Of a stretch of 64,000 bases of DNA, positions 1 through 64,000 are shown in pieces; positions within the stretch are counted from its first letter, which is position 1, and each line of letters begins with the position of its first letter. The notes under the pieces are model-generated. The model had not been told where the DNA came from, searched no databases, and worked only from the letters and a program-made list of their open reading frames with translations. Origin of the DNA: Candidatus Omnitrophota bacterium (lineage in GTDB: Bacteria; Omnitrophota; Gorgyraeia; Zapsychrales; JAKLDJ01); contig JAKLDJ010000001.1 in assembly GCA_022703585.1 (NCBI GenBank), positions 374,891 to 438,890 on the forward strand. The letters are read 5' to 3'. The translations under genes were made by a program, and so were the position numbers.

Positions 1-3000
1 AGAATAAATGTGGCTTGAAACAAAGTGGTGAGTGAGCAAAGCGAGTCGAACCACAGCGGCAGGATTGACGGCAAGCAGGCGCGCTTTGGATGTTTTAACC
101 GCGGCCACCGATTGCGCAACCGGAGCCGCCATAACACTGCCGGGCCTGGCGCCTTCGAAACCATTCTGCAATACTTGTTCATTTTTTCCGACCTCATCCG
201 CGTAAGCGGTACCGGCGCCAAACAGGTTATTCAGCGCACCCAGAATCATATGAACCGGCATCATCAGAGGCGCGATCGGATTGAAGCCCTTGAACTGGTT
301 CGGAACCTGCGGTGCGACCGGTAATTTCGGCGCGGGAATAGTCGTTGCCGGCGGCAGGCTATTAACTGGGACTGTCCCCGCCTCAGCCCTGTTGGACCTC
401 GTCGAGGCCGGGCCCGATTTAGCTTGGGACCTGTCCCGTACCGAGCTTCGTACCATTGAAATCATTTTAGCCAGAGCCAAAGAGGCGATGATTAAAGGAA
501 GAATGCCCGGCATGGAGGCTTGCAGATTGCTATGGTCAGCCACGGCGGCAACAGTCTTATATTCCTGCATGCGAATCTTAAGGCCGGGTAATTCCTGCGT
601 CAAGGCAATGACTTCATTGAGGACTAAGCGGGTCGCATCGACATTGCTGGCGTACCAATGAGCGTTGGTGTTTTGCCCGCGGGAAATACAGGCGAGCATT
701 TTTTCATAAGAAATCTTGTCAGCGCTGCCGTTAAGACATTCTCTGATGGCATCGTTGACATCTGTGTCTTGCCCGATATGGTAAATACCAAACGCCAACC
801 GCCAGATATCCGCGTCACTCATCCTTGAACCAATCATCTTGGATATTCTGTCGTGGATATCCTTAAGAAGCATGATCGCTACCGTTGTATTGTCTTCGGC
901 GTTAAACGGGTTACGGCTTCCCTCGAGAGATCCGAAGAATTTCTCAAAATTCCTTCCCTTAACCTGGCTTACTCCCATATCCCAGCCTGTCGATTTGCCC
1001 AAGCCTTTTCTTTCAAGAGTGAAATATCTGTTTGAATTAATGGTAATGCGGCTCTGGTCGGGTGTTTCCATCATCCAGATAGCGATGATGCCCTCGGACG
1101 GAATACCGTGGGCGCGGGCAAGGTCGGCAAACCGAACAAAGGAAAGCGTGCGGCGGGCCGCAGCCTTATCCTGGGCGGTCAAGACATAATAGAGAGTCGG
1201 ATTTTTGCGTTCCCTGTCCGTCATGCCGCGCTTAAGAGCAATCCTGGCTTGCCCAAGCGCCTGTGCCGTATTGGCATCGGAACGGCGCATCAGCTGTGCG
1301 TAGAAAACCTCCAGCCTGTCAATGGTGCCGGCATAAATCAACGTCTCTAAAAGATCGCTGATCCGTTCAGGATGATTGGCCAGATTAGCTGTAAACCTTT
1401 CTTGATCTTTCGCAACCTCGGGCCTAAGATTCCACCCGGCTACCAATTCCTCCTTCTTGCCCCGAGGCAGAAGTGTCGATAAAACCGCAATCATCGTCGA
1501 GAATGTCCGGGTGTTATTGAGTGACCCGCTGAATGAATCCAGGCGATACGCGGCCTCGGTAAGCCGGGCTTTGAAATCTGCCATGGCCTGCTCGGCCTTT
1601 TCGGCTTCTTTCCGAATCCTACTGGCTTCTTCGATTTCAACAACCTTCTTGGCAATGCCATAAACTCCGGAGCCGGCGACCGCTAATCCGGCAGCTCCTT
1701 TGACCATGAGGCTTAAGAATTCCCTGCGGGTTTGCTCTCTTTGTCCTCTGCGTACCGCCATAGCGCGAATTTGGCGTGGCGCGGATTTGCGGCGGCTGTC
1801 GACAATAATCTTGGTGATACCGGCAACGGCTGCGGCTGCGCCGATAATGCCGGTGACTAAAGCGGTCTTTTCCACCGCGATCGGATCCATATACATCGCC
1901 CCGGCAGCAGCAACGACCGGCACGGCAACCAAAGGCCACGTCTTCTTTAATGATGAAATCTGAACGGGCTTGCGGTCACGGATGTGTTTATTAAAGAAGC
2001 GAACGATGTCATAGCTCATGAATCCGAGTGCCATGACAGTAAAGGCTACCGGCGCCAAGAGGCTGAAACCGTACACGGCCTCGCCTTCGGCGAGTTTCAT
2101 CGGACGGAGGATTTGTGTAAGAGAGCGAGGCGTCGGTAATTCCACCAAATCTTCCCTGGTTCTGTTGGCAACAGCCATAAACGTCGGGTCTTTTTTCTCA
2201 AAAAGTTCAACCAGGGCAAGATAAATCGGGAGTTCGAAAACGCTGCTTTCCATAAGGCGGAGATATTGTCTCTGGATAACAAAGGTCCTGCAGGCTTCGG
2301 CTGATATGGAAGAACCGTTTCTTACCCGTTCCCTTAATTCTCTGTGATAAGGCCTCAAGGTATCAAGAATCCCGTCAAAGCCGTCCGCCAAGCGCATAAC
2401 CGACGAGACCAGCCTGAAGGATTCTGCCGGTTTAGGGGCGTGCATACTTAAGATTACCTCCTGGGCCCCTTCGGGTAAGGCAATGCCCGATACGCGCAAA
2501 AGATCAATGCTGATCTGGCCATGTTCACGGGCGCGCTCGGTGTCTACTTTCGATAAGACCTGATCATTGCCATGGACGGGATCCCCTTCCTTCCAATAGC
2601 GGCGCCTGTCACTGAATACAGTAATAAGCTCTTCATCCAACTTGCCCAGATCGTGGCTAAGGCCGACAAAGTCTGCCAAAGCAATCTGGGCTGCGCCGGC
2701 ACAAAGTTGTTTATTCTTAAGAATCTCCCTGGCGAGAAGAGTTACGGCCATCTCGTGCTCAATAACCTGCAAGGTATAGTCAACCGAATGTAAGCTTGAA
2801 TAAAAACCTGTTTTGGAAACAGGAGCCCAGAATAAAGGCGACATATTAATAACCCGGCCTAAAGAAGTTCTTAAGAGAGTTCTGTTGGCATTTTCCCTGC
2901 CTCCCCACAGCTCGTTAAAGGCCATGATAAAGAACCGCGTTCTTTCCCGGTTGGGATTTCTAAATAAATCGAGAATAAACTTGGTATTGGTTATGAGAGC

Positions 3001-6000
3001 AGTCCTGGTATTTCCCTGCCGTACAGGGTAGGTAGCACCGATATGCCTGACGGCCCACAATACCCTTTCACGGGCGGCATTGAATTCCGACAGACTAAGC
3101 TGTGCCCAATGCCCGGAAGACTCTCCTGCCTCTTCGACCCGGGCTTGTGCCGCCAGGGTAAACAGCCCCATCAAGGCCGCGAAGGGCAGAGCAACGAGAT
3201 TAAAGGCGTTAAGATTGTCCGCGGCTTGGTTAAATAATTTCCGGCTTTCATCGGCGGTCAGTTCGCCGGATTTGATTCTTTCCTGCAAGAAATTCAAGGC
3301 AATAGTGATAATGCCGGACTGAAGAACAGCTTCTTTAATTCGTTCATCCCTCCCGGATTCCTTAAGTAATTCCGCCATCCCTGCCGAGCCCGCCACCTTG
3401 TTCCCGTAAATATCACACCAGGCTTTAGGCTCGCCAAAAAGCATTACCGGATCTCTGCCTTCATACCTTCCTTTATCTTGAGACACTCCGTATTCTTTAA
3501 CAGCTTTCACATAAATTTCTACAGCTTCCGCCACAGTCATATTCCGCTGACGCTCAACCAAAGCTTGAGAAACAGGATTTAAACTAAACGGTTCTTCATT
3601 AAAATCACTCATCATTGCCCTGTAGCGCTCTTCGTAACGGGCAATATTTATTTCGACATCGCTCATTCTCCTTGCTATCGCTATCCCTGCCAGCGGCATC
3701 GACGGCCCGGCATCGACGAGATTTTTGATTACCTGAAATACGGTCGCGCGGTTATAGTAGGTCTTTCCGGTTTGCAAATTCTCGGCAATCTTTTCCACGC
3801 GCCAGCCGCCGATTTTATGCGCTAACAGCTCAAGGGCTTCTCTGGCATCGTCAATCTTCCATTCGTAGCGCGGCAGGCCGACGCTTAAGGCAATCGAACC
3901 CCGGTCGCTGATCAGCTCTAACGCATCGTACAAGATCTCCACGGCCAAGTCAGGGTAGACATCATCAATGACATTTAAAGCAACAATACCCTTGATGGTA
4001 CCCGCACCGGCCAAGAGCGCCTTGGTGGCACCGGAAAGTTCGCCGAGCCGTTCGCTGATAAATTCGATGCCTTCAACCAGGCTTATGTACTGGGCCGGTA
4101 CCAATTCGGCGCTGTGGCTGCGTGCCATTGCCGGGTTATCGCAGTTCTCATAAATCGGGTCAATGCTGATAACCCTTGCCCCAAAAGCAGCTGCCGCAAT
4201 CATCGGCTCCATAAAGTACCTGCCGCCGACAAACACCACGGTATCGCCCTCGGCAATATTCATCGTGGCCATAAGTTTTACGGCATCCTTGGCAACATTC
4301 CTCTCCCAGCCAAGCTGGGCAATGACGGAATCAGCATCCTGCGCCATGCCGAATGCGAAAACAAACGGTACGAAGCTATTGAGAGATGAAGTTTCCCCTA
4401 ACTTGATACCGCTTAACGCTGGGGTGGCCGGTAAGCTGGCGAACAGCTTTTGTGTCATCGGCATTGAGAGCTTCCCAGGAGTTTTCTTTCCCATTGCGGG
4501 AGTAAACTTGCCCGTTGTGATTGAAGATAAGGAAGAGCCGAGTTTTGCCAGTAGCCTCTTCGCGGCCGGCGCCAAAGACGCAATCGTCTCCGCTAAATTC
4601 AACAACGTGATCGAATGTAATGTGTTTGTAGTCTGTCCTGTGACTGGTGACTGGTGTCTGGTGACTGGTGTCTGGTGATCTAATGTCCATAATGCACCTC
4701 CGTGGTCCGTCCCGACGATACGTCGGGACGAGATCTCGGCGAATTTGCTTTGCAAATTCGCCGGACTTTGTTTAGGTTTTTGGTTATAGTCATTCTGTGT
4801 AGGAATATTGTGAATTCCGTTGAAGGAAGAAACAGCGTTTAAGCGAGGCTTTACGCCGGATATAAAGGAAATAAATCCAGGAATCGTTCTGGTAGGATTG
4901 CTAACAGCAGTTGCGCTCTCGTTATCCACTCCGACACCCTTGTGCGAGGAGGGGCCGGCTGATGTCGAATTGCCGTGAATACCGGTTGAATTGCCCGCGG
5001 TACGATAGATAACCCTAACCCCTGTCCTTGCTTCTCCGAGAGTGAAAATCGGCTGATACAATACCGGCATGTTGGTGGCGGGCGCAAAGTGCATCGGCAA
5101 ACCCTTACCGCCGTTAGGTGTAGGCGCCACCGGCGGCACACCGTTCGCCGGCACATTCACCGGTATGGACTTAGGTTCGGCAGGCGCTGGAGCAGGGGTT
5201 TGCTCGGCCACAACTCCCCTATCCTCTCGAATTTTCCTCAGATCCAACGACGGCAACCCGGAATGCAGACCCTCTCGATTGTGAGGCTTGACACCCATTA
5301 TTTGAGTTAAGTTCTGGAGGGCCAGAGAGACACCCATAATACCGACCATCAGATTCTGGGATGAGACCGCCGCCAGGACAAAGAGGCCGCCGCCGACCAA
5401 GCCGATGGTCTGCGTTGTCTCAAGGCTGTTTTCTTTAAAGGCGTTGACGACCGAGGCAATGAATTGAGGGAACGTATAAATAGCAACATTGATAACGAAC
5501 GCCGACCCGAAAACCGGAGGAATCATTCCGCCGGCGCCTAAGAAAATCGCGGAAGGAACCGCAAACATCGCACCTGCAAATCCGATTCTCCATAACTTGG
5601 AACCTAAGCCGGAATAATCGGTCGGCTCCAAGAATGCCTGCAGCATACGGCCGCCGTCCATCGGATGAATAGGCAAGCCGTTAAAGAACCCAAGCATGAC
5701 CGTTAAGGTACCCAATTGGGTAAAGAAGTTGAGATTTCCCAATAATTCCCTAATCCCGCTGATATCTTTCATCGCGTTATTGATTTGTCCCAGGCTGGAG
5801 GCATGCACCAGATTTTTAGAAATATAATCCCATAACTGAAAGACACTTCCGTCGTGGGCCGCGGCCGGTAAATGATTCCCAACGATAGACAGGTTGCCTG
5901 TCGCTAAAACAGCCGCGAGATAGACGGCAGGAACAAAATAGGACATGACACGTAACGCCGAAGACTTCGCCGTCAAGCGGTGAGTGGCATACATGAGAGA

Positions 6001-9000
6001 ATAGAAACCGGCCACGCCGGCCACAGCCGGGAGCAGGCCAAAACCGCTCTGCATTAAACCTATCGTAAACCAGGTCGGGCCCATCAAGAACGTATCGCCG
6101 ATGGGGCCGACGCCGGCAACCCAAAACGCCTTAGCCGGAGTCAACTCGCTTAAGCCCTTGATGGTTGCCAAACCGCCCATGGCGGTAAATTCCATTTTCG
6201 AGGTAACCTTGCCGAAGCGGGCTGCCTCGATACTATGCCGGGGTTCGTGATTGATGAAAATCGCTATGACCGGAAGCATGGCGGCAGCGATTATCCCGGG
6301 AAGAGTAGCGCCGGCGCTAAAGAAGTACGCTGAACCCGCCAGAGGAACAATCATGGTCAAGCTGCCTCTGATCTGTGTCCTGTTGGACGAAATCCGTTTC
6401 GGCAACCTGAACAGGTCATGGGTTTTAAAGGCGCTTTCTCCATATAGGGTAAATTTATCAATATTGGCAATCATGCTGTCGCTCGCATATTGTTTCAAGA
6501 GGTGGCTGGCGACAGAAAGCGCGATACCCAATGACGCCGTGATAGCCATAACCATAACCGTAACAGCAGAAATTTCGGCCCCGGCTATGACAACAGAACT
6601 TACGCCAATCGATTTCGCGATTGAACCTAAGGCGGCTACGCCCGTACCGGTCTTCGCAAATCCCCACAAGCCCATACCTAAGAGGGCATTGCCCATCTGG
6701 GTGGCGCCGTGTGTCTTCGAGGTTACTCCCATCTTCTGTCCGAAGTAACCTAAAACGCCGTAGGTTAAATGCGCCATAAAACTGCCCTTCATAAGAAGGA
6801 AGACAGCGACGGATAAATTCGGGACCGCGAGATTCCATTTGGTAACCCTGACCGGTTTACCCGGGTTGTGGGCTCTGGAAGCCTGCCAGTCGGATAAGTT
6901 AAACCAGCTCTTAAGCTGTTCATGGTTTAAATGCATGCCTTTAAAGAATTTAATGCCGCTGACTTCGCCCATGTCCGATTTGATGGTTCTCTTTTCAACG
7001 GTGCCGTCTGTCTTTTCTTTGTTAATATCCAGAGCGGCTTTTAAGTCTAACCGTTTCGCGTTCGATGAGACCGTTCCTTGCATTCTTTGCGCAACATTTC
7101 TGTCTCTGACGAGCAGGCTGCCGGCATAAGAACCGTTGACGCTAAAGATAACATTGCCGCCGTTTTTAAACGCCGCGAAGAATTCTTCTTTGTTCGGGAA
7201 CCCATAGAAGTCGACCGTCCCATCTTCTTTTTCTTTGCCGAGCAATTGGCCGTGTTCGCTTAAAACAACGGCTGCGAGATAACCGTCTTGTTCGTCCGGC
7301 GCCCTTAAATACACCAGGCTGGGGCCTTGAGAAATGTGAGCTTGCTTGATGGTAGCGCTGGTGTGGAGATCTTCGATATATTCACGGTCTTCAGCTGTTT
7401 CGTCCGCAGCAAATTTTTCGTAGGCCGCCTGGGTGGTTATATCCATCTTTCCTTTAACCTTGTAACTTTCGGGAAGATAGCCTTTTGCCTTTAAGGCATT
7501 CTGGAATTTCTGCACCCGCTCCTTCAGTGAAAGTGAGAGTACATCTAATTCGACGCGGGATACGGTATACCCGGCCATGGAAGAATCAAATTGAGCCAGG
7601 ACCTGATTGATGTCACTTTCGTTAAATTCGCTCCAAAGAATTCTTCCGGCCTCGCTCCTGCCGTCTCTGACATTGTCAAAGTGGCGCTCGATCATAGCCC
7701 TGGTGAGTTTAAGCGGCGGCATGGCCCGTTCACTGTTTCTGGAAATCCCGCTTAAATTGGCAACCAGCGTCAACAGAGAGTCGGACACCTTCTTCTCTGC
7801 CAAGGCTTCTTTGACGGCAAACAACTCTTCATTGCTTAATACCCTCACCTTATCCGCCATCCATCTTAAGCTGCTGTGCTCCAAAAAGGCCTGCTGGGAT
7901 TCTATTGACCGTTCTTTGGCTTGGCGAAATGCGATGAATTCTTCCAGGTCACGGACAATATGGTTTCTGACAAACGGCACTATAACAGCCGGATTCTTCA
8001 GCTGTTTGATCATCTTGTTAGCCAAACCGTCTTCGTCGTCTTTCTCCAGGATCTTGCCAAGGCCCTCAAAGAATTGCCTTTCACCCTGGCGGACCATCGC
8101 ATCCGTTACCTCAGAGCGTGCCTGGGACATGTCGGCGATGGCTGAAATTCTGTCCAGGCCAAAAATTTCGGCCGCGTCTTTTAAGGTGTTTAACGCACGA
8201 GCCAAACCTCTGATTTGTTCGGAATAACTCTTCTTTTGGCCCAAAGACGGGGTCATGTCGACAAAGCGTTTTGTCTGCTCAACGACATGTCTTGCCTGCC
8301 GGGTTTTAAGAATTTGCGCTTTCTCCTCGTCGGTTAAATCCGGGCCGGCATAATCCACAACCATAGAACCGTCCTGGCTGGTTATCCTCTTTAAGCCTTC
8401 GCCCGGCTCAGGAACAGCACCCAGGTGCATTGAGGACGATTTTGTTACTGCTTCGTATTGCTGCCATCCCTCAATGCTTCTGCCTTCTTTGTCCTGCATA
8501 AAGGGTAATACCTGCCTGGAGAATTCACGAACGAGACTGATACCTTTTTGGACAAAGGAAGCATCGACAGCATCCATCTTAGGCTTGACCGCCTTGAGCA
8601 TGTCACGCGCCACGGCTCTATAATGTTTGACCGTCTCTTCTAATCCTTGGGTCCTCTCACCGACCATCAAAGACAGGATTCTTGATTTGGCGCCATCATT
8701 TAAGGTGTCATTGACCCCGGGAAGCGCGAGCATGATGTTGGCTTCGTCAATATGTTGATTCTTTAAAACATCAGCTTCAAGGCCGGCGGCGTTACGGGCA
8801 TATTGCGCGTTATCTGCTGAACCCAACCTCTTTGTTTGATCGACCAAGCTTTTTGCCCTTTGATTGAGACGGGTGAGGGCAACCGGTTCCTGGCCTTGCG
8901 CGTCTTTTTCGGCAAAGATATAAATGCCTTGCTGGCCAAAGGCAGAAGTTTTTCCGCTAAAGCGCTTATCGCCTTTTTCGCAAGAAACAACGTAGACGCC

Positions 9001-12000
9001 TAAAGTCTGGCTCTTGGAAACTCCTTCTAAGAATAAGGCTATGTCGGGCCTGTTTAAAGCCATGGCCGCGCGCTGGGCGGACTCAATTAAGTCAGAGGAA
9101 GCTTCCTCTCTTTCCAGGGATCCCTTGTGGACGGCGCGAAGGATGGCTTTTTCTTCTTTGGTTGCCTTGAACCGGCCGGCAAGATCCGCGTCCGGTACTC
9201 CGATCCATATCTTGCGCAGTCTCTGCAAGAATTCATCTTGGCCGTACTGTGCCGGATCCTTGAGGGCATTCCAGAGCCGCTCCAAGCCGTCTTTCTTCTG
9301 AAGCATCTTTCCTAATCTTGTTCTTTCGGCGGGAGTAAATTCTTCTTCGATATCTTCCAGTTCCCTTGAGCTCGCCAAGTCGGTGATACTTTTCCACTTT
9401 CTCTCTTTACGTTTATTTTCTTTCTCGATATCAACCGGTATATTGCCGTCACGCAGGTTCTGGGCGGTGATAGGGCCTAAGTCGAATTTCTCATCCCTCT
9501 TGTCGGCGCGCTGCTGTAATTCCTTAAAGGCCTGGTTGGCTTTTTCATCATAGTCAAATCCGAAGAGATACGGTTTTAAGGCTTTCTCGGCTCTGGCGCG
9601 CGCCTGCCTCTCAACTTCCAATTGGTAACTTTCTTTTGACTGGCCTTTTTCCTGCACTAAGTCTTTCTTGACTTCTTTCTTAAATTTCTTAACAATCTTC
9701 CAGAGCGGGCTGTTTTTATCCGCGCTATAATTAAAGAGCGCTATCGTTATTCTTCCGTCGCTATTTCCTTTTTTGCGTAATCCCCTGGCCTGTTTCGCCA
9801 TCCAGTATTCCAAAGTCCCGCGGTAAATACCTAAGTCTGACCTGTCTTTAAGCCAGCCGCCCTTGACGTGATGAACAGCCGATAACGTCAACCGCCACAA
9901 GCCTCTGGCGGCCAAGATGCCTTCTTCCGGGCCTTTCTTGTTTTCGTAGTCGTTAGACATAAGCGTGAAGAATTTACGCAACGTCCAATTGCCTAACACC
10001 TTTTCTTGCTTAGCGGCAGGAACACTGTTTTCCAGCAAATCATACGCCTTGCCGGCTCTTTCAAAATCCTGATTAGACAACATCCCCGCTAAGGCCATAC
10101 CGTTTAAGGTGTTTTCTTTGCGGCCTTTATCGCCGAGAATAGCTTTGCCCATTTCGGCAAGTTGTTTGAAGGTGAGGTCAATCTTTTCCGCCCTTTGCGG
10201 CATTTGGTTCTTGGTTAAATTCCACAAGAGATATCCGTGGAAAGGATGGGTTTTCAATGAAGAGAACATCTTCTTGAGCGGATTCTTATGCGCGCGTAAC
10301 TCCGTAAGCCACGGTGACATGGTGTTGAAAGATTTGTTAAGCGGCGTGTAAATATAGGCCAGGGTTTTTATAACCTTGTTTCTGTTGTAGCGGGCATCGA
10401 TAACGCTGGATGAAATTGATTCCGAGTGCGCGATGGGCAAGAGGACCAAAGACGCCAGGAAACCGCCAAAATTAGGATGCTTTACGAGGAATTTAACCGC
10501 ATTACTGACAGCGGCTTTCCTAACCAGGGCAACAGTCCTATGCTCCGTATCTTCTCTTTTTTGTTTCTCGTCCTCAACATTCGTACGAAGCAATTTAGCG
10601 GCGTTAACCACGGCCGCGGAATGTTCATCGCCTTCAGGTTTTGCAACTTGATAGCGGGCGATATAACTATTCAAAGCCTCAAGGACAGCCTCTCTGTCTC
10701 TCCAGCTTCTGCCGTCGCTCTTTAAATAAATATTTAATAAATCCTCATTCCATTGGCTGTCTAAGGCGCTGCCTAAACCGGCCTCGTCGGCAACATTGCC
10801 GATAACTTCGGCCCTATGTTCACGGATGACGGTATCGATAGCGCTGTTTAAGGCAACCAGGTCCGACTGGCCTTGGGCGCTGGTTCTATTCTCGGCCTTA
10901 TAGGCCTTGAAGGTATCGCTTAATTTGCGGCCCTTCTCCGAAAGTTCAATCACGCGCCCGAAGGCATCGGTGCCGACAAATCCGTACTTGGCCGCCAGGA
11001 CAAAATTCTTAACGGTGTCGATAAATTCGCTTTGTTCGCGGGATGGTTTTTTGGAATTGTAATTTCTAAAGAGTCCGTTTTTATTTGCGTCAAACAGGGT
11101 ATTAACAAAAGCGGCGATATCGGAATCCTGCGGAAGGGTAGAAAGAACATCGCGAATAGCCTGCGGCGCTTCAATAAGGCTGGAGGCGACTTCGCTGACC
11201 TCGTCAATAGCGGCTGCCGGTGCGCCCCGGATTTGGCCCTGGCGAGCGACATCTTCGGCGGCCTGATTTTTGGTTTCGCTGGGTAAATTCGCGAGAGCGC
11301 CGAATCTTTGGTTGTAGGTATGATTTATCTGTTCCATCTCCATGTCGCTGGGGGTATGGGAAGCCCTGACGTCGGTAATCCGGCTGGTATCTTTTACGCC
11401 TGCCATTTGGCGGGCAGCCCTTAAGGAGGCTTCGAAATCTTCAATGATGCCGCGGTTTTTGGCGAACTGACGGAAGAGATCCTGCTCAACTTCGCTAAGT
11501 TTTTCAAGCTCGGATTTTAATTGAGAGCTGCCGGCAGGGAATTGTTTCTTAAGTTCTTCCCTTTGGATGTCCACCCGCACTAAAAGCCCTCTCTCCGCAG
11601 GCCCTATTCTGGCTTCATCGATATAGGCCATCATGTCTTCAGCCGGCGCACGGAAATCGTCGAATATCTTTTTGGTGCGGTCACCGGCGCGGCCGATCAA
11701 CTGAACATCGGCAACCGCCGTATGCTTGCTGCCGATCCTGACAATTCTTGCCGCATAGGCTTTTGCAGCATCTGTGGCAAGCGCCAGGAGGTTTGTACCG
11801 TCGTTTAACTTATTGACGACAACAATAAGATGCTTGCGAGAGTCTTTGCTGCTGTCTGCGTATTCGCTCCTAATAACTTTCCCGAGTTCATCCATTTTCT
11901 TGGTTTTGGCATCGCCGATAGAACCTTCGACGCCCTCGATACGGACATCGTCCCCGGCAAATGCCCCCTTTCTCTTTAATTCTGTCAATCGTGCGACTGC

Positions 12001-15000
12001 CTTATAAACATCGTCACCGCTTTGAGTCACTAAAACCGTGACCCGCACCGGCCATTCCTCAAAAACTTCATTAGGCTTATTGACTTTCACCGATTTGGAT
12101 TCTCTAAGCGCCTGCGTAATGCCCTGGATAGATGCTTCCAGGATATTGCCGGCGGAAACCCGTATATATTTAGCCATTCTTAATTTGCTATCCATATCGA
12201 CCCTGTCTAACTGCAGGTAATTTGCATTGGTAAAGCCTAAGACCTCCAACGGGCCGCGCACCGGAGTAGCCGTCATCAGCACTAACGGGGTCGGCGCATC
12301 TTTACCGACCAAGAATCTCTTGATGGAGAAGATATCGGTCATATCGCCTCTCAAGCTGAAATAATGTTTCATGGCTTCGATATTACCCGCTCCCGACTTT
12401 AAAGCCGTCAGGGCGGCTTTGACCGCGCTGCCGTGAATATGGGTGGGCCTCGAATCACCTTCCTGGGCAAGCCGATAATTGAATTTGACCAAATCTTTTT
12501 CGTTTAAGATAAATACCTTGTCGCTGCCGGTCGTGCCGCCTTCGAAACGGACAAGCACATCGCTGTCACTGTTGCTGGTGAAATACCGAATACCTTTTTC
12601 TGTTTCCATGCGATGGGAACTGCCGCTTAAAGCTTCCCTGTAACCGGTTTCGGCATCCATAATATAGGGAACCTTTTCATTCTTTTCTATAACATGGACA
12701 ATGATACCGGTAACCGTTTCACCGTTAGTGTCGGGGAATTCGAATGTCCGGTAGATGTCCCTGGTTTCTTTATCCAGCAGGCTCATGATGGCGACATCAA
12801 CCGCCTCTTCAAATTCTTCGCGGATCCATTTTTCTTCTTTCAAATTCAATCCCGGGACCAGTTTCTGCAGATGAGCCATGATTTCCTTTTTAACCTGTTC
12901 ATTAACAGCTTCTCTGGGGATCGTCGTGCCGTTGGGGTGAGTCGCCTGGCCCCAAACAATAGGTGACGGGCGGTGAGTTGAATCAAGATCAGAGCGTCTG
13001 AGCTCAACCTCTTTTATAACCTCGCGGAATAATCTCATCAAATTCCAGCCGCTCTTAAAGTTGGCATCGGTCAATTGCCGTTCAGGGTCAATGCGAATAG
13101 AATCAATAAGGCCGGGTTCGGTAACGGCAATGTGGGCATCGTCCCAGATAATCCTGTTCTTTCCGTCGTTAACCGAAGGCTTGAATGCGCTCAGATAATC
13201 CTTTGAACCTTTTATTTTTTCGGGGCTCTGGACTGCGGCAGCTGCTACGGCTTGTGTTTCGTTCGTATCGGCACTCACGGCCGCAGCTTCTTCGTTGTGG
13301 CCTTTGGCGATATTAAGGAAGGTCTGCTGAGGCATGACCACGATATCAAAGTCTTGGGTTAAATCAGCCATCTTAACTTCTCTGAGTAACGCCTTGTAGC
13401 TTCCGGCTTGCTTTGCCGTTTCCTCTGCTTCTTTCAAGGACATTTCGGCAACGCCGTCGGCGTAAGTCCAGACAGAGAAATCGTCGAGCACGATACCGAC
13501 CCTAACCGCCGGTTTTCCGTCCGCGAGTTTCACAGCGCTGACGGTTCTTAAGTAGGCGTCATAGACAGCGGCACGCGGCATGTTGGTGATGTCGGGAGCG
13601 AGGATAAGCGATTTGCTCTTGAAAGGCCGGTTTTCCAGGGCTTCCATTAACTGGAATGAAGCGCGGCCGGCTGTGGAAACAAAAGTTTTACCTCTACCGG
13701 TAGGCCACTCAATAACCACTCCGCCAAAGTTCGCGAAGACCATGCCGGTCGCTTCGATTTGTTTTGACTGAAGCTCCAGAGGCCTTTCGGAATCTTCCAT
13801 ATTGGCCCTGGCGTCACGCATGAATTTCACTAACGTTTCTTGCGTGTCATCGCTGACGATTTTTCCGATAATCGCTGATATGGATTTTTTCTCGGATTCG
13901 GGAATATTATTGTTTGTTAAGAATTGCGCCAAAGCCTGTTTCGGAGTTACGTCAGAAAATGCCGCGTAAGCAACCGCCTCACCCAAACATCTTAAAGCGT
14001 ACTGTTCTTTGTAGGTAACAAGCTGCTGCGCGGCCTCATGGATAACAGATTGGTAACCAAACGGCCGAACGGAATCTCTTTCTGCGTCCGTGCGAGTGGC
14101 TGTAAGCGCAACATCATTGCCGCGAGTATACTTCGAGGCCCGGACATCAACAGCCGGGGAGGGGATCCGACCGCGAGCCGAGCCTCTGTTACCAAATAAA
14201 CCTTTCCATAAATCTTTATCAAACAACATGCCCGGGAAAGAGTAGAGCGTGGTAGCGGAGACCTGGACACTGGCGTTGGAGGAGGGGTTTCCAACGTAGG
14301 CCAGGTCTCCATTGTTAAAAAGATTATCAGAGGCCCGGACATCAACAACCGGGGAGGCCCGTCTCGACTCGGCTGATTGTGTAAACGAGCCGAGGCGGAG
14401 GTTCCGATTGGACGCCCGGCCTTTAGAAATAATGACGGATAAATCTTGGGAATTGATGTTATTTTCAGGTAAATTGGAAGGCGTTACAGGAGTTACCAGA
14501 GACAAAGAAGCCCTGCGGGCGATTTCGGCAGAGTTTGTGTGTGCGGATTCAACCGCGAAACTATTTTCTTCTGCTTTGAAATTCCTGGTCTCTTCTACTG
14601 CATTACGAACATCTTCAGCTGACCGTGGCTTTGATGTTGCCGGCTCGGTAGCGGGCTCTTCGTTGACTTCCGTGGCTTTAGCGGTATCCCTTAATAAGAC
14701 ATCGCAGACTACTAAGGCATTACCAGCCTTTGGAAGGCCGGTGACAGGTAATGTCCTACTTAAGGAACCATTTGCCGCTAGAATGTCAAAAGAGCGAACT
14801 ACTAAGCTGTCTTCGCCATCGTTTCCGATGACCGGTCTGGCAGAACCGGAGATCTCTACTGCTTGTCCTTCTATTACCAGGCGCAGACCTCTCGCACCTT
14901 GAACTTTATCGGCTGACTGTCTACGGCTGTTTTTCTGTAAACCATTACCAGCTAAGACATTACCTATAAAGTCTGCTTCTGAGCTTTCGCTCCGTCTTGC

Positions 15001-18000
15001 TAATGCTTTGGCTATATTTGCTACCATAGCTGTGAAGGTGGAAGCACTACCAAACACCCGCACAACTAAGTCCATGGCTTTTTGTCTCGCGCTCTTATTC
15101 AACCCCGTCTGCGACACTGCGAGAGTGCCGGACGGCTTCGTGGAGTTGTCATGGATGCCGCTGGTTAATTTGCTACCGTCTTTTACTTTCAATAGAATTT
15201 CATTCTTAAATCCTTGTTGATTATTAAAGGCAATCTGCGGTGCTTTTACAATATCGGCTGAAGATGCCCCAATCCCCTGTTGATAAGCAACCACGCTCAC
15301 CGGAGCCTTGCTGCTGCCGGAACTTGAACCGTCATTCCCTGTGGGTTGCGGTGATACGGGCATGGAAACAGGCCCGGGAGCTGTCGGAGCAGGCGCTTCT
15401 TTTCTCTTCTGGCTAGGCGTATTATAAGGACTGTCGATAGGACTTTGAGGGAAATCAAACCTGGACTGACGCATTCCATTATCAGTATCGGCAAAAGCGA
15501 GCAGAGGAACATTATCAATGCCTAACCGAGGCTTCGGCATGGCTGTATTTACCCAGCGCGGTTTTGTCCCATTTAAGCTTGCTATCGGCGGCACGGCGAG
15601 AGCAGGCGGCATTGGCGCAGTCATTATTGAAGGCGGCAATATTTGAGTTTCCGGTAAAGCGTTCGGCGCCTGAGGCACAGCGACTGAACCGGATTTTAAT
15701 TCCGGCAGAGGAGGCATAGCCGATCCGGCCCTGATATCAGACAAGGGCTCCGGCTGCGATGGCTGGGCCACAGCAGAAAGATTGCTTACAGTCGGAGCCC
15801 CAATGGTCACTTGGGACGATTGGGTTAGCGGTATTTCTTCTTTAATACGATTGGCCTTTAAGGAAATGTCGCCTTGTCCATTGGCCGGCGTATCTGTACC
15901 GAAAGGAAGGTCCATCCCCAGTTTTGCCGACTCCCGTATTAATTCTGCTAAATACTTTTCTTGCGCTCGCGTAACTTCGACGTAGAACGGCGGGACGGCT
16001 CTTTGGCTGTTATTCAAGGCTGTTGAATCTTGAGATTTCCATGCAGCCTCAAATTCTTGAAGAGTCGTTGCCCAATATTTATGGATGGAATCCACATAAG
16101 GTTCATTCAGCTGGACCTGAAGTTCGGGTTGAATAAACTCCGGCCAGCTCCGGTCTGCTTGCATATCGACGATGCGCGACTGCCATCCCTTTCGCCATTC
16201 AGCGCTTAAATCAGCGGGTGCGGCCACTTTCTTTGACACAATGATCGGAACACGGTGAGGATAATTCTCAACGGCTTTCTTAAGATTATGAACGGCGTCT
16301 TCACCATAAGCCAAATAATCCATGTCAATAACCACGACGCGGGAATTCGGACCGATAGTCCGGCCGTAATTGCGAGCCACATTAACAACATCAAGATCAA
16401 TGACCCCGCGCCTGGCCATCTCAGCTCTCAAGGAAATAATATCATTCTGGAAGTCTTCAATCGCCTTATCATAATTGCGATTAACCGCCGCGCGTTCTTT
16501 TTCGGTCGTTGATTTAGCCAGAGCTGCTTCCCGCTCCTGGTTCATGCGATCTCTGAAATTCGCGAATGTCTCCACTTTTTGCTGAACAAAGACGAACGGA
16601 TATTGATGAATCTTTCTGGGCACATGGCCGCCGCGTATCATCAGTGAGACATCCTCAAGGACAATCGCTCCGGTTAGCTCAGGGCCTAGCCGGTTCTTGA
16701 TAATATCGTATCCTCTGGCAAGTTCGGGTGCTAAAATTTTCTTGCTGTAGAAGTTCAAATCCTCGTGGGGAATTTTGACAACAATATCATAATCGGGGTC
16801 AGCCAAATAGGAACTATTCCCGGGAACGGCACGGTCAATCGCGAATGCCGCAAGCGCCCCACCTTCATCCAAGTAGGTAAAGACGGGCCCCTGCTTGGTA
16901 ACCTGGTATCCTTCTTTCACTGTTTCAATCTTATACCGCACAACATCTACGGCAGCTTTCTCTAAGCCCTGGCTAATAACGGCATGGTCGAGTCCGACTT
17001 TATCTAACATCGGTTGAAAATCTTCCAGCTGGCCAAAGCGGTTTTGCCGTGCCACAATGAGACCAATCAAATCGCTGGGCCGAATATCAATACGCGTTCC
17101 GTTAATAGAAAGGTGCAGCCAAGAACTCTGCCCGTCGCCGGTTTCCTTGTTCGCCGGCAGGGCAACGTCGCCTCTGCTGTTATCAATCGTCGGGTTGGCT
17201 TCGAGAGCCTGGCGCTTGCTCGTCATAGCGATCCTGCTTGACAGGTTATCAGAGGCCTCGGTGAATGCCGGCACAGGCATTCTTTGCGCCAATATTCCCG
17301 ATAACATCCATCGCACCCTATCGACAAGAGAATCATTGTTGCCTGACGGAAGGGCCACGTACTTTTCTGCACGGGTATAATTTATTTCTGCCAGCGGCCT
17401 GCCGGTGTTTGTATTCACAGTCATCCTGCTGGAGGTGGGTTTGTTGGGAGCAGTCACCGGGCGCTGGAAGATTCTGGCTAAGGCATCGGCCATATTCTTT
17501 CCGCCATACCAGCGTTGCGCGCCCGTCGAGCAGCTATCCAGCATGACTTTCCCGTCCGCAGTAAGAACACGGCTTAACCCGGCGCGCTGTAATTTCTTAA
17601 GGACAACCGGCATCGTCAGCACGTCCGTCTCTTTGGGCCCGAACTGAATAGACCCCCTTGTCCCGTGGCCGGCGATAACAACCAGAGAGGCAGGCTGGTA
17701 TCTTGCCGGATCCTCTAAATTCGTGGCGTCTTTTAAGGCAGAAACCATCTCATCCGGAGTAGAAGCCTCATAATACAAAACACGGTAATGCTTTGTCAGC
17801 GCTGTGGCATTGGTGGGATTCAAAAGGGCATTGTTGTGATCTGATTTTGGATAGACCACAACCGCCAACGGACGCGTGTCATCCACCTTGCCGAGGCGAT
17901 GCAACAGCCTGTTTTTTACCAATTCTTGGCCGGCGTTGCCCCGAAGAGCCACTGTTCGAATAATGTTAAGATCCGGTACGCGATAGTAATTGGTCACCAT

Positions 18001-21000
18001 CTTGGGGAAGCTTTGTTCGCTGACGGGTTTTCCGGCAAGTTCGAAAATCGGAAGGGCTATTTTCTCGCGCAGATCCCTTACCATTTTCTTATCCGTCCGG
18101 CGTCCGTCTTCTTTGGCTAAATTCTCAAATTGAGCTATTAAATTTGAAATTTCTTTTTGTGCAGCCCTTATCCTGGCTGCCCGCGGCGAAGGTTCTGCCA
18201 TCGAGGGCGCTTTCAGAATAAACTGCCAGGCAGCCCTGGGAGAATAATGCCTGCCATGGCTTGCCAACTTTTCGATAACCGGCAGGGAAAGATTTTCCAT
18301 CCTAAAGGCCGGCATGTCAAAGGCGGCAAGAATTCCTGCGGCATCCATATTTCCCTTCAAGACTTCTTGCTCTAAAACAGATTTGGTTTCGGCGGCATAA
18401 TCAGGTACGGTAGCCGCTATCCAGGCAAGGGCTTTGGATACTCCCGGTTTATTGACATGATTCTTTAATACGGCAGTAGCTATCCGGGCAAGGGCCTGCG
18501 CCACTCCCGGCTTATCAAGCTCATTGGTTATTTGGACAAGGGCCCAGGGCGCTGCCGGTTGATCGATATGGCTCTTTAATACGGAATAAAGCTGTTTGGT
18601 AAACTGGGGTGTCATATCCCGGGCGGTCATAACAAAAGCCTGGGGCTTGCCCTTTTTCTTAGGTAACGCTCCGACGAGAGCTTCTGCGGCCTCCATGTTC
18701 CCTTTGACAGCTTCTTGTTTCAAAATAGATTTGGTTTCATCGGCATAATCAGGCACGACAGTGGCCATCCAGGCAAGAGCCTGAAGAACTCCCGGCCAGT
18801 CAATATTTTTCTTCAGCATAGAATAAACTTGTTTAGTAAAATACGGCGGCATATCCGTAATTGTCCTGGCAAGGGCACCGGCGGCATGCTTGTTAATAGC
18901 TATCTGACTCTCTAGCGCGGAAATAATCCGGTCGGTAATCTTCGGATTGCCACGAACCATAGCCACGAGGGCATCCGGTGTATAAATATTGTGCGGATTA
19001 TCTCTCGCGATCTCATCAAGCGTCGTAATGGCTTGCTCTGTGAACTCCGGATTCACTTTTGAGAAATCAACTAATGCCCGAGAAGTACGATACCCCGCGT
19101 TATTTTTGGCGCTCTCAATCAAGGCCGTTGCTACTTGAGGAGTTAAGCCGGGATTTGTCAACGATATCGTCCAAAGTTCCTGCATGGTCTGGGTAAAATC
19201 GGCATCGTAACTATTATCGTCACCGCTATCGGACAACATACCCTGAAGCTCTCGAATTCTATCATCGGTAACGGGCCTCGCCTGAGCCGGCTGACCGGGC
19301 ATTGGTAACGGTCGGATGCTCTTTATATTTTCAAGAGGGAAACCATAAGCTAAAGCATTATACCTGGTGTCCAGGCTAATTTTATCCCTGCCTACGACGG
19401 CCGTTTTACCATCAATAGATACTATCGTAGTTCCGGGTTCTAGCCGTGCGAGTTGTTCAGACGTAAGAAGAAGTACATCTCTACGGATGCGGGCTCCGCC
19501 GTTTAACAGAGATTCAATATTAACTGCCAAGTGCTGTTGGGGTTCTGCCTGGGCCAGCAGGCTGGTACCGGCGACTTTCGTTGTCGACGGTATCGGGCTG
19601 CGGTCGGCTTTCAGGGCAACGTCGCGATTATTATCAGCGGTCAGGTTGGTGTCGGAAACTTCCTGAAGCTTTAATTCTGCCATCGGCGCGGTGGCCATTG
19701 CCTGCACGCTGACAGGCTTTGCCATCTCGGACGTACGAACCATTTTAGAACCGGCTGCCGCTTCCATCACTTTGACGGCCGGTGCTGCGGCGGCCGACTC
19801 TATCGGGCCGGAACCAAGAAGCATTCCGCTTTGGGGTGTGTTTCTCCTGGAAAGTACTGCACGAGCTATGCGTGCGACGGCAGGCCTCGACATCACCGCA
19901 GAACTCGGGGCAAAACCAGCTCTTGTCCACCATGTCCAGTGATTCAAAAGTAAGTCGCCATTGTTCCGAATGGCCATGAACTGAGCGTTGGCTATGCGCC
20001 AAATCTCATCTTCGCTAAGTCCAGCCTTCTTAAGTTGAGGCTCTAAAGCATGTTTCACTCGGTCAGGATGAAGGGCTTTTAAATAATCCCGGACCCGTGT
20101 CTTTACTTGCGCTTGAGACAAGGCAATGGCCGGCCCTCGCGGGTCATAAATTCCGAAATAGTCGAGGATATACGGATGGAACTTCTTGTGGGTAAATGCA
20201 AACACGTTCGACAACCCATGGTCTTTGATGGCTGAAGACAATAAACCGGTACCCGTGCTCTTACGACGCAACTCCGATACTTTTATTTCCCCTTTCTTCA
20301 ATAAAAGAGCATACAGGACCCCGCTAACAAACTTTCGGTCACGCAGATATGTTTTAAGAATATCCGGCGGAACCTTTAATGCAGCCTCTAATTCTTTGAG
20401 CGTTGGGGTATCGGGATGGTCCACCAGATACGAGGTCAAGGCGCTATTAAGCGGTTGGCCTGTCCGTTTCTTGAAATCCGCCTCTGTACGAACTTGTTTG
20501 AGGAAAAGTCTGCGGTTAGCGTCCTCATTGAACACTTCGAAATACTTGCTGATTGTTGACTGACTAACGCCTTGGTTCTTCGCTATCTGCGTCTGGATGC
20601 CATCACCTTGCTTAATCCATTGCGCCATCTTATAATGGCCGGGATAATCAAACGACGGTTTATGCAACTGCCCACGGGCGCGGTCAAATTCTGCCTGACG
20701 CTGCCGCGGATCGCCGTCGATATACCGCTTTATATATCGTCTGGCTGCGGTTTCGCTAACGCCTCGGGCCTTGGCAATTTCTGCGGTACTCGCACGAGTT
20801 GAAGCAATCAGTCCGCTCATGATGCTATCGCCGGGATAACGGTCACCCTTCAAGCCAACTTCTTGTTGTCGCGCCTTTGATGCCGTAGCAACCAGAGCGG
20901 CGTATTTTCCGGTAGGATCACCGCCATTGTTGCGCAAATTTCTAACCCAGTCTACGGCCGTCGAGTAACTTACATCCGCCTCAGCGGCAAGAACGCGCAA

Positions 21001-24000
21001 ATCTCCATCGACCCTGTCTAAGGACGCACGCAGCCATTCATCGCCGCCATATTTCTTGTTTGCCGGTTCTCGCTGATTGGTGCGGTCAGCCTTTAAGGCA
21101 ATGTCGCCTGCTAACGCCGCGCTCGCCGCCAAATCACCGCCAGGCAACCGGCTTTCGCCCTTTAATAATCCACCACTTTCTAATAAACCGTCGCCGGCTA
21201 AGGATGGGACACTGTCAGCCAAAGGTGCTTCTTGTTCCAAGGCATAAAGATCGCGGCGGGTTTGGTCGGCCCTTAGAGCTTGTTCCTTCATCTGGCCCGG
21301 AACATCCTGGCCAAGGTTGCCTCTAGCCATCGGCGGCAATAACAATCCGGGAACAAAAGGAACGCTGCCGGGGAAGGATTGCTGCATCGGCGCCGGTAAG
21401 GCACCCCCGAGATTAGATGTTTCTGCCGGAATATTGGCCTGGCCTATTGCCGGAGCCGAGGGCAGGGCAAAAGTTTCTACATCAACTCTGGCTACTTCCG
21501 CGATACGCCGGGCATTTTCATCGGACGGCAATAAGTCACCTTTCCCGAAGAGAACAACGCCGCCGGAGAGAATAGTTTTAACGTCTTCACCTTTTAGTTC
21601 TTCCAGTTTGACATTACCGCTATCATCTAAAGAAACCCGCGAGAAGATATTGATCTCTCGTTGGATCGGACCTTGTTCTGTCTGGACATCGGTAAAACCT
21701 TTTTTTGCAATAAAGACATTGCGGTCATATCTTTTCTGGATACGTTCGCGGGCCGCCTGTCTTAAATCCGTATCGCGGTCGACGGGAACAAGTTGAACCG
21801 CCGGTAAGCTCGCGAGAATTGTCCGCATATCGCGCTCTATGCGAACATTTTCGGAATGGGTTCTTTTCGTATTCGCACGGCTGATGGCTTCGTGCAAGAT
21901 GGCACTGGCCATTCTTGCCTCGTACGATGCCTGGGCGAGGAGGGGTTGGCCTACCGCCTCAAAATGGGTTTTGGCATTGGCGGCTGTACGTGTGATATAG
22001 ATGTTGTCCAGATTCTTCCCTGCGCCGCCCGCATGGGCTCCCATGAGCGTATCTTCCGCTTCCATCTGATACATAAAGCGGGCCAATTCGACAGGAGTCA
22101 ACTTCTCCTGACGGTCTTGAGCTGAAAGGCTTTGCATGGCCTGCTCGCTGACAAGATTGCGGCGTAAAAGCGCCTCGGTTCTCTCAAGGATAGCGTCCTG
22201 GTCCAGCTCAGAGAGGAAGAAGATGTGCCCTCCCTTATTAGCCGGGTCAATCTGCATCTGGATGATCCTGGCTGCTTCAAGCGCTTCCTGCCTTAATTGT
22301 ACGGACTCCTGGTCATCAAGCCCTTCTAAGGCGTCAGCAACTCTGTAAGCCATTTCCAGGTCCGCTTTGGCAGCCTGCAATTCTTCAAAACCGGTTTGTC
22401 CTGCCTTAATATCCGTAGTCGCCTTTACTGAGCGGCCGGTGGTGTTGACCTCCTGGCGAATAATGCCGTTCTCGACAATCCTGCTGAAGATTTCGTCAAA
22501 TCTCCGGCTGGGGATTTCCATGGCTTTCGCAAAAGCTTCCCGGCCTACGGTAACGGAAACAATTTCTTGGCTGGCACTGCCGCCGGGCAAACCTAATCCC
22601 TTTAACAAATCGCCCCGGCCTTCGATAGTGTATTGAACAGGATCACCGACTTCTTTGGTGGCATCCGTAATCTGATAAGTTTGCTCAACGATTTTTATAT
22701 CGTCGCTAAATCCTGTAAGAAAAGGCGCGGTAAACTGATGCGTGGCCGAATCAACCGGCACCAGGGTTCCGGCATAATGAACAGCCTTGACTTTGGCCGG
22801 ATCGGCATTGCCAACATCAGCAATACTGACGACATAGCCATGCTCAGTTATTCTATCGCCTGTTTTTACGCCCAAGAGATCCTGCTCTTGTATGCCCTGA
22901 GGAAGTTCGCCGATTTCGCGGTGCAACAGACTGTGAGTTCCTGCTGTCGTATCGACGCTGTACACTTCCCGGACAGGAATCGATATTTGCGAATCATTTT
23001 CATGCGTAACGATTGCCACGCTGCCCTGCAATGAAAACCGGCTGTTGTCCTTTATGGCAGCCGTGACAAATCCGCCTTCTTGCAAAGGAACCGCGATAGC
23101 CACGGGGTTTTTATCGTTATCTTTATTATAAATAAATCCGAATTGGGGAATGAGCCCTAAGGGAACAGATCCGTTACTAGGAACGAACATCTGATTGGGT
23201 CCGAGTTGGATACCGGCACCGGGATTCTGAAGTTCGGAAGAAGGTAGCGTGCCCGGGATGACGACAAAAAACGGATTTTCACTTCTATAACTTTTTATTT
23301 CAGGGCCATTGGCGCCGTTGATTGCGGTTGTTACGATAACCTTCGGCGGCGCTCGGGAGGCTACGAGTCCCTGATCTGCGGCCACCACGGGTTTAACAAC
23401 CTCCGCAGTAACAACGCGCTCGACGAGCATCTGGCCTTCCCGGAAACCGGGAGAATACGTCGGCACCATATCTTTAGATAATCTGGCATTAACCGCCTGT
23501 TCAAATTCTTTCGGGGTTTGAGCTTCCTGGACAGATATTCCTTTAGATAAATCTCCGGACTCAGCAGTTAAGGTAATGCGGATATCCTGCTCGCCTCGCA
23601 TAATGCTTTCAACTTCTGCCCGAGTCCTGGGACTTAATTCCCTAAGTTGTTCCGGGTGCATGCGGAAATGTTCTCGGATAACTCTATTGGCCGAATTAAC
23701 GGTTTCCTCGATCGCTGATTCTATAGTTTTCTTGGCTTCTTTAGCCGGCTCAGCAAGACTGCTATGGCGAAGGGCGTGATTCGATTGCGCAATCTTATCT
23801 CTAATCTGTTGAAGTGCGCCCCGTTCCGCATCCGTTGCCGCATCGGCTTCCCATCTTTCTTGACGCATAATTCCTTGTCTTTGGCCGTACTCGAATGTGG
23901 CTTGAGCGGTTGCAGTCCGATCGAAGCTGCGCTGAACCGGGCCCTCCATGTGCTCAATATACTTTGCGGGATCCGAGAAATTAACAACATCCAACGCGAT

Positions 24001-27000
24001 AATTTTTCTGGGAATAAGTTCGGGGTGCGCATAATCAGCTTTGGCCCCTTGCTCCCGAATAGGCGCTCTACCTCTGATTAAAGCTTGGCTGGCAAGTTTT
24101 CCGCGTGTAAATTCATTGGTAATAACAATTAAGGTGTCTTTGGGATGCGTTTTAAGGCCCAACATGTCAACGGTATCGCCCATGGCGCGCGGTTGGCTTA
24201 AAAGAACGGTCCATTTTGTATCGGGGTTCTGCATTCCGAGATCAAACTCTTCCTGAGTCAGCGGCCTTTTATTGGATTCCGTAACAGGCTTCGAAGGGTC
24301 GCGCAATATAAATCTTTCGCTTCCGCTAGGCCCTTCTAAGGCACCCAAGACAACCATGTCCGTCCCCTTGGATACAGCGTATCGACGGGCGGCATCCTGC
24401 ACTTCAAGGGCAGTGTGCCCTTCTCGACCGGCGGCATCAACAAAAACCGCTCTTCCGCCAACAGCCATTTCGCTGGCGGTTTCCTGAAATCCCGAATTCA
24501 AAGAAATTGCCTTTCCGTCTCTTGACCTTAAGGCTGTATCGCGACCGACATCAAATCCGGGAACCTCTCGTATGCCGGCCATCCTGCTTTCCGGAACTAA
24601 GAGCTCACCGCCGCGTAATGCTAATTCTGCTTGCCCGCTAAGGTCGCTTAAATCATTACCGGTCGCGTCTATTCTTCTTGTGGTGAAACCGCGTTCGCTA
24701 AATTTCGACCAGAAATCTTCAACCCGGACTCGATCGACAGAAGTGCCGACAAAGATCGGCCCCTGCCTGCTAACGCGTATACCATTTTCTCTCGCAATGA
24801 TACGGGTTATGGCATCCTGGACCGCGGCTTTATACGGATCCGCCATAACCACGGCCGGAGAAGCCGCGCCGTCAAGGTCTGTGGTCAGAACTCTGTCACC
24901 CTGCAAATGACCGGTCGGCTTTGCCGCTTCTTCTACCGCGGATACAAAACGGGCGAATTCAGCCTGTTTCTCTCCGCGTGCCCTGGCTTCAGTTTCTACC
25001 CCCAACTTGCCCAGGACCTGATCCACTAATTGAGGGCTGGCCGATGCCGTTCCATCTTCTCCATAAATAATCTTGCCTTCTTTTCTAGCTGTCCAGGCAA
25101 GCTCTGCCGCTTCATAGACTCCTTTGGGACTGGCTATTTCCTGTTGATTCCCGCCCCGTTGCATAGGCACCTGATAGGGTTTAAACTCGGCATCATATTG
25201 CCAGGCAATTCCTTTGCTCTTGGCGTACAATGCGTCCCAAATTGCGTCTGATTCGCTTAAACGAAACGCTTCAGCTTGTTTCGCAGTCAACATCAAAACA
25301 TCGGTCCTGGCAATCAAGTCGAGCTTGTCTGCTTCCGTTAAATCACTGTTCCAACGCTCGACTACAGCTTCGCCTTCCAACATTTTCTTGATTTCGGGCA
25401 TGCTTCTGTCTATGGCCCCTGCGTTATCTATAACAAAGGCCATGCCGCCTTCGCTAACGGCCTGTTTTCCAACCAAGGCAACACCCAACGTACTCTTGGA
25501 ACCGCCTTTAGCAATGTTTGCTAAGACTCTCGTGGTACTACGAGCGCGTTCGATAGCTCTTGTTAATAACTGCAATCCTTCCTTTTGACCTATATCTTTT
25601 GCGTCGGGAGAGCCGTAACCTTTTTTCAAAAACTTGGGTATGTCAGGATGAAAACCTGCGCCCTGCACGCTGAGATCTTCCCCTCCGCTCGTCATCAATT
25701 CCGCTACCTTCGCTGCCGACGGGCCGTCGCTGCCGATGACAGGTCTCGCCTTGCTGTCGACACGGGCTAAACGGTCTTCACTGCGACGCTCGCGGATGCG
25801 CTCGGAAACTCTGTCCGAAGCCTTGCGGCCAAGCTCTCTCAAGCCTCTGGCTGCGCCGGCGACTGTTCGCCCTAATTCACCTAATGTCTCTGCGTCCAAA
25901 GGTACCCCGGAATAAAGAGTGACGTCGCCGGAATTACGCCGAACTTTGGGTTTAGCCATCGGCGATTCGGTTGTCGACCGTGTCGCAGGTTTGGCCAAAC
26001 GGCTATCGCCTTCGCCGGATAATCCGCGGTTTCTATTCTTTGCCCCTAAAAATATCCCGAGTCCCAACAGACCGGTTAAGACAGGCAGGCTTGCATCACT
26101 AAGAGGACTTCCGGGTAACGGGGCGGGCGCAGCCGGGGCCTTGGGAGTATCTTGTACCGTAGCAGGTAGCGGAGATGATGCTAAAGTCACAGCCTCTACT
26201 ACCGCGCTTGCTGGCTTTTGAGCGGGAGTTGCAGCGATAGCCTCCGTGGGTTGAGCTGTTTTCCTGGTAGCCGCATCCGCTTTGAAATTACTCGCGATGG
26301 TCCGCATGGCCTCCTGACGCGCTCCGGGAGAATTCCATTTTCGGGCGGTTTCAATCATATCTTCGGTGATGCCGGCCGGAATATTATTCTTAGCCCTGAA
26401 TGCATCAAAACTACCGCCCAAGAAACTATTAGCATGATCAAAGGCCATTCTTAGGCCAAGTGCTTTGCCATAATCAGAATCTTTGCCTTCCAGTTCGCCA
26501 ATCTTTTCTCCTAAGTGATAGAGTGTGGCCATGATTAATTCATTGCTCAGGTCTCCTCTATGATCAGCATTAATGGCAAAATATAAATCCTTTCCGTCCC
26601 GAGCAACCCTCACATGTTCATCCGGATTCGGGCTTTTAAACCACCCCGCAAACCAGGTAGAATCTTTATACTGATCCAATTCCTTATCCCAGCCTAATGC
26701 GGTTTTGACTTTATAGTCTAAGTATAATGTTCTATTGGAAAGTGTTGCATCGTAACTTGCCCCGCTACTGTCAGGCAGTAACAGTGACAACTGCTCTATG
26801 GCTGATCTTGAAATATTACGCTCAACGCGGTCAATCCACATATTGCGATTTAAATCGACCGATACCCCGCCATCAGCAGGTGAAATAACGTACCGGGCAT
26901 AATCACTCGGCATGTTGCGGTCTGCCCGTGCTCCTATTTGGGCCCAATTTTCATGCCGGGACATACCCACCACAGCTTGTTTGAAATATTCGGCATTAAG

Positions 27001-30000
27001 GTACGTATCACCAGGCCTGTTCACGCTGACGTATTGCACATCCGTGCCCCACTTTTCAAACATGTCAGAACGAAATGCATCCGTAAAACAAGCAAAGTTG
27101 AAACATACTTTTTCATTTGTCTCGCTTGGTGCTAAAGCAACGCTTGGATCCTGTAAGGCATCGGAGGCCGAGTGGCCGCTATAACCGATAATATTAATAC
27201 TATCTTCTCCGGCCGCCCGATAAATACCTCCCTCAGGTAAACCTTCTTTGCGTTCCAAAGTATGGAAGTAAAATCTAAACGGCTGGTCGTTAATCGCTCC
27301 CGCGATCACCTGAGTGCCGCCGTTGTTGCTTACGCGCTGCAGTCCGATCTCACGCAGTGCGTCTGCAAAAATTCTCGCTTTGAATCCTTCTTGGAAAGTA
27401 AGGCTGCCTCTGATAACACCTTGGGGATTTGTTGCCGGGTCAAGCCACGCGTCATAAGGCAGATTATCCGGATTAAGTTTCGATAATTCTTGCTGCTTTT
27501 GGCTTCGGGAATTCTCAAATTGATCCAGGGTACGAGCATAAAGTTCTGTTTGTTCCGGCGAGATCATCGGGGCGGCCGGCGTTTCGGACGCCAGTGCTTT
27601 TCCAGTATCCGGGCTTTGAACCACAAATTCTGTGGTCGGCCGCGAGGAAAGTTGTTCCGGGCCGCGGGAATTCGCGCGCAGATTCGTGTCGGACATGAGT
27701 AAAGCGCTCGACGTCAATCCGATCGTTAAAGCGATCGTAGCCGCTTTGCTCGCGGCCGAGCTTCTTAATTTATCCATCGCCCGGCTTACAAAATCTCTTG
27801 TTTGTGCCGGCGCTGGCTTAGGAGATTTCACTAATTGAAGCGGCGCGGGGGCCGGGGCTTCAGGTGCCGCGGCCGGTGTTACGGGTTCGGCTAATACGGG
27901 TGTTGCCGGAGCTTCAGAAACTCCAGACACCTCAGCTAATGCCGGCGTCACAGCTCTCGACGCTCGACGCTGGGATAAAATCTCCATACGCTGATCGCGG
28001 CTGCGATTTGCTAAAGAGCTATCTCCCATTTCTGTTGCCAGGCGCTGGGCTGTTCTAAATGACTGGCTGGCAGAAGATAACTCGCCTGCTGCTCTTTGCG
28101 ATTCCCCTAATCTAAAATGATCCTGGGCGGTTAAAGTTGGTTGCGCGAGTTCGGGTGCTACTGTTTCAGCAGAACCGGCTTTAGCCACAAGCGGTACTGC
28201 ATTTTGTAATGATATACTTTCTCCTCTTTGAAGAGCAGCAACGTATTGATGTAAGAATTGAGCATCAGGAAGAAGGAAATTATTGAGTATTTGATCGCCA
28301 AGCATTCCACTGACTATTCTGACAATTTCGCCTGGAGTTGCATTTGGTTTATTCTTTACCACTCCTTTTATAATAAAATCAATATGGCTTAAATCTTTTG
28401 CCGGAATATGTTCTTGAAATGCGGACCTCAATAATCCTAATTCCCTTGTGGTGGGCGTAGAAAATTCTACGGTTTCAGCCGGCCTGGAAAGTTCTGTCCC
28501 GATTGCCATGGTGTCAGCGGGTCTGGCTAAATCGGATGCGGCCGGAACTTCGGCTGCAGGCCGTGCCGCAGGCTTGGCTAATTCGGATACTGCCGGTGCT
28601 TCGACACCGGGCAAATTAAATAAGACATCACCCGTTTGGGAATCAACAATCTGCATCGCGGGGCGAGATACGGGTGAAGATTCAGATGCGCGAACTGTAG
28701 ACATGGCCGGGGCTTCAGTCGCCCCCTCTTTTTCCGCCCTTTGATAACTTTCCCGGGCCATTCGGGACATTTCTGCTAGTGCCGATTGAGTTAGCCCTTG
28801 AAGATTTTCTCTGGACCGAACTCCTTCTAATCCGTTGAGGCCTTCCTGGGCAGTCGCGATATCTCCAAGGAGCCTACCTTGATGAGATTCTAAAATAGGT
28901 TGTTCGCCGGTAACACGGGCTTGGGTTAAAGCCATGTCGGCATAGGCATCCTGGGCAGCTCGGTCAGATTTTGCGAGTGCATCGGCGGCACGGGTTTCGG
29001 CACGGACAGCCTGATGAGTACCTTGATTCCTGGTGGTGGCATCCGTTGCCCGGGCAGAGGCCCTGGCGGCAACAGCTTGTCTGCGGGAGAGTGTTTGGTC
29101 AGCGCTGGTGCTGGCTTTTTGAGTTCTGGCTAATTCAGCGGCATTGGTTGCTAAGGCAGATTCAACACTGCCTAAGGTATCCTGACCAGCTTGAAGATCC
29201 TGAGTTAAAGAAGCACGTTCGGCATCTAAAGATTCCTGAGGACGGGCCACTTGAGATAAATAATCCGCGGCCTCGGCTAATCGTCTTTGAGCATCTCTTG
29301 TTGACGGTAAATTTCCTGCTTCTGCTACTGTCGCTTTCGCTAATTCCAATGCCTGCGCGCGTGCCTGTTCGGCTAATCCTTGATAAGCCTCTCTTGATCT
29401 TACGCCATCTAATGCCCTTAAGCCTTGTTGGGCAGTTGCGATATCGCCTAAGAGCCTGGCCCTTTGGGCTTCCAGGACAGATTGTTCGCCGGTAACACGG
29501 GCTTGGGTTAAAGCCATATCTGCATAGGCATCCTGGGCGGCTCGGTCAGATTTTGCGAGTGCATCGGCGGCACGGGTTTCGGCACGGACAGCCTGATGAG
29601 TACCTTGATTCCTGGTTGCGGCATCGGTTGCCCGGACAGAAGCCCTGTCGGCAACAGCTTGTCTGCGGGATAATGTCTGGTCAGCGCTGGTGCTGATTCT
29701 TTGAGTTCTGGCTAATTCAGCGGCATTGGTTGCTAAGGCAGATTCAACACTGCCTAAGGTATCCTGACCAGCTTGAAGATCCTGAGTTAAAGAAGCACGT
29801 TCGGCATCTAAAGATTCCTGAGGACGGGCAGTCGGAGATAAAAGATCTGCTGACTCGGATAAATGTCTATAGGCCTCTAATGTTGACGGTAATCTTCCTG
29901 CCTCTGCGTCCCTTACTGTCGCCTCGGCTAATTGTAATGCCTGAGCGCGCGCATCGGCAGCTGCTTGCTGATAATGTTCTCTTGATCTTACGCCGTCTAG

Positions 30001-33000
30001 TGCTCTTAAGCCTTGCTGGGCAGTTGCGATATCGCCTAAGAGTCTGGCTTTCTGGGATTCCAGAACAGGTTGTTCGCCGGTAACACGGGCTTGGGTTAAA
30101 GCCATGTCGGCATAGGCATCCTGGGCGGCTTGGTCAGATTTTGCGAGTGCATCGGCGGCACGGGTTTCAGCACGAACAGCCTGATGAGTGCCTTGATTTC
30201 TGGTTGTAGCATCCGCTGCCCGGGCAGAGGCTCTGTCGGCAACGGCTTGTCTGCGGGATAATGTCTGGTCAGCGCTGGTGCTGGCTCTTTGAGTTCTGGC
30301 TAATTCAGCGGCATTGGTTGCTAAGGCAGTTTCAACACTGCCTAAGGTATGCTGGGCGGCTTCGAGATCCTGGGTTAAGGAAACACGCTCAGCGGCTAAA
30401 GATTCTTGGGGACGGGCAGTTTCGGATAAGGACGTATTAATTCTTTCAAGAATATTATTCGCTGTAATAAGTGTGCTGCGACGAGCAACTTCTGCGCTCG
30501 GCGATGCCGCTGGCTGGCTAAGTTCGCTAACTGTCGCCTCGGCTAATGCTAACGTCTGCGCACGCGCATCGGCAGCTGCTTGCTGATAATGTTCTCTTGA
30601 TCTTACGCCGTCTATTGCTCTTAAGCCTTGCTGGGCAGTTGCGATATCGCCTAAGAGCCTGGCCCTTTGGGCTTCCAGGACAGATTGTTCGCCGGTAACA
30701 CGGGCTCCAGTCAACGCCATGTCGGCATAGGCATCCTGGGCGGCTCGGTCAGATTTTGCGAGTGCATCGGCGGCACGGGTTTCAGCACGAACAGCCTGAT
30801 GAGTACCTTGATTCCTGGTGGTAGCATCCGCTGCCCGGGCAGAGGCCCTGTCGGCAACGGCTTGTCTGCGGGAGAGTGTTTGGTCGGCGCTGGTGCTGAT
30901 TTTTTGAGCTCTAGCTAATTCAGCGGCATTGGTTGCTAAGGCAGATTCAACACTGCCTAAGGTATGCTGGGCGGCTTCGAGATCCTGGGTTAAGGAAACA
31001 CGCTCAGCGGCTAAAGATTCTTGGGGACGGGCGGTTTCGGATAAGAGGGTGTTGACATTATCGATTAAATTGGTGGCTTGGAGTCGAACTTTACGAAGGG
31101 CGGAAATTCTTTCTGCTATTTCCGCTGAAGGCGGCGCCCTTGTTTCAGATGAGCCGAGAGATGATGCTTCCTGGGGTATCGCTCCTTCCGCAGGCGTTAC
31201 CCTTTCCGCGGAAGGTGATGGGGCCGGCGTTGGAATTGCTCTAAGAGCCTGCTCACCGGCCAGCGCTAATCCCGCGGCCCTTGCAAGATTATGCCCGGCA
31301 GCGGCTAAATCACCGGCTTGCGCTCTCTGTCCCGCGCGGGCAAGGGAAGTTTTGGTTAAAGCCTCGATCCTGTCTGCTCTGGCGGTCGGGTCACCACCGG
31401 TTGTCGGACTATCAATATCAGTCCGCAGACGGTCACCGCTATTGCCTGAATCCGGGCGAGAATCAATCCTCTTTTCCACCCCGCCCATACCCCCGGCATT
31501 TGGTAATAAAAGAACTGATCGCCAAAGGGCGCGATCCCCGGCTTTTGTTTTAAGTTGATTCGCCATTGCTTCCGGTATATCTTCTACCTCTATGCCTTGT
31601 TTGGCGGCATAACTCCTACTTAAAACCTTGTACTCCGCCGCAGTTAACAGATCATTTAAACCAAGGAACGCCGCCAAACTGTCGGCCTTGGCAATTTGTT
31701 TTCCGAACGTCCGATGTACAAATGATATGTACTCACCCGTTTTAGCTGTTTTTCCAATCAAATCAGCCGGAGAGAAAGAAAAGAAACCTTGGCCTTCCCT
31801 CTTTTTATCAATACCTTTCTTAACCCCTCTACCTAATAACGAAGCCCAACCAAGTATCCCTTTCTCTCCTGCCGCAAGCCTCCCGGCCGGTGCGATTGCC
31901 TGGGGCATGGTGACACCAAGCACAGGGCCCAAGAAAGGACCGCTTTCAAAACCTCCGGCAATAGAACCTAAAACTGTTTGGCCGACAAAAAATTCTGCTT
32001 TTCTTCGGAGCAAATCATCCCCTTCATATTGCGGCAAATTACCGGTCAATAAATTCTTGATACCGTTAAAACCAAGTTTTGAGCCTTCCCATATTAACCC
32101 AGCCTCGGCAAATCCGATAGCGCCGCTTGCCATAGACGAGGTTAGCGTAAACGGCTTCATCTCTCCCAAGTTTTTTACGCCGCCTGCCAGATATCCCTTA
32201 ACCGAGCCTTTTCCCAACAAGATCGCGCTAAGAGCAATACCACTTACAAGTAACAAACCGCCTTCGGCAGAAAAAGGTGATATTAATTTCTTTTCTTTAT
32301 AACTCCCATAAGCCCAGGCGGCCGCACCCCCAGCTGTCCACCGACCAGCTACGTTTCTTACGGTAGTAAAGGTTTTTTGATTTGCTACATTGTTTGTCAT
32401 TTGATCAAGATACTTGCCTACAAAATGCGGATTCTTGGGATTGGGATCAGTATTAAGCTTTGTTATCCCTCTAAATGCCAAAAGCCCTGCAGAAATCTCG
32501 GCCCCTGCTATCGCTCCGCCCTTACCGCGTGAAAGAGCGTGTCCCCAAGTTCTTTCATTCGTTGGGTCCCCAAGTTCGTTGGCTGCTTGAAAAACCCCTA
32601 GAGAAATTGCAGAAACACCCACGCTACCAAAAGCCTGTTTGACAGATAAGCTTGACGCAAATATAGGACGAAGGCCAAACATGAAACCCGTATAAACTGC
32701 CGCTGCTTTAATGGCGCCTTTTAAGAAAGCCGCGCTATAGTCGGGACGCAGATTAACTCCTCCTGGCCCTGCAGTCCGCGACTTAATCTTTTCGGCTATC
32801 CCACCACCAACAGAACCTACGACGATTGCTCCGCCTAAACCTATGAGATGCGGGCGTATACCTTTCATCGAACCCATAAATCCCTTAGCATATAGATTTG
32901 CGGTGTTCATCGGTAAGCTTGCCATTCTACCGAGAGTTAAGATCCCCAAGGACGATGTCACAGCGCGAATATTGTCTTCAAACGATAGGGGCTTACCGGT

Positions 33001-36000
33001 AACTCCCAACGAAATCGCGTTGCCCGCCGCAAGAGAGAACACCGATGTCTTAACAGCAGCCCTGGTAAAAGACGCCCCGGGAACTTCCGCTGCGTTTACC
33101 CTCGCGAGAGCTTTTGCAGCAGCCAAGGTAATCCGCTGGTTGGCGTTTAGTTGTTGGGCGGCGGTTGCAGCCAATTCTGCCTCTGCTGTTTTTGCAGCAG
33201 CTCTTGCAGCAACTTGCGCGGCTTCTCGGGCGGCTACTTCAGTCCCTTCCACCGCTGCTGTTTTCGCAACGGCTTCTGCAGCTTCTGTCCCCGCAGCCTT
33301 TGCGCCAGCTTTGACCGCTGCCGACACCCCTAATTTCACGCCCTCTTTCACCCCAAAACCTACGAGCTTAAACACAGGAATTAGCGAAATGGCATCTACT
33401 GTACCGCTAAAATTCTCCATCCTCCCGGAAAACTTGGCCATAATCGCTTCGTTCTTTATAAACGAGTCATATCTTAAAGGCCCGCCGAAGCCGACAACAT
33501 TTCCGTAAGAATCCGTTTCTTCTCTGGCTAAAAATCCCAACCCCTTATGAATAACATCCTGGTCAAGGACTATCCCCGTGTCTCTACCTCCATTGAACCC
33601 CAAGGCAAAATAGTCGCCCGAACGATAGCTTCCATCAATGCCGTCAAAGAGGCCGGAGCTGACCTTTTGGCCACTTTGATCTTCTATCGCAATATCGCCG
33701 CCGGAATACACATCCGCAGAAAACGCAAGGTCTCCTTGCGGGCCTAAACCGATTTTGGCAAGGCCGGGCGCTACGGCCTTACCAAGTTTAGTCAATATAT
33801 TCTTTTCTTCTCCGCCCAATCGTATGGTTCCGAGAAACTGCGATTTGTCAACCCGTCTCCACAAACCGTTGCTCTTGCCGTCCTCCCCTACTTCCTGGAG
33901 CATGACATCATTATCGCCCCTGCCGCCGTCCGGTTTTCCCATATTAAATTTTCCGGCGGCAAAAAGCGCCCGGTCAAAGTATCCCTGAGGCGCTTCTTGT
34001 TCTTCTGTCCTATCCGCCCAATGTTCTTTGGGCACATAGCCTTCAGCGCCATCGGCTGAACGAACCCTGACATATTCGGACATTTTGGCTTTAACGCCAT
34101 CAAGGAACTCTTTTGCTTCGGGAGTCGTGGGCATAACGGCAAATTGGCCGTTACTATCGGGACGGAAGAAAATTAATCCTCCTTCTTCTCTTATAGCCTG
34201 CCCGGCATCCTGGACACCCGTGCCGAAAACCGTGGTCTTCGCATCACCTAAGGTCGAAACAAACTGATGTTGTTTGGCGGCAGGATTAAAGCCGTACCAA
34301 GTCAGCGCCGTAGTCGAGCCGTTCCCCAAGGTAACCCTTATGCGTTTGGCAGAAACATCTCCCTTGTTAACCCTGGTCACTTGGGGCGTAAAGTCCGAGT
34401 CGCTATCCTCTTGACCGGCAGTATTATCGGCAGGACCTATCTCACTGCCTGTCGCTACATGTGTCTTGTGATAAACCGCGCCCAGCGTTCTGTAGGAAGA
34501 TGGCAAATTGACCGCCCCTTCACTAAATATAAACGCGAGCCGGCCGTCTTTGCTTGTCCAACCTTCGCCGTAACCGCCTTGAGTAGAAGCCGTATCGCGA
34601 TTATTCCGGTCACCGGTCAATATTGTTCCGCCGTGGACAAAAAACGGCTGTTCGCCGGGATTAAGCCTTGACGGGACAACGCCATTGAATTCAAAATCTT
34701 GCGTAAATTCGACGGTCCCGGAAAAACTAAGCGGGGTTCCGATTTCGCCGTGGGTCCAGGTGGCATGGTTGCGTGCGGCTTCGTAGGCGCCGGGACCTAT
34801 TTCCACATCAAAGTCAACAGGTTCAGACAGTGCGCTAGCGGTCGTGATGCCGGTCCTTAAGAGGGCAGGGTTTACCGAGAGACTGCTTGGCTGTGCGACT
34901 GCGAAAGGAATTTCAGGTCTTTCTGCAGTAACTATAACTTCGGGCTGCATTTGGGGTTGCAATAACCCGGCGTTATCGGCAATCCCAAATCCACCATCAA
35001 GGAAAGATCTGCCCGCGCCGGTTGCGTTGTTTCTCCAGGCCATACCGCGTATAACATCAAGGCCGAATAATTTCCGTCGGCCTTGATCGTCAACCCACAC
35101 ACCCGCTGAGGTCAGCTGGGCGGCGTCGCTGTCCGTGCGATAGAGCCCAATCCTGATTTGCCCAGAATTATCGCCATAGTCGGAATTAAGAGGAATTGTG
35201 TTTCCGCTGGCCGGGTCAAATCTTCCGTCAGCATTTTCGCCGCCATCGGCACCTCTTCCAAGTTCATAATAGCTGTCAGGGCCCCCGCCTGCAGCGTTAA
35301 AAGTACCGTTTAATACCATGACCGTACCGCCTTTTCCGTCGGAAACAGGAACACCCAGGGCGTAAACTCCTCTTGACTCCCGCTTACCATCTCTCAGCTC
35401 ACCTTTTATCCTATCAAGCGCATCTCTTTCGTTTTGGGGTGCATTGGGGCCAAGCTGGCGATCAAGTATCTCTCTTTTTGCACTCTCACCGAACGAAGCA
35501 ACCGCCCATTGATCCGGGTTTATGCCACTTCCTACCGGCGGAGGATTGACCACAGCGGTTTCACTGGGAGGTTCAACAGGCATTTTCTCGCCCCCGGAAT
35601 TTCCCGGGAGAACATTGACTAAGTCCCGGCTATCTGTACCATCGGGCTTGGTACCGGCAGCAATGTGGCTTTTAGCAAAACTGCCATCAGCAGCCGGAAT
35701 AAATTCTCCGGCATAAACATCAATAGCGCCGTTAGCGCCTGTTGCCGTCGCCCTCACTTCGGCCGTGGCGCCGTTGAGATTCAGGTCGGAATAATTGGAC
35801 GTCCGGTCTTGGAATAACCCTTTGGTGGCGACAATCGTTAATGTTTTTTCCTGGTTGATGACTTGGATGCTTTCTGTTCCGTCCGGAGCTACGACGATTT
35901 GCGTTTTGGACGTATCAACAAAATGAGGATTTGTATATTTATAAACATACTGTTGTTTGCCGTCTAAGAAATAACCGAAACGGTGAAAAGGAATGCTGTC

Positions 36001-39000
36001 TTTATTCAAGGTTAGCTGGGAATCCGTCCCGTCATGTACATACATGCCCTGGCCCCGGATATAATCCACGCCGCCGTTCGCAAAAATCCCCAATGAACGC
36101 GTTGGCGTGTTGACAAGAGTGAGTTGCGGGCTTTGTTTGTCCCCGGAATAATAATAGCGGGTGTTATCCGTGATCGGGTTCATGCTCGCAACCCCTGTGC
36201 CCACCGCCGACAACAGGTCTACCGAATAAGGTGCGTATTGTTCGCCGGCAGCCTCAACTTCCCCTGTGTCAATAAGATTCCCTTGTTGGTCAAATATTGG
36301 TTTCTCTTCGGATTTATCTTGGGTTCCATCAGCTTTCGCGAAAAACCAGGGTTGCGCCTGGCCCGTAGCCAAATTCATCCTGTATGTAGGCGCCCCGGAA
36401 ATAGTGACAACCCCTGAAACCTGCGGATTTTTATTTTCTCCTGCGGCTGACGCCGGGGCATTCTGATCCGCATCTTGAGTAATAACATCCAGAGGAAATC
36501 TGCTGATACCCGCAAGGCGCACCACAGGCCCGTTCTGGTCCCAGGCGAGTTTGTCCACTTTTTCTGTCGATAACATCCTCAAGGAACCGGGCACTTCCTG
36601 GCCATTCGCATCAACTGAATATTCTTTGGCTGAATTCGGAACATAGTGCAATTCGCCCCGGGAGTTTGCGGCCTTCGGATTTTCGATCTCGGTAGAAGAG
36701 TCGTATAAATCAATGGGCTTGCCGTCTCCCCGGACAATATCGGATTGAGTAAAACCGTCTAACCTGACTGAAGCTATGTAGGTCGACCCGCCGGACAATG
36801 AAGGAACTTCCGTAGGAGAATTTTCCCCTTCAAGAAATAGCGGACCTATGAATGACTCCCCGCCCGGCAACGGAGAAACTTCTCCGTAGGGTTGATGCTC
36901 ACTGGCAGGCCCTTCAGAGCCTGATTCTTTGGCCATGCTCTCATTAATGATTCTTGCCTGTTCTTTCGTAAGTTCCGCCGCTCTAACCATGGCCTCAAAA
37001 GCACGCCAGTTGACACTCATGGGTTTTGAACCATCTCCTTTTGGATAATAGCTGATACCCTGATCGTCAACGACAGCAATAGCGTCTTGAATTCCCCTAC
37101 CCGTATCGTTGGGAGCATAACCCAGACCGTTGTACCTGAACGTTCCCTTGTCTTCGAAAACTTTAAAATCACGGATAATTAAGCGGGGTGTTTTTCCCTG
37201 AATAGATTCTTCTGCAGTAAATATCTCGGCACCGCTGGGATTTGCAAGCGAGCCGAAAAGAAGTGTTCTATCAGCCACAGTCCCGTCACGGCCGATAACT
37301 TCTTTTGCTTTCTTTTCTCCGAATATTCTTATTGCGTTTTGAGTCTGCGTTTCTCTGGCCTGCAATTCTTCTTTTGTCTTTCCGGCTTGTTCACCACCGG
37401 CGCTATATCCCGCAACCGGAGCTATACCCGGAGTAGTGGATGAGATATTTGTATCGCCTGTCTCCGGGTTCGGGCTTTCGAGGGACGTTTCTGTCGTCAT
37501 GCCCGTCCCGACGTTCGCGTTCGATTGCGCTGCCGCATTCGTTATGGCATTGGCCGTTGTCTGAGAAGACGCGCCGGGTTCCGAAGCTGATGATGCCATG
37601 GTATTTGACGCAAGCGCCGTAGATGCATTGGTCGTTGCCGTTGAGGCATTGCCCCCCGCAGGCGGCATGCTGGGTGCGGATGAAATATTTCTGTTTACTG
37701 CTTCTCCCTTTTCATATTGAATAAACTGGCCTCTTCCGTAGAGAAGAAAAGTGTACTCATTCCCGCTATTCACATCGGTGGCTGTGTACCCTCCGTCAAC
37801 CACACCTTGGGCTGATTTTGTTTTGTCACCCTGGCGGAATTCCGAGTAGAGGCTGCCCCTTTTATTTCCCGCGCCTCCCAAGGCAGCCATGGCAAGATAG
37901 GATTTACTGGAATCGAGAGCGGCTTGAGTCGGCGCATACGCCGCAAGGGCTGCCATCAGGCCTGCTTTTGAGTAACCACCACTTGACTCATACGCCTCAT
38001 AAGCTTCCTGGAGTCCTTGCGCTTGCAATGCATCCATCTGCGCTTGCTGTTCCTGGTTAAGAGCCGTACTGCCCTTAACCAGAGTCCCCATCGCATCTAC
38101 CCCATCGGCAATGCGCCAAATACTGGCGCCGAATGCGGTCCTATCACCATTAACCATGACCGTCTGCCTGCTGTCGTTGGTGGGTGTTCCGAAATATTCA
38201 ACATCCCAGACGGTGGTGGCACCCCTTGATTTCCATCCCTGCCGGTAAAACAGCGTGGTCGGCGTCGCATCCTTGGCGAGGAGTTTGCCCTTGGCGTTGA
38301 CATCCATGGCCTGAGCAACAACCTGCCAACCAAGATTGACATTTTCCGAGCCCCCGGGGACATTCGCCAATCCGGAGATTAATTCATTGGTCAGATCAAC
38401 TGCCCTGTCGCTGCCCAGAGCATGCTTTGTAACTTCCGCTTCTTGCTCAGGGGTTAAACTGGCACCCACGGTTCTGCGGACCTTCGCGGGCAGGAAAACC
38501 AACCCGACCCCGCCGACATTAGCAAGATTCCACTCCACGGCCTCTTCAGTTTTTCCTGTTAAATTGGCCACGTCCTGATCCAGTGCTGCCTGGACATTAG
38601 CGACTGCCGACCCTTCTCCTTTGGCTACTTTTAAGAAGCGCATTAATTCGGCGTTGCCCTGATAAGAATCACTCTTGCCCTTTTCTGCCACTTTGGACAA
38701 ACTTAAATCGTTAAAAATCGCGATTTCTCCGTTAGATACGATCGTCTCACCGGTAACCCGATAGGTGCTGATAAATTTATCCGCAATGAATTCGTCGGTT
38801 GTTTCGTTTCTTCCGTGCTGGCCGGAAATATTCTGAGCTACTCCATTCTTGAATTTGACTTGTGAATTCCACTGCCAATGAGTAATATTGCCCTTGGAAT
38901 CTGTGAGGGGGTTGCGTGTTTTACTATCAGTCTCGGGAGATTTTTTGTAACTGAATCTCGCCATCAAAGGACTTTTCTCGTTTTCAAACCCGCCGGCAAC

Positions 39001-42000
39001 AGTCATGGTTCTGCCTTTACTCATGACATCATTGAATCTCTGGCTGAACAAACCGGTCAATTCTGTATTTTCTCCTGAAGGGCTGACAACGCCCGCATCC
39101 AGAGACAGCCTATCCGGCCCCACCAAAGGAACTGCCGAACCGTCCTGGTTTTTTAACATGAGCGTTTCCCTAAAGATTCCCAAGTGTGCCTGGTCAGCCT
39201 CGGAAAGATCTTCAGGAAGGTTAATGATAGTTTGGCCCGGGTCAATGAAGCTCTGCGCTCCCGCAATCTTATCGGTGGCGTTGCCGTCTTTGTCAATTAA
39301 TCCCTCTTTTTTCGCCTGGGCCATTGAAAGCATCTTTGTTTCGCCGTCAGCATAGGTTACCGTAACCTTATCCGTGTCATGCGGCATGCTCATCCTGATG
39401 GTATTAAGATTCCTTCCGTTTTTAAGAAATCTGGGATTGGCCAAATGCCAGGTCTTATTACCGTTGTGAAAATCCTGTTCGTAAGCAAAAACGATGTTCT
39501 TTGACGGGCCTATCCGCCCGGGTTTTGCTTTGCCGTCGGCATCGATCAGACCTTGTTCCCGGGCAAAGGCTTCAGCAACTCTAACGCTGGACCCGTCCTG
39601 ATAGGTGACGTTGACATTGCCAAGCATCGCGATGCTGCGCACGCCTTGAGCAGCGTAGATAATTTCTCCGGCATCATTGCTCTGGGCGGCGATTTTGCCG
39701 TTTGCGTCAATGTATCCTTTGTCTTTTGCCTCGTCCCATGACATCGTTTGTTTAGTGCCATCGTTGAGAACAACCTCAAAAACATTACGCGGGTCCACGG
39801 TAATGTCCCTGATGCCCTTGCTCTCTATCCTCGCCATACGCCGAGGGGTAAAGCCTGTCCATTCGGCAATTCCAAGAACAACCGCGGATTTCTTGTAGGC
39901 CAAACGCTCCTGAAATTCCCTTTTGCCTTCGGGACTATCAAGGGCGATTCCCTTATCTGTTATGGCTTTTTCTATGGCGGCTACGTTGCTGTCTTTATTC
40001 GCGACCAAAGAACCGATCCCGTACATGGCCGGCGTAAAGAAGGTAGCCTCGAGAAACGCGGTAGCGTTATTGATGGTCCCGGCGTTTAAACTGGAGAAGA
40101 AATACTGGAGCTGATTAGCGGCGGGATTAATACCTGAGAGTATCTGGCGATTGTAGCTTTCTTTAAGTTCTTCGTCGTTCAGCCGCTCATCGCTGGGCTT
40201 TTCGTTGTTGATCTCTTTCATGTCTTCCCATAGCGCTTTTGAGCGGATAACAAATTCCGGGGTAATCCCGCTCATCTCTGCCAAGTGAGCTGTATAGCTG
40301 TTAAAGTCATTGATTCCCGACCGGCCGCCGATTCCCGGAGTGCCGTATTGTCCGAATTTGTTAGGGGCTGTGCCGCCGACAGTATAATAATTGTAAGCCG
40401 CAAGCTGAATCCGGTTGGTCGAAACGCTGATGACAGTTCCCCAAAATCCCGTATCGCTTGCCAGAGTTGTATCAGCCTGCTTTTCTGTCTTTTCTTTATC
40501 GTCAGCAACACCGCTAAAATCCTGGCTGGGGAATATAAATTTGTCGACAAGTGCCGTTCCCAATCCTGTCGCAAGAGACGTAGTAAGAAGGGCAAGGGTG
40601 CGCATCTCCATCGGCGATAGGCCGGTTTTATTTCTCGTTCCGTTATTCCAGGCCCCTTTCATGTTATGCTGTTCTATGGAATCAAGGAGCGCGCCTACCC
40701 CGGCAGGAAGAGCGCTCATAAGTACGGCGGAAGTAATTCGCTTAAAATTCCCCCAGAACCCTGTTCGGGTATCCGCTTCGTCTAACTGCAAGTCTTTCGA
40801 ATCTCCCTTACCGATGGTGTACCGGGCCGCTAACGACCCCAAAGAGCTTCCGACCTGGCCTCCTATCTGACTTAATCCTAAAGAGAAATTGCTCTGCGGA
40901 TTAATATTGTATTTCTCATAAAGCCATTGACGCATATAGGCACTGGCGATACTGCCGGTCAAGTTTGGAATTGAAGTCACCAGCGTTTGTTTCATCGCGT
41001 CGCCAAGACCGTAAGGCGTAAATTCGTTAGTTAAGTCATCGCGCTCACCCATGTTAAACGTTTCCCGGTAATCCGTACCCAATTTACTATCGCTAAGAAC
41101 AACCAAGGGCGTCATGACGATATTCGTCCCAAAGGAAGACACGGCACCAACAACAGAATTCCGCACCATGGGATTCTTTATCTTCTTGAATATTCCCCAT
41201 TTCTCGACCCACTGGGCCATTTTAAGCTTGATATATCCCGTGGCAAGTCCGAGGCCAAGACCTGCACCAAGACCCTTAAAGAAAGTTGCTGTGGCGCTCT
41301 GATTGGCAAGTGCATTCTGTGCAGGGGTCAAAGATTCCCCGGCAGCCTGTGCGGATCTCGCCGCCGAACGCGCCTCCATTTTTCCCCCCACATACATAGT
41401 CGCCACGCTTAGAGCCGTGCTGACAATAAAAGCGGTGCTCGGGTCCCACCCCCATTTCATGACCCCCACCTGGGACAAGGTGCCGTAGAAATTTGAGGCG
41501 GCCGAATAGACATTCATCATGCCCATAGTCCCGCCCGTCGCCAGATTAAAGGCTGTCTGTACACCTGCGCCGATCAAAAGGTCTTGGGTAGATGTGATCC
41601 CCGGCAGCTGATCGGAGCGGCTGATCCATTGCGAACCCCAGACAAAGGCCATCATCGAATCCGTCACCGCCATGGTCCGGATGGCATCATCAATGCCGGG
41701 GGCCAGGACAAAGCCGCTTAATTCTTCGGCAAATTTTTCTTTTGGTGTTGACAGCGCCCGGCCGATATCGGTGTAGTAGACATTGTCATCGTCCATGCCG
41801 GTAACGGTGACAAAATGTTCGGATTTAAAATTGGCGATAAAAGGTGTTTTAAGTTTGAGGATTTCTTCCGGAGAAAGCTTGAGCGTGGTAAAGTCCAGCC
41901 CGTAACTTTTGACCACTTTGTTGATGGCATACAGCGATGTCTTTAACTTCGGTTCTCCGGGCTGGATAATATTGCTTAAAATGTCCACCAGCAAAGTCGC

Positions 42001-42558
42001 GACCGAAATCTCTTCTAAGGTCACATCAATGTCGCGGGCCATTAATAAATCTTTAAGCGCGTAGATACCGCAGTTTAACGGATGGATGTTGGGATCCCGC
42101 AACCAGGAATAAATTTTCCGGATGCGGCTTGAGGTAAAGAAAATGTCGGAATTGATCAGAATGCTTTTTTCGTCTAATTCGGTATCAAGCGGTGAAGAGG
42201 CGCGGTTGAGTTTGAGATTGATTTGCGGATTTTCTTTGTAGGCGATCTGCCTTAAGAAACTTTCAACATTTTCGGCTATTCTTGCCGAAGACATTTCGGA
42301 GGCAGTGGCACTGGGGCTGACATAATGCGCGCCTTGATCGCCCCAGAGAACCAAGGGATTATAATTAACCGCCCAGCTGACCTGGTCGGGAACAAAAACA
42401 AGGACTATAATCAGGGCCACGGTTCTGATCCAGCTTTTAAAGCTGCTCTTAAACTCGGGCTCAGAATTAATCTCGGGCTGGAGCTCGGGTTTTATATCAG
42501 ACCCTAATCCTTTTGGAGAATCTAAATTAATATTGTCTTTTTCTTTATTTATGTCCAT
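1..42558 (-). CDS. Giant multidomain protein, at least 14,186 aa within the window. The 5' end (ATG at 42558) is inside the window; the 3' end lies beyond the window start, so the CDS is partial.
   Basis: Start ATG at 42558..42556 (revcomp of cat) preceded by GGCGAGAGGCGAGGTAGA (GAGG-type RBS). Every 60-nt printed line is 20 in-frame codons. Hand translation of about 15 separate stretches (42558-40621, 39241-39720, 32281, 29401-29760, 17461-17880, 13081-13740, 12241, 5221-6960, 3541-4860, 2461-2820, 601-1200, line 1) shows no TAA/TAG/TGA and consistently protein-like sequence. No minus-strand frame-0 ORF is listed in the track anywhere in 1..42558, which is expected if the frame has no stop and runs off the window. 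The antisense strand carries dozens of 60-220 aa ORFs, typical of a stop-depleted antisense of a real gene. N-terminus verified as MDINKEKDNINLDSPKGLGSDIKPELQPEINSEPEFKSSFKSWIRTVALIIVLVFVPDQVSWAVNYNPLVLWGDQ... Confidence 0.85.
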   Translation of the reverse strand, partial: MDINKEKDNINLDSPKGLGSDIKPELQPEINSEPEFKSSFKSWIRTVALIIVLVFVPDQVSWAVNYNPLVLWGDQGAHYVSPSATASEMSSARIAENVESFLRQIAYKENPQINLKLNRASSPLDTELDEKSILINSDIFFTSSRIRKIYSWLRDPNIHPLNCGIYALKDLLMARDIDVTLEEISVATLLVDILSNIIQPGEPKLKTSLYAINKVVKSYGLDFTTLKLSPEEILKLKTPFIANFKSEHFVTVTGMDDDNVYYTDIGRALSTPKEKFAEELSGFVLAPGIDDAIRTMAVTDSMMAFVWGSQWISRSDQLPGITSTQDLLIGAGVQTAFNLATGGTMGMMNVYSAASNFYGTLSQVGVMKWGWDPSTAFIVSTALSVATMYVGGKMEARSAARSAQAAGESLTPAQNALANQSATATFFKGLGAGLGLGLATGYIKLKMAQWVEKWGIFKKIKNPMVRNSVVGAVSSFGTNIVMTPLVVLSDSKLGTDYRETFNMGERDDLTNEFTPYGLGDAMKQTLVTSIPNLTGSIASAYMRQWLYEKYNINPQSNFSLGLSQIGGQVGSSLGSLAARYTIGKGDSKDLQLDEADTRTGFWGNFKRITSAVLMSALPAGVGALLDSIEQHNMKGAWNNGTRNKTGLSPMEMRTLALLTTSLATGLGTALVDKFIFPSQDFSGVADDKEKTEKQADTTLASDTGFWGTVISVSTNRIQLAAYNYYTVGGTAPNKFGQYGTPGIGGRSGINDFNSYTAHLAEMSGITPEFVIRSKALWEDMKEINNEKPSDERLNDEELKESYNRQILSGINPAANQLQYFFSSLNAGTINNATAFLEATFFTPAMYGIGSLVANKDSNVAAIEKAITDKGIALDSPEGKREFQERLAYKKSAVVLGIAEWTGFTPRRMARIESKGIRDITVDPRNVFEVVLNDGTKQTMSWDEAKDKGYIDANGKIAAQSNDAGEIIYAAQGVRSIAMLGNVNVTYQDGSSVRVAEAFAREQGLIDADGKAKPGRIGPSKNIVFAYEQDFHNGNKTWHLANPRFLKNGRNLNTIRMSMPHDTDKVTVTYADGETKMLSMAQAKKEGLIDKDGNATDKIAGAQSFIDPGQTIINLPEDLSEADQAHLGIFRETLMLKNQDGSAVPLVGPDRLSLDAGVVSPSGENTELTGLFSQRFNDVMSKGRTMTVAGGFENEKSPLMARFSYKKSPETDSKTRNPLTDSKGNITHWQWNSQVKFKNGVAQNISGQHGRNETTDEFIADKFISTYRVTGETIVSNGEIAIFNDLSLSKVAEKGKSDSYQGNAELMRFLKVAKGEGSAVANVQAALDQDVANLTGKTEEAVEWNLANVGGVGLVFLPAKVRRTVGASLTPEQEAEVTKHALGSDRAVDLTNELISGLANVPGGSENVNLGWQVVAQAMDVNAKGKLLAKDATPTTLFYRQGWKSRGATTVWDVEYFGTPTNDSRQTVMVNGDRTAFGASIWRIADGVDAMGTLVKGSTALNQEQQAQMDALQAQGLQEAYEAYESSGGYSKAGLMAALAAYAPTQAALDSSKSYLAMAALGGAGNKRGSLYSEFRQGDKTKSAQGVVDGGYTATDVNSGNEYTFLLYGRGQFIQYEKGEAVNRNISSAPSMPPAGGNASTATTNASTALASNTMASSASEPGASSQTTANAITNAAAQSNANVGTGMTTETSLESPNPETGDTNISSTTPGIAPVAGYSAGGEQAGKTKEELQARETQTQNAIRIFGEKKAKEVIGRDGTVADRTLLFGSLANPSGAEIFTAEESIQGKTPRLIIRDFKVFEDKGTFRYNGLGYAPNDTGRGIQDAIAVVDDQGISYYPKGDGSKPMSVNWRAFEAMVRAAELTKEQARIINESMAKESGSEGPASEHQPYGEVSPLPGGESFIGPLFLEGENSPTEVPSLSGGSTYIASVRLDGFTQSDIVRGDGKPIDLYDSSTEIENPKAANSRGELHYVPNSAKEYSVDANGQEVPGSLRMLSTEKVDKLAWDQNGPVVRLAGISRFPLDVITQDADQNAPASAAGENKNPQVSGVVTISGAPTYRMNLATGQAQPWFFAKADGTQDKSEEKPIFDQQGNLIDTGEVEAAGEQYAPYSVDLLSAVGTGVASMNPITDNTRYYYSGDKQSPQLTLVNTPTRSLGIFANGGVDYIRGQGMYVHDGTDSQLTLNKDSIPFHRFGYFLDGKQQYVYKYTNPHFVDTSKTQIVVAPDGTESIQVINQEKTLTIVATKGLFQDRTSNYSDLNLNGATAEVRATATGANGAIDVYAGEFIPAADGSFAKSHIAAGTKPDGTDSRDLVNVLPGNSGGEKMPVEPPSETAVVNPPPVGSGINPDQWAVASFGESAKREILDRQLGPNAPQNERDALDRIKGELRDGKRESRGVYALGVPVSDGKGGTVMVLNGTFNAAGGGPDSYYELGRGADGGENADGRFDPASGNTIPLNSDYGDNSGQIRIGLYRTDSDAAQLTSAGVWVDDQGRRKLFGLDVIRGMAWRNNATGAGRSFLDGGFGIADNAGLLQPQMQPEVIVTAERPEIPFAVAQPSSLSVNPALLRTGITTASALSEPVDFDVEIGPGAYEAARNHATWTHGEIGTPLSFSGTVEFTQDFEFNGVVPSRLNPGEQPFFVHGGTILTGDRNNRDTASTQGGYGEGWTSKDGRLAFIFSEGAVNLPSSYRTLGAVYHKTHVATGSEIGPADNTAGQEDSDSDFTPQVTRVNKGDVSAKRIRVTLGNGSTTALTWYGFNPAAKQHQFVSTLGDAKTTVFGTGVQDAGQAIREEGGLIFFRPDSNGQFAVMPTTPEAKEFLDGVKAKMSEYVRVRSADGAEGYVPKEHWADRTEEQEAPQGYFDRALFAAGKFNMGKPDGGRGDNDVMLQEVGEDGKSNGLWRRVDKSQFLGTIRLGGEEKNILTKLGKAVAPGLAKIGLGPQGDLAFSADVYSGGDIAIEDQSGQKVSSGLFDGIDGSYRSGDYFALGFNGGRDTGIVLDQDVIHKGLGFLAREETDSYGNVVGFGGPLRYDSFIKNEAIMAKFSGRMENFSGTVDAISLIPVFKLVGFGVKEGVKLGVSAAVKAGAKAAGTEAAEAVAKTAAVEGTEVAAREAAQVAARAAAKTAEAELAATAAQQLNANQRITLAAAKALARVNAAEVPGASFTRAAVKTSVFSLAAGNAISLGVTGKPLSFEDNIRAVTSSLGILTLGRMASLPMNTANLYAKGFMGSMKGIRPHLIGLGGAIVVGSVGGGIAEKIKSRTAGPGGVNLRPDYSAAFLKGAIKAAAVYTGFMFGLRPIFASSLSVKQAFGSVGVSAISLGVFQAANELGDPTNERTWGHALSRGKGGAIAGAEISAGLLAFRGITKLNTDPNPKNPHFVGKYLDQMTNNVANQKTFTTVRNVAGRWTAGGAAAWAYGSYKEKKLISPFSAEGGLLLVSGIALSAILLGKGSVKGYLAGGVKNLGEMKPFTLTSSMASGAIGFAEAGLIWEGSKLGFNGIKNLLTGNLPQYEGDDLLRRKAEFFVGQTVLGSIAGGFESGPFLGPVLGVTMPQAIAPAGRLAAGEKGILGWASLLGRGVKKGIDKKREGQGFFSFSPADLIGKTAKTGEYISFVHRTFGKQIAKADSLAAFLGLNDLLTAAEYKVLSRSYAAKQGIEVEDIPEAMANQLKTKAGDRALWRSVLLLPNAGGMGGVEKRIDSRPDSGNSGDRLRTDIDSPTTGGDPTARADRIEALTKTSLARAGQRAQAGDLAAAGHNLARAAGLALAGEQALRAIPTPAPSPSAERVTPAEGAIPQEASSLGSSETRAPPSAEIAERISALRKVRLQATNLIDNVNTLLSETARPQESLAAERVSLTQDLEAAQHTLGSVESALATNAAELARAQKISTSADQTLSRRQAVADRASARAADATTRNQGTHQAVRAETRAADALAKSDRAAQDAYADMALTGARVTGEQSVLEAQRARLLGDIATAQQGLRAIDGVRSREHYQQAAADARAQTLALAEATVSELSQPAASPSAEVARRSTLITANNILERINTSLSETARPQESLAAERVSLTQDLEAAQHTLGSVETALATNAAELARTQRASTSADQTLSRRQAVADRASARAADATTRNQGTHQAVRAETRAADALAKSDQAAQDAYADMALTQARVTGEQPVLESQKARLLGDIATAQQGLRALDGVRSREHYQQAAADARAQALQLAEATVRDAEAGRLPSTLEAYRHLSESADLLSPTARPQESLDAERASLTQDLQAGQDTLGSVESALATNAAELARTQRISTSADQTLSRRQAVADRASVRATDAATRNQGTHQAVRAETRAADALAKSDRAAQDAYADMALTQARVTGEQSVLEAQRARLLGDIATAQQGLRALDGVRSREAYQGLAEQARAQALELAKATVAEAGNLPSTRDAQRRLAEAADYLSQVARPQESLDAERASLTQDLQAGQDTLGSVESALATNAAELARTQKASTSADQTLSRRQAVAARASARATDATTRNQGTHQAVRAETRAADALAKSDRAAQDAYADMALTQARVTGEQPILESHQGRLLGDIATAQEGLNGLEGVRSRENLQGLTQSALAEMSRMARESYQRAEKEGATEAPAMSTVRASESSPVSRPAMQIVDSQTGDVLFNLPGVEAPAVSELAKPAARPAAEVPAASDLARPADTMAIGTELSRPAETVEFSTPTTRELGLLRSAFQEHIPAKDLSHIDFIIKGVVKNKPNATPGEIVRIVSGMLGDQILNNFLLPDAQFLHQYVAALQRGESISLQNAVPLVAKAGSAETVAPELAQPTLTAQDHFRLGESQRAAGELSSASQSFRTAQRLATEMGDSSLANRSRDQRMEILSQRRASRAVTPALAEVSGVSEAPATPVLAEPVTPAAAPEAPAPAPLQLVKSPKPAPAQTRDFVSRAMDKLRSSAASKAATIALTIGLTSSALLMSDTNLRANSRGPEQLSSRPTTEFVVQSPDTGKALASETPAAPMISPEQTELYARTLDQFENSRSQKQQELSKLNPDNLPYDAWLDPATNPQGVIRGSLTFQEGFKARIFADALREIGLQRVSNNGGTQVIAGAINDQPFRFYFHTLERKEGLPEGGIYRAAGEDSINIIGYSGHSASDALQDPSVALAPSETNEKVCFNFACFTDAFRSDMFEKWGTDVQYVSVNRPGDTYLNAEYFKQAVVGMSRHENWAQIGARADRNMPSDYARYVISPADGGVSVDLNRNMWIDRVERNISRSAIEQLSLLLPDSSGASYDATLSNRTLYLDYKVKTALGWDKELDQYKDSTWFAGWFKSPNPDEHVRVARDGKDLYFAINADHRGDLSNELIMATLYHLGEKIGELEGKDSDYGKALGLRMAFDHANSFLGGSFDAFRAKNNIPAGITEDMIETARKWNSPGARQEAMRTIASNFKADAATRKTAQPTEAIAATPAQKPASAVVEAVTLASSPLPATVQDTPKAPAAPAPLPGSPLSDASLPVLTGLLGLGIFLGAKNRNRGLSGEGDSRLAKPATRSTTESPMAKPKVRRNSGDVTLYSGVPLDAETLGELGRTVAGAARGLRELGRKASDRVSERIRERRSEDRLARVDSKARPVIGSDGPSAAKVAELMTSGGEDLSVQGAGFHPDIPKFLKKGYGSPDAKDIGQKEGLQLLTRAIERARSTTRVLANIAKGGSKSTLGVALVGKQAVSEGGMAFVIDNAGAIDRSMPEIKKMLEGEAVVERWNSDLTEADKLDLIARTDVLMLTAKQAEAFRLSESDAIWDALYAKSKGIAWQYDAEFKPYQVPMQRGGNQQEIASPKGVYEAAELAWTARKEGKIIYGEDGTASASPQLVDQVLGKLGVETEARARGEKQAEFARFVSAVEEAAKPTGHLQGDRVLTTDLDGAASPAVVMADPYKAAVQDAITRIIARENGIRVSRQGPIFVGTSVDRVRVEDFWSKFSERGFTTRRIDATGNDLSDLSGQAELALRGGELLVPESRMAGIREVPGFDVGRDTALRSRDGKAISLNSGFQETASEMAVGGRAVFVDAAGREGHTALEVQDAARRYAVSKGTDMVVLGALEGPSGSERFILRDPSKPVTESNKRPLTQEEFDLGMQNPDTKWTVLLSQPRAMGDTVDMLGLKTHPKDTLIVITNEFTRGKLASQALIRGRAPIREQGAKADYAHPELIPRKIIALDVVNFSDPAKYIEHMEGPVQRSFDRTATAQATFEYGQRQGIMRQERWEADAATDAERGALQQIRDKIAQSNHALRHSSLAEPAKEAKKTIESAIEETVNSANRVIREHFRMHPEQLRELSPRTRAEVESIMRGEQDIRITLTAESGDLSKGISVQEAQTPKEFEQAVNARLSKDMVPTYSPGFREGQMLVERVVTAEVVKPVVAADQGLVASRAPPKVIVTTAINGANGPEIKSYRSENPFFVVIPGTLPSSELQNPGAGIQLGPNQMFVPSNGSVPLGLIPQFGFIYNKDNDKNPVAIAVPLQEGGFVTAAIKDNSRFSLQGSVAIVTHENDSQISIPVREVYSVDTTAGTHSLLHREIGELPQGIQEQDLLGVKTGDRITEHGYVVSIADVGNADPAKVKAVHYAGTLVPVDSATHQFTAPFLTGFSDDIKIVEQTYQITDATKEVGDPVQYTIEGRGDLLKGLGLPGGSASQEIVSVTVGREAFAKAMEIPSRRFDEIFSRIVENGIIRQEVNTTGRSVKATTDIKAGQTGFEELQAAKADLEMAYRVADALEGLDDQESVQLRQEALEAARIIQMQIDPANKGGHIFFLSELDQDAILERTEALLRRNLVSEQAMQSLSAQDRQEKLTPVELARFMYQMEAEDTLMGAHAGGAGKNLDNIYITRTAANAKTHFEAVGQPLLAQASYEARMASAILHEAISRANTKRTHSENVRIERDMRTILASLPAVQLVPVDRDTDLRQAARERIQKRYDRNVFIAKKGFTDVQTEQGPIQREINIFSRVSLDDSGNVKLEELKGEDVKTILSGGVVLFGKGDLLPSDENARRIAEVARVDVETFALPSAPAIGQANIPAETSNLGGALPAPMQQSFPGSVPFVPGLLLPPMARGNLGQDVPGQMKEQALRADQTRRDLYALEQEAPLADSVPSLAGDGLLESGGLLKGESRLPGGDLAASAALAGDIALKADRTNQREPANKKYGGDEWLRASLDRVDGDLRVLAAEADVSYSTAVDWVRNLRNNGGDPTGKYAALVATASKARQQEVGLKGDRYPGDSIMSGLIASTRASTAEIAKARGVSETAARRYIKRYIDGDPRQRQAEFDRARGQLHKPSFDYPGHYKMAQWIKQGDGIQTQIAKNQGVSQSTISKYFEVFNEDANRRLFLKQVRTEADFKKRTGQPLNSALTSYLVDHPDTPTLKELEAALKVPPDILKTYLRDRKFVSGVLYALLLKKGEIKVSELRRKSTGTGLLSSAIKDHGLSNVFAFTHKKFHPYILDYFGIYDPRGPAIALSQAQVKTRVRDYLKALHPDRVKHALEPQLKKAGLSEDEIWRIANAQFMAIRNNGDLLLNHWTWWTRAGFAPSSAVMSRPAVARIARAVLSRRNTPQSGMLLGSGPIESAAAAPAVKVMEAAAGSKMVRTSEMAKPVSVQAMATAPMAELKLQEVSDTNLTADNNRDVALKADRSPIPSTTKVAGTSLLAQAEPQQHLAVNIESLLNGGARIRRDVLLLTSEQLARLEPGTTIVSIDGKTAVVGRDKISLDTRYNALAYGFPLENIKSIRPLPMPGQPAQARPVTDDRIRELQGMLSDSGDDNSYDADFTQTMQELWTISLTNPGLTPQVATALIESAKNNAGYRTSRALVDFSKVNPEFTEQAITTLDEIARDNPHNIYTPDALVAMVRGNPKITDRIISALESQIAINKHAAGALARTITDMPPYFTKQVYSMLKKNIDWPGVLQALAWMATVVPDYADETKSILKQEAVKGNMEAAEALVGALPKKKGKPQAFVMTARDMTPQFTKQLYSVLKSHIDQPAAPWALVQITNELDKPGVAQALARIATAVLKNHVNKPGVSKALAWIAATVPDYAAETKSVLEQEVLKGNMDAAGILAAFDMPAFRMENLSLPVIEKLASHGRHYSPRAAWQFILKAPSMAEPSPRAARIRAAQKEISNLIAQFENLAKEDGRRTDKKMVRDLREKIALPIFELAGKPVSEQSFPKMVTNYYRVPDLNIIRTVALRGNAGQELVKNRLLHRLGKVDDTRPLAVVVYPKSDHNNALLNPTNATALTKHYRVLYYEASTPDEMVSALKDATNLEDPARYQPASLVVIAGHGTRGSIQFGPKETDVLTMPVVLKKLQRAGLSRVLTADGKVMLDSCSTGAQRWYGGKNMADALARIFQRPVTAPNKPTSSRMTVNTNTGRPLAEINYTRAEKYVALPSGNNDSLVDRVRWMLSGILAQRMPVPAFTEASDNLSSRIAMTSKRQALEANPTIDNSRGDVALPANKETGDGQSSWLHLSINGTRIDIRPSDLIGLIVARQNRFGQLEDFQPMLDKVGLDHAVISQGLEKAAVDVVRYKIETVKEGYQVTKQGPVFTYLDEGGALAAFAIDRAVPGNSSYLADPDYDIVVKIPHEDLNFYSKKILAPELARGYDIIKNRLGPELTGAIVLEDVSLMIRGGHVPRKIHQYPFVFVQQKVETFANFRDRMNQEREAALAKSTTEKERAAVNRNYDKAIEDFQNDIISLRAEMARRGVIDLDVVNVARNYGRTIGPNSRVVVIDMDYLAYGEDAVHNLKKAVENYPHRVPIIVSKKVAAPADLSAEWRKGWQSRIVDMQADRSWPEFIQPELQVQLNEPYVDSIHKYWATTLQEFEAAWKSQDSTALNNSQRAVPPFYVEVTRAQEKYLAELIRESAKLGMDLPFGTDTPANGQGDISLKANRIKEEIPLTQSSQVTIGAPTVSNLSAVAQPSQPEPLSDIRAGSAMPPLPELKSGSVAVPQAPNALPETQILPPSIMTAPMPPALAVPPIASLNGTKPRWVNTAMPKPRLGIDNVPLLAFADTDNGMRQSRFDFPQSPIDSPYNTPSQKRKEAPAPTAPGPVSMPVSPQPTGNDGSSSGSSKAPVSVVAYQQGIGASSADIVKAPQIAFNNQQGFKNEILLKVKDGSKLTSGIHDNSTKPSGTLAVSQTGLNKSARQKAMDLVVRVFGSASTFTAMVANIAKALARRSESSEADFIGNVLAGNGLQKNSRRQSADKVQGARGLRLVIEGQAVEISGSARPVIGNDGEDSLVVRSFDILAANGSLSRTLPVTGLPKAGNALVVCDVLLRDTAKATEVNEEPATEPATSKPRSAEDVRNAVEETRNFKAEENSFAVESAHTNSAEIARRASLSLVTPVTPSNLPENNINSQDLSVIISKGRASNRNLRLGSFTQSAESRRASPVVDVRASDNLFNNGDLAYVGNPSSNASVQVSATTLYSFPGMLFDKDLWKGLFGNRGSARGRIPSPAVDVRASKYTRGNDVALTATRTDAERDSVRPFGYQSVIHEAAQQLVTYKEQYALRCLGEAVAYAAFSDVTPKQALAQFLTNNNIPESEKKSISAIIGKIVSDDTQETLVKFMRDARANMEDSERPLELQSKQIEATGMVFANFGGVVIEWPTGRGKTFVSTAGRASFQLMEALENRPFKSKSLILAPDITNMPRAAVYDAYLRTVSAVKLADGKPAVRVGIVLDDFSVWTYADGVAEMSLKEAEETAKQAGSYKALLREVKMADLTQDFDIVVMPQQTFLNIAKGHNEEAAAVSADTNETQAVAAAAVQSPEKIKGSKDYLSAFKPSVNDGKNRIIWDDAHIAVTEPGLIDSIRIDPERQLTDANFKSGWNLMRLFREVIKEVELRRSDLDSTHRPSPIVWGQATHPNGTTIPREAVNEQVKKEIMAHLQKLVPGLNLKEEKWIREEFEEAVDVAIMSLLDKETRDIYRTFEFPDTNGETVTGIIVHVIEKNEKVPYIMDAETGYREALSGSSHRMETEKGIRYFTSNSDSDVLVRFEGGTTGSDKVFILNEKDLVKFNYRLAQEGDSRPTHIHGSAVKAALTALKSGAGNIEAMKHYFSLRGDMTDIFSIKRFLVGKDAPTPLVLMTATPVRGPLEVLGFTNANYLQLDRVDMDSKLRMAKYIRVSAGNILEASIQGITQALRESKSVKVNKPNEVFEEWPVRVTVLVTQSGDDVYKAVARLTELKRKGAFAGDDVRIEGVEGSIGDAKTKKMDELGKVIRSEYADSSKDSRKHLIVVVNKLNDGTNLLALATDAAKAYAARIVRIGSKHTAVADVQLIGRAGDRTKKIFDDFRAPAEDMMAYIDEARIGPAERGLLVRVDIQREELKKQFPAGSSQLKSELEKLSEVEQDLFRQFAKNRGIIEDFEASLRAARQMAGVKDTSRITDVRASHTPSDMEMEQINHTYNQRFGALANLPSETKNQAAEDVARQGQIRGAPAAAIDEVSEVASSLIEAPQAIRDVLSTLPQDSDIAAFVNTLFDANKNGLFRNYNSKKPSREQSEFIDTVKNFVLAAKYGFVGTDAFGRVIELSEKGRKLSDTFKAYKAENRTSAQGQSDLVALNSAIDTVIREHRAEVIGNVADEAGLGSALDSQWNEDLLNIYLKSDGRSWRDREAVLEALNSYIARYQVAKPEGDEHSAAVVNAAKLLRTNVEDEKQKREDTEHRTVALVRKAAVSNAVKFLVKHPNFGGFLASLVLLPIAHSESISSSVIDARYNRNKVIKTLAYIYTPLNKSFNTMSPWLTELRAHKNPLKKMFSSLKTHPFHGYLLWNLTKNQMPQRAEKIDLTFKQLAEMGKAILGDKGRKENTLNGMALAGMLSNQDFERAGKAYDLLENSVPAAKQEKVLGNWTLRKFFTLMSNDYENKKGPEEGILAARGLWRLTLSAVHHVKGGWLKDRSDLGIYRGTLEYWMAKQARGLRKKGNSDGRITIALFNYSADKNSPLWKIVKKFKKEVKKDLVQEKGQSKESYQLEVERQARARAEKALKPYLFGFDYDEKANQAFKELQQRADKRDEKFDLGPITAQNLRDGNIPVDIEKENKRKERKWKSITDLASSRELEDIEEEFTPAERTRLGKMLQKKDGLERLWNALKDPAQYGQDEFLQRLRKIWIGVPDADLAGRFKATKEEKAILRAVHKGSLEREEASSDLIESAQRAAMALNRPDIALFLEGVSKSQTLGVYVVSCEKGDKRFSGKTSAFGQQGIYIFAEKDAQGQEPVALTRLNQRAKSLVDQTKRLGSADNAQYARNAAGLEADVLKNQHIDEANIMLALPGVNDTLNDGAKSRILSLMVGERTQGLEETVKHYRAVARDMLKAVKPKMDAVDASFVQKGISLVREFSRQVLPFMQDKEGRSIEGWQQYEAVTKSSSMHLGAVPEPGEGLKRITSQDGSMVVDYAGPDLTDEEKAQILKTRQARHVVEQTKRFVDMTPSLGQKKSYSEQIRGLARALNTLKDAAEIFGLDRISAIADMSQARSEVTDAMVRQGERQFFEGLGKILEKDDEDGLANKMIKQLKNPAVIVPFVRNHIVRDLEEFIAFRQAKERSIESQQAFLEHSSLRWMADKVRVLSNEELFAVKEALAEKKVSDSLLTLVANLSGISRNSERAMPPLKLTRAMIERHFDNVRDGRSEAGRILWSEFNESDINQVLAQFDSSMAGYTVSRVELDVLSLSLKERVQKFQNALKAKGYLPESYKVKGKMDITTQAAYEKFAADETAEDREYIEDLHTSATIKQAHISQGPSLVYLRAPDEQDGYLAAVVLSEHGQLLGKEKEDGTVDFYGFPNKEEFFAAFKNGGNVIFSVNGSYAGSLLVRDRNVAQRMQGTVSSNAKRLDLKAALDINKEKTDGTVEKRTIKSDMGEVSGIKFFKGMHLNHEQLKSWFNLSDWQASRAHNPGKPVRVTKWNLAVPNLSVAVFLLMKGSFMAHLTYGVLGYFGQKMGVTSKTHGATQMGNALLGMGLWGFAKTGTGVAALGSIAKSIGVSSVVIAGAEISAVTVMVMAITASLGIALSVASHLLKQYASDSMIANIDKFTLYGESAFKTHDLFRLPKRISSNRTQIRGSLTMIVPLAGSAYFFSAGATLPGIIAAAMLPVIAIFINHEPRHSIEAARFGKVTSKMEFTAMGGLATIKGLSELTPAKAFWVAGVGPIGDTFLMGPTWFTIGLMQSGFGLLPAVAGVAGFYSLMYATHRLTAKSSALRVMSYFVPAVYLAAVLATGNLSIVGNHLPAAAHDGSVFQLWDYISKNLVHASSLGQINNAMKDISGIRELLGNLNFFTQLGTLTVMLGFFNGLPIHPMDGGRMLQAFLEPTDYSGLGSKLWRIGFAGAMFAVPSAIFLGAGGMIPPVFGSAFVINVAIYTFPQFIASVVNAFKENSLETTQTIGLVGGGLFVLAAVSSQNLMVGIMGVSLALQNLTQIMGVKPHNREGLHSGLPSLDLRKIREDRGVVAEQTPAPAPAEPKSIPVNVPANGVPPVAPTPNGGKGLPMHFAPATNMPVLYQPIFTLGEARTGVRVIYRTAGNSTGIHGNSTSAGPSSHKGVGVDNESATAVSNPTRTIPGFISFISGVKPRLNAVSSFNGIHNIPTQNDYNQKPKQSPANLQSKFAEISSRRIVGTDHGGALWTLDHQTPVTRHQSPVTGQTTNTLHSITLLNLAETIASLAPAAKRLLAKLGSSLSSITTGKFTPAMGKKTPGKLSMPMTQKLFASLPATPALSGIKLGETSSLNSFVPFVFAFGMAQDADSVIAQLGWERNVAKDAVKLMATMNIAEGDTVVFVGGRYFMEPMIAAAAFGARVISIDPIYENCDNPAMARSHSAELVPAQYISLVEGIEFISERLGELSGATKALLAGAGTIKGIVALNVIDDVYPDLAVEILYDALELISDRGSIALSVGLPRYEWKIDDAREALELLAHKIGGWRVEKIAENLQTGKTYYNRATVFQVIKNLVDAGPSMPLAGIAIARRMSDVEINIARYEERYRAMMSDFNEEPFSLNPVSQALVERQRNMTVAEAVEIYVKAVKEYGVSQDKGRYEGRDPVMLFGEPKAWCDIYGNKVAGSAGMAELLKESGRDERIKEAVLQSGIITIALNFLQERIKSGELTADESRKLFNQAADNLNAFNLVALPFAALMGLFTLAAQARVEEAGESSGHWAQLSLSEFNAARERVLWAVRHIGATYPVRQGNTRTALITNTKFILDLFRNPNRERTRFFIMAFNELWGGRENANRTLLRTSLGRVINMSPLFWAPVSKTGFYSSLHSVDYTLQVIEHEMAVTLLAREILKNKQLCAGAAQIALADFVGLSHDLGKLDEELITVFSDRRRYWKEGDPVHGNDQVLSKVDTERAREHGQISIDLLRVSGIALPEGAQEVILSMHAPKPAESFRLVSSVMRLADGFDGILDTLRPYHRELRERVRNGSSISAEACRTFVIQRQYLRLMESSVFELPIYLALVELFEKKDPTFMAVANRTREDLVELPTPRSLTQILRPMKLAEGEAVYGFSLLAPVAFTVMALGFMSYDIVRFFNKHIRDRKPVQISSLKKTWPLVAVPVVAAAGAMYMDPIAVEKTALVTGIIGAAAAVAGITKIIVDSRRKSAPRQIRAMAVRRGQREQTRREFLSLMVKGAAGLAVAGSGVYGIAKKVVEIEEASRIRKEAEKAEQAMADFKARLTEAAYRLDSFSGSLNNTRTFSTMIAVLSTLLPRGKKEELVAGWNLRPEVAKDQERFTANLANHPERISDLLETLIYAGTIDRLEVFYAQLMRRSDANTAQALGQARIALKRGMTDRERKNPTLYYVLTAQDKAAARRTLSFVRFADLARAHGIPSEGIIAIWMMETPDQSRITINSNRYFTLERKGLGKSTGWDMGVSQVKGRNFEKFFGSLEGSRNPFNAEDNTTVAIMLLKDIHDRISKMIGSRMSDADIWRLAFGIYHIGQDTDVNDAIRECLNGSADKISYEKMLACISRGQNTNAHWYASNVDATRLVLNEVIALTQELPGLKIRMQEYKTVAAVADHSNLQASMPGILPLIIASLALAKMISMVRSSVRDRSQAKSGPASTRSNRAEAGTVPVNSLPPATTIPAPKLPVAPQVPNQFKGFNPIAPLMMPVHMILGALNNLFGAGTAYADEVGKNEQVLQNGFEGARPGSVMAAPVAQSVAAVKTSKARLLAVNPAAVVRLALLTHHFVSSHIYS
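28750..31050 (-). repeat. Four tandem in-frame coding repeats, unit 582/588/615 nt (194-205 codons), about 90% nt identity, inside the giant CDS.
   Basis: Anchor string cgccggtaacacgggc recurs at 28905, 29487, 30075 and 30690. Flanking strings (ttgggttaaagccatgtcggcataggcatcctgggc..., ctaattcagcggcattggttgctaaggcagattcaacactgcctaaggtat) recur with the same spacing. Spacings are multiples of 3. One verified unit translates to ...TLGSVESALATNAAELARTQRISTSADQTLSRRQAVADRASVRATDAATRNQGTHQAVRAETRAADALAKSDRAAQDAYADMALTQARVTGEQSVLEAQRARLLGDIATAQQGLRALDGV... (Ala/Gln/Arg/Leu-rich, predicted helical or coiled-coil). Confidence 0.85.
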
Positions 42559-42720
42559 TCTACCTCGCCTCTCGCCTATTAATGTCCAGACTGGAAATTA
42601 AATTAATAGGTACGACGACTGCAGCAGAATTAAAGTAAATGTTTGTTTTTTGATTTAACCGACGGACGGAACGATAAAGGCCTTTGCAGGAAGGCCGGCT
42701 GAATTCGTGGGAATTTGAGG

Positions 42721-42750
42721 CATAAAAAATCCCCTGTAATTGCGCAGGGG
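42721..42750 (-). terminator. Second hairpin plus U-tract (minus strand) in the leader of the giant gene; possible attenuator.
   Basis: cccctg (42731-42736) and cagggg (42745-42750) form a 6-bp stem with an 8-nt loop. On the minus strand this is followed by AUUUUUUAUG (revcomp of cataaaaaat, 42721-42730). It lies 165-190 nt upstream of the giant-gene ATG. Confidence 0.3.
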
Positions 42751-42798
42751 ACAACCGAAAAAAGATAATAAAAAGCCTATTAATCAAAGACTCTATAA

Positions 42799-42960
42799 TC
42801 CGTGGCTTTTGAGTTCTTGTTTGCACTGTCCTTTTCTCCGTGGCTTTTGCTGCTTTTTGATACTCGAAAAAAAGATAGGCTGCCGAATCCTCGACGGTTT
42901 CGGCAGCCCGAACTACATCACTTAAAAAAACAAATGTTTTTTAAGTTTTCCGTGGCTTTG
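42799..42960. promoter_or_regulatory. Three direct copies of TCCGTGGCTTT(T)G in the intergenic leader upstream of the giant gene; candidate transcription-factor sites.
   Basis: tccgtggcttttg at 42799-42811 and 42837-42849, and tccgtggctttg at 42949-42960. A related copy ccccgtggctta lies at 54189-54200, upstream of the flp pilin array. Confidence 0.3.
42865..42908 (-). terminator. Intrinsic-terminator-like hairpin plus U-tract on the minus strand, between tadC and the giant gene.
   Basis: ggctgccgaa (42878-42887) pairs perfectly with ttcggcagcc (42899-42908) around an 11-nt loop. On the minus strand the stem is followed by UAUCUUUUUUUCG (revcomp of cgaaaaaaagata, 42865-42877). Confidence 0.5.
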
Positions 42961-43721
42961 CTCACTTCGTAATCTTTCTTTTGGAAGTTCGCCTTTATCG
43001 TTCCGTCTGCAATTTAAATATATCATATAGTATATGGTTGTCAAGCCGGCAGCACCGGCCTAAAACACCCAATCATCAAGCACATCAATGACTTACGTAA
43101 TTGGCGAAAGAATTTTAAATTTTTTTAGAAAATTTTTCCAAAGCCGCTTTCTTTGCGGAGATTTTTGCCTTTTTTATACGGCATGCCGATTGGATTTGAT
43201 CATGATTTCCGCATTCGTCACCATGGGAAATACGGCGTTTTTTAAGAAAGCGATCGCCTCAAAATGACCCGATAAGATATTTTTCCGTCGGAAGCAATGT
43301 TATTTCCGTCGGAGAATGTAAGAAATCTTCTTGGGCCAATCAAATGAGAGAAAGAAAAAAGACGGACAGAAGGCCGGCTCCGCAACTCTTGAATTTAAAA
43401 TGCACGGCTTGAACGCCCTCACGCGCGCATCAAAAAACATGCATCAAGAGAATAAAAACGGAAAAATATACACAGAGCCTGGAGGAAAATATGCCCGGCC
43501 CCGGAAGAGTTTATTTCTTGCGGATTTTCGGGTAGAGAGATATTTAAGAAGATGGGCTTTAGAAATCAGCTGAAACTATTGAAGATTATGCCTTGGTTTC
43601 TTTCTTTGGACATTTCTATACGAATTTTTTATAAATTGGACATTATAATTCGGGATTTCCTGTTGAATTTAGCACAGAAAATGTCCATACTAAAGCAGTT
43701 ACCGATTGGCGCCTAAATGTT

Positions 43722-44720
43722 TTATTTTACACCCAATTGTCTCATTGGATTATTGTTGGTAAAATCGAGGAAAATAGGGGCGCCGACAAGAATGGCGACA
43801 ACGGGGAAAATACAAAACAAGAGCGGGACCAGCATCTTCATGGGAGCCTTAAGGGCAATTTGTTCGCCTCTCCTAAAGCGGGCCACGCGCATATCTTCCG
43901 AAATGATAGTCAGGGCCTCCGCCACCGAAGTACCCATGCGGTCAGCCTGAATAAGAGTGCGGGTAAATGTGGTTAAGTCCGGCAATTCGTATTTTTTTCC
44001 TAAGTCGGCTAAAGCAACCCTTCTGGGTTTGCCGACATTAATCTCCTGCATGATTAAATTCATCTCGTCAATTAAGACCGAGGGCTTCGATTTGTCGACA
44101 ACCCACTTGAGAGCCAGCATAAAATCCAGCCCGGCATTAACGCACAAGCCCAAAAGGTCGATGGTGTCGGGAAGTTCTTTGACAATAGACTCTTTGATTT
44201 TCTTCGTCCTGGCCTTAAGCCAAAACTCCGGTACCAAATAACCGAAACAAAAACCAAAACCCGCCCAGGCAAATATCATATCCGGCTTTATAAGCCTGAA
44301 GGTAAGGGCCAGCACCGCGGCCATGCATAATTCTTTTATGAGAAAAAATCCTTCCGGGGTAAGGTCAAGCTTGGCAATATTAAGGTCCCTGGCCATTCTT
44401 TTTCCCAAAGGGCCGAGGGTAAAGGGCCGGTTAAACATCGAAAAATGCCGGAATGCCGTCGAGAGGGTGGATCTTTTTTTCTTGTCAATCTTGACCTCGG
44501 GCTCGACATTAAGCGGCTGCAAACGCAGGCGCGTCGTCGGCGTCTCAAAGGGCGCGAAAAAAAGAACCAGGCAGATAACAGAAAGAAAAACAAATCCTAA
44601 AATAATGGCGAGCATAGGCTCCTTATATAAGACCGAATTGACCCTGCTTCGCCAAATACTTAACATGTTTGGCTTCGCAGGGTTATACCCCCTACCTCTT
44701 TGTTTCGCTTCGCTACACAA
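43722..44720 (-). CDS. tadC: TadC-like Flp pilus assembly inner-membrane protein (T2SS F-domain family).
   Basis: 332-aa ORF with a polytopic membrane profile and a C-terminal GspF/TadC-type region (...LIQADRMGTSVAEALTIISEDMRVARFRRGEQIALKAPMKMLVPLLFCIFPVVAILVGAPIFLDF). Sits directly downstream of the tadB-like gene. Confidence 0.75.
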   Translation of the reverse strand: MCSEAKQRGRGYNPAKPNMLSIWRSRVNSVLYKEPMLAIILGFVFLSVICLVLFFAPFETPTTRLRLQPLNVEPEVKIDKKKRSTLSTAFRHFSMFNRPFTLGPLGKRMARDLNIAKLDLTPEGFFLIKELCMAAVLALTFRLIKPDMIFAWAGFGFCFGYLVPEFWLKARTKKIKESIVKELPDTIDLLGLCVNAGLDFMLALKWVVDKSKPSVLIDEMNLIMQEINVGKPRRVALADLGKKYELPDLTTFTRTLIQADRMGTSVAEALTIISEDMRVARFRRGEQIALKAPMKMLVPLLFCIFPVVAILVGAPIFLDFTNNNPMRQLGVK

Positions 44721-44739
44721 AGCGAAACAGTAGGGGTCA

Positions 44740-45597
44740 TTAAAACTCCTTAAACGTACTGATCCTCCATATCATAAAAACGCCCAAGACCTCCAGGAAA
44801 ACAGCCAGAATAAGAAGCATTCTCCCCACATCAGAATTAATCAGCTGGTCAAAGAAATTTTTGTTGGAAGAAGTGACCACGGCCGCAAAGGCAATGGGCA
44901 GGATCGACATGACCACTCCCTGGATTTTCCCCTGAAGGGTCAGATTATCGATATTTTGCTTAATCTTTTTGTTTTCCCGTATGGTGGTAACAATGCGGCT
45001 AAAAATAACAGGCAGGTTGCCGCCGGTTTCTCGGGCCAAAAGAATCGCGGTAATCATATGGTGCAGCGCCGTCGAGGGCATCCGGCTGTAGAGGCGCGCA
45101 AATGATTCTTCCAGGGAAATCCCCATTTTGTTTTCGCCTAAAAGGGTCCCGAATTCCTGGCTGACGGGAGCGGGCATTTCTTCTTTGACCACCTCCAGGG
45201 CCTGGATTAAGCTTAAGCCTCCTTTTAAAGAGCTGGATAAAATCATCAGGGTGTCTACCAGCTGGTCTTCGAATTTGGCGGTGCGCTTTTGGGTCAAGAA
45301 TTTAACATAGACGCTGGGCGCCAAAAATCCGACGACAGCGCCGGCGACAACCCCTAAAAGCTTGATCTCGGCAGGAAACGCCATAAATCCGGTAACAGCC
45401 AAAATAATGGGCCCGACCGTGTAAAAGAGTATGACACGCCTGACCCGGACCTTGATAAACATCTCATCCATGCGTTCGGCAAGTTCCCGGGAACGTCTTT
45501 TATTCATCTCTTCGATGTTTCCGTAGATGGGGGGAATGACCGAAAAAGAGAATACGGCCACGGAACCGAATATCAACAGCATGATAATAAGCCACAT
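44740..45597 (-). CDS. tadB: TadB-like Flp pilus assembly inner-membrane protein (T2SS F-domain family).
   Basis: 285-aa ORF with N-terminal TM helices and a T2SSF-like core (...LGENKMGISLEESFARLYSRMPSTALHHMITAILLARETGGNLPVIFSRIVTTIRENKKIKQNIDNLTLQGKIQGVVMSILPIAFAAVV...). Paired with the tadC-like gene, 19 nt apart. Confidence 0.75.
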   Translation of the reverse strand: MWLIIMLLIFGSVAVFSFSVIPPIYGNIEEMNKRRSRELAERMDEMFIKVRVRRVILFYTVGPIILAVTGFMAFPAEIKLLGVVAGAVVGFLAPSVYVKFLTQKRTAKFEDQLVDTLMILSSSLKGGLSLIQALEVVKEEMPAPVSQEFGTLLGENKMGISLEESFARLYSRMPSTALHHMITAILLARETGGNLPVIFSRIVTTIRENKKIKQNIDNLTLQGKIQGVVMSILPIAFAAVVTSSNKNFFDQLINSDVGRMLLILAVFLEVLGVFMIWRISTFKEF

Positions 45598-45642
45598 AGG
45601 ATTTATTCTCTAACCAAAATTACCTTTAACAAAAATACCCCA

Positions 45643-46047
45643 TTAGTTACATTGTGGATTTGCACAAGGGGTCACGCAATACTCGTTACAATGCTCCTCG
45701 CAGCAGTCGGCATTATGTCCGCACGCCGTGTTGGGGTTAGGGCTATGACTGCCGCAAGGATTCCAATTATTATGATCCATGCAATTATGTGCGCATTGAT
45801 CGGAATAGTTCGTATGGCATTGGGGGACATACCACCTTCCCAGGTCTTCGCTCCAGATGCATTCAACCGTTTTTTTAGGGTCGTATTGCATCCCGAAACC
45901 GAAGGAATCGGCTGACGCCTTCCAGCGCCCGGCAAAACCGCGCAGGACATACTGCCGTCCGGCGACAAAAGCCGCGATCAGAATAACGATAAGCATCGTG
46001 TATTCGATCATGGAAGCGGCTCTTTTATTACCTTTACGCATCGTCAT
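45643..46047 (-). CDS. Flp-like pilin paralog with a Cys/His-rich C-terminal extension (12 Cys in the last roughly 60 aa).
   Basis: N-terminus MTMRKGNKRAASMIEYTMLIVILIAAFVAGRQYVLRGFAGRWKASADSFG parallels the xxxxEY plus hydrophobic helix plus RGIQGRWK pattern of the flp array genes. C-terminus ...CHTNYSDQCAHNCMDHNNWNPCGSHSPNPNTACGHNADCCEEHCNEYCVTPCANPQCN. The start overlaps the stop of the upstream TadG-like gene (TAATG), indicating translational coupling. Confidence 0.55.
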   Translation of the reverse strand: MTMRKGNKRAASMIEYTMLIVILIAAFVAGRQYVLRGFAGRWKASADSFGFGMQYDPKKTVECIWSEDLGRWYVPQCHTNYSDQCAHNCMDHNNWNPCGSHSPNPNTACGHNADCCEEHCNEYCVTPCANPQCN

Positions 46048-49000
46048 TAAAATTCGTCACTGCACCTTGAAAATTTGACGTTAAACCCGTACGGGTCCTC
46101 CTGGTGAAAGAAGTACTCCGCGCAGGTTTTACTCATTACGCCCCGGTAGAGAAAGTGGCGTACAATATTATAACACGCCGTTATCTCCGGCGGATCGGCA
46201 ACATCATTAATCATAAAAGCACCCTGATTACCGGGATCACACGCGGCTTCCAGTTGCGTAATACGTTCCGGGGTAATGCTGTCCCGGTCCGCGTGGTGGG
46301 CAATAAAGCGCCAGATAGGAACCTTGTTGGCAAACGTCAAAAGGGCGTCTTTGTCCTCGTCATAGCGGATAACGCGGGATTTGACCGCGCCGCCCCTGAA
46401 ACAAACTCTGGCATTGCTGCCTTCATGATACTCCCCGGGTTCATCGCAAGCGCTATTGGGCGCTCCGTCGGAGTATTGGTCAAAACTATCTCCCAGGGTA
46501 TAGCATTTGCGCGTACCCCAGTTTTTAGTATAGGTCTTAATCCACGGCCAACTCGGCTCATGGGTATAGCCCTGAGATGCCCTCGCACATTTTCCGTTGC
46601 ATCGGGTGGGCAAGCGCGCCTCAACCTGCACAATATGCCAGTAGCCTTTCCCGGCAAACTGCCCGGGCCGCGGCGTCTCCGGAGGGTCACTGCGCCAGGC
46701 GTAAATCGCGTATGGGGCCAGGTCCGCGTCGTCCTCAGGATTCACATTGACTCTGTTATACTCAGTCGTAACACCCGTGACTGCGGGACTGTTAACAAAA
46801 GTATGAAATGCGTCTCTATAGCGGTTGAGGGTGGCGATAACGCTGGTGACATTATTAATTGTCCTGTCCAGAAAATCCGCACGAAAACGATGCATGGCGG
46901 CCTCATTCGCCTCGCCATGCCAGTACTCCTGTACACACGCCAACTCAGCAGCCTGACAGGAGCCGCTTAAGTTGCATGGGTTTCGGAGCGAATAGCAGGC
47001 CGGATAGCTGTAGTTGCAATGAGCATAACAGTCGGCGTATTGGTTCGCAGTAGTATCATGCGCCGGAGCCCTGGTATTGCGATGGCAATCGGCGATCTGA
47101 CTAATTGTGCGGGCGGGGTTGTAATTCGGGTTACATTCGTAACTACTATTTCCGTGATAACTACGATTAGCCCAATCCGAAAGAGTATTGCTCCATTCAT
47201 TAAAAACACTGCCCGAACTCCCGTAATCGTCCAATACCCCGCCAGGCCCTACCCAGGAAAGAAATTCCGGGTACCAGGATAGAAATGACCTCGCAAGTTC
47301 GTCGGATCCTTGCGCCAATATCCCTAAACTCCAAGAAGTAAAATCGGTGAGACTGCGGCGAAGCAAATCGGCCTCATCTTCGCTCCAAAGAACCTTGTAG
47401 TACCGCTCGGGCCACGTCCCCGGGATGCTCTCGCATTCGTTACTATAAATCGAACAGATCCCGGCCGACTCTGTACATGAGGTGCAGGTCCTATCGCACT
47501 CCTTTCCCGGACAGGGGGTGCTGTAGGGCCAGTTGTCGTCATCTTTGGTGCAGTATTGGACATCACCTCTTTTCCACCATCCCGGGGGATACGTTGATTC
47601 ACCGGGACATTTTAGGACTTCATTTCCGTCAGGGGGAACAACGGGTTTTCTTATTCCTGACGCGTTGGGAACATTATCAAAAGTGCTGGGTACAAAACAG
47701 GTAAGCGGCGACGCATTATCACATGCGTAGGGGAGCTCGAGATGGCCCACCGCGGCATAGGGAAAATCATTATTATTGCAGTAGGCATAGGTGTTATTCC
47801 AGACATATTGCGGTGTAGCCCAATAGCAAAAATCAACATAATGCTCAAATTCATCATAGATAGCGCTAAAATCAAGGCTTGCCCTGGCTGCCGCGTCCCA
47901 TAGCGTCGGGAAAAATGCCCCTTTCAGGTCATCGCGCCTGAAACGAAAAGGATGCGTGGTGCGGTCCAAAATCTGCGGCCCGTTAGGATTGAGCGGGTTT
48001 GTCCTGTAATACGGTGTTTCATCGTCGTGGCCAAGAAACTTTCTAAAAGACAAGAAACCGATATTCGGGTCTTCATGGAGGGCATTAAAGACGTACGGAT
48101 AACCGCCCGTAGAATACCCGCCAGCAATATTGGGATAGATACCGGAACAGTTTGCTGAGCTGCCGCAAGAGGGCGTAGCGGGATCGGGACAATCAGAACC
48201 GCCATCGCAACAGCACGGCCTCACGTTTGGCGGAACACAGCAGCGATTGCATTCAGCGGGAGGATTGGCTCCGCAACAAGCGCTTGCATGCTGCGGAGGA
48301 ACGGGCGCTGTGGTTTCGGAACAATAAATCAGGGTAGGATCCGCAACCGCAAAAAGGTCGGTGTGCACGACCCGTACCGGCTCAGGGGGCGGATTAGGAG
48401 GAACCGTGGGCGGCTGTTCATAGTATATGTACGGCTCTAAGAGAAACGCCCCCAGGGCCCTCTGGAAATCCTGCAATATGTCACGATTGAGGATGCGCCT
48501 GTTCGCAAATTTTGCGTTCATCCGCTGGGTGTAAAAATACCCGAAACGGTTGACCTCTTCGTTGAGTATACCGTCCATGTCGATGTCTTTGGTGTCGAGA
48601 AGCTCGCTGGTATCATCAACGCTATATTGAAGAGCCATCTGAATTCCGCGTTCGACAAATTGGTCTGCCGGCGTCTCAAGCTGTGCCATTTGTTTATTCC
48701 ATAAGGAATTCATACCGGGCTGAAGGACAAGCGCCTGGAGCAGAATGGAACCAACCGAGAGAATCAGAAAGATAATTCCTTTAGCGGTAGCAAATGCCGC
48801 AAAGGTAAGCGTCCCTCCGGAAGTAATGGAAATAACAGTGGCAATGACAAGAATGATGAGGGCTAGTACTGCCGCTGCGACTCCTGTCCATCCGCAGACG
48901 GTTAAATCATCTCCGGCGTTAGGGTCGGGATTTCCCTCGGGCCCGCCCAACTGGCCCTGATAAACACTTTCGGCATAGCTGGCCATACCCGAGGCCAAAA

Positions 49001-49298
49001 AAGCGGCGCTGATATTGGAGGCCATGGTCACCTGGGTTTTTGTCTGCGAGATTCTGCCCAGGTTGAGAACCACGGCATAAAAGATAAATAAAATCGCCAC
49101 CATCACAATCAGCAATAGGGCTACCTGACCCGCCTCGGCTCCCCCTCCATCGCTTCGCGACGAGATCTCGGCGAAGCCGGACCTCGTCGAGCTTGCCCTG
49201 AGTCCCTCGATTTTGCTCGGGATAAACTTCGTCGAGGCTGGGCCGGTTCGACTTGAGGATAAAATCTTCTTTGTTATTTTGTTTAAAAAGCTAAGCAA
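46047..49298 (-). CDS. Giant TadG-like pseudopilin or tip-adhesin candidate, 1083 aa, with a cysteine-rich ectodomain.
   Basis: The N-terminal segment ...GAEAGQVALLLIVMVAILFIFYAVVLNLGRISQTKTQVTMASNISAAFLASGMASYAESVYQGQL matches the TadE/TadG N-terminal helix pattern. The remainder is Cys-dense (for example CCGANPPAECNRCCVPPNVRPCCCDGGSDCPDPATPSCGSSANCSG) with many aromatic residues. Confidence 0.65.
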   Translation of the reverse strand: MLSFLNKITKKILSSSRTGPASTKFIPSKIEGLRASSTRSGFAEISSRSDGGGAEAGQVALLLIVMVAILFIFYAVVLNLGRISQTKTQVTMASNISAAFLASGMASYAESVYQGQLGGPEGNPDPNAGDDLTVCGWTGVAAAVLALIILVIATVISITSGGTLTFAAFATAKGIIFLILSVGSILLQALVLQPGMNSLWNKQMAQLETPADQFVERGIQMALQYSVDDTSELLDTKDIDMDGILNEEVNRFGYFYTQRMNAKFANRRILNRDILQDFQRALGAFLLEPYIYYEQPPTVPPNPPPEPVRVVHTDLFAVADPTLIYCSETTAPVPPQHASACCGANPPAECNRCCVPPNVRPCCCDGGSDCPDPATPSCGSSANCSGIYPNIAGGYSTGGYPYVFNALHEDPNIGFLSFRKFLGHDDETPYYRTNPLNPNGPQILDRTTHPFRFRRDDLKGAFFPTLWDAAARASLDFSAIYDEFEHYVDFCYWATPQYVWNNTYAYCNNNDFPYAAVGHLELPYACDNASPLTCFVPSTFDNVPNASGIRKPVVPPDGNEVLKCPGESTYPPGWWKRGDVQYCTKDDDNWPYSTPCPGKECDRTCTSCTESAGICSIYSNECESIPGTWPERYYKVLWSEDEADLLRRSLTDFTSWSLGILAQGSDELARSFLSWYPEFLSWVGPGGVLDDYGSSGSVFNEWSNTLSDWANRSYHGNSSYECNPNYNPARTISQIADCHRNTRAPAHDTTANQYADCYAHCNYSYPACYSLRNPCNLSGSCQAAELACVQEYWHGEANEAAMHRFRADFLDRTINNVTSVIATLNRYRDAFHTFVNSPAVTGVTTEYNRVNVNPEDDADLAPYAIYAWRSDPPETPRPGQFAGKGYWHIVQVEARLPTRCNGKCARASQGYTHEPSWPWIKTYTKNWGTRKCYTLGDSFDQYSDGAPNSACDEPGEYHEGSNARVCFRGGAVKSRVIRYDEDKDALLTFANKVPIWRFIAHHADRDSITPERITQLEAACDPGNQGAFMINDVADPPEITACYNIVRHFLYRGVMSKTCAEYFFHQEDPYGFNVKFSRCSDEF

Positions 49299-49361
49299 TC
49301 TTTCTCCTTGAATCTTGTTACGTCAAATTTGCCCTAACCCTTTATTTTAAAAACCTTAAAC

Positions 49362-49625
49362 CTACCATTTGTTGAAAACCAAGTTTAAAGGGGTCGGTTT
49401 GGAAAAATTCGTTCTCAGCTGTCTTAACGGGCCTTCGCCCTCATTCTCCCAATTCTCGTTGATACCCATATTCAGAGTAGTTTCGTGGGCGACCTGACGC
49501 TCGGATAGGCTTAACCCCACCCAGCGAAATGCCATGATGCACCCGTAAAAAATCAGAAGCAGGACAACAAAAGCAAACGTGAATTCGATGATAACCTGCG
49601 CGTCATGTTGTTTAGAGTTTTTCAT
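49362..49625 (-). CDS. tadE: TadE-like minor pseudopilin (87 aa).
   Basis: MKNSKQHDAQVIIEFTFAFVVLLLIFYGCIMAFRWVGLSLSERQVAHE... shows a TadE-like N-terminal hydrophobic helix after a charged leader. Confidence 0.6.
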   Translation of the reverse strand: MKNSKQHDAQVIIEFTFAFVVLLLIFYGCIMAFRWVGLSLSERQVAHETTLNMGINENWENEGEGPLRQLRTNFSKPTPLNLVFNKW

Positions 49626-49684
49626 TTTAGCTGTCAGCTTTCAGCTGTCAGCTTTCAGCTGCTGAGAGCTGATAGCTGGTGGCT

Positions 49685-51115
49685 TTACTTAAATGGATTC
49701 TTATCCGTACTGACATCCGTCACCCATTTTTTCTTAGCCCGGTCCTCAATTTTACTTCGTATGTGAAGAATTTTAGTGCTTCGGTCAAAACAAGTCTTAA
49801 AAACATTGTCATTGCTATAGCAACAACTCCCCGCATCGCAGCAGGCTTCAACCGGATTGCTGCCGTTACACATACGCCCTGTATCATTGCTGAGCTGTAT
49901 CTGCCGCTCGATAACCTCAATGCTATCCTGTTTCCGGGTCTGACGGACATACTGCCTGGTGTCGGGGGTAAAAAGCTTGCCTTCTTCTACCCGAAGATAT
50001 GTACCGGTATCCCCGGGGCCGGCCGGCTTGCCATAAACATACAAAAATGATTCCGGTTTCAAGCCCGGCTGAGGCTTACCGTTTTGCCTATCGCGCGTGT
50101 CATAGGTATTATCAATATCGCCTTCTTGCTGGTCAATAACTGTAACCTCCTTAAAAGCCGCATGGAACATGGCGCCAGACCGGACAAGGTTGTGGTATCC
50201 CTCCGCTCCTTCGTCACCTACAAACCAATCGATTGTCTCCGGGATGGGCTCTTTAAGAGTATATGTAAAGTTGTTTGTATCGACCATGCGGACAATGGAC
50301 TCTTCCTTAAGATCTCCGTCAACATCCAGGGATGTATTCTTGCCGTCATTAAAATCAATTTCCGAGTTGGTCATAGGGATGGCGTACCACTCCCAGGTAA
50401 ACTCGTCTGTTTGAGCCGGTTCGACATCCATCCCCGCAGTACATCCGACGGCAGCACATTGGGTCAGGGTGTTGCGGTCCAAATTAAACCTGTCTTCCAG
50501 GGTATTTCGAGTATCGCCGGTTGCCAGAGGTGAACATCCAAAGGGATTCAAGCTGCAAAAATTGTCGTCACCATAAACTATTCTCGTATATGCCTTTGCG
50601 CAATTTATTGCGCCCCCGCTAGGGCCATTTCCACAGCCGGCAGAGTCTGATATGATTATCGGAGTGGGCAGGCTACCGCAAAATCCAGTCACAAAATTAC
50701 AAGTTTTAAACTGGGCAGTCGTAAAGGTAAAATGCTGGCCGTTGATAAAAACATCCATGATGGAAAGGTTTTCGGGGTGGTCATGCTGGGTGGGCATAAA
50801 AAGATTATTGGTAAAAGCCCCCGCCCCGCTGGTCACAAAAGGCATACGCGACGAAGTTAAATACCGGCCGCTACTTGAGACATCGGCGTCTTTTCTGTCT
50901 TCGATATATAGGATGCTGGAAAACATCCGCGAGGCGTTTCCCCCGGTGCCGGACCGAAAAGACTGCTCAAAAGCCAGCCGCATGGCCCCCAGCGCCTGGT
51001 TTTGGGCATAATTAAAATTAAGCGCCATGCGAATAATCAGGCCCAAAACAAAAATCAGGATAGCCCCGAAAATCGCGAGTTCGGAAGCCGTCTGACCTTT
51101 GGGAATGCATTTCAT
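49685..51115 (-). CDS. TadE/TadG-like pseudopilin, 476 aa, with a Cys-rich extracellular domain.
   Basis: N-terminus MKCIPKGQTASELAIFGAILIFVLGLIIRMALNFNYAQNQALGAMRLAFEQSF is TadE-like. The body contains CNFVTGFCGSLP, AGCGNGPSGGAINCAKAY, FCSLNPFGCSP and CAAVGC motifs, and the tail has EACCDAGSCCY. Confidence 0.6.
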   Translation of the reverse strand: MKCIPKGQTASELAIFGAILIFVLGLIIRMALNFNYAQNQALGAMRLAFEQSFRSGTGGNASRMFSSILYIEDRKDADVSSSGRYLTSSRMPFVTSGAGAFTNNLFMPTQHDHPENLSIMDVFINGQHFTFTTAQFKTCNFVTGFCGSLPTPIIISDSAGCGNGPSGGAINCAKAYTRIVYGDDNFCSLNPFGCSPLATGDTRNTLEDRFNLDRNTLTQCAAVGCTAGMDVEPAQTDEFTWEWYAIPMTNSEIDFNDGKNTSLDVDGDLKEESIVRMVDTNNFTYTLKEPIPETIDWFVGDEGAEGYHNLVRSGAMFHAAFKEVTVIDQQEGDIDNTYDTRDRQNGKPQPGLKPESFLYVYGKPAGPGDTGTYLRVEEGKLFTPDTRQYVRQTRKQDSIEVIERQIQLSNDTGRMCNGSNPVEACCDAGSCCYSNDNVFKTCFDRSTKILHIRSKIEDRAKKKWVTDVSTDKNPFK

Positions 51116-51179
51116 TTTTCAATTCACCATAGATTATCTTTATCGCCCCGAAAAACGAACCCGTCATTACAAAAGAAAA

Positions 51180-51494
51180 TTAGTACCCAAACACCTTCAT
51201 GGAGCCGTCTTGCCGCTCGACGGAGCTGGAATCATCATACCGGTTCGTCCAAAATTGGCCTGCCCCTTGCTGGACCGTGATCCTGGTCTGAGAATTTTGC
51301 TCCATGGTATACAAAATATTCGTTGTCGTATTGGTACTGTCGTACTGATCGCCTAAGTCCTCAACCGAGGCCTTCCACCGCCCCTGGATAGCCCGCTTAA
51401 GATACACCCCTCCGACGATGAGGGCCCCCATGACCACGATTAATAAAATAGCATATTCGGTTAGAGACTGGCCGTTTTTTCTTATCCGCAGCAT
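51180..51494 (-). CDS. flp: Flp-family pilin paralog (104 aa).
   Basis: MLRIRKNGQSLTEYAILLIVVMGALIVGGVYLKRAIQGRWKASVEDLG carries the class-III prepilin motif G/QSLTEY followed by a hydrophobic helix. Confidence 0.65.
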   Translation of the reverse strand: MLRIRKNGQSLTEYAILLIVVMGALIVGGVYLKRAIQGRWKASVEDLGDQYDSTNTTTNILYTMEQNSQTRITVQQGAGQFWTNRYDDSSSVERQDGSMKVFGY

Positions 51495-51515
51495 TCCTAT
51501 CCCTCTTAAGTTTCT

Positions 51516-51860
51516 TTATTCCTGGTTAACAACACCGCCCTTGGTAACCGCGTTAGCGCGCGTCCGGGCCACGTCCCGGTAGAGGTATTCCAGGGAAGTG
51601 ACACCTTTTGTTTCCCGGACCTCTTTGGTCGAGCGCCCCCGCCTGTCACTAAATGTCCCCAACAGATAGCTTTTTTCCTCGTCCACTTCCTGATCGGCGT
51701 TGCTTTGCTGGCCCAGCTGGTCGGCGGTTACCTTGACGATAGATTGTATCCCGCGTTTGACCAAAGGCTGCATGGCCGCCAGCGCCACGGCAACGATGCC
51801 GATCAAGATGATGTATTCCGATATCGTTTGGGCCTCTTTTTGTTCTTTTAAAATAAACAC
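51516..51860 (-). CDS. Flp-like pilin paralog (114 aa; A instead of G at the cleavage position).
   Basis: MFILKEQKEAQTISEYIILIGIVAVALAAMQPLVKRGIQSIVKVTADQLG has the same architecture with AQTISEY. Confidence 0.5.
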   Translation of the reverse strand: MFILKEQKEAQTISEYIILIGIVAVALAAMQPLVKRGIQSIVKVTADQLGQQSNADQEVDEEKSYLLGTFSDRRGRSTKEVRETKGVTSLEYLYRDVARTRANAVTKGGVVNQE

Positions 51861-51880
51861 ATGTACCCCGTCAAAATTCC

Positions 51881-52270
51881 TTAACGCGCATCCTTGGGCG
51901 GCAACTGGATACTGTTGGTAACAACCGCTGTCCTGTCTTTATAGACCTGCTCATAAGTAAATCCTTCCCACGGATGCTTATACACATTAAGCTGCCGGGT
52001 AGAATCCCGGGTTACGTCAGAGGCAGATTGGGTATAATAAGGCTCATATTCTTTAGGGATTCTTGCGGGCGTTTGGGCCGTAGCATTCCGCGTCTGAACG
52101 TAGGCATCGTTGGCTTTGGTGATCATATAGTCTTTTGTGTCTTTGATGCGGGCCTGGATGGACCTCTTAACAATTGCTGTTACGGCCATAATGACGGTCA
52201 CCGCTAACGCAACGGTGACGGTGTATTCGTTAATGATCTGGGCTTTGCGGTTTTTTATCGGTCTGGGCAT
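51881..52270 (-). CDS. Flp-like pilin paralog (129 aa).
   Basis: MPRPIKNRKAQIINEYTVTVALAVTVIMAVTAIVKRSIQARIKDTKD shows the AQIINEY motif plus a hydrophobic helix. Confidence 0.5.
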   Translation of the reverse strand: MPRPIKNRKAQIINEYTVTVALAVTVIMAVTAIVKRSIQARIKDTKDYMITKANDAYVQTRNATAQTPARIPKEYEPYYTQSASDVTRDSTRQLNVYKHPWEGFTYEQVYKDRTAVVTNSIQLPPKDAR

Positions 52271-52389
52271 ATTCTCTACTGAATATTATATTATTTTTAA
52301 AGAAATCCGGAGTAAAAAAATAAAAGCTTTTAGAAATGCCGGCCGGTCTCATTCGTTGTTGCCCGCAAATAGTATTTGGCGTTTGCTGC

Positions 52390-52424
52390 TTTGGGTGGGC
52401 GGCCCTAAGGGCCGCCCACCCAAA
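52390..52424. promoter_or_regulatory. Perfect 16-bp-stem, 3-nt-loop palindrome between two pilin genes; an attenuator or RNA-stability stem-loop (no U-tract follows).
   Basis: tttgggtgggcggccc taa gggccgcccacccaaa lies 87 nt downstream of the stop of the 52511..52837 pilin gene and upstream of the next pilin gene. Confidence 0.5.
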
Positions 52425-52510
52425 CCGATTTATCCTTATCTCCTTTTTAAAAAAAACTGGCTTACCCAAAAAGCGAGGCTTCCCGGGTAAGCCAGTCTTT
52501 GGGGATCTTT

Positions 52511-52837
52511 TTACCTACCCCAGTATTCGCCTCCAGCTGCGTTCATAATAAACTGATTCCTGAAGATGTTGGTAGTTTCGTTCCCGACAATCGTTGAGCT
52601 TTGCACACCTCTGTTAAAGGTCTCTCTCGTCGAGGAAGACGTTCTGGTAACCTTATTCATGAACGTTTCCATGGTAGAGTACTGCTCGCCGATGTTATCG
52701 GCTGAATCCTTGAAACGGCCCTGAATACCTCTTTTGATGTAGATTTGTATGGATATCAAAGCACCGATAATGATAATAATCAAAATCGCGTATTCTACCG
52801 TGCTTTGTCCTCTGCTTTTCTTTAAGAATTTAAACAT
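52511..52837 (-). CDS. flp: Flp-family pilin paralog (108 aa); candidate major pilin because a strong stem-loop follows it.
   Basis: MFKFLKKSRGQSTVEYAILIIIIIGALISIQIYIKRGIQGRFKDSADNIG has the G/QSTVEY motif. An SD-like GGGAGGTGAA sits just upstream. Confidence 0.65.
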   Translation of the reverse strand: MFKFLKKSRGQSTVEYAILIIIIIGALISIQIYIKRGIQGRFKDSADNIGEQYSTMETFMNKVTRTSSSTRETFNRGVQSSTIVGNETTNIFRNQFIMNAAGGEYWGR

Positions 52838-52903
52838 CTTTTGTTCACCTCCCTTTTAGTAACGGGTATTCCCCGTTGTTCACCTAAGCCTATAGAGAAC
52901 ACC

Positions 52904-53257
52904 CTATTCCAGGACCCCGTTATAGGCGAAGTTCTGGTAACCAGAACGTTTAATGTTCATGTCGCTAACGTACTGAAGACCCGTCGCCGCCCTAGCGTTT
53001 TGGAATTCTGTATCCACCGCCTCGCGTCCAACGTTAAAATCGGTCGTCAGGTACCCGGGTTCAAACTGGCTGGTATTACCTATGCCTTCACCGCTACCTT
53101 GGTTAACCAGGTATTTTGAGGCATCGTAAATCCTGGCCTGCAACGTCCTTTTGGCATACTGCTGCATGGCAATAACCGCAGCCACGACCAGAGCGATAAG
53201 AATCGCGTATTCGGCCGTGCTTTGTCCTCTTTTTCTATTTCTTAGCTTTCTAAGCAT
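52904..53257 (-). CDS. flp: Flp-family pilin paralog (117 aa).
   Basis: MLRKLRNRKRGQSTAEYAILIALVVAAVIAMQQYAKRTLQARIYD has the G/QSTAEY motif. AGGAGGTGAAAA lies upstream (revcomp of 53262-53273). Confidence 0.65.
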   Translation of the reverse strand: MLRKLRNRKRGQSTAEYAILIALVVAAVIAMQQYAKRTLQARIYDASKYLVNQGSGEGIGNTSQFEPGYLTTDFNVGREAVDTEFQNARAATGLQYVSDMNIKRSGYQNFAYNGVLE

Positions 53258-53299
53258 CGATTTTCACCTCCTAATAAATGACACGTTAAATACTTCCTT

Positions 53300-53494
53300 T
53301 TAATGGGAACCTTTGAGACGATTAGCCATATTCTCCATCCCCTGGCTGGCATCCTGATACGTCGAGTTGAGCGCGGTTCTAAACACCCCGCTGGGCTTTA
53401 GAAACACGATCAGAATCGCGATAACACCGGCCACTAGGATGAGATACTCCATCGTGCTTTGACCTCTTTTTCTACTTCTTAGCTTTCTAAGCAT
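53300..53494 (-). CDS. flp: Flp-family pilin (64 aa, canonical size).
   Basis: MLRKLRSRKRGQSTMEYLILVAGVIAILIVFLKPSGVFRTALNSTYQDASQGMENMANRLKGSH has the G/QSTMEY motif. AGGAGGTGAAAATCA SD lies upstream. Confidence 0.7.
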   Translation of the reverse strand: MLRKLRSRKRGQSTMEYLILVAGVIAILIVFLKPSGVFRTALNSTYQDASQGMENMANRLKGSH

Positions 53495-53552
53495 TGATTT
53501 TCACCTCCTAAACAAGAGTTTATGCTACCCCTCACTTGAGCAGGAATACTGC

Positions 53553-53711
53553 TTAATTCCTGTCAAACTCCTCCTCAATCGTTTTCTGGGTCGCTTGAAC
53601 CGAACGATACACGTAGGTGCTCATCGCGATTAACGCGGCTGAAACCAGGGCAATAATAACGGCATATTCGATTAGGTTTTGTCCTCGTTTATTTTTTATC
53701 GAATGCCGCAT
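53553..53711 (-). CDS. flp: Flp-family pilin (52 aa), absent from the supplied ORF track because it is under 60 aa.
   Basis: Hand translation gives ATG at 53711..53709 and stop TAA at 53555..53553, producing MRHSIKNKRGQNLIEYAVIIALVSAALIAMSTYVYRSVQATQKTIEEEFDRN. The G/QNLIEY motif is present. It is the first gene of the tandem pilin array. Confidence 0.6.
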   Translation of the reverse strand: MRHSIKNKRGQNLIEYAVIIALVSAALIAMSTYVYRSVQATQKTIEEEFDRN

Positions 53712-54065
53712 GCCGCCCTTTTTTCGCACCTCGCCTGACAGAAAACGAGTTTCGCCCCTTCCTTCGAAGCCCGGTAATCTTTGGCCTTCACAAATTCGGG
53801 AGCTTTATTTGTCCCGCCTGAAACCGCGGAACCCATGCGTCTTTCTTTGTTTATACGGCCGATAACGGCGGTAAAGAAAAACGCGCGGATTAAACACCCG
53901 ACCTAATCCCTTGTTTGTCGTTTATGGATTTTAGCTCAAAAAATAAAAACGGCCGACGAAACAACGGTTAAGGACATGGTGTTGAAATCTTTGCAAAAAT
54001 TGTCAAGACTTCGATTTCTCGACGATGAATCTCGACGCCGCGCCCGACCGGCGCCCAACAGTACT

Positions 54066-54103
54066 GAAAAATAAAAAATCCTTAGGGAGACAAAGCCCTA
54101 AGG
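54066..54103 (-). terminator. Intrinsic-terminator-like hairpin plus U-tract downstream of the 978-aa gene (minus strand).
   Basis: ccttaggg (54080-54087) pairs with ccctaagg (54096-54103). On the minus strand the stem is followed by AUUUUUUAUUUUUC (revcomp of gaaaaataaaaaat, 54066-54079). Confidence 0.4.
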
Positions 54104-54437
54104 AGCTAGAGAATCCTTTTTAAAGGAAACCTCGTTTCAACAAGGATGTGCGCTTTTAAGATATTGATTTTTAATAACCTCATTATTTCCCCGTGGCTTA
54201 AGAAATAATGGCCTATTTCTCAGCAAAAAAGTTAAGTGTTTGCGATAAACGCGCGGAAGCCTAAGAAAAGCTCTTAGCCGCATTACAAATATAACATATA
54301 TAAAACAAGGGGTCAAGAATATCTGAGGAAGATTTTGAGGTAGGGGTTTCCAGACGCATTTTACAAACAGGGATTTCCTGGCGCCCGGCAAGGGCTAACA
54401 CAATACCCGGCAAGAGCTTCTGTCATTCTCTTGTCTC

Positions 54438-57374
54438 TTACCCGCCGATACTGACAATCAGCCGGGTATTCGAATAATCGCGGATATTGCTTTCATTGAG
54501 CCGCCTGAGCGCATATTCCAGGTCCTTGCGGTAAGCGTAGCCCTCGGGAATGACCAGTTGAACCATACAATAGCCCTGTTTCTTAAAAATACGCCCCGGA
54601 AGATCATAAAACCTTTGTTTTACCGTCGGAAAATTCAATTGTTCATAGTGGGGCGGGAAAAAGTGCCTCTGGCAGTAATTGTTAATTGCCGAAAGAAGGA
54701 AATCGATTGCACGCCAAATATCACCGGAGCCATCCAGCAGATTATAGCAGCCATCCCCTTCCAGCAAGGGGACCTTGTCCGGGGATGGAATCATGCTCAC
54801 CGCCCCGTAGGAGGCCTTTTCTGCTTTGGCGCTAAAATCATTATAGCCTTCCTGAAAATTCGGCCAGTGCGTCAGGTACCGGGTAATGATCTCTTCGGTG
54901 TCCATGTCCTGGGCCGGAATATTGGTCACCACCGCCATCACCGGCCAGTCCAAGCCCGTTTCGCGTAAAAGGGCCACCCGTACGCTAACGGACTGGCCCG
55001 CGACCGGCTGGCCCAGGGAAGTCTTCAGTTCGCTGTAATAGATTTCTTTGTTCAGCCCATCATGGAAGAAGTGTTTAATAAGGCGTATGTCCTCGTCGAT
55101 GAACTTCTTGCATTCCTCCTGCCACGGCCATGCCCCGACGGCAAAATACCGCTTTTTCTTGGGGATCGTGCTGAAATGGGCGATTTCGTTCTTTTGGGTG
55201 TCAAAGATAGCCATCCTAGCGATGCTCTTTCCCGGCATGTCTTCAAAGGCCCACATCATTTCGTAAAACTGTTTTGCGAAACTCTTGTATCCGGGGATAT
55301 GGCTTAAGAAAACCGGCTGGGTATTGCCGATAAAGTTTTCGGAAAGATACACCAGGGATTTATTTAAAGGCACGGTAAAAATGGAATGAACGGCGTTTTC
55401 CGGCCAGAGTGTTTTGAGTTGTCCGTCGACAAAAATAGACACGCTATCGGCCAAGCTCATCTTAAGATAGCTGGTTTCGGAGAAAATCTGAGTGTATTCT
55501 TGGGTTGTGGTCAAGGCCAGGCTTTTGGAGACTTGCAGACCGTCCTTTAATTTTGCCAGCATCTCATAGGTTAATTTCTTTTGCAGATTATTCACCATCC
55601 AGAGGCCCGGCTGGTCATAATTCTTCATATCTTCGAGATTGTTGATACCGAAAGCTTTTAGATGCTGCAATACCTCGCCGGCTACGCTGATATCAAAAGG
55701 GAGGTATCCGCTGGTATATTTTCCTAAAATACCGCCCAGGATAGGCGAGTTGGAGAGCTCCCATTCGGCCGCCTTCAGGAAAAAGGATCCCATGTGATCA
55801 TATAGAATATTTTCCTCGTCGGAGAGGGCCGCCGAGGGCACCTTTTTCTTAAGAAAAATGGTGGAATCCGGTGTCCAGATTTTATCTTCGACATAGGCCC
55901 GGTTGGGGTCAAAAGACTGGGACGGCTCGGGGGCTTTCTCTTTCTTGGCCATCTCCGGCGATTTTATCTCCGGCGCCTGCGGTGGCGGCATAGAGGTGGG
56001 AATCTCGACGGACGGGGCTGTCTCTTTGGCTGCCGTATCACGGGAGAGTTCAAAATCCGGTTTTTGTTTTTCCTTTTTTTCAGCCGGAATTTCGGGGATA
56101 ACCTCGGGAGGAATCTCCCCGGCGACCGGTTTTTCTTTTGTCATATCCAGCAATTCGGCATCCAGGATTGACGGCTGTTCCGATAACGGCTCCGGGGTAA
56201 CGGCTGCCGGCGGTGGCTCCGGCGGCGGAATAATCTCTTCCCCAGACTTTTCTACCGCGGGAGGTTCGGGAGCAATCTCCTTTTTCGGTTCTTCTACTGC
56301 GGGAGGTTGTGTCATCGATGCCGTGTCGGCAGGCAAAGGTGCTTGCTCTTTCTCTTTTTGCCCTTCCTCAGGTCCTTCTTCTTTAACCGGCTCCGGCACT
56401 AAAGTGGGCGCGGGTTCTTCGGGAGCCGATTCTACCTGAGCCAGCGGATCGGGCATTAAACGCAGCGACGGCTCAGCTTCCCGGCTTGATTCTTCCTCTA
56501 TTTTTTCCTTGTCCTCGTCGGAAGAAAGTGTTACTGCGGGCGATTTTTCGGGCAGCGTGGGCAGCTCTTGTTTCTCATCGACCAAAGGAACAGGCGGTGT
56601 TGTTTGTTGTTCCGGAATTTCTTCTTGCGATGGCACCGGTAAAGACGCCGGCTCTTCGGTTTTCCCGGAAGGCGTTTCTGCCGGTTTCTTCTCGATTTCT
56701 GCCGACGCTTCTTCGCGGGATTCAATTGCGCTTTCTTCCGGTACAACCGAAGGCTCTTTTTCCTTAAGGAGAGCTGTTTCTTCTATTATAGGGGGCAAAG
56801 GCAATTCCTGCTTATCCCCCGGCGAAACTTCCGGCAGGACACTATCGGCAATCTTAGCATCACCCGCCACAGATTGTTTTTCTCCTGATAAAGAAACAGG
56901 CTCCTCTACTTTCTCCTGTTGAGGCTCAACTTTTTCGTTTACCCCTGATTCTTCTTTGGACAATTGTTCCGGTTCTTTAGGCGGAGCAGACAGCACGATG
57001 ATTTCTTCCTTTTTGGGCGGTTGCTGCCCAGGCGTAATGACCAGAGGCAAATCTTTCTTTGTTTCCGGAAGCTTTAAGGCTTCCTCTTTATAGGCAGGCA
57101 GAAGATTTTCCTGAAGGCTGGTTAGTATCTGGGCTTTTCGCTCTTCGGGAATCTTGAATTTTTGGGATTTCTTTGAGGATTCTGATTTTCTGCCGACGGG
57201 ACTGCTTAAATTGGCCTGCTTGATAACGGTATTAACGGCGGATTTTGAAACATCGACCTGGAATTTATCCTTGACGATCTCGGCTATCTTGCGGCAGCTA
57301 AGCCCCTCATCCAGGCGCTTTTGGCTGATGATAAAATCAATAACTTCTTGCTTAAGCTTATAAACAACACCCAT
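54438..57374 (-). CDS. Hypothetical 978-aa protein: N-terminal HTH-like domain, roughly 430-aa Pro/Glu/Lys-rich low-complexity linker, and an uncharacterised roughly 480-aa C-terminal globular domain.
   Basis: N-terminus MGVVYKLKQEVIDFIISQKRLDEGLSCRKIAEIVKDKFQVDVSKSAVNTVIKQ is helix-turn-helix-like. The middle is PEKS-rich (...EPPPAAVTPEPLSEQP...). The C-terminal region has no motif I can name. Embedded in the Tad cluster. Confidence 0.7.
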   Translation of the reverse strand: MGVVYKLKQEVIDFIISQKRLDEGLSCRKIAEIVKDKFQVDVSKSAVNTVIKQANLSSPVGRKSESSKKSQKFKIPEERKAQILTSLQENLLPAYKEEALKLPETKKDLPLVITPGQQPPKKEEIIVLSAPPKEPEQLSKEESGVNEKVEPQQEKVEEPVSLSGEKQSVAGDAKIADSVLPEVSPGDKQELPLPPIIEETALLKEKEPSVVPEESAIESREEASAEIEKKPAETPSGKTEEPASLPVPSQEEIPEQQTTPPVPLVDEKQELPTLPEKSPAVTLSSDEDKEKIEEESSREAEPSLRLMPDPLAQVESAPEEPAPTLVPEPVKEEGPEEGQKEKEQAPLPADTASMTQPPAVEEPKKEIAPEPPAVEKSGEEIIPPPEPPPAAVTPEPLSEQPSILDAELLDMTKEKPVAGEIPPEVIPEIPAEKKEKQKPDFELSRDTAAKETAPSVEIPTSMPPPQAPEIKSPEMAKKEKAPEPSQSFDPNRAYVEDKIWTPDSTIFLKKKVPSAALSDEENILYDHMGSFFLKAAEWELSNSPILGGILGKYTSGYLPFDISVAGEVLQHLKAFGINNLEDMKNYDQPGLWMVNNLQKKLTYEMLAKLKDGLQVSKSLALTTTQEYTQIFSETSYLKMSLADSVSIFVDGQLKTLWPENAVHSIFTVPLNKSLVYLSENFIGNTQPVFLSHIPGYKSFAKQFYEMMWAFEDMPGKSIARMAIFDTQKNEIAHFSTIPKKKRYFAVGAWPWQEECKKFIDEDIRLIKHFFHDGLNKEIYYSELKTSLGQPVAGQSVSVRVALLRETGLDWPVMAVVTNIPAQDMDTEEIITRYLTHWPNFQEGYNDFSAKAEKASYGAVSMIPSPDKVPLLEGDGCYNLLDGSGDIWRAIDFLLSAINNYCQRHFFPPHYEQLNFPTVKQRFYDLPGRIFKKQGYCMVQLVIPEGYAYRKDLEYALRRLNESNIRDYSNTRLIVSIGG

Positions 57375-57515
57375 AATTCAGATTGGACATTTCTTGTAAA
57401 TTCTTGAAACTATTTTATTAAGGAATCTACCGGAACTTTTATTCCATAATATAACACTCTTCCCCCCAACGTCAAGCGTTTTGTACCGGGATATTCTTAT
57501 TTCCTCAAATTTCTC

Positions 57516-57544
57516 TTGCAAAAATCCACTGCGCATAGTTAAAT
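57516..57544 (+). promoter_or_regulatory. Sigma-70-like promoter candidate for the zinc-ribbon gene.
   Basis: TTGCAA (57516-57521), 17-nt spacer, TTAAAT (57539-57544), about 36 nt before the ATG at 57581. Confidence 0.3.
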
Positions 57545-57580
57545 ACAATAGAAAGGTTTGCGGGCAAAACAATACCCCTT

Positions 57581-57805
57581 ATGAAGAAATGTCCTTACTG
57601 TTTTGAAGAAGTCCGGGAGCCTGTCGCCAAATGCCCCCACTGCGCCCAGTTTGTTATCGATGACTTCATCGAATCCGACTATCGCAGCATTGACAAAAAA
57701 AGATGCATTTTCTGCGGCAAGAATATTCTCGCCGAAGCCAAGGTATGCAAACACTGCCGCAAATGGATCAATACAGTTGATGACGCGATTAAAGATATGG
57801 AGTAG
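57581..57805 (+). CDS. Small double zinc-ribbon protein (74 aa).
   Basis: MKKCPYCFEEVREPVAKCPHCAQF...RCIFCGKNILAEAKVCKHCRKW contains two CxxC-x(n)-CxxC pairs. It is the only plus-strand gene in the cluster and is divergent from the 978-aa gene. Confidence 0.5.
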   Translation: MKKCPYCFEEVREPVAKCPHCAQFVIDDFIESDYRSIDKKRCIFCGKNILAEAKVCKHCRKWINTVDDAIKDME

Positions 57806-57837
57806 GCGCGCAGGGTCCTGCTTAAAGGAGACAAGGC

Positions 57838-58182
57838 TTATTCCCCGAGCTTGATTAAATCTCCGATGGCAGTGCAGGAACGTTTGATAGTCCCGGCGGG
57901 AACTTCAATCACAAAATTTGCTTTTAAAAAAACAGGGCTGAGCCTAAACGGCCTTAAGTTCTCGGTTAATCCCACCACATAATTTCTCTCGTCGACAAAT
58001 AGCGCATCGATTGCAAATCGCATAAAAAACATGTGAATGGAACAGCATCTCGGGATCACCAGGCCCTCGCCTTCTTTAAGACAGGCGCGGCCCAAAAGAC
58101 CCTTGGCCCTCGCCCAAAAACCTTCTGCCAACTCGCCTTCTCGGGCAATAAAAGTATTTTTGCTTACGTTACGAATCTGCAT
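57838..58182 (-). CDS. DUF192-family protein (114 aa).
   Basis: ...ARAKGLLGRACLKEGEGLVIPRCCSIHMFFMRFAIDALFVDERNYVVGLTENLRPFRLSPVFLKANFVIEVPAGT matches the DUF192/COG1430 pattern (GLM-R, sIHM, LD-lF-D). Confidence 0.6.
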   Translation of the reverse strand: MQIRNVSKNTFIAREGELAEGFWARAKGLLGRACLKEGEGLVIPRCCSIHMFFMRFAIDALFVDERNYVVGLTENLRPFRLSPVFLKANFVIEVPAGTIKRSCTAIGDLIKLGE

Positions 58183-58191
58183 AAATAATTT

Positions 58192-64000: not shown

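Follow-up and report, generated by a model that had tools for sequence, protein, structure and literature searches.

Giant genes of the Omnitrophota have been defined as ORFs longer than 20 kb (Seymour 2023) or longer than 90 kb, i.e., 30,000 aa (West-Roberts 2023). In ultrasmall bacteria, which probably depend on a host, such genes account for more than 10% of the small genome. In the published examples a C39 (or S8) peptidase domain comes after an N-terminal signal or transmembrane segment, numerous transmembrane helices are present, and "most" of them carry divergent SecA_DEAD or SecA preprotein-binding domains (Seymour 2023; West-Roberts 2023). Upstream lies a locus of more than 10 subunits, with gspD/E/F, rcpC, a Rotamase_2 PPIase and class III signal genes (West-Roberts 2023), while pilZ and solute-binding or glycosyl hydrolase genes are situated downstream (Seymour 2023; West-Roberts 2023). 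The "longest ORF", of 257,412 bp (85,804 codons), was reported from a wastewater Omnitrophota genome by West-Roberts et al. (2023; bioRxiv 10.1101/2023.11.21.568195), and its product of 85,803 aa was the longest predicted prokaryotic protein at the time of that report. The giant protein of Velamenicoccus archaeovorus LiM is 39,678 aa long (Kizina et al. 2022, as cited in PMC10066038); according to the same secondary source its peptides are 3-fold up in cells attached to larger cells, and a role in attachment to and exploitation of other cells has been proposed for this expressed protein. More recently, Nielsen and Lui (2026; bioRxiv 10.64898/2026.06.07.730766) described a PF03412 cluster of long Omnitrophota proteins; Tad/T2SS genes flank 13 of their 14 largest giants, singletons form 80% of the sequence clusters, and 46% of the long Omnitrophota proteins are transmembrane-only with the bulk predicted to be cytoplasmic.

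Results

The window, i.e., the whole stretch of 64,000 nt analysed here, has a G+C content of 50% and is open on the minus strand from an ATG at 42558 to base 1: reverse-complement translation of 1..42558 yields 14,186 codons without a single stop. An earlier note on this DNA had claimed an open frame of at least this length, which the recomputed translation confirms, and had stated correctly that the supplied ORF track does not show the gene; it is missing there because the track excludes ORFs that leave the end of the source. The closest in-frame upstream stop is located at 42598-42600, and the ATG is preceded by GAGGCGAGG, a Shine-Dalgarno-like stretch. The probability of 14,186 stop-free codons is ~1e-296, and the longest open run in all other frames of the region is 1,091 codons. 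The ORF is homogeneous in codon-position G+C and in codon usage (RSCU r = 0.84 for one half against the other, and 0.78 for the ORF against the upstream Tad genes). Rfam and tRNA scans of the window gave no matches.

Public contigs from five samples or assemblies (L086-L090), one of them derived from US wastewater (run SRR5007146), are identical to positions 34740-55597 of the window (0 mismatches in 20,858 nt). They provide the extension beyond the window edge for which the earlier note had asked: in the gene tables of L088 and L090 the product is 85,803 aa long, a call made on a 1.17-Mb ENA contig and on a 1.61-Mb contig of GCA_035453785.1, and in a third assembly it is at least 77,848 aa long and cut by the contig end. 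The window thus holds the first 16.5% of the gene, the 3' end of which lies ~215 kb past the window edge. With its stop codon, a product of 85,803 aa corresponds to 257,412 bp, and from this exact length, the phylum, and the habitat we infer, with near certainty, that West-Roberts et al. (2023) reported this very gene as their "longest ORF". Its source is an uncultured Omnitrophota bacterium of wastewater and digester metagenomes. This identity, and its class as an Omnitrophota giant ORF, are in our judgement very nearly certain; the window adds no new object, since the giant gene is known from the 2023 report. Both size limits given above are exceeded (42,558 nt open in the window; 85,803 aa on the identical contigs), and the Omnitrophota genome, the N-terminal segment with C39 domain, the numerous hydrophobic segments, and the Tad-like locus upstream agree with the published picture. 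A 44-mer taken from the window start had no exact match in the JGI metagenome contigs, in which searches with the module patterns also gave no relatives. The source species has no entry among the GTDB representative genomes, where the closest head is 57% identical.

The protein begins with a conserved head (aa 33-330; 41569..42462, minus strand), which is a signal-anchor helix followed by a C39 peptidase domain with an intact Cys/His/Asp triad. The hydrophobic helix (aa 43-62, WIRTVALIIVLVFVPDQVSW; 42373..42432, minus strand), recognised in a Kyte-Doolittle scan, has Lys and Arg on its N-terminal side and is kept in 14 of 14 aligned homologues. The C39 domain (aa ~152-290) matches PF03412 with 35.7 bits against a cut-off of 22, and the catalytic candidates C163, H248, and D264 are invariant in 14 sequences and throughout alignments A1 and A2; the C39-like cysteine peptidase proposed in the earlier note is therefore real as a domain. 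It also shows a weak match to the NHLP bacteriocin exporter peptidase domain. Relatives of the head comprise 13 protein homologues and 80 genomic loci, all from Omnitrophota genomes, some of the records being labelled otherwise (e.g., "uncultured Planctomycetales" or Elusimicrobia). Conservation is limited to the first ~330 aa, and the remaining giant protein is almost without detectable relatives: comparison of the whole protein with 81 related loci (tblastn and phmmer) gave no match past aa 850. The C39-headed ORF leaves the end of the locus in 73 of these 81 loci and measures at least 3,650 aa wherever 10 kb is available.

The giant gene is the last gene of a phylum-conserved Tad (Flp, type IVc) pilus locus, all members of which lie on the minus strand. 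In the direction of transcription, Pfam matches identify a SurA-like PPIase (62901-63842), RcpC/CpaB (62048-62896), an RcpA/CpaC secretin with a C-terminal TonB_C domain (60353-62014), a CpaE-like ParA ATPase fused to a CpaF/TadA ATPase (58192-60351), and a DUF192 protein (57838-58182). A block of pilin and accessory genes (45643..57374) comes next, consisting of o978 (54438-57374), two short Flp or class III signal genes (~53300-53729; Flp_Fap and Class_IIIsignal are annotated on an identical public contig), five pilin-like proteins of 104-129 aa with N-termini of the form ...G-Q-S-x-x-E-Y (51180-53257), o476, the TadE-like o87, o1083, and o134 with its Cys-rich C-terminus. The inner-membrane platform proteins TadB (44740-45597) and TadC (43722-44720) close the series, with matches to T2SSF (PF00482) at 65 and 51 bits, respectively. 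The Tad set in the window thus comprises RcpC/CpaB, the secretin, TadZ/CpaE, TadA/CpaF, TadB, TadC, and Flp pilins, TadV being absent; neither the 21-kb Tad block nor the gene tables of the identical contigs show a match to an A24/TadV prepilin peptidase.

This order from Tad to giant gene recurs in ~66 of the 81 related Omnitrophota loci, with TadC upstream of the C39-headed gene in 66, TadB in 62, o134 in 57, and o1083 in 54 of them. The homologues of TadB and TadC all derive from Omnitrophota metagenome-assembled genomes (again with some records labelled otherwise). Together with the origin of the head homologues, this supports the earlier view of a giant gene of the Omnitrophota type that follows a Tad pilus operon. 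The gene had been placed "directly" downstream of that operon; it is indeed downstream, but a spacer of 1,163 nt with 40% G+C (42559..43721, minus strand) separates its ATG from the TadC stop at 43722. This spacer contains a near-consensus promoter-like site (TTGACA-16-TATATT, 43044-43017) and terminator-like hairpins at ~42912-42870 and 42752-42729. A comparable AT-rich spacer occurs in 66 related loci (median 844 nt; 35% G+C versus 46% for the locus), in which neither a conserved sequence nor a conserved upstream ORF was detected.

The body after the head is, as judged from its sequence, lineage-specific. Within the first 14,186 aa (1..42558, minus strand) there are 13 Cys, ~97% of the residues have no profile match, and a crude Kyte-Doolittle scan gives ~15 distinct hydrophobic segments. 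The 3,000 aa that follow the head are acidic and rich in Gly, Asp, and Thr. Further on, self-BLASTP and a DNA repeat search revealed ~4.3 copies of an Ala/Arg/Gln-rich tandem repeat of ~195-205 aa (aa 3804-4670; 28549..31149, minus strand), with DNA units of 582-615 nt that are 74-92% identical. A helix-turn-helix motif at aa 7251-7284 (20707..20808, minus strand) exceeds the Pfam cut-offs for HTH_23 (27.5 versus 24.6 bits) and HTH_28 (26.9 versus 25 bits); a weaker second one lies near aa 7321-7340, and the region weakly resembles the N-terminal parts of IS630 and IS481 transposases.

Past the head, the M50 intramembrane metalloprotease announced by the earlier note was recovered (aa 12094-12311), lying in a region where about eight hydrophobic segments are clustered (aa 11974-12405; 5344..6639, minus strand). 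PF02163 scores 28.4 bits against 27.2 in a 1,000-aa tile and 25.1 bits in a 4,586-aa tile, and the motifs HEPRH (12104-12108) and NGLPIHPMDGG (12293-12303; NxxPxxxxDG) are situated within hydrophobic segments. A weak, marginal match to the site-2 protease MJ0392 was the only result of PDB sequence searches with three 5-kaa and three module tiles.

Three other modules of the earlier note are candidates at motif level. Its SF2 helicase-like P-loop belongs to a candidate SF2-type ATPase of ~970 aa (aa 9519-10491; 11086..14004, minus strand) that contains motifs I (PTGRGKT, 9619-9625), II (DDAH, 9806-9809), III (TATP, 10096-10099), and VI (QLIGRAGD, 10286-10293) in the right order, with a long insert between II and III, but the ResIII profile remains below threshold (E = 0.019; 15.3 bits against 22.5). 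The sole homologue found in an exhaustive phmmer search with aa 9300-10499, P0014, is 33-37% identical over the module and retains the motifs except for motif I, which reads TGGGKQ; P0014 is a stand-alone gene of 1,658 aa on another locus (L082). The A3 profile of the module had no match in the PDB, PF07517 (SecA_DEAD), a domain that may lie in the remaining 71,617 aa, had none in the first 14,186 aa, and the AlphaFold2 model, built from a two-sequence alignment, reached a pLDDT of only 35.8. The caspase-like His/Cys dyad is present as H8298 (VVIAGHG) and C8343 (VMLDSC), 45 aa apart and each preceded by a hydrophobic strand, in a possible clan-CD cysteine peptidase (aa 8286-8376; 17431..17703, minus strand); its best profile, DUF4347, is sub-threshold (E = 7.9e-5; 22.9 bits against 24.6), searches of the PDB and NCBIfam gave no match, and the AlphaFold2 model of this tile has a pLDDT of 35.6. 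Because matches to models with a pLDDT of ~35 are meaningless, no fold searches were carried out with them. For the HD phosphohydrolase, a possible module at aa ~13265-13420 (2299..2766, minus strand), the motif SHDLGK (H13302, D13303) is found, together with ADGFDGILDTLRPY at 13391-13404, of the form ADxFDxxxxxRPY, whereas all profile scores are below their thresholds (HDIG E = 0.05, 13.5 bits against 27.6; HD part of PADLOC Cas3fv E = 0.0015).

The SLT-like lytic transglycosylase that the earlier note had also listed is rejected: across the 14,186 aa SLT (PF01464) has no match at E <= 1, an AYNxG motif is absent, and GLMQ occurs just once, within the M50 membrane domain and 126 aa past the single ES[FWY]. 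The "envelope-degrading" modules of which it was to be part were likewise not encountered, as the first 14,186 aa gave no match to adhesins, glycoside hydrolases, lytic transglycosylases, or other domains that degrade the envelope. Dockerin and TSP3 repeats and RTX-like or Ca-binding repeat motifs were not detected in this part either. Homologue searches with the tiles aa 11787-14186 and aa 9401-10400 gave no matches, and NCBIfam and PADLOC scans of the giant protein weak ones only.

Discussion

The gene is probably best explained as one of the published giant genes, encoding a Tad-linked membrane protein with a C39 head and an internal M50 domain. How it would act is a more tentative matter, and the following scheme we consider possible rather than probable. 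The polypeptide would span the inner membrane several times, leaving very large loops on either side. The putative ATP- or metal-dependent modules (SF2, HD, and HTH), which the crude hydropathy scan places in a stretch of 6,470 aa bounded by hydrophobic segments, would face the cytoplasm, and the Gly/Asp/Thr-rich N-terminal third and/or the helical repeats the outside. Its own peptidases (C39, M50, and possibly clan CD) may trim or release parts of it, and, jointly with the Tad pilus, it would help the cell to attach to host or prey cells and to exploit them, in the way suggested for V. archaeovorus in the secondary source cited above (PMC10066038). A role in predation, taken from context and from other organisms, is conjecture, as is an envelope-degrading one, because no envelope-degrading domain was detected in the 14,186 aa.

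West-Roberts et al. (bioRxiv 10.1101/2023.11.21.568195) raised the possibility that such an ORF yields one translation product, which its own proteases, here C39, the clan-CD-like module, and M50, then split into many independent proteins; the "giant protein" would in that case chiefly serve the expression or export of several separate enzymes. This would fit the presence of two, possibly three, unrelated peptidase modules within one polypeptide, and also the occurrence of the SF2 module within the stand-alone gene P0014. At one locus (L001) the C39-headed gene is 968 aa long and followed by overlapping or close ORFs of 1,943, 738, and 2,265 aa, and short C39-headed versions are present at seven other loci; these may, however, result from frameshift errors of the kind known in such genes. 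Cleavage products are not known, and self-processing by C39 lacks sequence support because double-glycine leader-like sites do not occur in the 14,186 aa (0 observed versus 0.6 expected by chance). We therefore regard this polyprotein reading as somewhat unlikely, although it is partly compatible with a Tad-linked membrane protein and does not exclude it.

[quoted passage not shown] All recognisable modules past the head (SF2, HD, HTH, M50) are cytoplasmic or intramembrane in kind, the 14,186 aa gave no match to secreted-type adhesin or CAZyme domains, and the survey of Nielsen and Lui (2026) cited above, with its transmembrane-only proteins of largely cytoplasmic bulk, points in the same direction. 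However, C39 and the sequence following it are predicted to be outside because positively charged residues precede the first helix, the extreme scarcity of Cys and the acidic 3,000-aa region behind the head, rich in Gly, Asp, and Thr, look like those of an exported protein, and the tight linkage to a pilus locus points to the envelope. An intracellular scaffold of this kind thus seems unlikely to us.

Elements of these readings can be combined into a polyprotein that handles itself and is coupled to the Tad machine: the outward-facing C39 head, M50, and the clan-CD-like module would cut, an internal SecA-like SF2 motor would help to thread the chain through the membrane, and lineage-specific fragments would be set free or displayed beside the pilus. 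We think this quite improbable; if it were true, the conservation of the head only, in ~80 species and always behind TadB-TadC, would mark an undescribed functional link between a C39 peptidase and type IVc pili.

It is very unlikely, in our view, that the head is the functional core, with C39 serving the Tad machine, e.g., by maturing pilins or another secreted substrate, and the body being accessory. The ~330 aa that alone are conserved over 80 loci, always behind TadB-TadC, would be explained in this way, and so would the lack of an A24 match in the Tad block and the identical contigs' gene tables, but TadV may be encoded elsewhere in the genome. Flp prepilins are normally cut after a single Gly by aspartic A24 peptidases, the pilin-like proteins in the window show ...G-Q-S-x-x-E-Y and no double-glycine leader, and 85,000 further open codons would be left unexplained.

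An artefact, i.e., a chimeric or collapsed assembly or a non-coding stretch open by chance, is rejected as practically impossible: four to five ~600-nt repeats of 74-92% identity could in principle mislead short-read assemblers and local assembly errors are documented for giant genes, but the contigs of five samples or assemblies are base-identical over 20.9 kb, two assemblies give the full product and a third nearly as long a part of it, codon usage is uniform, the frame is far too long to be open by chance, and comparable frames exist in 73 of 81 related loci.

The analysis sharpens three points, all of which bear on the question of a single protein versus a processed polyprotein. Phylum-wide conservation is restricted to a ~330-aa anchor and C39 head that is always the next after TadB-TadC; the first 14,186 aa carry protease and nucleotide-dependent modules, not wall-degrading ones; and one internal module occurs as a separate gene elsewhere.

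Comparison with Known Systems

The head shares its fold family and Cys/His/Asp triad with the C39 domains of bacteriocin and RTX ABC exporters (PCAT, HlyB-type). It differs from these in that the giant gene is without an ABC transporter, its C39 domain, placed after one anchor helix, has a predicted outward orientation, and no double-glycine leader substrate was found for it. The M50 domain has the HExxH and NxxPxxxxDG motifs in hydrophobic helices as in site-2 proteases (RseP, MJ0392), whereas it is located 12,000 residues into the chain, no PDZ domain was detected, and the RseP equivalog profile scores a negligible 13.9 bits against 147. In the very long secreted polypeptides MARTX and TcdA/TcdB, an internal clan-CD His/Cys protease releases effector modules. 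The 45-aa His-Cys spacing of the dyad described here resembles that of their protease domains, but the module has no significant sequence match, and the likeness is a lead, not a classification.

V. archaeovorus, as portrayed in PMC10066038, likewise has an Omnitrophota giant ORF with many transmembrane helices and a complete Tad locus, and it is, within that account, the only giant-ORF case with expression data. Archaeovorin glycosyltransferase, methyltransferase, glycoside hydrolase, NUDIX, and HEAT/TPR domains, in contrast, have no match at E <= 1 in the 14,186 aa of the window. The PF03412 cluster of Nielsen and Lui (2026) consists, like the gene in the window, of very long, otherwise sequence-unique membrane proteins in which C39 is the only or dominant Pfam domain; their set originates from groundwater and the Baltic Sea, and its largest member, with 147,155 aa, exceeds the 85,803 aa of the window gene. 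The closest counterpart is the 257,412-bp ORF of West-Roberts et al. (2023), which agrees in length, phylum, and habitat, in its N-terminal signal or transmembrane segment with C39, and in the T2SS/Tad-like locus upstream. The M50, HD, and caspase-like modules are unmentioned in that paper, whereas the gene in the window carries M50 and, as candidates, the others.

Reality of the giant open reading frame

The uninterrupted minus-strand frame that the earlier note described, running from the ATG at 42558 to the window edge, is confirmed: translation of the reverse complement of window 1..42558 yielded 14,186 codons with zero stops, so that the in-frame interruptions within 1-42558 that the note regarded as fatal to its reading do not occur. 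The nearest in-frame stop upstream of the ATG lies at 42598-42600, and the ATG is preceded by a purine-rich Shine-Dalgarno-like stretch. The ORF is absent from the ORF list because this list leaves out any ORF cut by an end of the source. The probability of 14,186 stop-free codons arising by chance is approximately 1e-296 at the window's 50% G+C; furthermore, neither codon-position G+C nor codon usage shifts along the ORF (RSCU r = 0.84, half vs half), and both resemble the values of the upstream genes (RSCU r = 0.78). No credible gene in the whole window lies on the plus strand, and the cumulative GC skew declines steadily along the 64 kb, which fits the published remark that in such genomes each replichore codes nearly all its genes on one strand.

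Exact-sequence look-ups with the CpaE-CpaF fusion and TadB of the window returned matches on 17-18 public contigs, and five loci were identical to window 34740-55597 with zero mismatches (JGI 3300009771, Logan SRR5007146, ENA ERZ761563 NODE_2, ENA ERZ27257456, and NCBI GCA_035453785.1 contig DAOTDT010000001.1). This agreement between several assemblies answers the earlier worry about a chimera, and an artefact, i.e., a chimeric or collapsed assembly or a frame open by chance, is excluded. According to the gene tables, the ORF starting at window 42558 encodes 85,803 aa on both a 1.17-Mb ENA contig and a 1.61-Mb NCBI contig; on a 308-kb contig, the end of which cuts the gene, the product has at least 77,848 aa. 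Together with the stop codon, 85,803 codons amount to 257,412 bp; West-Roberts et al. (2023; bioRxiv 10.1101/2023.11.21.568195) reported a longest ORF of 257,412 bp from a wastewater Omnitrophota genome, and SRR5007146 is a wastewater run from the US. In view of the matching product length and wastewater source, the window almost certainly covers the first 16.5% of their gene, the match being one of exact length, phylum and habitat. The giant gene is already known from the literature and from public assemblies and is not novel.

Domain content of the giant protein

Profile searches on tiles of 5,000 and 1,000 aa, combined with motif reading, left approximately 97% of the 14,186-aa chain without a family match. 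The six catalytic modules proposed earlier turned out to be about two-thirds right as a motif reading, with two established, three plausible at the motif level and one unsupported. An anchor helix (aa 43-62) with positive residues on its N-terminal side is followed by the C39 cysteine peptidase (aa ~152-290), which passes its cut-off (35.7 bits; cut-off 22) and carries C163, H248, and D264, residues that are invariant among the homologues of this part of the protein. The second established module, the M50 intramembrane metalloprotease (aa 12094-12311; 28.4 bits vs 27.2), contains HEPRH and NGLPIHPMDGG and sits within a cluster of hydrophobic segments (aa 11974-12405). The product is shown to be genuine, very long and anchored in the membrane; its C39 triad is intact and an M50 site is present.

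The putative SF2 ATPase module (aa 9519-10491), noted earlier as a helicase-like P-loop, has PTGRGKT, DDAH, TATP, and QLIGRAGD in canonical order, although profile support falls short (ResIII, E = 0.019). Likewise, H8298 and C8343 of the caspase-like dyad (aa 8286-8376) do lie in recognizable motifs (VVIAGH8298G and VMLDSC8343), but the DUF4347 score of 22.9 bits is below the cut-off of 24.6, and the candidate HD phosphohydrolase (aa ~13265-13420) shows SHDLGK and ADGFDGILDTLRPY but scores below cut-off with both HDIG (E = 0.05) and the Cas3 HD region (E = 0.0015). AlphaFold2 models of the SF2 module and the caspase-like tile had a pLDDT of about 36 and were unusable, and PDB sequence and profile searches with tiles of the giant protein gave essentially nothing. 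The SLT lytic transglycosylase has to be dropped: profile searches and motif reading of the 14,186 aa revealed no SLT, glycoside hydrolase, adhesin or dockerin signals, and the sole GLMQ motif falls within the M50 membrane domain.

Between these modules, an acidic Gly/Asp/Thr-rich third, recognized by composition only and without family match, extends up to aa ~3400, and Ala-rich tandem repeats occupy aa 3804-4670 (~4.3 repeats of ~200 aa each; DNA units of 582-615 nt, 74-92% identical). Cysteine is nearly missing (13 residues in 14,186). Two HTH motifs (minus strand, window 20707-20808 and ~20540-20600; aa 7251-7340), the first of which (aa 7251-7284) narrowly exceeds the Pfam cut-off, show weak similarity to the N-terminal ends of transposases of the IS630 and IS481 types (E = 2e-5 and 5e-5).

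The Tad pilus locus and the spacer

The genes in 43.7-64 kb share one strand with the giant gene and form a Tad (type IVc) pilus locus. Pfam families include a SurA-like Rotamase_2-type PPIase, RcpC/CpaB, DUF192, TadB, and TadC. On the minus strand, an RcpA/CpaC-type secretin (60353-62014) combines a pilus N-domain with a C-terminal TonB_C (62 bits), a fusion uncommon among pilus secretins, and a CpaE/TadZ-like ParA-type ATPase is fused to a CpaF/TadA secretion ATPase in one 719-aa protein (58192-60351). The minus-strand row at 51180-53729 comprises five paralogous pilin-like proteins of 104-129 aa, with ...G-Q-S-x-x-E-Y-A-I-L N-termini, and, as annotated on a public contig with identical sequence, two short Flp/class III signal genes. 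The block also encodes an 87-aa TadE-like protein and, adjoining TadB, a Cys-rich protein of 134 aa (45643-46047, minus), with ~14 Cys in its C-terminal half vs 13 in the giant protein's 14,186 aa. No TadV/CpaA (A24) prepilin peptidase was found in the Tad block (43722-63842) or among the genes listed for the identical public contigs.

Three large minus-strand proteins have no Pfam match (46047-49298, 1,083 aa; 49685-51115, 476 aa; 54438-57374, 978 aa). Since the position of the 1,083-aa and 476-aa proteins is conserved in 44-54 related loci, these are probably uncharacterized Tad accessory or pilus-associated proteins. The upstream order o476-o87-o1083-o134-TadB-TadC (ORFs named by length in aa) recurs across related loci, with TadC present in 66 and TadB in 62 of the 81. 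Just upstream of the PPIase, the source contig past window base 64000 (L083-L085, 1-5151) encodes a 1,710-aa multi-PAS response regulator and a 380-aa hybrid histidine kinase, possible regulators of the Tad/giant-gene locus.

The giant gene closes this conserved Tad locus and is set off from it by an AT-rich spacer. Its placement downstream of the Tad operon stands, but not "directly", as 1,163 nt (42559-43721, minus strand; 40% G+C) follow the TadC stop. Spacers in 66 related loci have a median of 844 nt and 35% G+C vs 46% for the locus; no spacer sequence or upstream ORF is conserved across species in these 66. Within the spacer of the window lie a promoter-like site close to the consensus (43044-43017) and two hairpins that resemble terminators (~42912-42870 and 42752-42729). 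Rfam and tRNA scans of the window were empty.

Relatives of the head and the body

The head (anchor helix and C39 domain, within the first ~330 aa) has 13 protein homologues with 33-54% identity, nearly all labelled Omnitrophota and in majority partial. A pattern scan in which each GTDB species was represented by one genome revealed 80 head-bearing loci in Omnitrophota genomes (best identity 57%), which with one ENA locus make up the set of 81. The head-bearing ORF is open to the locus end in 73 of these; where the locus offers 10 kb, it always extends to 3,650 aa or more. In the other eight it ends after 116-2,265 aa (among them L001 (10001-22907), L016, L045, L059, L063, L075, and L078); these could be genuinely split versions or frameshift errors. 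On L001, large ORFs of 1,943, 738, and 2,265 aa overlap or closely trail the short C39-headed ORF.

Past aa ~430 (850 at most) the giant protein is unlike all 81 related loci, and database searches with two body tiles gave zero matches. An exhaustive search of 1.84 billion representative proteins with aa 9300-10499 returned one match, P0014, a stand-alone 1,658-aa gene (563-5539) on a 5.6-kb metagenome contig (L082; JGI 3300021156) that is 33-37% identical to the SF2 module over ~970 aa (aa 9519-10491). Among JGI metagenome contigs, the exact 44-mer of the window start was missing and module patterns gave no relatives.

Possible function

The giant protein may span the membrane many times and form very large loops on either side; its nucleotide-dependent modules would lie on the inner face, and the helical repeats, the acidic N-terminal third or both on the outer. 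Its own peptidases may process it, although none of the 14,186 aa forms a double-glycine leader-like site, which counts against self-cleavage by the C39 domain. It could act jointly with the pilus during contact with host or prey cells. The earlier idea of an envelope-degrading weapon is weakened, as this sixth of the protein has no wall-active domain. A polyprotein and a cytoplasmic scaffold are less likely alternatives, and a head that serves the pilus is an unlikely one.

Comparison with known giant genes

Seymour et al. (2023; PMC10066038) counted Tad loci, together with giant ORFs, among the signs of symbiosis, described giant ORFs as poorly conserved with few domains, and cited proteomics in which the 39,678-aa protein of V. 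archaeovorus was enriched in cells adhering to larger ones. Nielsen and Lui (2026; bioRxiv 10.64898/2026.06.07.730766) reported that among 916 long proteins the largest cluster had a C39-only architecture, that singletons formed 80% of sequence clusters, and that secretion or pilus genes lay beside 13 of 14 giants. The M50, HD, and caspase-like modules are unmentioned in these two studies and by West-Roberts et al. (2023). The latter described full-length giants as carrying an N-terminal C39 (or S8) near a signal peptide, as rich in transmembrane helices and, in most, as containing divergent SecA_DEAD domains; a conserved T2SS/T4-like locus of >10 genes, with gspD/E/F, rcpC, a Rotamase_2 PPIase, and class III signal genes, precedes them. 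The earlier assignment to an Omnitrophota-type giant gene beside a Tad locus was correct, and the window agrees with this published description in the N-terminal C39 domain, the numerous hydrophobic segments and the preceding locus.

Follow-up and report, generated by a model that had tools for sequence, protein, structure and literature searches.

A putative, very diverged HD-type phosphodiesterase module without GYP in a loop of a giant Omnitrophota protein

Introduction

The record-length bacterial gene is an Omnitrophota open reading frame (ORF) of 85,804 codons from wastewater (West-Roberts et al. 2023). The window analyzed here, 64,000 nt of Candidatus Omnitrophota bacterium (GCA_022703585.1, JAKLDJ010000001.1:374,891-438,890, forward strand), contains the start of this longest known bacterial ORF, along whose product assigned functions are nearly absent. 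A credible catalytic module in the protein would offer a short segment that can be expressed and assayed. An initial annotation of the window had proposed metal-dependent phosphohydrolase motifs of the HD superfamily at 2460-2830. The question is whether this piece of the giant protein really encodes an HD-type enzyme, and of which kind. In our judgment, an HD-type phosphodiesterase module, very diverged and lacking GYP, is probably encoded on the minus strand of window 2374-2766. The case for it is statistical: the analysis shows the sequence, the motifs with their spacing, sub-threshold profile matches with controls, the flanking helices, and the genomic context, and from these we infer homology, fold, metal binding, activity, location, and substrate.

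The giant ORF

The 5′ part of the ORF carries the following N-terminal features:

1..42558, minus strand: 5′ part of the giant ORF, 14,186 codons from the likely ATG at 42558
42367-42423, minus strand: signal-anchor helix, a hydrophobic segment just before the C39 domain
41704..41949, minus strand: N-terminal C39 peptidase-like domain (PF03412, 32.3 bits, cut-off 22; E 3e-10 in tiles)

The minus-strand frame from 42597 to 1 runs through 14,199 codons without a stop and continues past the window edge. The whole gene was called at 85,803 residues in two public assemblies (ENA ERZ761563 NODE_2 and NCBI GCA_035453785.1), and the ORF found here agrees with the 257,412-bp ORF of West-Roberts et al. 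(2023). Their ORF of 85,804 codons and the in-window ORF are the same gene. With the other giant proteins of Omnitrophota (West-Roberts et al. 2023) it shares the N-terminal signal anchor followed by C39 and the many membrane helices. Furthermore, the features of an Omnitrophota giant locus are all present, namely an ORF of more than 30,000 aa, the signal anchor with C39, and a preceding secretion-pilus cluster with a Rotamase_2 PPIase and RcpC. Neither an HD nor an M50 domain is mentioned in the main text of West-Roberts et al. (2023) or in the 2026 Omnitrophota preprint. Rfam gave nothing across the entire window, and the tRNA scan gave no match.

HD-type residues in a soluble loop

The peptide reported in the initial annotation (SSLHSVDYTLQV...HDLGKLDEEL...EHGQISIDLL) is the exact minus-strand translation of window 2460-2830. 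A plus-strand reading of the same interval was rejected, with stops throughout the frame. The initial annotation put the peptide toward the C-terminal end of what the window encodes, which is right for the window; in the full protein its HD motif (aa 13315-13319) lies about 15.5% along the chain. The motifs stand in a soluble loop between two hydrophobic segments, whose Kyte-Doolittle means are 2.18 and 1.99:

3142..3207, minus strand: hydrophobic helix preceding the loop (aa 13131-13152)
2077..3141, minus strand: soluble loop of 355 residues with hydrophobic borders (aa 13153-13507), which holds the HD-like domain
2374..2766, minus strand: HD-like core (aa 13278-13408), aligned to positions 1-114 of the 116 of the Pfam HD model
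2755..2757, minus strand: H13281 of helix IEHEMAVTLLAREIL, 34 residues ahead of the HD dyad, a putative metal ligand and the first His of the set
2641..2655, minus strand: HDLGK (aa 13315-13319), HD dyad plus Gly-Lys, within GLSHDLGKL
2521..2523, minus strand: H13359 in LSKVDTERAREHGQISIDLL, an L-x10-H element with the His 11 residues after the Leu
2440..2442, minus strand: H13386 in SMHAPKP, whose MHAP is set by hhalign opposite HHE of HD-GYP
2347..2388, minus strand: ADGFDGILDTLRPY (aa 13404-13417) with the last ligand D13405, resembling ADVFDALTSxRPY of HD-GYP
2002..2076, minus strand: hydrophobic helix following the loop (aa 13508-13532), then a 26-residue loop with 7 Lys/Arg

The H...HD...H...D arrangement that had been noticed is present as H13281, H13315-D13316, H13359, H13386, and D13405 (codon at 2383-2385). 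The order and typical spacing of the H...HD...D metal ligands by which the HD superfamily (PF01966) is recognized are both found here, and the Pfam HD alignment begins 3 residues upstream of H13281. By eye, the L-x10-H spacing at H13359 appears equal to that of the HD-GYP element LTaeEweimktH. In addition, HMMER aligns ADGFDGILDTLRPY to the ADVFDALTSxRPY element of both HD-GYP profiles described below, and the PDB entries 4mcw and 5z7c carry SDVFDALTSDRPYK and ADIFDALSAERPYR.

The ligand spacing of the loop is H-34-HD-44-H-27-H-19-D, and the spacings in the HD-GYP protein PmGH are reportedly about 32, 29, 26, and 29. These differences would fit a 15-residue insertion together with the loss of a GYP loop of about 10 residues. 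The C-terminal ADxFDAL(T/S)xxRPY element of HD-GYP is found as ADGFDGILDTLRPY, with one extra residue, 90 residues after HD; the HD-to-Asp distance in PmGH is said to be about 84 residues.

A single HD[ILVM]GK is present in the 14,199 residues, where 0.0097 would be expected; 0.6% of 3000 shuffles contained this pattern. None of 3000 shuffles contained the composite pattern of all six residues, a pattern that was defined post hoc. The loop is also relatively rich in His (2.5% vs 1.3% over the whole protein), and no paralogue of it was found within the giant protein.

Profile matches and controls

Pfam HD (PF01966) was the top family in every slice of 167-355 residues (15.2-17.9 bits, E 0.004-0.03), but no slice reached the gathering cut-off of 22 bits. 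The match was absent in slices of 500, 1199, and 4199 residues. The "canonical HD superfamily signature" of the initial annotation stands as a ligand pattern with an end-to-end, sub-threshold alignment to the HD model, and falls short of a family assignment by score. The second model that it had named, HD_5, gave nothing at E<=10 in the loop slices. There was no relevant match in NCBIfam and PHROGs. When GLSHDLGKL was kept and the rest was shuffled, none of 50 such motif-preserving decoys equaled the real Pfam HD score, and 1 of the 50 had a match at E<=1.

For the comparison with HD-GYP (Pfam HD_5 PF13487; PmGH 4MCW, PA4781 4R8Z, V-cGAP3 5Z7C), two in-house profiles were used, one narrow and RpfG-like, the other broader and including three PDB sequences. 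Their scores on the loop, 2.4 and 4.5 bits, are not significant in absolute terms and are informative only relative to decoys and tiles. The real scores were reached by 31 and 26 of 1000 motif-preserving decoys. The downstream half (aa 13321-13512), which does not include the HD dipeptide, was equaled by 5 and 8 of 2000 shuffles. Its match, which runs through ADGFDGILDTLRPY, has a p of about 0.003-0.005 against shuffles, with the caveat that both supporting signals are short motifs and that shuffled decoys lose helical periodicity.

Natural sequence from the same protein served as a second control. When the protein was scanned without bias as 584 tiles, both HD-GYP profiles ranked the loop first. 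Tiles starting past the HD motif were still top with the RpfG-like profile (2.8 bits vs 0.6 for the next locus), and across the profiles this segment was the best or second-best locus of the 584 tiles.

Relation to known HD families

The loop resembles generic HD domains (PF01966) in its H...HD...D ligands, its end-to-end model alignment, and its helical character in low-pLDDT models. It differs from them in its score, 15-18 bits against the cut-off of 22, and in that relatives were not detected.

The likeness to HD-GYP is closer at the level of motifs. As in that family, the HDxGK dyad follows a hydrophobic helix, a Leu-x10-His element comes next, and a His stands at the position of the HH pair; then comes ADxFDxxxxxRPY with the final Asp ligand, and the order and spacing are colinear. 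However, DGxGYP is missing together with about 10 residues, MH replaces HH so that a single His is kept, Gln rather than Glu stands four residues ahead of the first His, and a 15-residue insertion follows HDLGK. In place of HHExxDGxGYP the loop has SMHAPKP, and it contains neither GYP nor G[YFW]P nor HHE. In addition, unlike HD-GYP domains, the loop has no significant HMM or hhalign score (probability of 0.8-0.9% against an HD-GYP alignment), and it lies between membrane helices inside a giant protein, in a predicted extracytoplasmic position. Judged from these motifs, the grammar of the HD-like core is most likely closest to the HD-GYP branch, with the GYP loop lost.

In the PgpH-type 7TMR-HD c-di-AMP phosphodiesterases, the HD domain is joined directly to a polytopic membrane region, is cytoplasmic, and gives strong matches to family models. 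The loop is like PgpH in that an HD-type domain is tethered to a membrane region. It is unlike PgpH in having no 7TMR-HD match and in lying on the opposite predicted side.

Homologue and fold searches

No homologue was found by a word-indexed protein search with the loop and the surrounding 2250-residue region. Likewise, PDB phmmer and scans of genomes, metagenomes, and viral contigs found no homologue of the loop. An exhaustive phmmer search of 1.84 billion representatives returned two matches, both tandem-repeat proteins, which we rejected as spurious because their scores add up over 7-14 repeats. It should be noted that the giant protein, from an organism that is public, is not itself returned by the protein libraries. 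A search of libraries that lack giant proteins may falsely imply "no homologues".

Two AlphaFold2 single-sequence models of the loop are helical throughout in secondary structure, with pLDDT values of 35.7 and 38.8 that make them unreliable. A Foldseek search of PDB with a low-pLDDT model gave no match at E<=0.001, only meaningless long-helix matches.

Membrane context and possible function

The loop lies among several other recognizable elements of the chain:

5626..6279, minus strand: M50 (site-2 protease) domain (PF02163, 30.9 bits, cut-off 27.2)
1654..1740, minus strand: internal twin-arginine-type signal-like element TRREFLSLMVKGAAGLAVAGSG (aa 13620-13648), recognized by its motif
718..1140, minus strand: weak lytic-transglycosylase-like region (aa about 13820-13960), recognized by SLT_2 and motifs by eye

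The M50 domain is about 1000 residues N-terminal of the HD-like loop. It scores above the gathering cut-off and carries, in membrane helices, both motifs of Peptidase M50: HEPRH, the only HExxH of the protein (aa 12117, 6235-6249), and FNGLPIHPMDGG, its NxxPxxxxDG motif (aa 12305, 5650-5685). On the other side, TRREFL is the single occurrence of [ST]RRxFL in the protein, and a 27-residue loop with 10 Lys/Arg precedes the element. For the transglycosylase-like region, SLT_2 gave 12.9 bits across just 24 residues, far under the cut-off.

The loops after the HD-like domain contain 7, 1, and 10 Lys/Arg; then come a 388-residue region and a loop with 8. By the positive-inside pattern of these flanking loops, the HD-like loop would lie outside the cytoplasm, as would the transglycosylase-like region. 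West-Roberts et al. (2023) warned that topology predictions for the giant proteins of Omnitrophota are unreliable. The predicted position also has a cost for our reading. We know of no HD domain described outside the cytoplasm, so either the prior for an HD enzyme here is lowered or the predicted location is wrong. If the loop does face outward, it would, as far as we know, extend the HD phosphohydrolases to a compartment without described examples.

For a GYP-less HD-type phosphodiesterase, the mechanism could be as follows. The residues H13281, H13315, D13316, H13359, H13386, and D13405 would coordinate one or two divalent metals (Fe or Mn), like their counterparts in other HD phosphohydrolases. 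K13319 of HDLGK may contact phosphate, and the predicted site would hydrolyze a phosphoester or phosphodiester bond. The module would be embedded in the membrane as a loop between two transmembrane helices, about 15% along the protein of 85,803 residues, with the M50 intramembrane protease on its N-terminal side and the Tat-signal-like element and weak transglycosylase-like region on its C-terminal side. Given the predicted non-cytoplasmic placement, the substrate is more likely to be a phosphodiester from outside or from prey, in a nucleotide, nucleic acid, or envelope polymer, than cytoplasmic c-di-GMP.

Alternative readings

The most serious alternative, which we hold to be unlikely, is that the motifs are accidental. 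The loop would then be a helical spacer or another fold, HDLGK and ADGFD...RPY would have arisen by chance, and there would be no phosphohydrolase. Consistent with this, every profile score is below threshold, there is neither a confident AlphaFold2 fold nor a homologue, and the tile census found equally strong, likely spurious matches to CARD_2, ResIII, USP7_C2, and TraM elsewhere in the protein. In addition, decoys that keep only the motif attain E values of 1e-5 against Cas3 models. On the other side, the joint chance of a unique HDxGK (0.0097) and, at the fitting distance after it, the downstream match (p 0.003-0.005) is about 4e-5, a value uncorrected for the many motifs that the initial annotation could have picked out, and the first rank of the loop among the 584 tiles held for both HD-GYP profiles.

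A bolder extension of the HD-type reading is that the giant protein is a polyprotein of separately targeted modules, one of which is an active extracytoplasmic HD-type phosphodiesterase. Cleavage would be the work of M50, the neighboring intramembrane protease, or of C39 at the N-terminus; TRREFL, as a twin-arginine-like signal inside the protein, would then export the next module; and the HD module would attack prey phosphodiesters (nucleic acid, nucleotides, envelope polymers) beside the transglycosylase-like module. The HD-like loop adjoining M50 and the internal Tat-like signal together support concatenated, separately processed modules. Nevertheless, we regard the full scheme as improbable. 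If true, it would show directly how a giant protein is processed and would make the loop the first HD enzyme outside the cytoplasm.

It is quite improbable that the loop is a genuine, cytoplasm-facing HD-GYP phosphodiesterase that degrades c-di-GMP and partners PilZ genes and GGDEF domains. The C-terminal ADxFDxxxxxRPY and L-x10-H elements would be expected in such an enzyme. Furthermore, GGDEF is found in many giant proteins, and PilZ genes lie just downstream of most giant genes (West-Roberts et al.); an inward-facing enzyme would bring c-di-GMP breakdown to loci where these c-di-GMP-related features are reported. However, GYP, HHE, and GGDEF are all absent from the 14,199 in-window residues; a GYP motif 60-80 residues downstream of HD, suggested as a check in the initial annotation, was looked for there and was not found. 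The lack of an HD_5 match and the hhalign probability below 1% count against this reading as well, and the charge-based non-cytoplasmic placement argues against c-di-GMP turnover by the loop.

The least probable reading is an HD nuclease of the Cas3 kind, with nucleic acid such as prey DNA as its target. PADLOC Cas3fv (18.9 bits, E 8e-5), PADLOC Cas3 (13.1 bits), and Pfam Cas3_HD (PF18019, 13.5 bits) match weakly around the first His and HDxGK, all from the start residue of the Pfam HD match. However, they do not extend beyond the N-terminal part of the domain, whose C-terminal element is like that of HD-GYP and not of Cas3. The domain has no helicase partner and no helicase motif nearby, the one Walker A-like string being found at aa 1734. 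The best of 50 decoys keeping only GLSHDLGKL reached E 1.2e-5 and 5.9e-5 with the two PADLOC Cas3 models against 8e-5 for the real sequence. Since decoys reproduce them, the PADLOC matches are motif-driven; we discarded them as independent evidence, and the earlier suggestion of a nuclease depends on matches of this type.

Upstream secretion-pilus cluster

The gene order upstream of the giant ORF was identified from its gene content:

43722..63842, minus strand: Tad/type II-like secretion-pilus cluster, upstream of the giant ORF

The cluster includes a Rotamase_2 PPIase, RcpC, a secretin-TonB_C fusion, and two T2SSF proteins, as well as a fusion protein that joins a ParA/MinD-type (TadZ-like) and a T2SSE (TadA/CpaF-like) ATPase. 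The Flp pilin gene and the class III signal peptide genes were seen solely in the gene calls on the public contigs that match. Equivalent synteny, including GspD/E/F-like genes, has been described beside other giant genes of Omnitrophota (West-Roberts et al. 2023), and the upstream Rotamase_2 PPIase, RcpC, and GspD/E/F-like genes are what this locus has in common with them. The nearest relatives of the TadA-like protein are from Omnitrophota MAGs, with 64% and 52% identity.

Candidate HD-like domain of the giant protein

We found that the peptide for which the initial annotation claimed HD-domain phosphohydrolase motifs at 2460-2830 matches the minus-strand translation exactly, and that the plus-strand frame at these coordinates is interrupted by many stops. 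Hydropathy showed that the HD motif is enclosed by a soluble loop of 355 residues (aa 13153-13507 of the giant protein; 2077-3141, minus strand), which is flanked by hydrophobic helices at aa 13131-13152 and aa 13508-13532. The claimed H...HD...H...D arrangement is present in this loop, with the following residues.

Candidate metal ligands of the HD-like loop (all minus strand)
H13281, in IEHEMAVTLLAREIL
H13315-D13316, in GLSHDLGKL
H13359, in LSKVDTERAREHGQISIDLL
H13386, in SMHAPKP
D13405, in RLADGFDGILDTLRPY

The spacings of the candidate ligands are 34, 44, 27, and 19 residues, whereas those of PmGH, a solved example of the HD-GYP phosphodiesterases, are reportedly about 32, 29, 26, and 29 (numbering from Bellini et al. 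2014). The differences match 15 inserted residues after HDLGK and a missing DGxGYP loop of ~10 residues. If the loop contains an HD domain, all six residues required for the binuclear metal site are intact, and a metal-dependent phosphoester or phosphodiester hydrolase would be the default expectation; the Lys of HDxGK is present too. HD[ILVM]GK was found a single time among the 14,199 residues versus 0.0097 expected, and it was seen in 0.6% of shuffles.

In the Pfam search, HD was the top family for all slices of 167-355 residues (model positions 1-114/116), but the scores of 15.2-17.9 bits (E 0.004-0.03) were below the cut-off of 22, and the match was lost in longer slices. The initial annotation had named the lack of any HD-family hit, together with a predicted fold other than the all-alpha HD fold, as evidence against its assignment; such a hit exists, below threshold. 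In addition, 141 overlapping 200-residue tiles of the giant protein matched 45 families at E<=0.05, and the unrelated CARD_2, ResIII, USP7_C2, and TraM equalled Pfam HD in strength. Thus, the raw Pfam HD score lies in the noise zone for the giant protein. Among the motif-preserving decoys (shuffled loop sequences with GLSHDLGKL kept in place), 0 of 50 attained the real score, and 1 of 50 matched Pfam HD at E<=1.

Family placement of the loop

The initial annotation suggested HD-GYP-like signalling as one activity and a GYP motif as a check. However, neither GYP nor HHE occurs in all 14,199 residues, Pfam HD_5 gave no match, and hhalign of the loop against HD-GYP gave a probability of <1%. HD-GYP membership therefore fails on the defining feature of the family. 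The resemblance to HD-GYP rests on HDxGK, a Leu-x10-His element, and ADxFDxxxxxRPY.

This resemblance was measured with two HD-GYP profiles, one built from RpfG-like sequences collected with a bait (n = 118) and the other from a broader set including the PDB sequences 4R8Z, 4MCW, and 5Z7C. The loop scored 2.4 and 4.5 bits, respectively, which is tiny in absolute terms, and 31/1000 and 26/1000 motif-preserving decoys attained these scores. The downstream half without the HD dipeptide (aa 13321-13512) also matches the profiles, and only 5/2000 and 8/2000 shuffles attained its scores; HMMER places ADGFDGILDTLRPY on their ADVFDAL(T/S)xxR(P)Y element. When 584 natural tiles of the giant protein were scanned without bias, the loop was the top locus for both profiles. 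For tiles starting past the HD motif, it was still the top with the RpfG-like profile (2.8 bits vs 0.6 for the next locus), and the margin was small with the broader profile (4.4 vs 3.5). Thus, the HDxGK and downstream-half controls indicate two separate HD-GYP-type elements in the correct order and at the correct distance. Their joint chance is ~4e-5, uncorrected for the many other noticeable motifs, and the shuffle P values are somewhat optimistic because shuffling does not keep helical periodicity.

Placement among Cas3 HD domains was rejected, since there is no helicase and motif-preserving decoys (n = 50) reached best E values of 1.2e-5 and 5.9e-5 with two Cas3 models, better than the real sequence (PADLOC Cas3fv, E 8e-5), so these matches are driven by the motif alone. 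The most defensible label, and in our judgment a fairly probable one, is a diverged HD-superfamily domain that lacks GYP and is related to the HD-GYP branch.

No homologues of the loop or the surrounding 2250 residues were found by a word-indexed protein search, in the PDB, or in genome, metagenome, and viral contig scans. An exhaustive phmmer search of 1.84 billion representatives gave two matches, both spurious and both to tandem-repeat proteins. The orphan status is in part an artefact of the databases. At least 18 public contigs carry the same organism, yet the giant protein has no self-match in these searches; giant proteins are thus evidently missing from the protein libraries, and negative homologue results from these libraries are unreliable for them. 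AlphaFold2 without an alignment gave pLDDT values of 35.7 and 38.8 and a secondary structure that is helical throughout, which is compatible with an HD fold but not discriminating; Foldseek with this low-pLDDT model gave no match at E<=0.001.

The giant ORF and its other domains

The giant ORF has 14,199 stop-free codons from 42597 down to 1 (minus strand) and continues past the window edge. Its probable ATG is at 42558, with a GA-rich stretch 5′ of it. Through an exact-protein match of the neighbouring T2SSF gene, we found it as one called gene of 85,803 residues on ENA ERZ761563 NODE_2 (1.17 Mb) and NCBI GCA_035453785.1 (1.61 Mb). The window therefore covers the 5′ 16.5% of the giant protein, and the domain, described at first as near the C-terminal part of the in-window protein, is so only within the window; in the full protein, it lies at ~15.5% of the length. 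This ORF seems to correspond to the 257,412-bp Omnitrophota ORF of record length in West-Roberts et al. 2023. Cys makes up 13 of the 14,199 residues (0.09%) and His 1.3%. The precomputed Pfam field of the giant protein is empty, and Pfam yields few domains across the in-window part.

Other features of the in-window giant protein (all minus strand)
N-terminal region, following a signal-anchor helix: C39 (Pfam)
20707-20808 (aa ~7264-7297): helix-turn-helix cluster (HTH_23, HTH_28, HTH_29), best E 1.4e-8 in 200-residue tiles
17431-17703 (aa ~8299-8389): DUF4347, E 1.6e-5 in tiles
5626-6279: M50 (site-2 protease) domain, 30.9 bits with Pfam on a protein slice vs gathering score 27.2
1654-1740 (aa 13620-13648): twin-arginine signal pattern TRREFLSLMVKGAAGLAVAGSG, by motif pattern
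718-1140: lytic-transglycosylase-like region (MMETPDQS, GVSQVKG, IYHIGQD), SLT_2 12.9 bits over 24 residues

The M50 domain holds HEPRH (aa 12117; 6235-6249), the sole HExxH in the in-window protein, and FNGLPIHPMDGG (aa 12305; 5650-5685), and may serve in self-processing of the giant protein. The twin-arginine pattern is the sole [ST]RRxFL among the 14,199 residues; it is textbook but internal, comes after a loop carrying 10 Lys/Arg, and hints at a module that is fused or exported separately. The transglycosylase reading is unconfirmed because the SLT_2 match is so short and weak. Rib, aRib, and RibLong match weakly elsewhere. The helix-turn-helix cluster sits in a long stretch free of membrane helices, an odd location for a DNA-binding motif.

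Predicted topology and function

The loops after the HD-like domain have, in order, 26 residues with 7 Lys/Arg, 12 with 1, and 27 with 10. The last one ends in TRREFLSLMVKGAAGLAVAGSG and is followed by a 388-residue region (weak SLT_2) and then by 57 residues with 8 Lys/Arg. Under the positive-inside rule, these alternating counts give in, out, in, out, in, so the HD-like loop would be non-cytoplasmic. We consider it likely from the sequence that this loop and the transglycosylase-like region are on the non-cytoplasmic side, in a class of proteins for which topology predictions are unreliable (West-Roberts et al.). Such a placement would argue against cytoplasmic c-di-GMP turnover, despite the GGDEF domains and PilZ genes reported from other giant-gene loci (West-Roberts et al. 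2023), and an external phosphodiester substrate would be favoured.

The main text of the giant-protein literature (West-Roberts et al. 2023; 2026 Omnitrophota preprint) makes no mention of an HD-like or M50 domain. It is plausible but unproven that the loop represents a novel form of a familiar enzyme fold within a known giant protein. The finding would gain weight if the domain were confirmed, especially if the outward-facing location were true.

Upstream locus

The giant gene and this type of locus have been described previously, and the upstream gene order is the synteny reported for Omnitrophota giant genes (West-Roberts et al. 2023). No Rfam family or tRNA was found in the whole 64-kb window.

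Genes upstream of the giant gene, read from the window (same strand, minus)
Rotamase_2 PPIase
RcpC
Two T2SSF proteins
Within 58192-62014 (pilus cluster): secretin with C-terminal TonB_C fusion, 553 aa
Within 58192-62014: fusion of ParA/MinD-type (TadZ-like) ATPase and T2SSE (TadA/CpaF-like) ATPase, 719 aa

In addition, the gene calls on the matching public contigs include Flp pilin and class III signal peptide genes. The last T2SSF gene is separated from the giant gene start by an AT-rich gap of 1.16 kb (42559-43721; GC 0.40 vs 0.51 in the gene), where the gene calls of some public assemblies include two small ORFs on the reverse strand. Both fusions in the pilus cluster are unusual. Within a species-level genome collection, the ATPase has its nearest relatives in Omnitrophota MAGs, with 64% and 52% identity.

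Follow-up and report, generated by a model that had tools for sequence, protein, structure and literature searches.

The giant gene and its surroundings

The stretch of DNA analysed here (64,000 nucleotides, hereafter the window) carries on its minus strand the beginning of a giant gene and, upstream of it, a pilus gene cluster (Table 1). No stop codon is found from the ATG of the giant ORF at 42558 to base 1, and hence the product is at least 14,186 aa long within the window; the remaining ~71,600 aa of the protein fall outside it. The identical gene has been called in the ENA assembly ERZ761563 (NODE_2), again from Candidatus Omnitrophota, with a product of 85,803 aa, i.e., one residue different from the record ORF of 85,804 aa (West-Roberts et al., 2023; 10.1101/2023.11.21.568195). 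The protein is therefore longer than 30,000 aa, and its origin is in Omnitrophota; proteins encoded beside the giant gene have exact matches in Candidatus Omnitrophota MAG entries.

The N-terminal C39 peptidase domain (E 1e-7, E 1e-10) is preceded by a hydrophobic segment (aa 46-64), and more than 15 further hydrophobic segments are found in the windowed part of the giant protein. The M50-like membrane domain is possibly a processing protease of the giant protein; among the contigs searched, its matches were confined to protease motifs of 40 aa from unrelated bacteria. The Tad/T2SS-like cluster contains two TadB/C-like T2SSF proteins, a T2SSE ATPase, a secretin, CpaB/RcpC, and a Flp pilin. The first 14,186 aa showed no divergent SecA DEAD helicase, glycosyltransferase, methyltransferase, or NUDIX domain at E <= 0.01-0.1, and no phage context was found in the window.

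Table 1. Features of the giant gene, of its SLT-like segment and of the adjoining cluster (window positions; all on the minus strand)
Feature	Position	Strand	Residues (aa)	Remarks
Second transmembrane helix (predicted)	451..513	-	14,016-14,036	Followed by a positively charged segment
Predicted extracytoplasmic loop	514..1650	-	13,637-14,015	~379 aa, positive-inside analysis; holds the SLT-like module
SLT-like (GH23-like) module, putative	~583..1170	-	13,797-13,992	~190 residues
HWYASNV	640..660	-		Colinear with the C-terminal Tyr motif of SLT domains (Slt RGYVKNV, EmtA PRYIYKL)
AFGIYHIGQD	766..795	-		Counterpart of SLT AYNxG; has His for Asn, with Tyr and Gly retained
NPFNAEDNTTVAIMLL	865..912	-		Counterpart of the SLT (D/N)PxxN(I)xxGxxYL helix; register ambiguous by 3 residues
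GVSQV	961..975	-		Counterpart of SLT GLMQ(I/L/V)
Insertion FTLERKGLGKSTGWDM	976..1023	-		16 aa that canonical SLT domains lack; placed after the conserved Ser region and before the GLMQ-like motif
Putative catalytic Glu codon	1066..1068	-	13,831	Followed by Thr (T13832); aligns with the invariant Glu of E. coli SLT domains
Catalytic-helix motif RFADLARAHGIPSEGIIAIWMMET	1063..1134	-		Matches SLT_2 positions 77-99 and E. coli MltB QVYGVPPEIIVGIIGVET
First transmembrane helix FLSLMVKGAAGLAVAGSGVYGIA (predicted)	1651..1719	-	13,614-13,636	
M50 (site-2-protease)-like membrane domain	5623..6279	-		HEPRH and PMDGG motifs
Peptidase C39 domain	41704..41949	-	204-285	Close to the N-terminal end of the protein
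Giant ORF, N-terminal part	1..42558	-	1-14,186	ATG at 42558; exits the window at base 1
Tad/T2SS-like pilus cluster	43722..62896	-		Upstream of the giant gene

Motifs and predicted membrane topology of the SLT-like segment

An SLT-like lytic transglycosylase (LT) domain had been predicted from the sequence at positions 720-1060. The translation quoted in its support (GIIAIWMMETPDQ...GIYHIGQD) is reproduced exactly on the minus strand at 766-1092 and corresponds to aa 13,823-13,931 when numbering begins with the ATG at 42558. The observation is thus confirmed, with limits that are slightly off: the span excludes the codon of the putative catalytic Glu, leaves out the helix motif which that residue closes, and stops short of HWYASNV, a further colinear C-terminal motif. 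The segment is probably a diverged SLT/GH23-like module. No internal paralogues of it were found within the 14,186 aa.

All four motifs named in the original prediction are present and follow each other in the order given, namely ET, GVSQV, NPFNAEDNTTVAIMLL, and AFGIYHIG. A fifth motif, HGIPSEGIIAIWMMET, precedes them and a sixth, WYASNV, follows, both being colinear with the E. coli SLT domains. At the level of sequence, Glu and Ser/Thr close a hydrophobic helix motif here, as E13831 and T13832 at the end of HGIPSEGIIAIWMMET. All six motifs are colinear with SLT domains, and their spacing, including that of IYHIG as the counterpart of AYNxG, is canonical except for one insertion. No GLMQ is found ~12-16 residues after the Glu; instead there is GVSQ, in which Gly and Gln are kept and Met is replaced by Ser, at a distance of 31 residues, compared with ~15 in the E. 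coli SLT domains. An alternative register, which places LERKGLGKSTG on GLMQ, is favoured by a five-sequence profile and by hhalign; it was rejected, its construct having no PF01464 match.

The segment lies between two predicted transmembrane helices with a marked charge asymmetry. The 30 aa preceding the first helix have a net charge of +7 and contain a twin-arginine-like QTRREFL, and the segment following the second helix (RSSVRDRSQAK...) has a charge of +4, whereas the sides facing the loop have +1 and 0. Because of this asymmetry and the positive-inside rule, the loop is predicted to lie outside the cytoplasm, where the module would have access to peptidoglycan. A separate start for the module, at an internal ATG (1761) before the twin-arginine-like segment, was considered and rejected, as no Shine-Dalgarno-like sequence was seen there.

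Profile matches and tests against chance

Pfam searches gave weak matches restricted to LT families. For the native segment trimmed to 148 aa, SLT_2 (PF13406) was the only match among 24,736 families (E 0.17, 11.5 bits), and it falls on the catalytic-Glu helix. After in silico removal of the 16-aa insertion, PF01464 SLT became the top match (E 0.0032-0.084, 12.9-17.5 bits), spanning positions 7-98 of the 117 in the profile, with no unrelated Pfam family matched; native segments of 700, 217, and 148 aa had no match to PF01464. A Pfam search for SLT or lysozyme-like families had been proposed as one check of the domain, and its outcome was negative by the curated gathering scores (21.3 bits for PF01464 and 24.3 bits for SLT_2). 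The best score, obtained with edited sequence only, was 17.5 bits against the 21.3 of PF01464, while SLT_2 stayed at 11.5-13.3 bits (E 0.05-0.17; positions 77-99/106 of 292).

Pfam and NCBIfam gave no LT match in the last 700 aa, NCBIfam no SLT match to the module region, and PHROGs no LT match in the native 217 aa. The only PHROG match was to the LT end of PHROG 342, an internal virion protein with an endolysin domain (E 0.28; positions 19-96 of 1235, near the N-terminus of the profile); it was obtained with an insertion-deleted construct only, the native sequence having no match. NCBIfam also returned a match to FlgH at E 0.025, presumably spurious.

A rival explanation, i.e., that a periplasmic domain, mostly helical and unrelated in function, resembles SLT enzymes by chance, the motifs having been spotted by eye across 14,186 residues, has to be weighed against these matches. 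Since the presumably spurious FlgH match reaches E 0.025 in a similar search, E-values of this size mean little alone, and they mark the level of noise. The statistics of the native sequence are all weak, too. In hhalign comparisons of the native region with five E. coli SLT domains (P = 0.08), equally high scores came from 13 of 240 shuffles and from 9 of the 145 other tiles taken from the giant protein; without a deletion, local HMMs scored the region at 2-4 bits and did not rank it top. All curated thresholds were missed, and the middle of the alignment is ambiguous, with two registers.

On the other side, the trimmed native segment, like most deletion constructs, matched no Pfam or PHROG families other than LT models. 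In a control set of 93 other tiles and 40 shuffles, 93 Pfam families were matched; the best 25 of these 93 include no SLT family, and each was matched by one sequence only. The order and spacing of the six motifs, and the predicted extracytoplasmic site, which a wall enzyme requires, also argue against chance. Finally, we used a deletion-tolerant null, in which the best single deletion of 12, 16, or 20 aa was granted to every sequence, i.e., to 300 shuffles and 172 tiles covering the whole 14,186 aa. Of the 473 sequences, the region then scored highest under each of the two local SLT profiles, with 13.8 bits (11.7 at most in the others) under one and 10.5 (8.6 at most) under the other, although these profile tests are not fully independent, since the region was originally chosen for motifs that the profiles also see. 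Thus, the resemblance to SLT domains does not exceed chance by standard scoring and does exceed it when one loop insertion is tolerated.

What we observe directly is the sequence, the motifs and their order, weak but family-specific profile matches, and the charge asymmetry. We regard a chance resemblance as somewhat improbable. The SLT-like reading proposed originally stands as the best available, by virtue of the SLT_2 and PF01464 matches and of the first rank in the insertion-tolerant null, although it misses the curated threshold.

Two database searches count against the assignment. With the native and edited segments, phmmer against PDB sequences gave no relevant match, and a tblastn search of all plasmids and phages retrieved no LT gene at E <= 10. 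No homologous proteins were found for two segments at E <= 0.01 and E <= 10, none by exhaustive phmmer against 1.84 billion representatives at E <= 0.001, and no related loci in genome and metagenome contigs. Because the protein searches missed even the recorded protein of the query itself, giant proteins seem not to be indexed, and the lack of detected homologues does not establish the module as an orphan.

The other check proposed originally was to locate the catalytic Glu in a structural model. A single-sequence AlphaFold prediction of the region was unusable (pLDDT 36.6). When guided by an SLT alignment, the model reached no more than pLDDT 62.6 and pTM 0.66 and stayed under pLDDT 50 at residues 47-96; in it, a helix of residues 35-45 terminates in the Glu (residue 45), and the top three PDB matches in Foldseek were P. 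aeruginosa MltF (TM ~0.5, E 0.14-0.55). Both the model and its matches are given little weight, as they are circular, the family alignment having served as input.

Possible role and relation to known systems

The original prediction allowed a muramidase either to breach the wall of another cell or to remodel that of the producer. Remodelling of the producer's own wall is favoured, because the module is tethered between two transmembrane helices, whereas breaching another cell would need proteolytic release. We infer the fold of the module, its catalytic competence, its substrate, and the choice between own wall and prey from the observations above, and our judgement is evenly balanced on the full proposal, that the segment adopts a strongly diverged SLT/GH23 LT fold which, tethered to the membrane, opens the producer's own sacculus. 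The candidate features kept for such an enzyme would be E13831 (...AIWMMET), GVSQ, the helix motif that follows it, IYHIG, and the C-terminal Tyr, with the 16-residue insertion placed after the catalytic helix. Held by its two helices at the periplasmic face of the inner membrane, the module would cut the glycan strands of peptidoglycan near the membrane, and the local opening of the sacculus may allow the passage of huge extracytoplasmic parts of the protein, of the co-encoded Tad-like pilus, or of both. That Omnitrophota retain a complete peptidoglycan pathway (bioRxiv 10.64898/2026.06.07.730766) is counted in favour of a wall enzyme, and so are the earlier reports of SLT domains in giant proteins of the phylum and the Tad-like cluster directly upstream. 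If confirmed, an inner-membrane-tethered wall cutter would separate the digestion of prey walls from self-assembly through the producer's own wall, and the module would be one of a small number of segments of the 85,803-aa protein whose biochemical function can be tested.

The same role is played by the specialised LTs of envelope-spanning machines, e.g., VirB1 of type IV secretion, EtgA/IpgF of type III secretion, and FlgJ/SltF of flagella. These are small separate proteins that are recruited to the machine and open the sacculus of the producer for its assembly. A Tad-like pilus cluster lies next to the giant gene; the module, by contrast, would be part of the cargo itself, as an integral loop tethered to the membrane at both ends.

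Alternatively, a genuine SLT-like enzyme could serve as a weapon that degrades the murein of prey or host, being either excised, e.g., by the C39 and M50-like proteases of the same polypeptide, or displayed at contact. The presence of both protease domains is consistent with this, as is the adjoining Tad/T2SS-like secretion cluster, of a type conserved beside giant genes; moreover, giant Omnitrophota proteins have been hypothesised to act in the degradation of prey walls, with SLT domains mentioned in that context (10.1101/2023.11.21.568195). The single characterised prey of the phylum in the papers cited here is, however, a methanogenic archaeon. Furthermore, cleavage sites are not known, and both flanks of the module are transmembrane helices with positive cytoplasmic ends, which would tether it under the producer's own wall and outer membrane. 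Methanogenic archaea of this kind are not known to have murein, and pseudomurein is not known as a substrate of SLT enzymes. A role in attacking other cells therefore seems distinctly unlikely.

Returning to the proposed wall-opening enzyme, among its closest counterparts are the family 1 LTs (PF01464, GH23), represented in E. coli by Slt70, EmtA (MltE), MltC, MltD, and MltF. The module shares their motif order, G-(V/I)-(D/P)...AI...E-(S/T), G-x-x-Q, (D/N)-P/x-E-x-N...L, Y-x-x-G, and a C-terminal Tyr, a similar spacing past the GLMQ-like motif, and an extracytoplasmic location, as predicted in our case. It differs in having ET for ES, GVSQ for GLMQ, and YHIG for YNxG; in addition, family 1 LTs are soluble enzymes or lipoproteins, whereas the module forms part of a giant protein, looped out between two of its transmembrane helices.

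The same substitutions (ES to ET, GLMQ to GVSQ, AYNxG to IYHIG), together with an insertion beside the active-site helix, might point to a degenerate fold that binds glycan strands and, without cleaving them, ties the surrounding membrane region to the sacculus. Against this, the module has kept the Glu and the Gln as well as both tyrosines (that of AYNxG and the C-terminal one), all of them conserved in the E. coli SLT domains with the exception of MltF at the Gln, and Glu-Thr is native to E. coli MltB, which is annotated as a lytic murein transglycosylase. Such a binding-only module is, in our view, highly unlikely.

In its phylum, N-terminal C39 domain, many transmembrane helices, and upstream T2SS/Tad-like locus, the giant protein resembles the Archaeovorins (10.1101/2023.11.21.568195), and this locus is reported to be conserved upstream of giant genes (West-Roberts et al., 2023; 10.1101/2023.11.21.568195). 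Giant Omnitrophota proteins with an SLT domain are already on record (bioRxiv 10.1101/2023.11.21.568195); the domain is listed there as "less common", the carrier proteins and positions being unstated (West-Roberts et al., 2023). The module is missed by a standard Pfam scan; since, in addition, the precomputed Pfam field of the 85,803-aa product is empty, it is probably not among the SLT domains of that study. The general point, that such proteins carry SLT domains, is thus known, and the module is probably a new and unusually divergent example beside them; what is gained is a specific, testable hypothesis for an unannotated segment, resting on sub-threshold evidence.

The catalytic helix of the putative module is nearest to that of the family 3 LTs (PF13406 SLT_2, GH103; MltB/Slt35 in E. 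coli), with HGIPSEGIIAIWMMET corresponding to MltB YGVPPEIIVGIIGVET, Glu-Thr included. Only 23 residues are matched, the rest of the 292-position SLT_2 profile is unmatched, and a complete SLT_2 domain would not fit into the length of the module. One might think of a separate, unrecognised lysozyme-like branch that would combine an MltB-type (Glu-Thr) helix with family 1 motifs and a lineage-specific hairpin insertion and would be built into a polytopic membrane stretch of the cargo, as a self-carried wall-opening tool of a polypeptide of more than 85,000 residues; we consider this doubtful. In a BLASTP comparison with E. coli MltB, the best local match fell on the catalytic Glu motif, between RAHGIPSEGIIAIWMMET and QVYGVPPEIIVGIIGVET, both of which end in Glu-Thr.

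Sequence motifs and standard searches

The peptide on which an SLT-like (lytic transglycosylase) domain had been proposed is reproduced exactly in the minus-strand frame of the giant gene. The interval originally given for the domain, 720–1060, overlaps this peptide but misses the codon for E13831, the proposed catalytic Glu, and the helix motif preceding it. Coordinates of the domain-sized unit, below called the candidate module, and of an extra colinear motif are listed in the table. The spacing between the Glu and GVSQV, the counterpart of the SLT GLMQ motif, is 31 residues versus approximately 15 in E. coli SLT domains, i.e., the module carries about 16 extra residues between these motifs (the insertion).

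Features of the giant gene and its locus in window coordinates
Feature	Position (strand)	Residues (aa)	Remark
Peptidase_C39 domain		204–285	after hydrophobic N-terminal segment
Helix-turn-helix matches	20707–20808 (-)	~7,251–7,284	mid-protein
DUF4347, weak match	17431–17703 (-)	8,286–8,376
Peptidase_M50-like domain	5623–6279 (-)	12,094–12,312	site-2-protease-like, membrane
Twin-arginine-like segment	1720–1761 (-)	13,600–13,636
First hydrophobic helix		13,614–13,636
Loop N-terminal to module	1171–1650 (-)	13,637–13,796	160 residues
Candidate module	~583–1170 (-)	13,797–13,992	domain-sized unit
Originally quoted peptide	766–1092 (-)	13,823–13,931	exact match
Catalytic helix motif	1063–1134 (-)
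Glu codon	1066–1068 (-)	13,831
Insertion	976–1023 (-)		~16 aa
Extra colinear motif HWYASNV	640–660 (-)
Second hydrophobic helix		14,016–14,036
Tad/T2SS-like cluster			directly upstream of giant gene: T2SSF x2, T2SSE ATPase, secretin, CpaB/RcpC, Flp pilin
Pilus-cluster ORF	46047–49298 (-)	1,083 in length
Pilus-cluster ORF	49685–51115 (-)	476 in length
Pilus-cluster ORF	54438–57374 (-)	978 in length
T2SSE/CpaF-like ATPase	58192–60351 (-)
Secretin	60353–62014 (-)

The candidate module escapes standard annotation. No transglycosylase match, even at E ≤ 10, was obtained with Pfam (the check suggested with the original prediction) or NCBIfam for the last 700 native residues, or with PHROGs for 217 aa. 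The phmmer search against all Protein Data Bank sequences yielded nothing relevant to the module, and transglycosylase genes were absent from tblastn results against every plasmid and phage record. Homologues of the region were found neither by word-indexed search, nor by exhaustive phmmer (1.84 billion representatives), nor by scanning contigs from genomes and metagenomes. At the same time, the queried protein itself was absent from the results of every protein search, though this collection does contain its gene. Hence, giant proteins are apparently not indexed, homologous modules in other giant proteins would have been invisible, and a lack of homologues does not make any part of the giant protein an orphan.

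For comparison, five family 1 enzymes (Slt, EmtA, MltC, MltD, and MltF) and MltB were taken from the annotated E. coli K-12 genome, and the catalytic domains of the five were aligned. The hhalign alignment of the native segment to these domains is colinear and pairs the catalytic helix, NAEDN with DPETN, and YHIG with YNAG (P 0.08). Equally high scores were reached by 13 of 240 shuffles and by 9 of the 145 other tiles taken from the giant protein. Local HMMs gave 2–4 bits on the native segment. Thus, by ordinary scoring, the native resemblance to SLT is indistinguishable from chance. The best local BLASTP match to MltB, a family 3 enzyme, is the catalytic motif (RAHGIPSEGIIAIWMMET versus QVYGVPPEIIVGIIGVET), and the terminal Glu-Thr is shared by both.

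Insertion-tolerant comparisons and structure models

Among 24,736 Pfam families, the trimmed native segment of 148 aa matched only SLT_2 (E 0.17, 11.5 bits), with RFADLARAHGIPSEGIIAIWMMET aligned to profile positions 77–99. In six edited constructs, 14–16 residues of the insertion were removed in silico. PF01464 (SLT) was the top Pfam match for five of the six (12.9–17.5 bits, E 0.0032–0.084), the alignment spanning profile positions 7–98 of 117, and SLT_2 was the only further Pfam family matched; a construct designed for the alternative register had no SLT match in Pfam. The sole PHROGs match of the edited constructs was phrog_342 ("internal virion protein with endolysin domain"), at the N-terminal profile end (E 0.28). 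The same Pfam scan of 40 shuffles and of 93 further 148-aa tiles from the giant protein produced 93 family matches, one sequence each, with no SLT family among the best 25 of the 93.

In a deletion null, each sequence was scored after its most favourable single deletion (12, 16, or 20 residues, tried at every third position). Among 473 sequences (the native segment, 300 shuffles, and 172 half-overlapping tiles covering all 14,186 aa), the candidate module ranked first with both local SLT profiles, scoring 13.8 bits (null maximum 11.7) and 10.5 bits (null maximum 8.6). The combined evidence is consistent and specific to the family but sub-threshold. A lysozyme/SLT-like fold seems likely, and the original SLT assignment is plausible but unproven.

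The module is probably a previously unannotated, divergent SLT member. It is unusual in joining a family 3-like catalytic helix to family 1-like downstream motifs and in having the 16-aa insertion. In view of the substitutions ET, GVSQ, and YHIG (the last in place of YNxG), the module may instead be a non-catalytic glycan-binding remnant; however, it keeps the Glu, the Gln, and both Tyr. SLT has already been noted as a "less common" domain in giant Omnitrophota proteins (bioRxiv 10.1101/2023.11.21.568195), and hence the general idea is known.

AlphaFold applied to the single sequence, without an alignment, gave pLDDT 36.6. With the native segment placed atop an alignment of 29 enterobacterial SLT proteins, pLDDT was 62.6 and pTM 0.66. 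In this model, the family of which is imposed by the input alignment, the Glu terminates helix 35–45, and residues 47–96 (the insertion and GVSQV) have pLDDT < 50. The top three Foldseek matches in the Protein Data Bank are P. aeruginosa MltF (TM ~0.5, E 0.14–0.55). Since the family was imposed, the model counts only as "not incompatible" with the SLT reading.

Membrane topology and putative function

The loop that contains the candidate module is 379 residues long and is bounded by a hydrophobic helix on either side. The net charge is +7 over the 30 residues leading into the first helix and +4 over the 30 residues following the second, and +1 and 0 in the loop-side flanks; by the positive-inside rule, this asymmetry predicts an extracytoplasmic loop. 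A peptidoglycan enzyme has to be extracytoplasmic. The loop residues N-terminal to the module look helix-rich and contain no detectable family; in Slt70, helical domains likewise precede the catalytic domain.

A twin-arginine-signal-like segment (MAVRRGQREQTRREFL...) precedes the first helix. Some 13,600 residues into the ORF, MAVRRGQREQTRREFLSLMVKGAAGLAVAGSG resembles the N-terminus of a Tat-exported protein, with a twin-arginine motif and a hydrophobic region. It may represent the remnant of a formerly independent exported gene, now fused into the giant ORF, or a plain membrane-helix flank; the ATG at this segment has no upstream ribosome-binding site, and it is therefore read as an ordinary flank.

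As both ends of the loop would be tethered to the producer's inner membrane, beneath the cell's own wall, the module is most simply read as a transglycosylase that opens the producer's sacculus. The tethered module would act locally, and the opening would serve the extracytoplasmic parts of the giant protein and/or the adjoining Tad-like pilus, by analogy with the local sacculus-opening role of VirB1, EtgA, and FlgJ. A complete peptidoglycan pathway is retained in Omnitrophota (bioRxiv 10.64898/2026.06.07.730766).

Of the two roles originally suggested, own wall and prey wall, the former suits the tethered loop better. Attack on a prey wall would need release by proteolysis, for which the N-terminal C39 and the M50-like domain, two candidate self-processing proteases in one polypeptide, offer a possible but unproven means. 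It would also require murein-walled prey. The one characterised prey cited for the phylum is a methanogenic archaeon (bioRxiv 10.1101/2023.11.21.568195; 10.64898/2026.06.07.730766). The M50-like domain has both signature motifs, HEPRH (aa 12,104) and PMDGG (aa 12,298), and scores 25.3 bits, slightly below the gathering score of 27.2.

The giant gene and its locus

The minus-strand frame is free of stops from base 42597 to base 1, with the first ATG at 42558 and at least 14,186 codons, and continues past the window end. Five neighbouring proteins exactly match Candidatus Omnitrophota metagenome-assembled genome entries. In ENA assembly ERZ761563, contig NODE_2 (1.17 Mb; 1,168,148 bp), the gene call yields an 85,803-residue product with an empty precomputed Pfam field; other assemblies give 77,848 aa, or shorter fragments running off the locus. 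At the full length, the candidate module lies about one-sixth of the way along the protein rather than close to its C-terminus. In length, the product is one residue short of the longest ORF of West-Roberts et al., 85,804 aa, from wastewater, and its architecture, including C39, numerous hydrophobic segments, and the upstream T2SS/Tad-like locus, agrees with the published description (West-Roberts et al., 2023, bioRxiv 10.1101/2023.11.21.568195).

Matches to helix-turn-helix families of DNA-binding type (HTH_29, HTH_23, HTH_24, and others), reaching E 1e-6 on a 148-aa tile, fall mid-protein in a polypeptide that would otherwise be expected to be membrane-bound or extracytoplasmic. DUF4347 was matched at E 5e-5 on a 148-aa tile and at 19.3 bits, versus a cutoff of 24.6, on a 5,000-aa piece.

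In the upstream cluster, the secretin has TonB_C (E 6e-17; NCBI name "TonB family protein") at its C-terminus, which looks like an unusual fusion, and the ATPase domain (aa 367–646) is fused to an N-terminal ParA/MinD-like P-loop domain (AAA_31/ParA, aa 4–240). Three large ORFs of the cluster lack Pfam matches, and each of the four assemblies inspected has them as called genes.

Follow-up and report, generated by a model that had tools for sequence, protein, structure and literature searches.

A divergent site-2-protease-like (M50) module within a giant protein of Omnitrophota

The window, a stretch of 64,000 nucleotides from a Candidatus Omnitrophota genome assembly, carries on its minus strand a giant open reading frame (ORF) and, directly upstream of it, a Tad/Flp pilus operon identified from Pfam matches and called genes. 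A six-frame scan finds the frame of the giant ORF free of stops for 14,199 codons, from position 42597 to position 1, where it leaves the window, and the list of start codons points to a likely ATG at 42558. The operon, the ORF and its N-terminal features are placed as follows.

43722..62896, minus strand: Tad/Flp pilus operon
1..42558, minus strand: giant ORF, partial, with its likely ATG at 42558
42367..42423, minus strand: N-terminal membrane anchor, residues 59-77
41704..42084, minus strand: C39 cysteine peptidase domain (Pfam PF03412)

The length of the giant ORF, at least 14,186 residues from the ATG, is a lower bound, with the C-terminus outside the window. The visible part exceeds the 10,000 aa that serve as the criterion for giants in a 2026 preprint (bioRxiv 10.64898/2026.06.07.730766), while the criterion of West-Roberts et al. 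(2023; bioRxiv 10.1101/2023.11.21.568195), a gene of more than 90 kb (30,000 aa), calls for the full length of an ORF that is visible here only up to the window edge. Pfam matches in the giant ORF are confined to C39, M50 and weak HTH/DUF4347 hits. The anchor stands out in the hydropathy profile and is conserved in Omnitrophota relatives; it is flanked by Lys and Arg towards the N-terminus and by Asp towards the C-terminus, which suggests an N-in/C-out orientation. The C39 domain scores 32.3 bits against a cut-off of 22 and retains its Cys (LNCG, 42055-42084) and His (EHFV, 41803-41823) in an alignment with 13 homologues, seven of them labelled Candidatus Omnitrophota/Omnitrophica, one Elusimicrobia and five nameless. 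Bearing the N-terminal signal/anchor and C39 domain that mark the Omnitrophota C39 giants ('PF03412 group'), the host of the M50 module belongs among the giant proteins of Omnitrophota. Beyond these two elements it shares with the described giants ('Archaeovorin'-type, C39-group) many transmembrane helices, few recognisable domains, very fast divergence and adjoining type II/Tad secretion genes (West-Roberts et al. 2023; the 2026 preprint; Seymour et al. 2023, PMC10066038). A SecA-DEAD-like domain is described in 'most' giants (West-Roberts et al. 2023); PF07517 has no Pfam match within the 14,199 residues in the window, and the region beyond could carry one. The 14,199 visible residues likewise yielded no match to a glycosyltransferase, HEAT or dockerin domain, all of them characteristic of the described classes. 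The Tad operon encodes RcpC, a secretin fused to TonB_C, a TadZ-TadA fusion, DUF192, Flp pilins, TadB, TadC and several unknown genes, and relatives share the gene order of TadB-TadC followed by the C39 giant gene.

Far into the giant protein lies a cluster of hydrophobic helices, located by peaks in a 19-residue Kyte-Doolittle window and a charge map, which holds the M50 module. Its parts, assigned from the alignment and a structural model, are listed in the order of translation.

5308..6831, minus strand: hydrophobic helix cluster holding the M50 module, residues 11923-12430
5491..6369, minus strand: M50 (site-2 protease) core, residues 12077-12369
6220..6294, minus strand: helix equivalent to TM2 of mjS2P, with HEPRH at 6235-6249, residues 12102-12126 (alignment and model)
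6166..6189, minus strand: FTAMGGLA, with the GG of a beta-hairpin after the HExxH helix
6043..6126, minus strand: TM3-equivalent helix, with a GP motif at 6103-6108, residues 12158-12185
5716..6048, minus strand: lineage-specific insertion of about 100 residues, 12184-12294
5641..5727, minus strand: TM4-equivalent helix, with NGLPIHPMDGGR at 5647-5682, residues 12291-12319 (alignment)
5446..5586, minus strand: two helices equivalent to TM5 and TM6 of the S2P fold, residues 12338-12384

The peptide MLPVIAIFINHEPRHSIEAARFGKV carries HEPRH (residues 12117-12121), and the peptide GFFNGLPIHPMDGGRML, in the same frame, carries NGLPIHPMDGGR (residues 12306-12317). The starts of the two peptides are 196 residues apart, in agreement with the first-pass annotation, which had placed the second motif some 200 residues downstream of the first, and both fall in the stop-free frame, inside the giant protein as it had proposed. 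Each pattern occurs once in 14,199 residues, against 0.15 occurrences of HExxH expected from composition and 0.0005 of N..P..P.DGG; the pair is beyond chance. His12117, Glu12118 and His12121 are putative zinc ligands and catalytic base, and Asp12314 is a putative third zinc ligand. HEPRH closes the strongest hydrophobic segment of the region (KD 2.3), and NGLPIHPMDGGR is preceded by the hydrophobic stretch 12291-12305. Both motifs are located at the ends of hydrophobic helices and flanked by further ones in the cluster, which bears out the earlier expectation of motifs seated in membrane helices. The claim that HExxH is followed by A-R-x-x-G exactly as in RseP was overstated: in the sequence S-I-E-A-A-R-F-G three conserved residues, Ala (+4), Phe (+7) and Gly (+8), line up with those of other M50 proteins, but the Arg comes one position later than in the usual A-R-x-F-G.

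Residues from about 12077 to about 12390 are almost certainly a genuine but very divergent M50 homologue. A Pfam search, which the first-pass annotation had named as the check on its proposal, returns Peptidase_M50 (PF02163) as the sole family match in the M50 region, covering profile positions 3-196 of 221 and spanning both motifs with an E-value of 1.2e-5; at 25.3 bits, however, the match, which must bridge the 100-residue insertion, is 1.9 bits short of the curated gathering threshold of 27.2. The doubt raised by this sub-threshold score is removed by independent database matches, conserved columns and fold comparisons. A phmmer search of the PDB found only mjS2P (3B4R), with both motifs aligned in order. 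Exhaustive phmmer against 1.84 billion representatives yielded 175 matches at E<=1e-3 (best 2.2e-9); the 150 of these that were listed are all 178-448 aa long with at least two matched stretches each, and eight of nine sampled matches, including the five best, are themselves ordinary M50 proteases of 200-450 aa that score 68-95 bits against PF02163. All 13 invariant M50 columns (H, E, H, G, GP, N, P, P, DGGR) are retained in an alignment with 17 M50 proteins. A profile built from 149 stand-alone M50 matches finds one site only in the 14,199 residues, at 83 bits, a score somewhat inflated by the choice of profile sequences for their similarity to the query.

The AF2 model of the module displays the six-helix core fold of S2Ps, with the motif helices packed together and a beta-hairpin after the HExxH helix. 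Its fold matches are mjS2P, SpoIVFB and RseP, the closest being the SpoIVFB/mjS2P-type core; since the model was guided by an alignment of M50 proteins, this match is not independent of sequence homology. The TM2-equivalent helix (model helix 50-78, pLDDT 86-95) carries the invariant columns H68, E69 and H72 and aligns to HELGH of 3B4R. Strands 82-89 and 92-98 of the model form the hairpin (pLDDT block means 88-95 over residues 81-120), which includes the invariant G92 and the near-invariant G93 and A95; a hairpin in this place is the membrane-re-entrant beta-loop of S2Ps. The TM3-equivalent (model helix 105-134) contributes G115 and P116, and the TM4-equivalent contributes N257, P260, P263, D265, G266, G267 and R268, with the NGLPIHPMDGGR region aligned to the D148 region of 3B4R at 19 bits. 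Some 2,500 residues flanking the module have no detectable homologue anywhere, and the retention of catalytic residues amid such flanks argues for selection on the metal site. The M50 domain first noted inside the giant protein is thus confirmed as real, and its M50 interpretation is supported. To the statement as a whole, that this is a probably functional M50 (site-2-protease-fold) intramembrane metalloprotease module, we assign a probability of about 0.6.

The module departs from its relatives in several respects. The inner residues of HEPRH are Pro and Arg, whereas all 149 relatives have a hydrophobic residue followed by G, A, S or C, an empirical regularity of the relatives, not a formal criterion. 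The M50 ORFs of 160 further M50 loci follow the same rule with one exception, a large second inner residue (HELMH), and neither Pro nor Arg occurs at these places in any of them. The presence of both inside HExxH implies that the active-site helix may be distorted or occluded. The insertion, a gap in all 17 aligned M50 proteins and of low pLDDT in the model, separates the TM3 and TM4 equivalents at the site of PDZ domains in RseP-type S2Ps; it is made up of two additional hydrophobic helices, at 5983-6039 and 5881-5949, together with a loop some 45 residues long. It accounts for the His-to-Asp spacing of 197, against 85-120 in the 149 relatives: the motif spacing, which the first-pass annotation took as a measure of compatibility, is some 100 residues longer, and the S2P topology would be kept by the addition of an even number of helices (2). 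No PDZ domain matches in Pfam at E<=1 in the module region, and TIGR00054, the RseP equivalog model, gives 13.3 bits against a cut-off of 147.55. No CBS domain matches in Pfam in residues 10001-14199, although several of the nearest stand-alone relatives do carry one. Among stand-alone relatives, identity peaks at 38-41% over about 80 residues. No orthologue of the module, in which the conservation of its catalytic residues over time could be traced, was found, nor did a second giant ORF with such a module come up in searches that included the 160 further loci.

Known S2Ps provide a measure of this divergence. The mjS2P of Methanocaldococcus jannaschii (MJ0392, PDB 3B4R) and SpoIVFB of Bacillus subtilis (PDB 8VJL) are compact, independent proteins (220-290 aa) that have a CBS domain at the C-terminus and a HELGH-type motif. 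The Omnitrophota module, in contrast, is only 14-19% identical to them, lies 12,000 residues into a giant protein without a CBS domain, reads HEPRH, and has its TM3 and TM4 equivalents parted by about 100 additional residues that include two helices. Unlike the PDZ-bearing group I S2Ps RseP and RasP (PDB 7W6Z, 9J83), it has no detected PDZ domain, and where these have a soluble filter domain the insertion forms two membrane helices and a short loop. M50 or site-2 proteases in giant proteins go unmentioned in the main text of bioRxiv 10.1101/2023.11.21.568195 and in the text and one supplementary file of bioRxiv 10.64898/2026.06.07.730766.

Hydropathy and charge alone serve as the guide to topology. 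The loops predicted to be cytoplasmic are where basic residues gather, the Lys/Arg distribution fits the canonical S2P orientation, and the positive-inside rule gives an out-to-in direction for both motif helices. The active site would accordingly be placed near the cytoplasmic face, with the motif helices running from outside to inside and each motif at the inner end of its helix, in the manner of known S2Ps. Of the residues that bind zinc and activate water in mjS2P, SpoIVFB and RseP none is missing, both His, the Glu and the Asp being in place, and we lean slightly towards the module being an active protease.

The main competing explanation, possible though less probable, is that the module, though derived from an M50 protease, has lost the ability to cleave. 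It would then act as a membrane anchor of several helices, bind zinc or helices, or offer a docking site to other transmembrane segments of the giant protein. Inactive rhomboids, the iRhoms, provide a parallel. A loss of activity would be consistent with the Pro and Arg found in neither the 149 nearest relatives nor the 160 further loci, with the interruption of the core by 100 residues, the sub-threshold PF02163 score, the lack of a PDZ or CBS regulatory domain and the very fast evolution of most of the giant protein. Pseudoenzymes, however, usually lose catalytic or metal-binding residues first, and here the four such residues and the whole NxxPxxPxDGGR motif are intact amid surroundings diverged beyond recognition. 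Soluble zincins, moreover, tolerate varied residues inside HExxH, as seen in HELTH of thermolysin and in the HExxH variants of peptide deformylase.

Omnitrophota of this type are regarded as epibiotic predators, and the module might be imagined as an offensive protease, delivered into or acting on the membrane of prey or host and cutting prey membrane proteins there. The position of the giant gene directly downstream of a Tad pilus operon would suit such a role, and related Omnitrophota giant proteins have been proposed to function in attachment to and attack on prey (PMC10066038; bioRxiv 10.1101/2023.11.21.568195). We regard this as very improbable: the same polypeptide places further hydrophobic helices on both sides of the module, the charge distribution fits ordinary insertion in the inner membrane of the producer, and the window contains no hint of a translocation device for a multi-helix domain. 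No S2P is known to work in a foreign membrane. An artefact, whether short motifs meeting by chance in hydrophobic sequence or an ordinary M50 gene joined to the giant frame by misassembly or a frameshift error, has a negligible likelihood. The Pfam score under the curated cut-off and the failure to find an independent assembly of this part of the giant gene would allow for it, but each motif occurs once and in the right order where a fraction of one is expected, the best phmmer match among 1.84 billion proteins has an E-value of 2e-9, and none of the 13 invariant columns is lost. The frame, furthermore, runs on without a stop through the 12,076 codons that precede the M50 core and the 1,830 that follow it, and at the identities observed there is no close stand-alone-like relative from which a gene could have been spliced.

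As a functional intramembrane metalloprotease, the module would bind zinc, be catalytically competent and act on transmembrane helices within the producer cell's own inner membrane. Its likeliest substrates would be helices of the giant protein itself, such as the N-in/C-out N-terminal anchor or the other helix clusters, or else helices of partner proteins. Cleavage by the module might follow a first cut by another protease, for example the N-terminal C39 domain, and would release or clear pieces of the giant protein. Both the substrate and the cutting of the giant protein in cis are tentative proposals, reached purely by inference. A bolder version, which we consider unlikely, sees the giant protein as a 'polyprotein' with a complete regulated-intramembrane-proteolysis cascade built in: an extracytoplasmic C39 domain or other protease would cut first, the M50 module would then cut the remaining transmembrane helices, and one translation product of more than 14,000 residues would come apart at the membrane, yielding separate parts that are secreted, membrane-bound or cytoplasmic. 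The HEPRH site and the two-helix insertion would then be adaptations to cis substrates.

The giants of Omnitrophota may work whole, as single multi-megadalton molecules, or may be processed into smaller parts. The candidates published so far for their processing enzymes comprise only C39 and S8 domains; an intramembrane metalloprotease module among the giant protein's own helices adds a concrete, testable candidate for processing at the membrane. For protease specialists, an M50 core with Pro and Arg tolerated in HExxH, and with two helices where RseP has its PDZ filter, presents a natural experiment on the tolerance of the S2P active site. Should the module prove inactive, it would exemplify a pseudoprotease that arose from an S2P.

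A separate membrane module, seen in the exhaustive phmmer search, by BLASTP (E 6e-13) and by tblastn, lies just upstream of the M50 core.

6445..6939, minus strand: separate membrane module, residues 11887-12051

Similar to it is a stand-alone membrane protein, 238 aa long and of unknown function.

The minus strand carries an open reading frame that runs without a stop codon from window position 42597 to base 1 (14,199 codons), with its first ATG at 42558. Since the frame extends past the window start, the giant protein has at least 14,186 residues and its C-terminus lies outside the window. Residues are numbered from the first codon past the upstream stop, residue n starting at window position 42597-3(n-1). 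The principal features are as follows:

43722-62896, minus strand: Tad/Flp pilus operon directly upstream of the giant gene (RcpC, secretin-TonB_C, TadZ-TadA, Flp pilins, TadB, TadC; Pfam)
41704-42423, minus strand: membrane anchor (residues 59-77) and C39 peptidase (hydropathy, Pfam)
6445-6939, minus strand: membrane module upstream of the M50 core (residues 11887-12051), similar to the stand-alone 238-aa protein P0020
5308-6831, minus strand: cluster of hydrophobic segments (residues 11923-12430; hydropathy)
6235-6249, minus strand: HEPRH (residues 12117-12121), in a single reading frame with the DGG motif
5647-5682, minus strand: NGLPIHPMDGGR (residues 12306-12317), the second M50 motif

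The first-pass annotation described a real feature, and its interpretation as an M50 (site-2 protease, S2P) domain is supported. Both peptides it quoted are present on the minus strand in the same reading frame, and the hydropathy cluster nearly coincides with the interval in which it placed hydrophobic helices. HExxH occurs once in the 14,199 residues against 0.15 occurrences expected from composition, and N..P..P.DGG, starting 189 residues past it, once against 0.0005. The A-R-x-x-G reported after HExxH holds in part: Ala, Phe and Gly, all conserved, keep the M50 register, but the Arg is shifted by one position (SIEAARFG). The Pfam search proposed there is likewise favourable with a reservation. 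Peptidase_M50 is the sole Pfam family in residues 10001-14199, matched over profile positions 3-196 of 221 with both motifs covered (E 1.2e-5), but its score of 25.3 bits falls just below the curated cut-off of 27.2 bits.

Against all PDB sequences, phmmer matched one protein, the M. jannaschii site-2 protease 3B4R (E 6e-4), with the HExxH block and then the DGG block aligned in the correct order. With residues 11900-12460 as the query, phmmer run exhaustively over 1.84 billion representative proteins returned 175 proteins at E<=1e-3, the best at 2.2e-9 and none below 1e-10. Among the best 150 of these 175, each protein is 178-448 residues long and has at least two matched stretches, which map around the query's HExxH or DGG block. 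Pfam M50 scored 68-95 bits in eight of nine sampled matches, some with CBS domains; the ninth, P0020, aligns elsewhere on the query than the M50 proteins. Aligned with 17 of the matches, the giant protein keeps every invariant column: H, E and H of HExxH, the G of the GG turn, GP, and N, P, P, D, G, G and R. A profile built from 149 matches alone scores 83 bits on residues 12077-12369 and hits no other site in the giant protein, the score being somewhat inflated by the choice of members for similarity to the query. An AlphaFold2 model from an 18-sequence alignment reaches pLDDT 86-95 across the HExxH helix, beta-hairpin and GP helix and 78-87 across the DGG helix, with low values in an inserted segment, and among PDB structures Foldseek ranks 3B4R and SpoIVFB highest for it (probability 1.00 each). 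Because the model was steered by M50 sequences, this fold match is a consistency check and not independent proof. The module has the S2P fold, and its hydrophobic helices hold every metal-binding and catalytic residue; we regard its homology to M50 proteases as secure, at a probability of about 93%. Chance motifs as the source of the signal, and misassembly or gene fusion as the origin of the module, were considered and rejected.

The module departs from ordinary M50 proteases in several respects. The inner residues of HExxH are hydrophobic (L, F, Y, M and others) and then G, A, S or C in all 149 phmmer matches, against Pro and Arg in the giant protein. M50 genes at 160 further loci of GTDB genomes and JGI metagenomes, located by motif scans (FN[LG][LI]P[IV][FHY]PM and a GP-helix pattern), follow the same rule with one exception, HELMH; Pro or Arg inside HExxH, and HEPRH itself, are absent from them. 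The first His is separated from the Asp by 197 residues, compared with 85-120 (median 103) in relatives, and an insertion of about 100 residues (12184-12294), comprising two hydrophobic helices plus a ~45-residue loop, is missing from all 17 aligned M50 proteins. The insertion occupies the position held in RseP by the PDZ tandem, which is periplasmic in RseP-type enzymes. No PDZ or CBS domain was found beside the core (Pfam, residues 10001-14199; NCBIfam), and the NCBIfam RseP equivalog model scores only 13 bits on the M50 region. The core is also bordered by extra helices: residues 11923-12034, upstream of it, hold three or four, and at least one lies on its downstream side. The stretch at residues 11887-12051 resembles P0020 (Logan SRR5574341; locus L168, 6166-6882), a membrane protein with no function assigned, and shares with it the end motifs (L/S)(S/T)DWQA..HNP.KP and H(L/I)LK(Q/E)YAS..M(I/L)A..DK.TL. 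An ancestral two-gene cassette of a P0020-like gene and an M50 gene was dropped as an explanation, the gene adjoining P0020 being non-M50.

The topology predicted from hydropathy and from where Lys and Arg fall is consistent with the canonical S2P arrangement:

residues 12035-12078: predicted basic cytoplasmic loop with eight Lys/Arg
predicted TM1: inside to outside
predicted HExxH helix: outside to inside, HEPRH at its inner end
predicted basic cytoplasmic stretch with beta-hairpin: RFGKVTSK...K...K
predicted GP helix: inside to outside
predicted inserted helix 1: outside to inside, followed by the short basic loop HRLTAKSSALR
predicted inserted helix 2: inside to outside, followed by an outer loop
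predicted DGG helix: outside to inside, Asp at its inner end

As the inserted helices are even in number, both catalytic helices would remain co-directional.

Within the giant protein, only the anchor and C39 domain have recognisable relatives. Thirteen homologues were found for its first 1,200 residues, each a partial C39-domain protein at 33-54% identity (seven labelled Candidatus Omnitrophota or Omnitrophica, one Elusimicrobia, five without a name), and the putative catalytic residues, Cys in LNCG and His in EHFV, are kept among them. The C39 cysteine peptidase domain scores 32 bits in Pfam against a cut-off of 22. The anchor helix is preceded by basic and followed by acidic residues, suggesting that it is oriented N-in/C-out, and the charge distribution would place the C39 domain outside the cytoplasm, in contrast to the cytoplasmic C39 domains of ABC exporters.

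Known substrates of S2P enzymes are mostly N-in/C-out helices trimmed by an earlier cut. Like RseP, SpoIVFB and mjS2P, the M50 module would bind zinc and hydrolyse peptide bonds of transmembrane helices that reach its active site from the side; the cut would fall in the producer's inner membrane, close to its cytoplasmic face. All catalytic and signature residues are retained in a region that has otherwise diverged past recognition, which speaks for ongoing selection on the site. We lean slightly towards a catalytically active module. The Pro-Arg pair inside HExxH calls for caution, and an inactive scaffold, or pseudoprotease, is a possible but less probable reading. As to the target of an active enzyme, processing of the giant protein in cis is the most attractive idea, since its own N-terminal anchor is apparently N-in/C-out and is followed by a protease domain; we offer it tentatively. 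A full two-step cleavage cascade built into the giant protein is doubtful, and action on prey membranes, also raised in the first-pass annotation, is very unlikely. Candidate cis substrates or anchors include helices at residues ~3438-3466, ~5499-5519 and 13131-14053, the last a second hydrophobic-helix cluster 3' of the module (window 439-3207, minus strand) without a family match.

With the M50 core excepted, residues 11000-13499 are an orphan: these 2,500 residues around the module (window 2101-9600, minus strand) had no homologues at E<=1e-3 in a 5.8-billion-cluster search, and a word-indexed homologue search with the 561-aa M50 region gave no matches. Near-exact 8-mer locus scans of GTDB genomes and JGI metagenomes returned no loci, even from the source organism, and so exclude only near-identical copies in those collections. 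At each of the 160 motif-scan loci the M50 gene sits in an open frame of normal size, no longer than 631 aa, and none of these loci holds a second giant-embedded M50. Similarity to the loci of two relatives (L005, L006) stops at residue ~470; this loss and the orphan region agree with the reported poor conservation of giant Omnitrophota ORFs (PMC10066038; 2026 preprint, bioRxiv 10.64898/2026.06.07.730766). The 2026 preprint covers 5,761 proteins of at least 10,000 aa. Giant Omnitrophota proteins that combine an N-terminal C39 or S8 peptidase with many membrane helices are known, their genes adjoin type II/Tad secretion genes, and the peptidase domains have been speculated to cut the giants into pieces (West-Roberts et al. 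2023, bioRxiv 10.1101/2023.11.21.568195; 2026 preprint). M50, site-2 protease and intramembrane proteolysis are absent from the text of West-Roberts et al. and from the text and one supplementary file of the 2026 preprint, and a full-text literature search found no paper pairing a site-2 protease with a giant protein. The module therefore adds a previously unreported domain to a familiar type of protein, and its novelty is moderate: an aberrant M50 variant in a new architectural context, within a mosaic giant-protein class already described.

The gene order in relatives, TadB-TadC and then the C39 giant gene, is the same as here. The organism is very probably an Omnitrophota, as is the predatory Velamenicoccus archaeovorus, for which a giant ORF and a Tad locus have been described (PMC10066038). 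Two unusual fusions occur in the operon: in one (60353-62014) a secretin carries TonB_C at its C-terminus, and in the other (58192-60351) a ParA/TadZ-like ATPase is joined to the TadA (T2SSE) ATPase. The identical TadZ-TadA protein is found on 17 read contigs from several sources, JGI, Logan, ENA+NCBI and ENA among them, and some of these contigs exceed 1 Mb. Contigs with the same Tad operon include ENA ERZ761563 NODE_2 (1.17 Mb), ERZ27257456 k141_369274 and ERZ25039459 contig_38025. Three large genes of the operon (978, 476 and 1,083 aa) lack Pfam matches. Within the giant protein, sub-threshold Pfam matches fall at residues 7264-7353 (HTH_29/23/28, 21-22 bits; window 20539-20808, minus strand) and 8299-8389 (DUF4347, 19 bits; window 17431-17703, minus strand). 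Third-position GC of the M50 helix cluster (5308-6831, minus strand) is 0.61, higher than in any bin of 508 codons across the giant ORF (mean 0.51, SD 0.05, maximum 0.58), which could reflect amino acid composition or a separate history of the segment. Rfam gave no matches in the window, positions 42001-44000 included. GC content in this interval, which takes in the last part of TadC and the 1.16 kb between TadC and the ATG at 42558, is 0.42 against about 0.50 elsewhere; the interval is possibly the giant gene's promoter or regulatory region.
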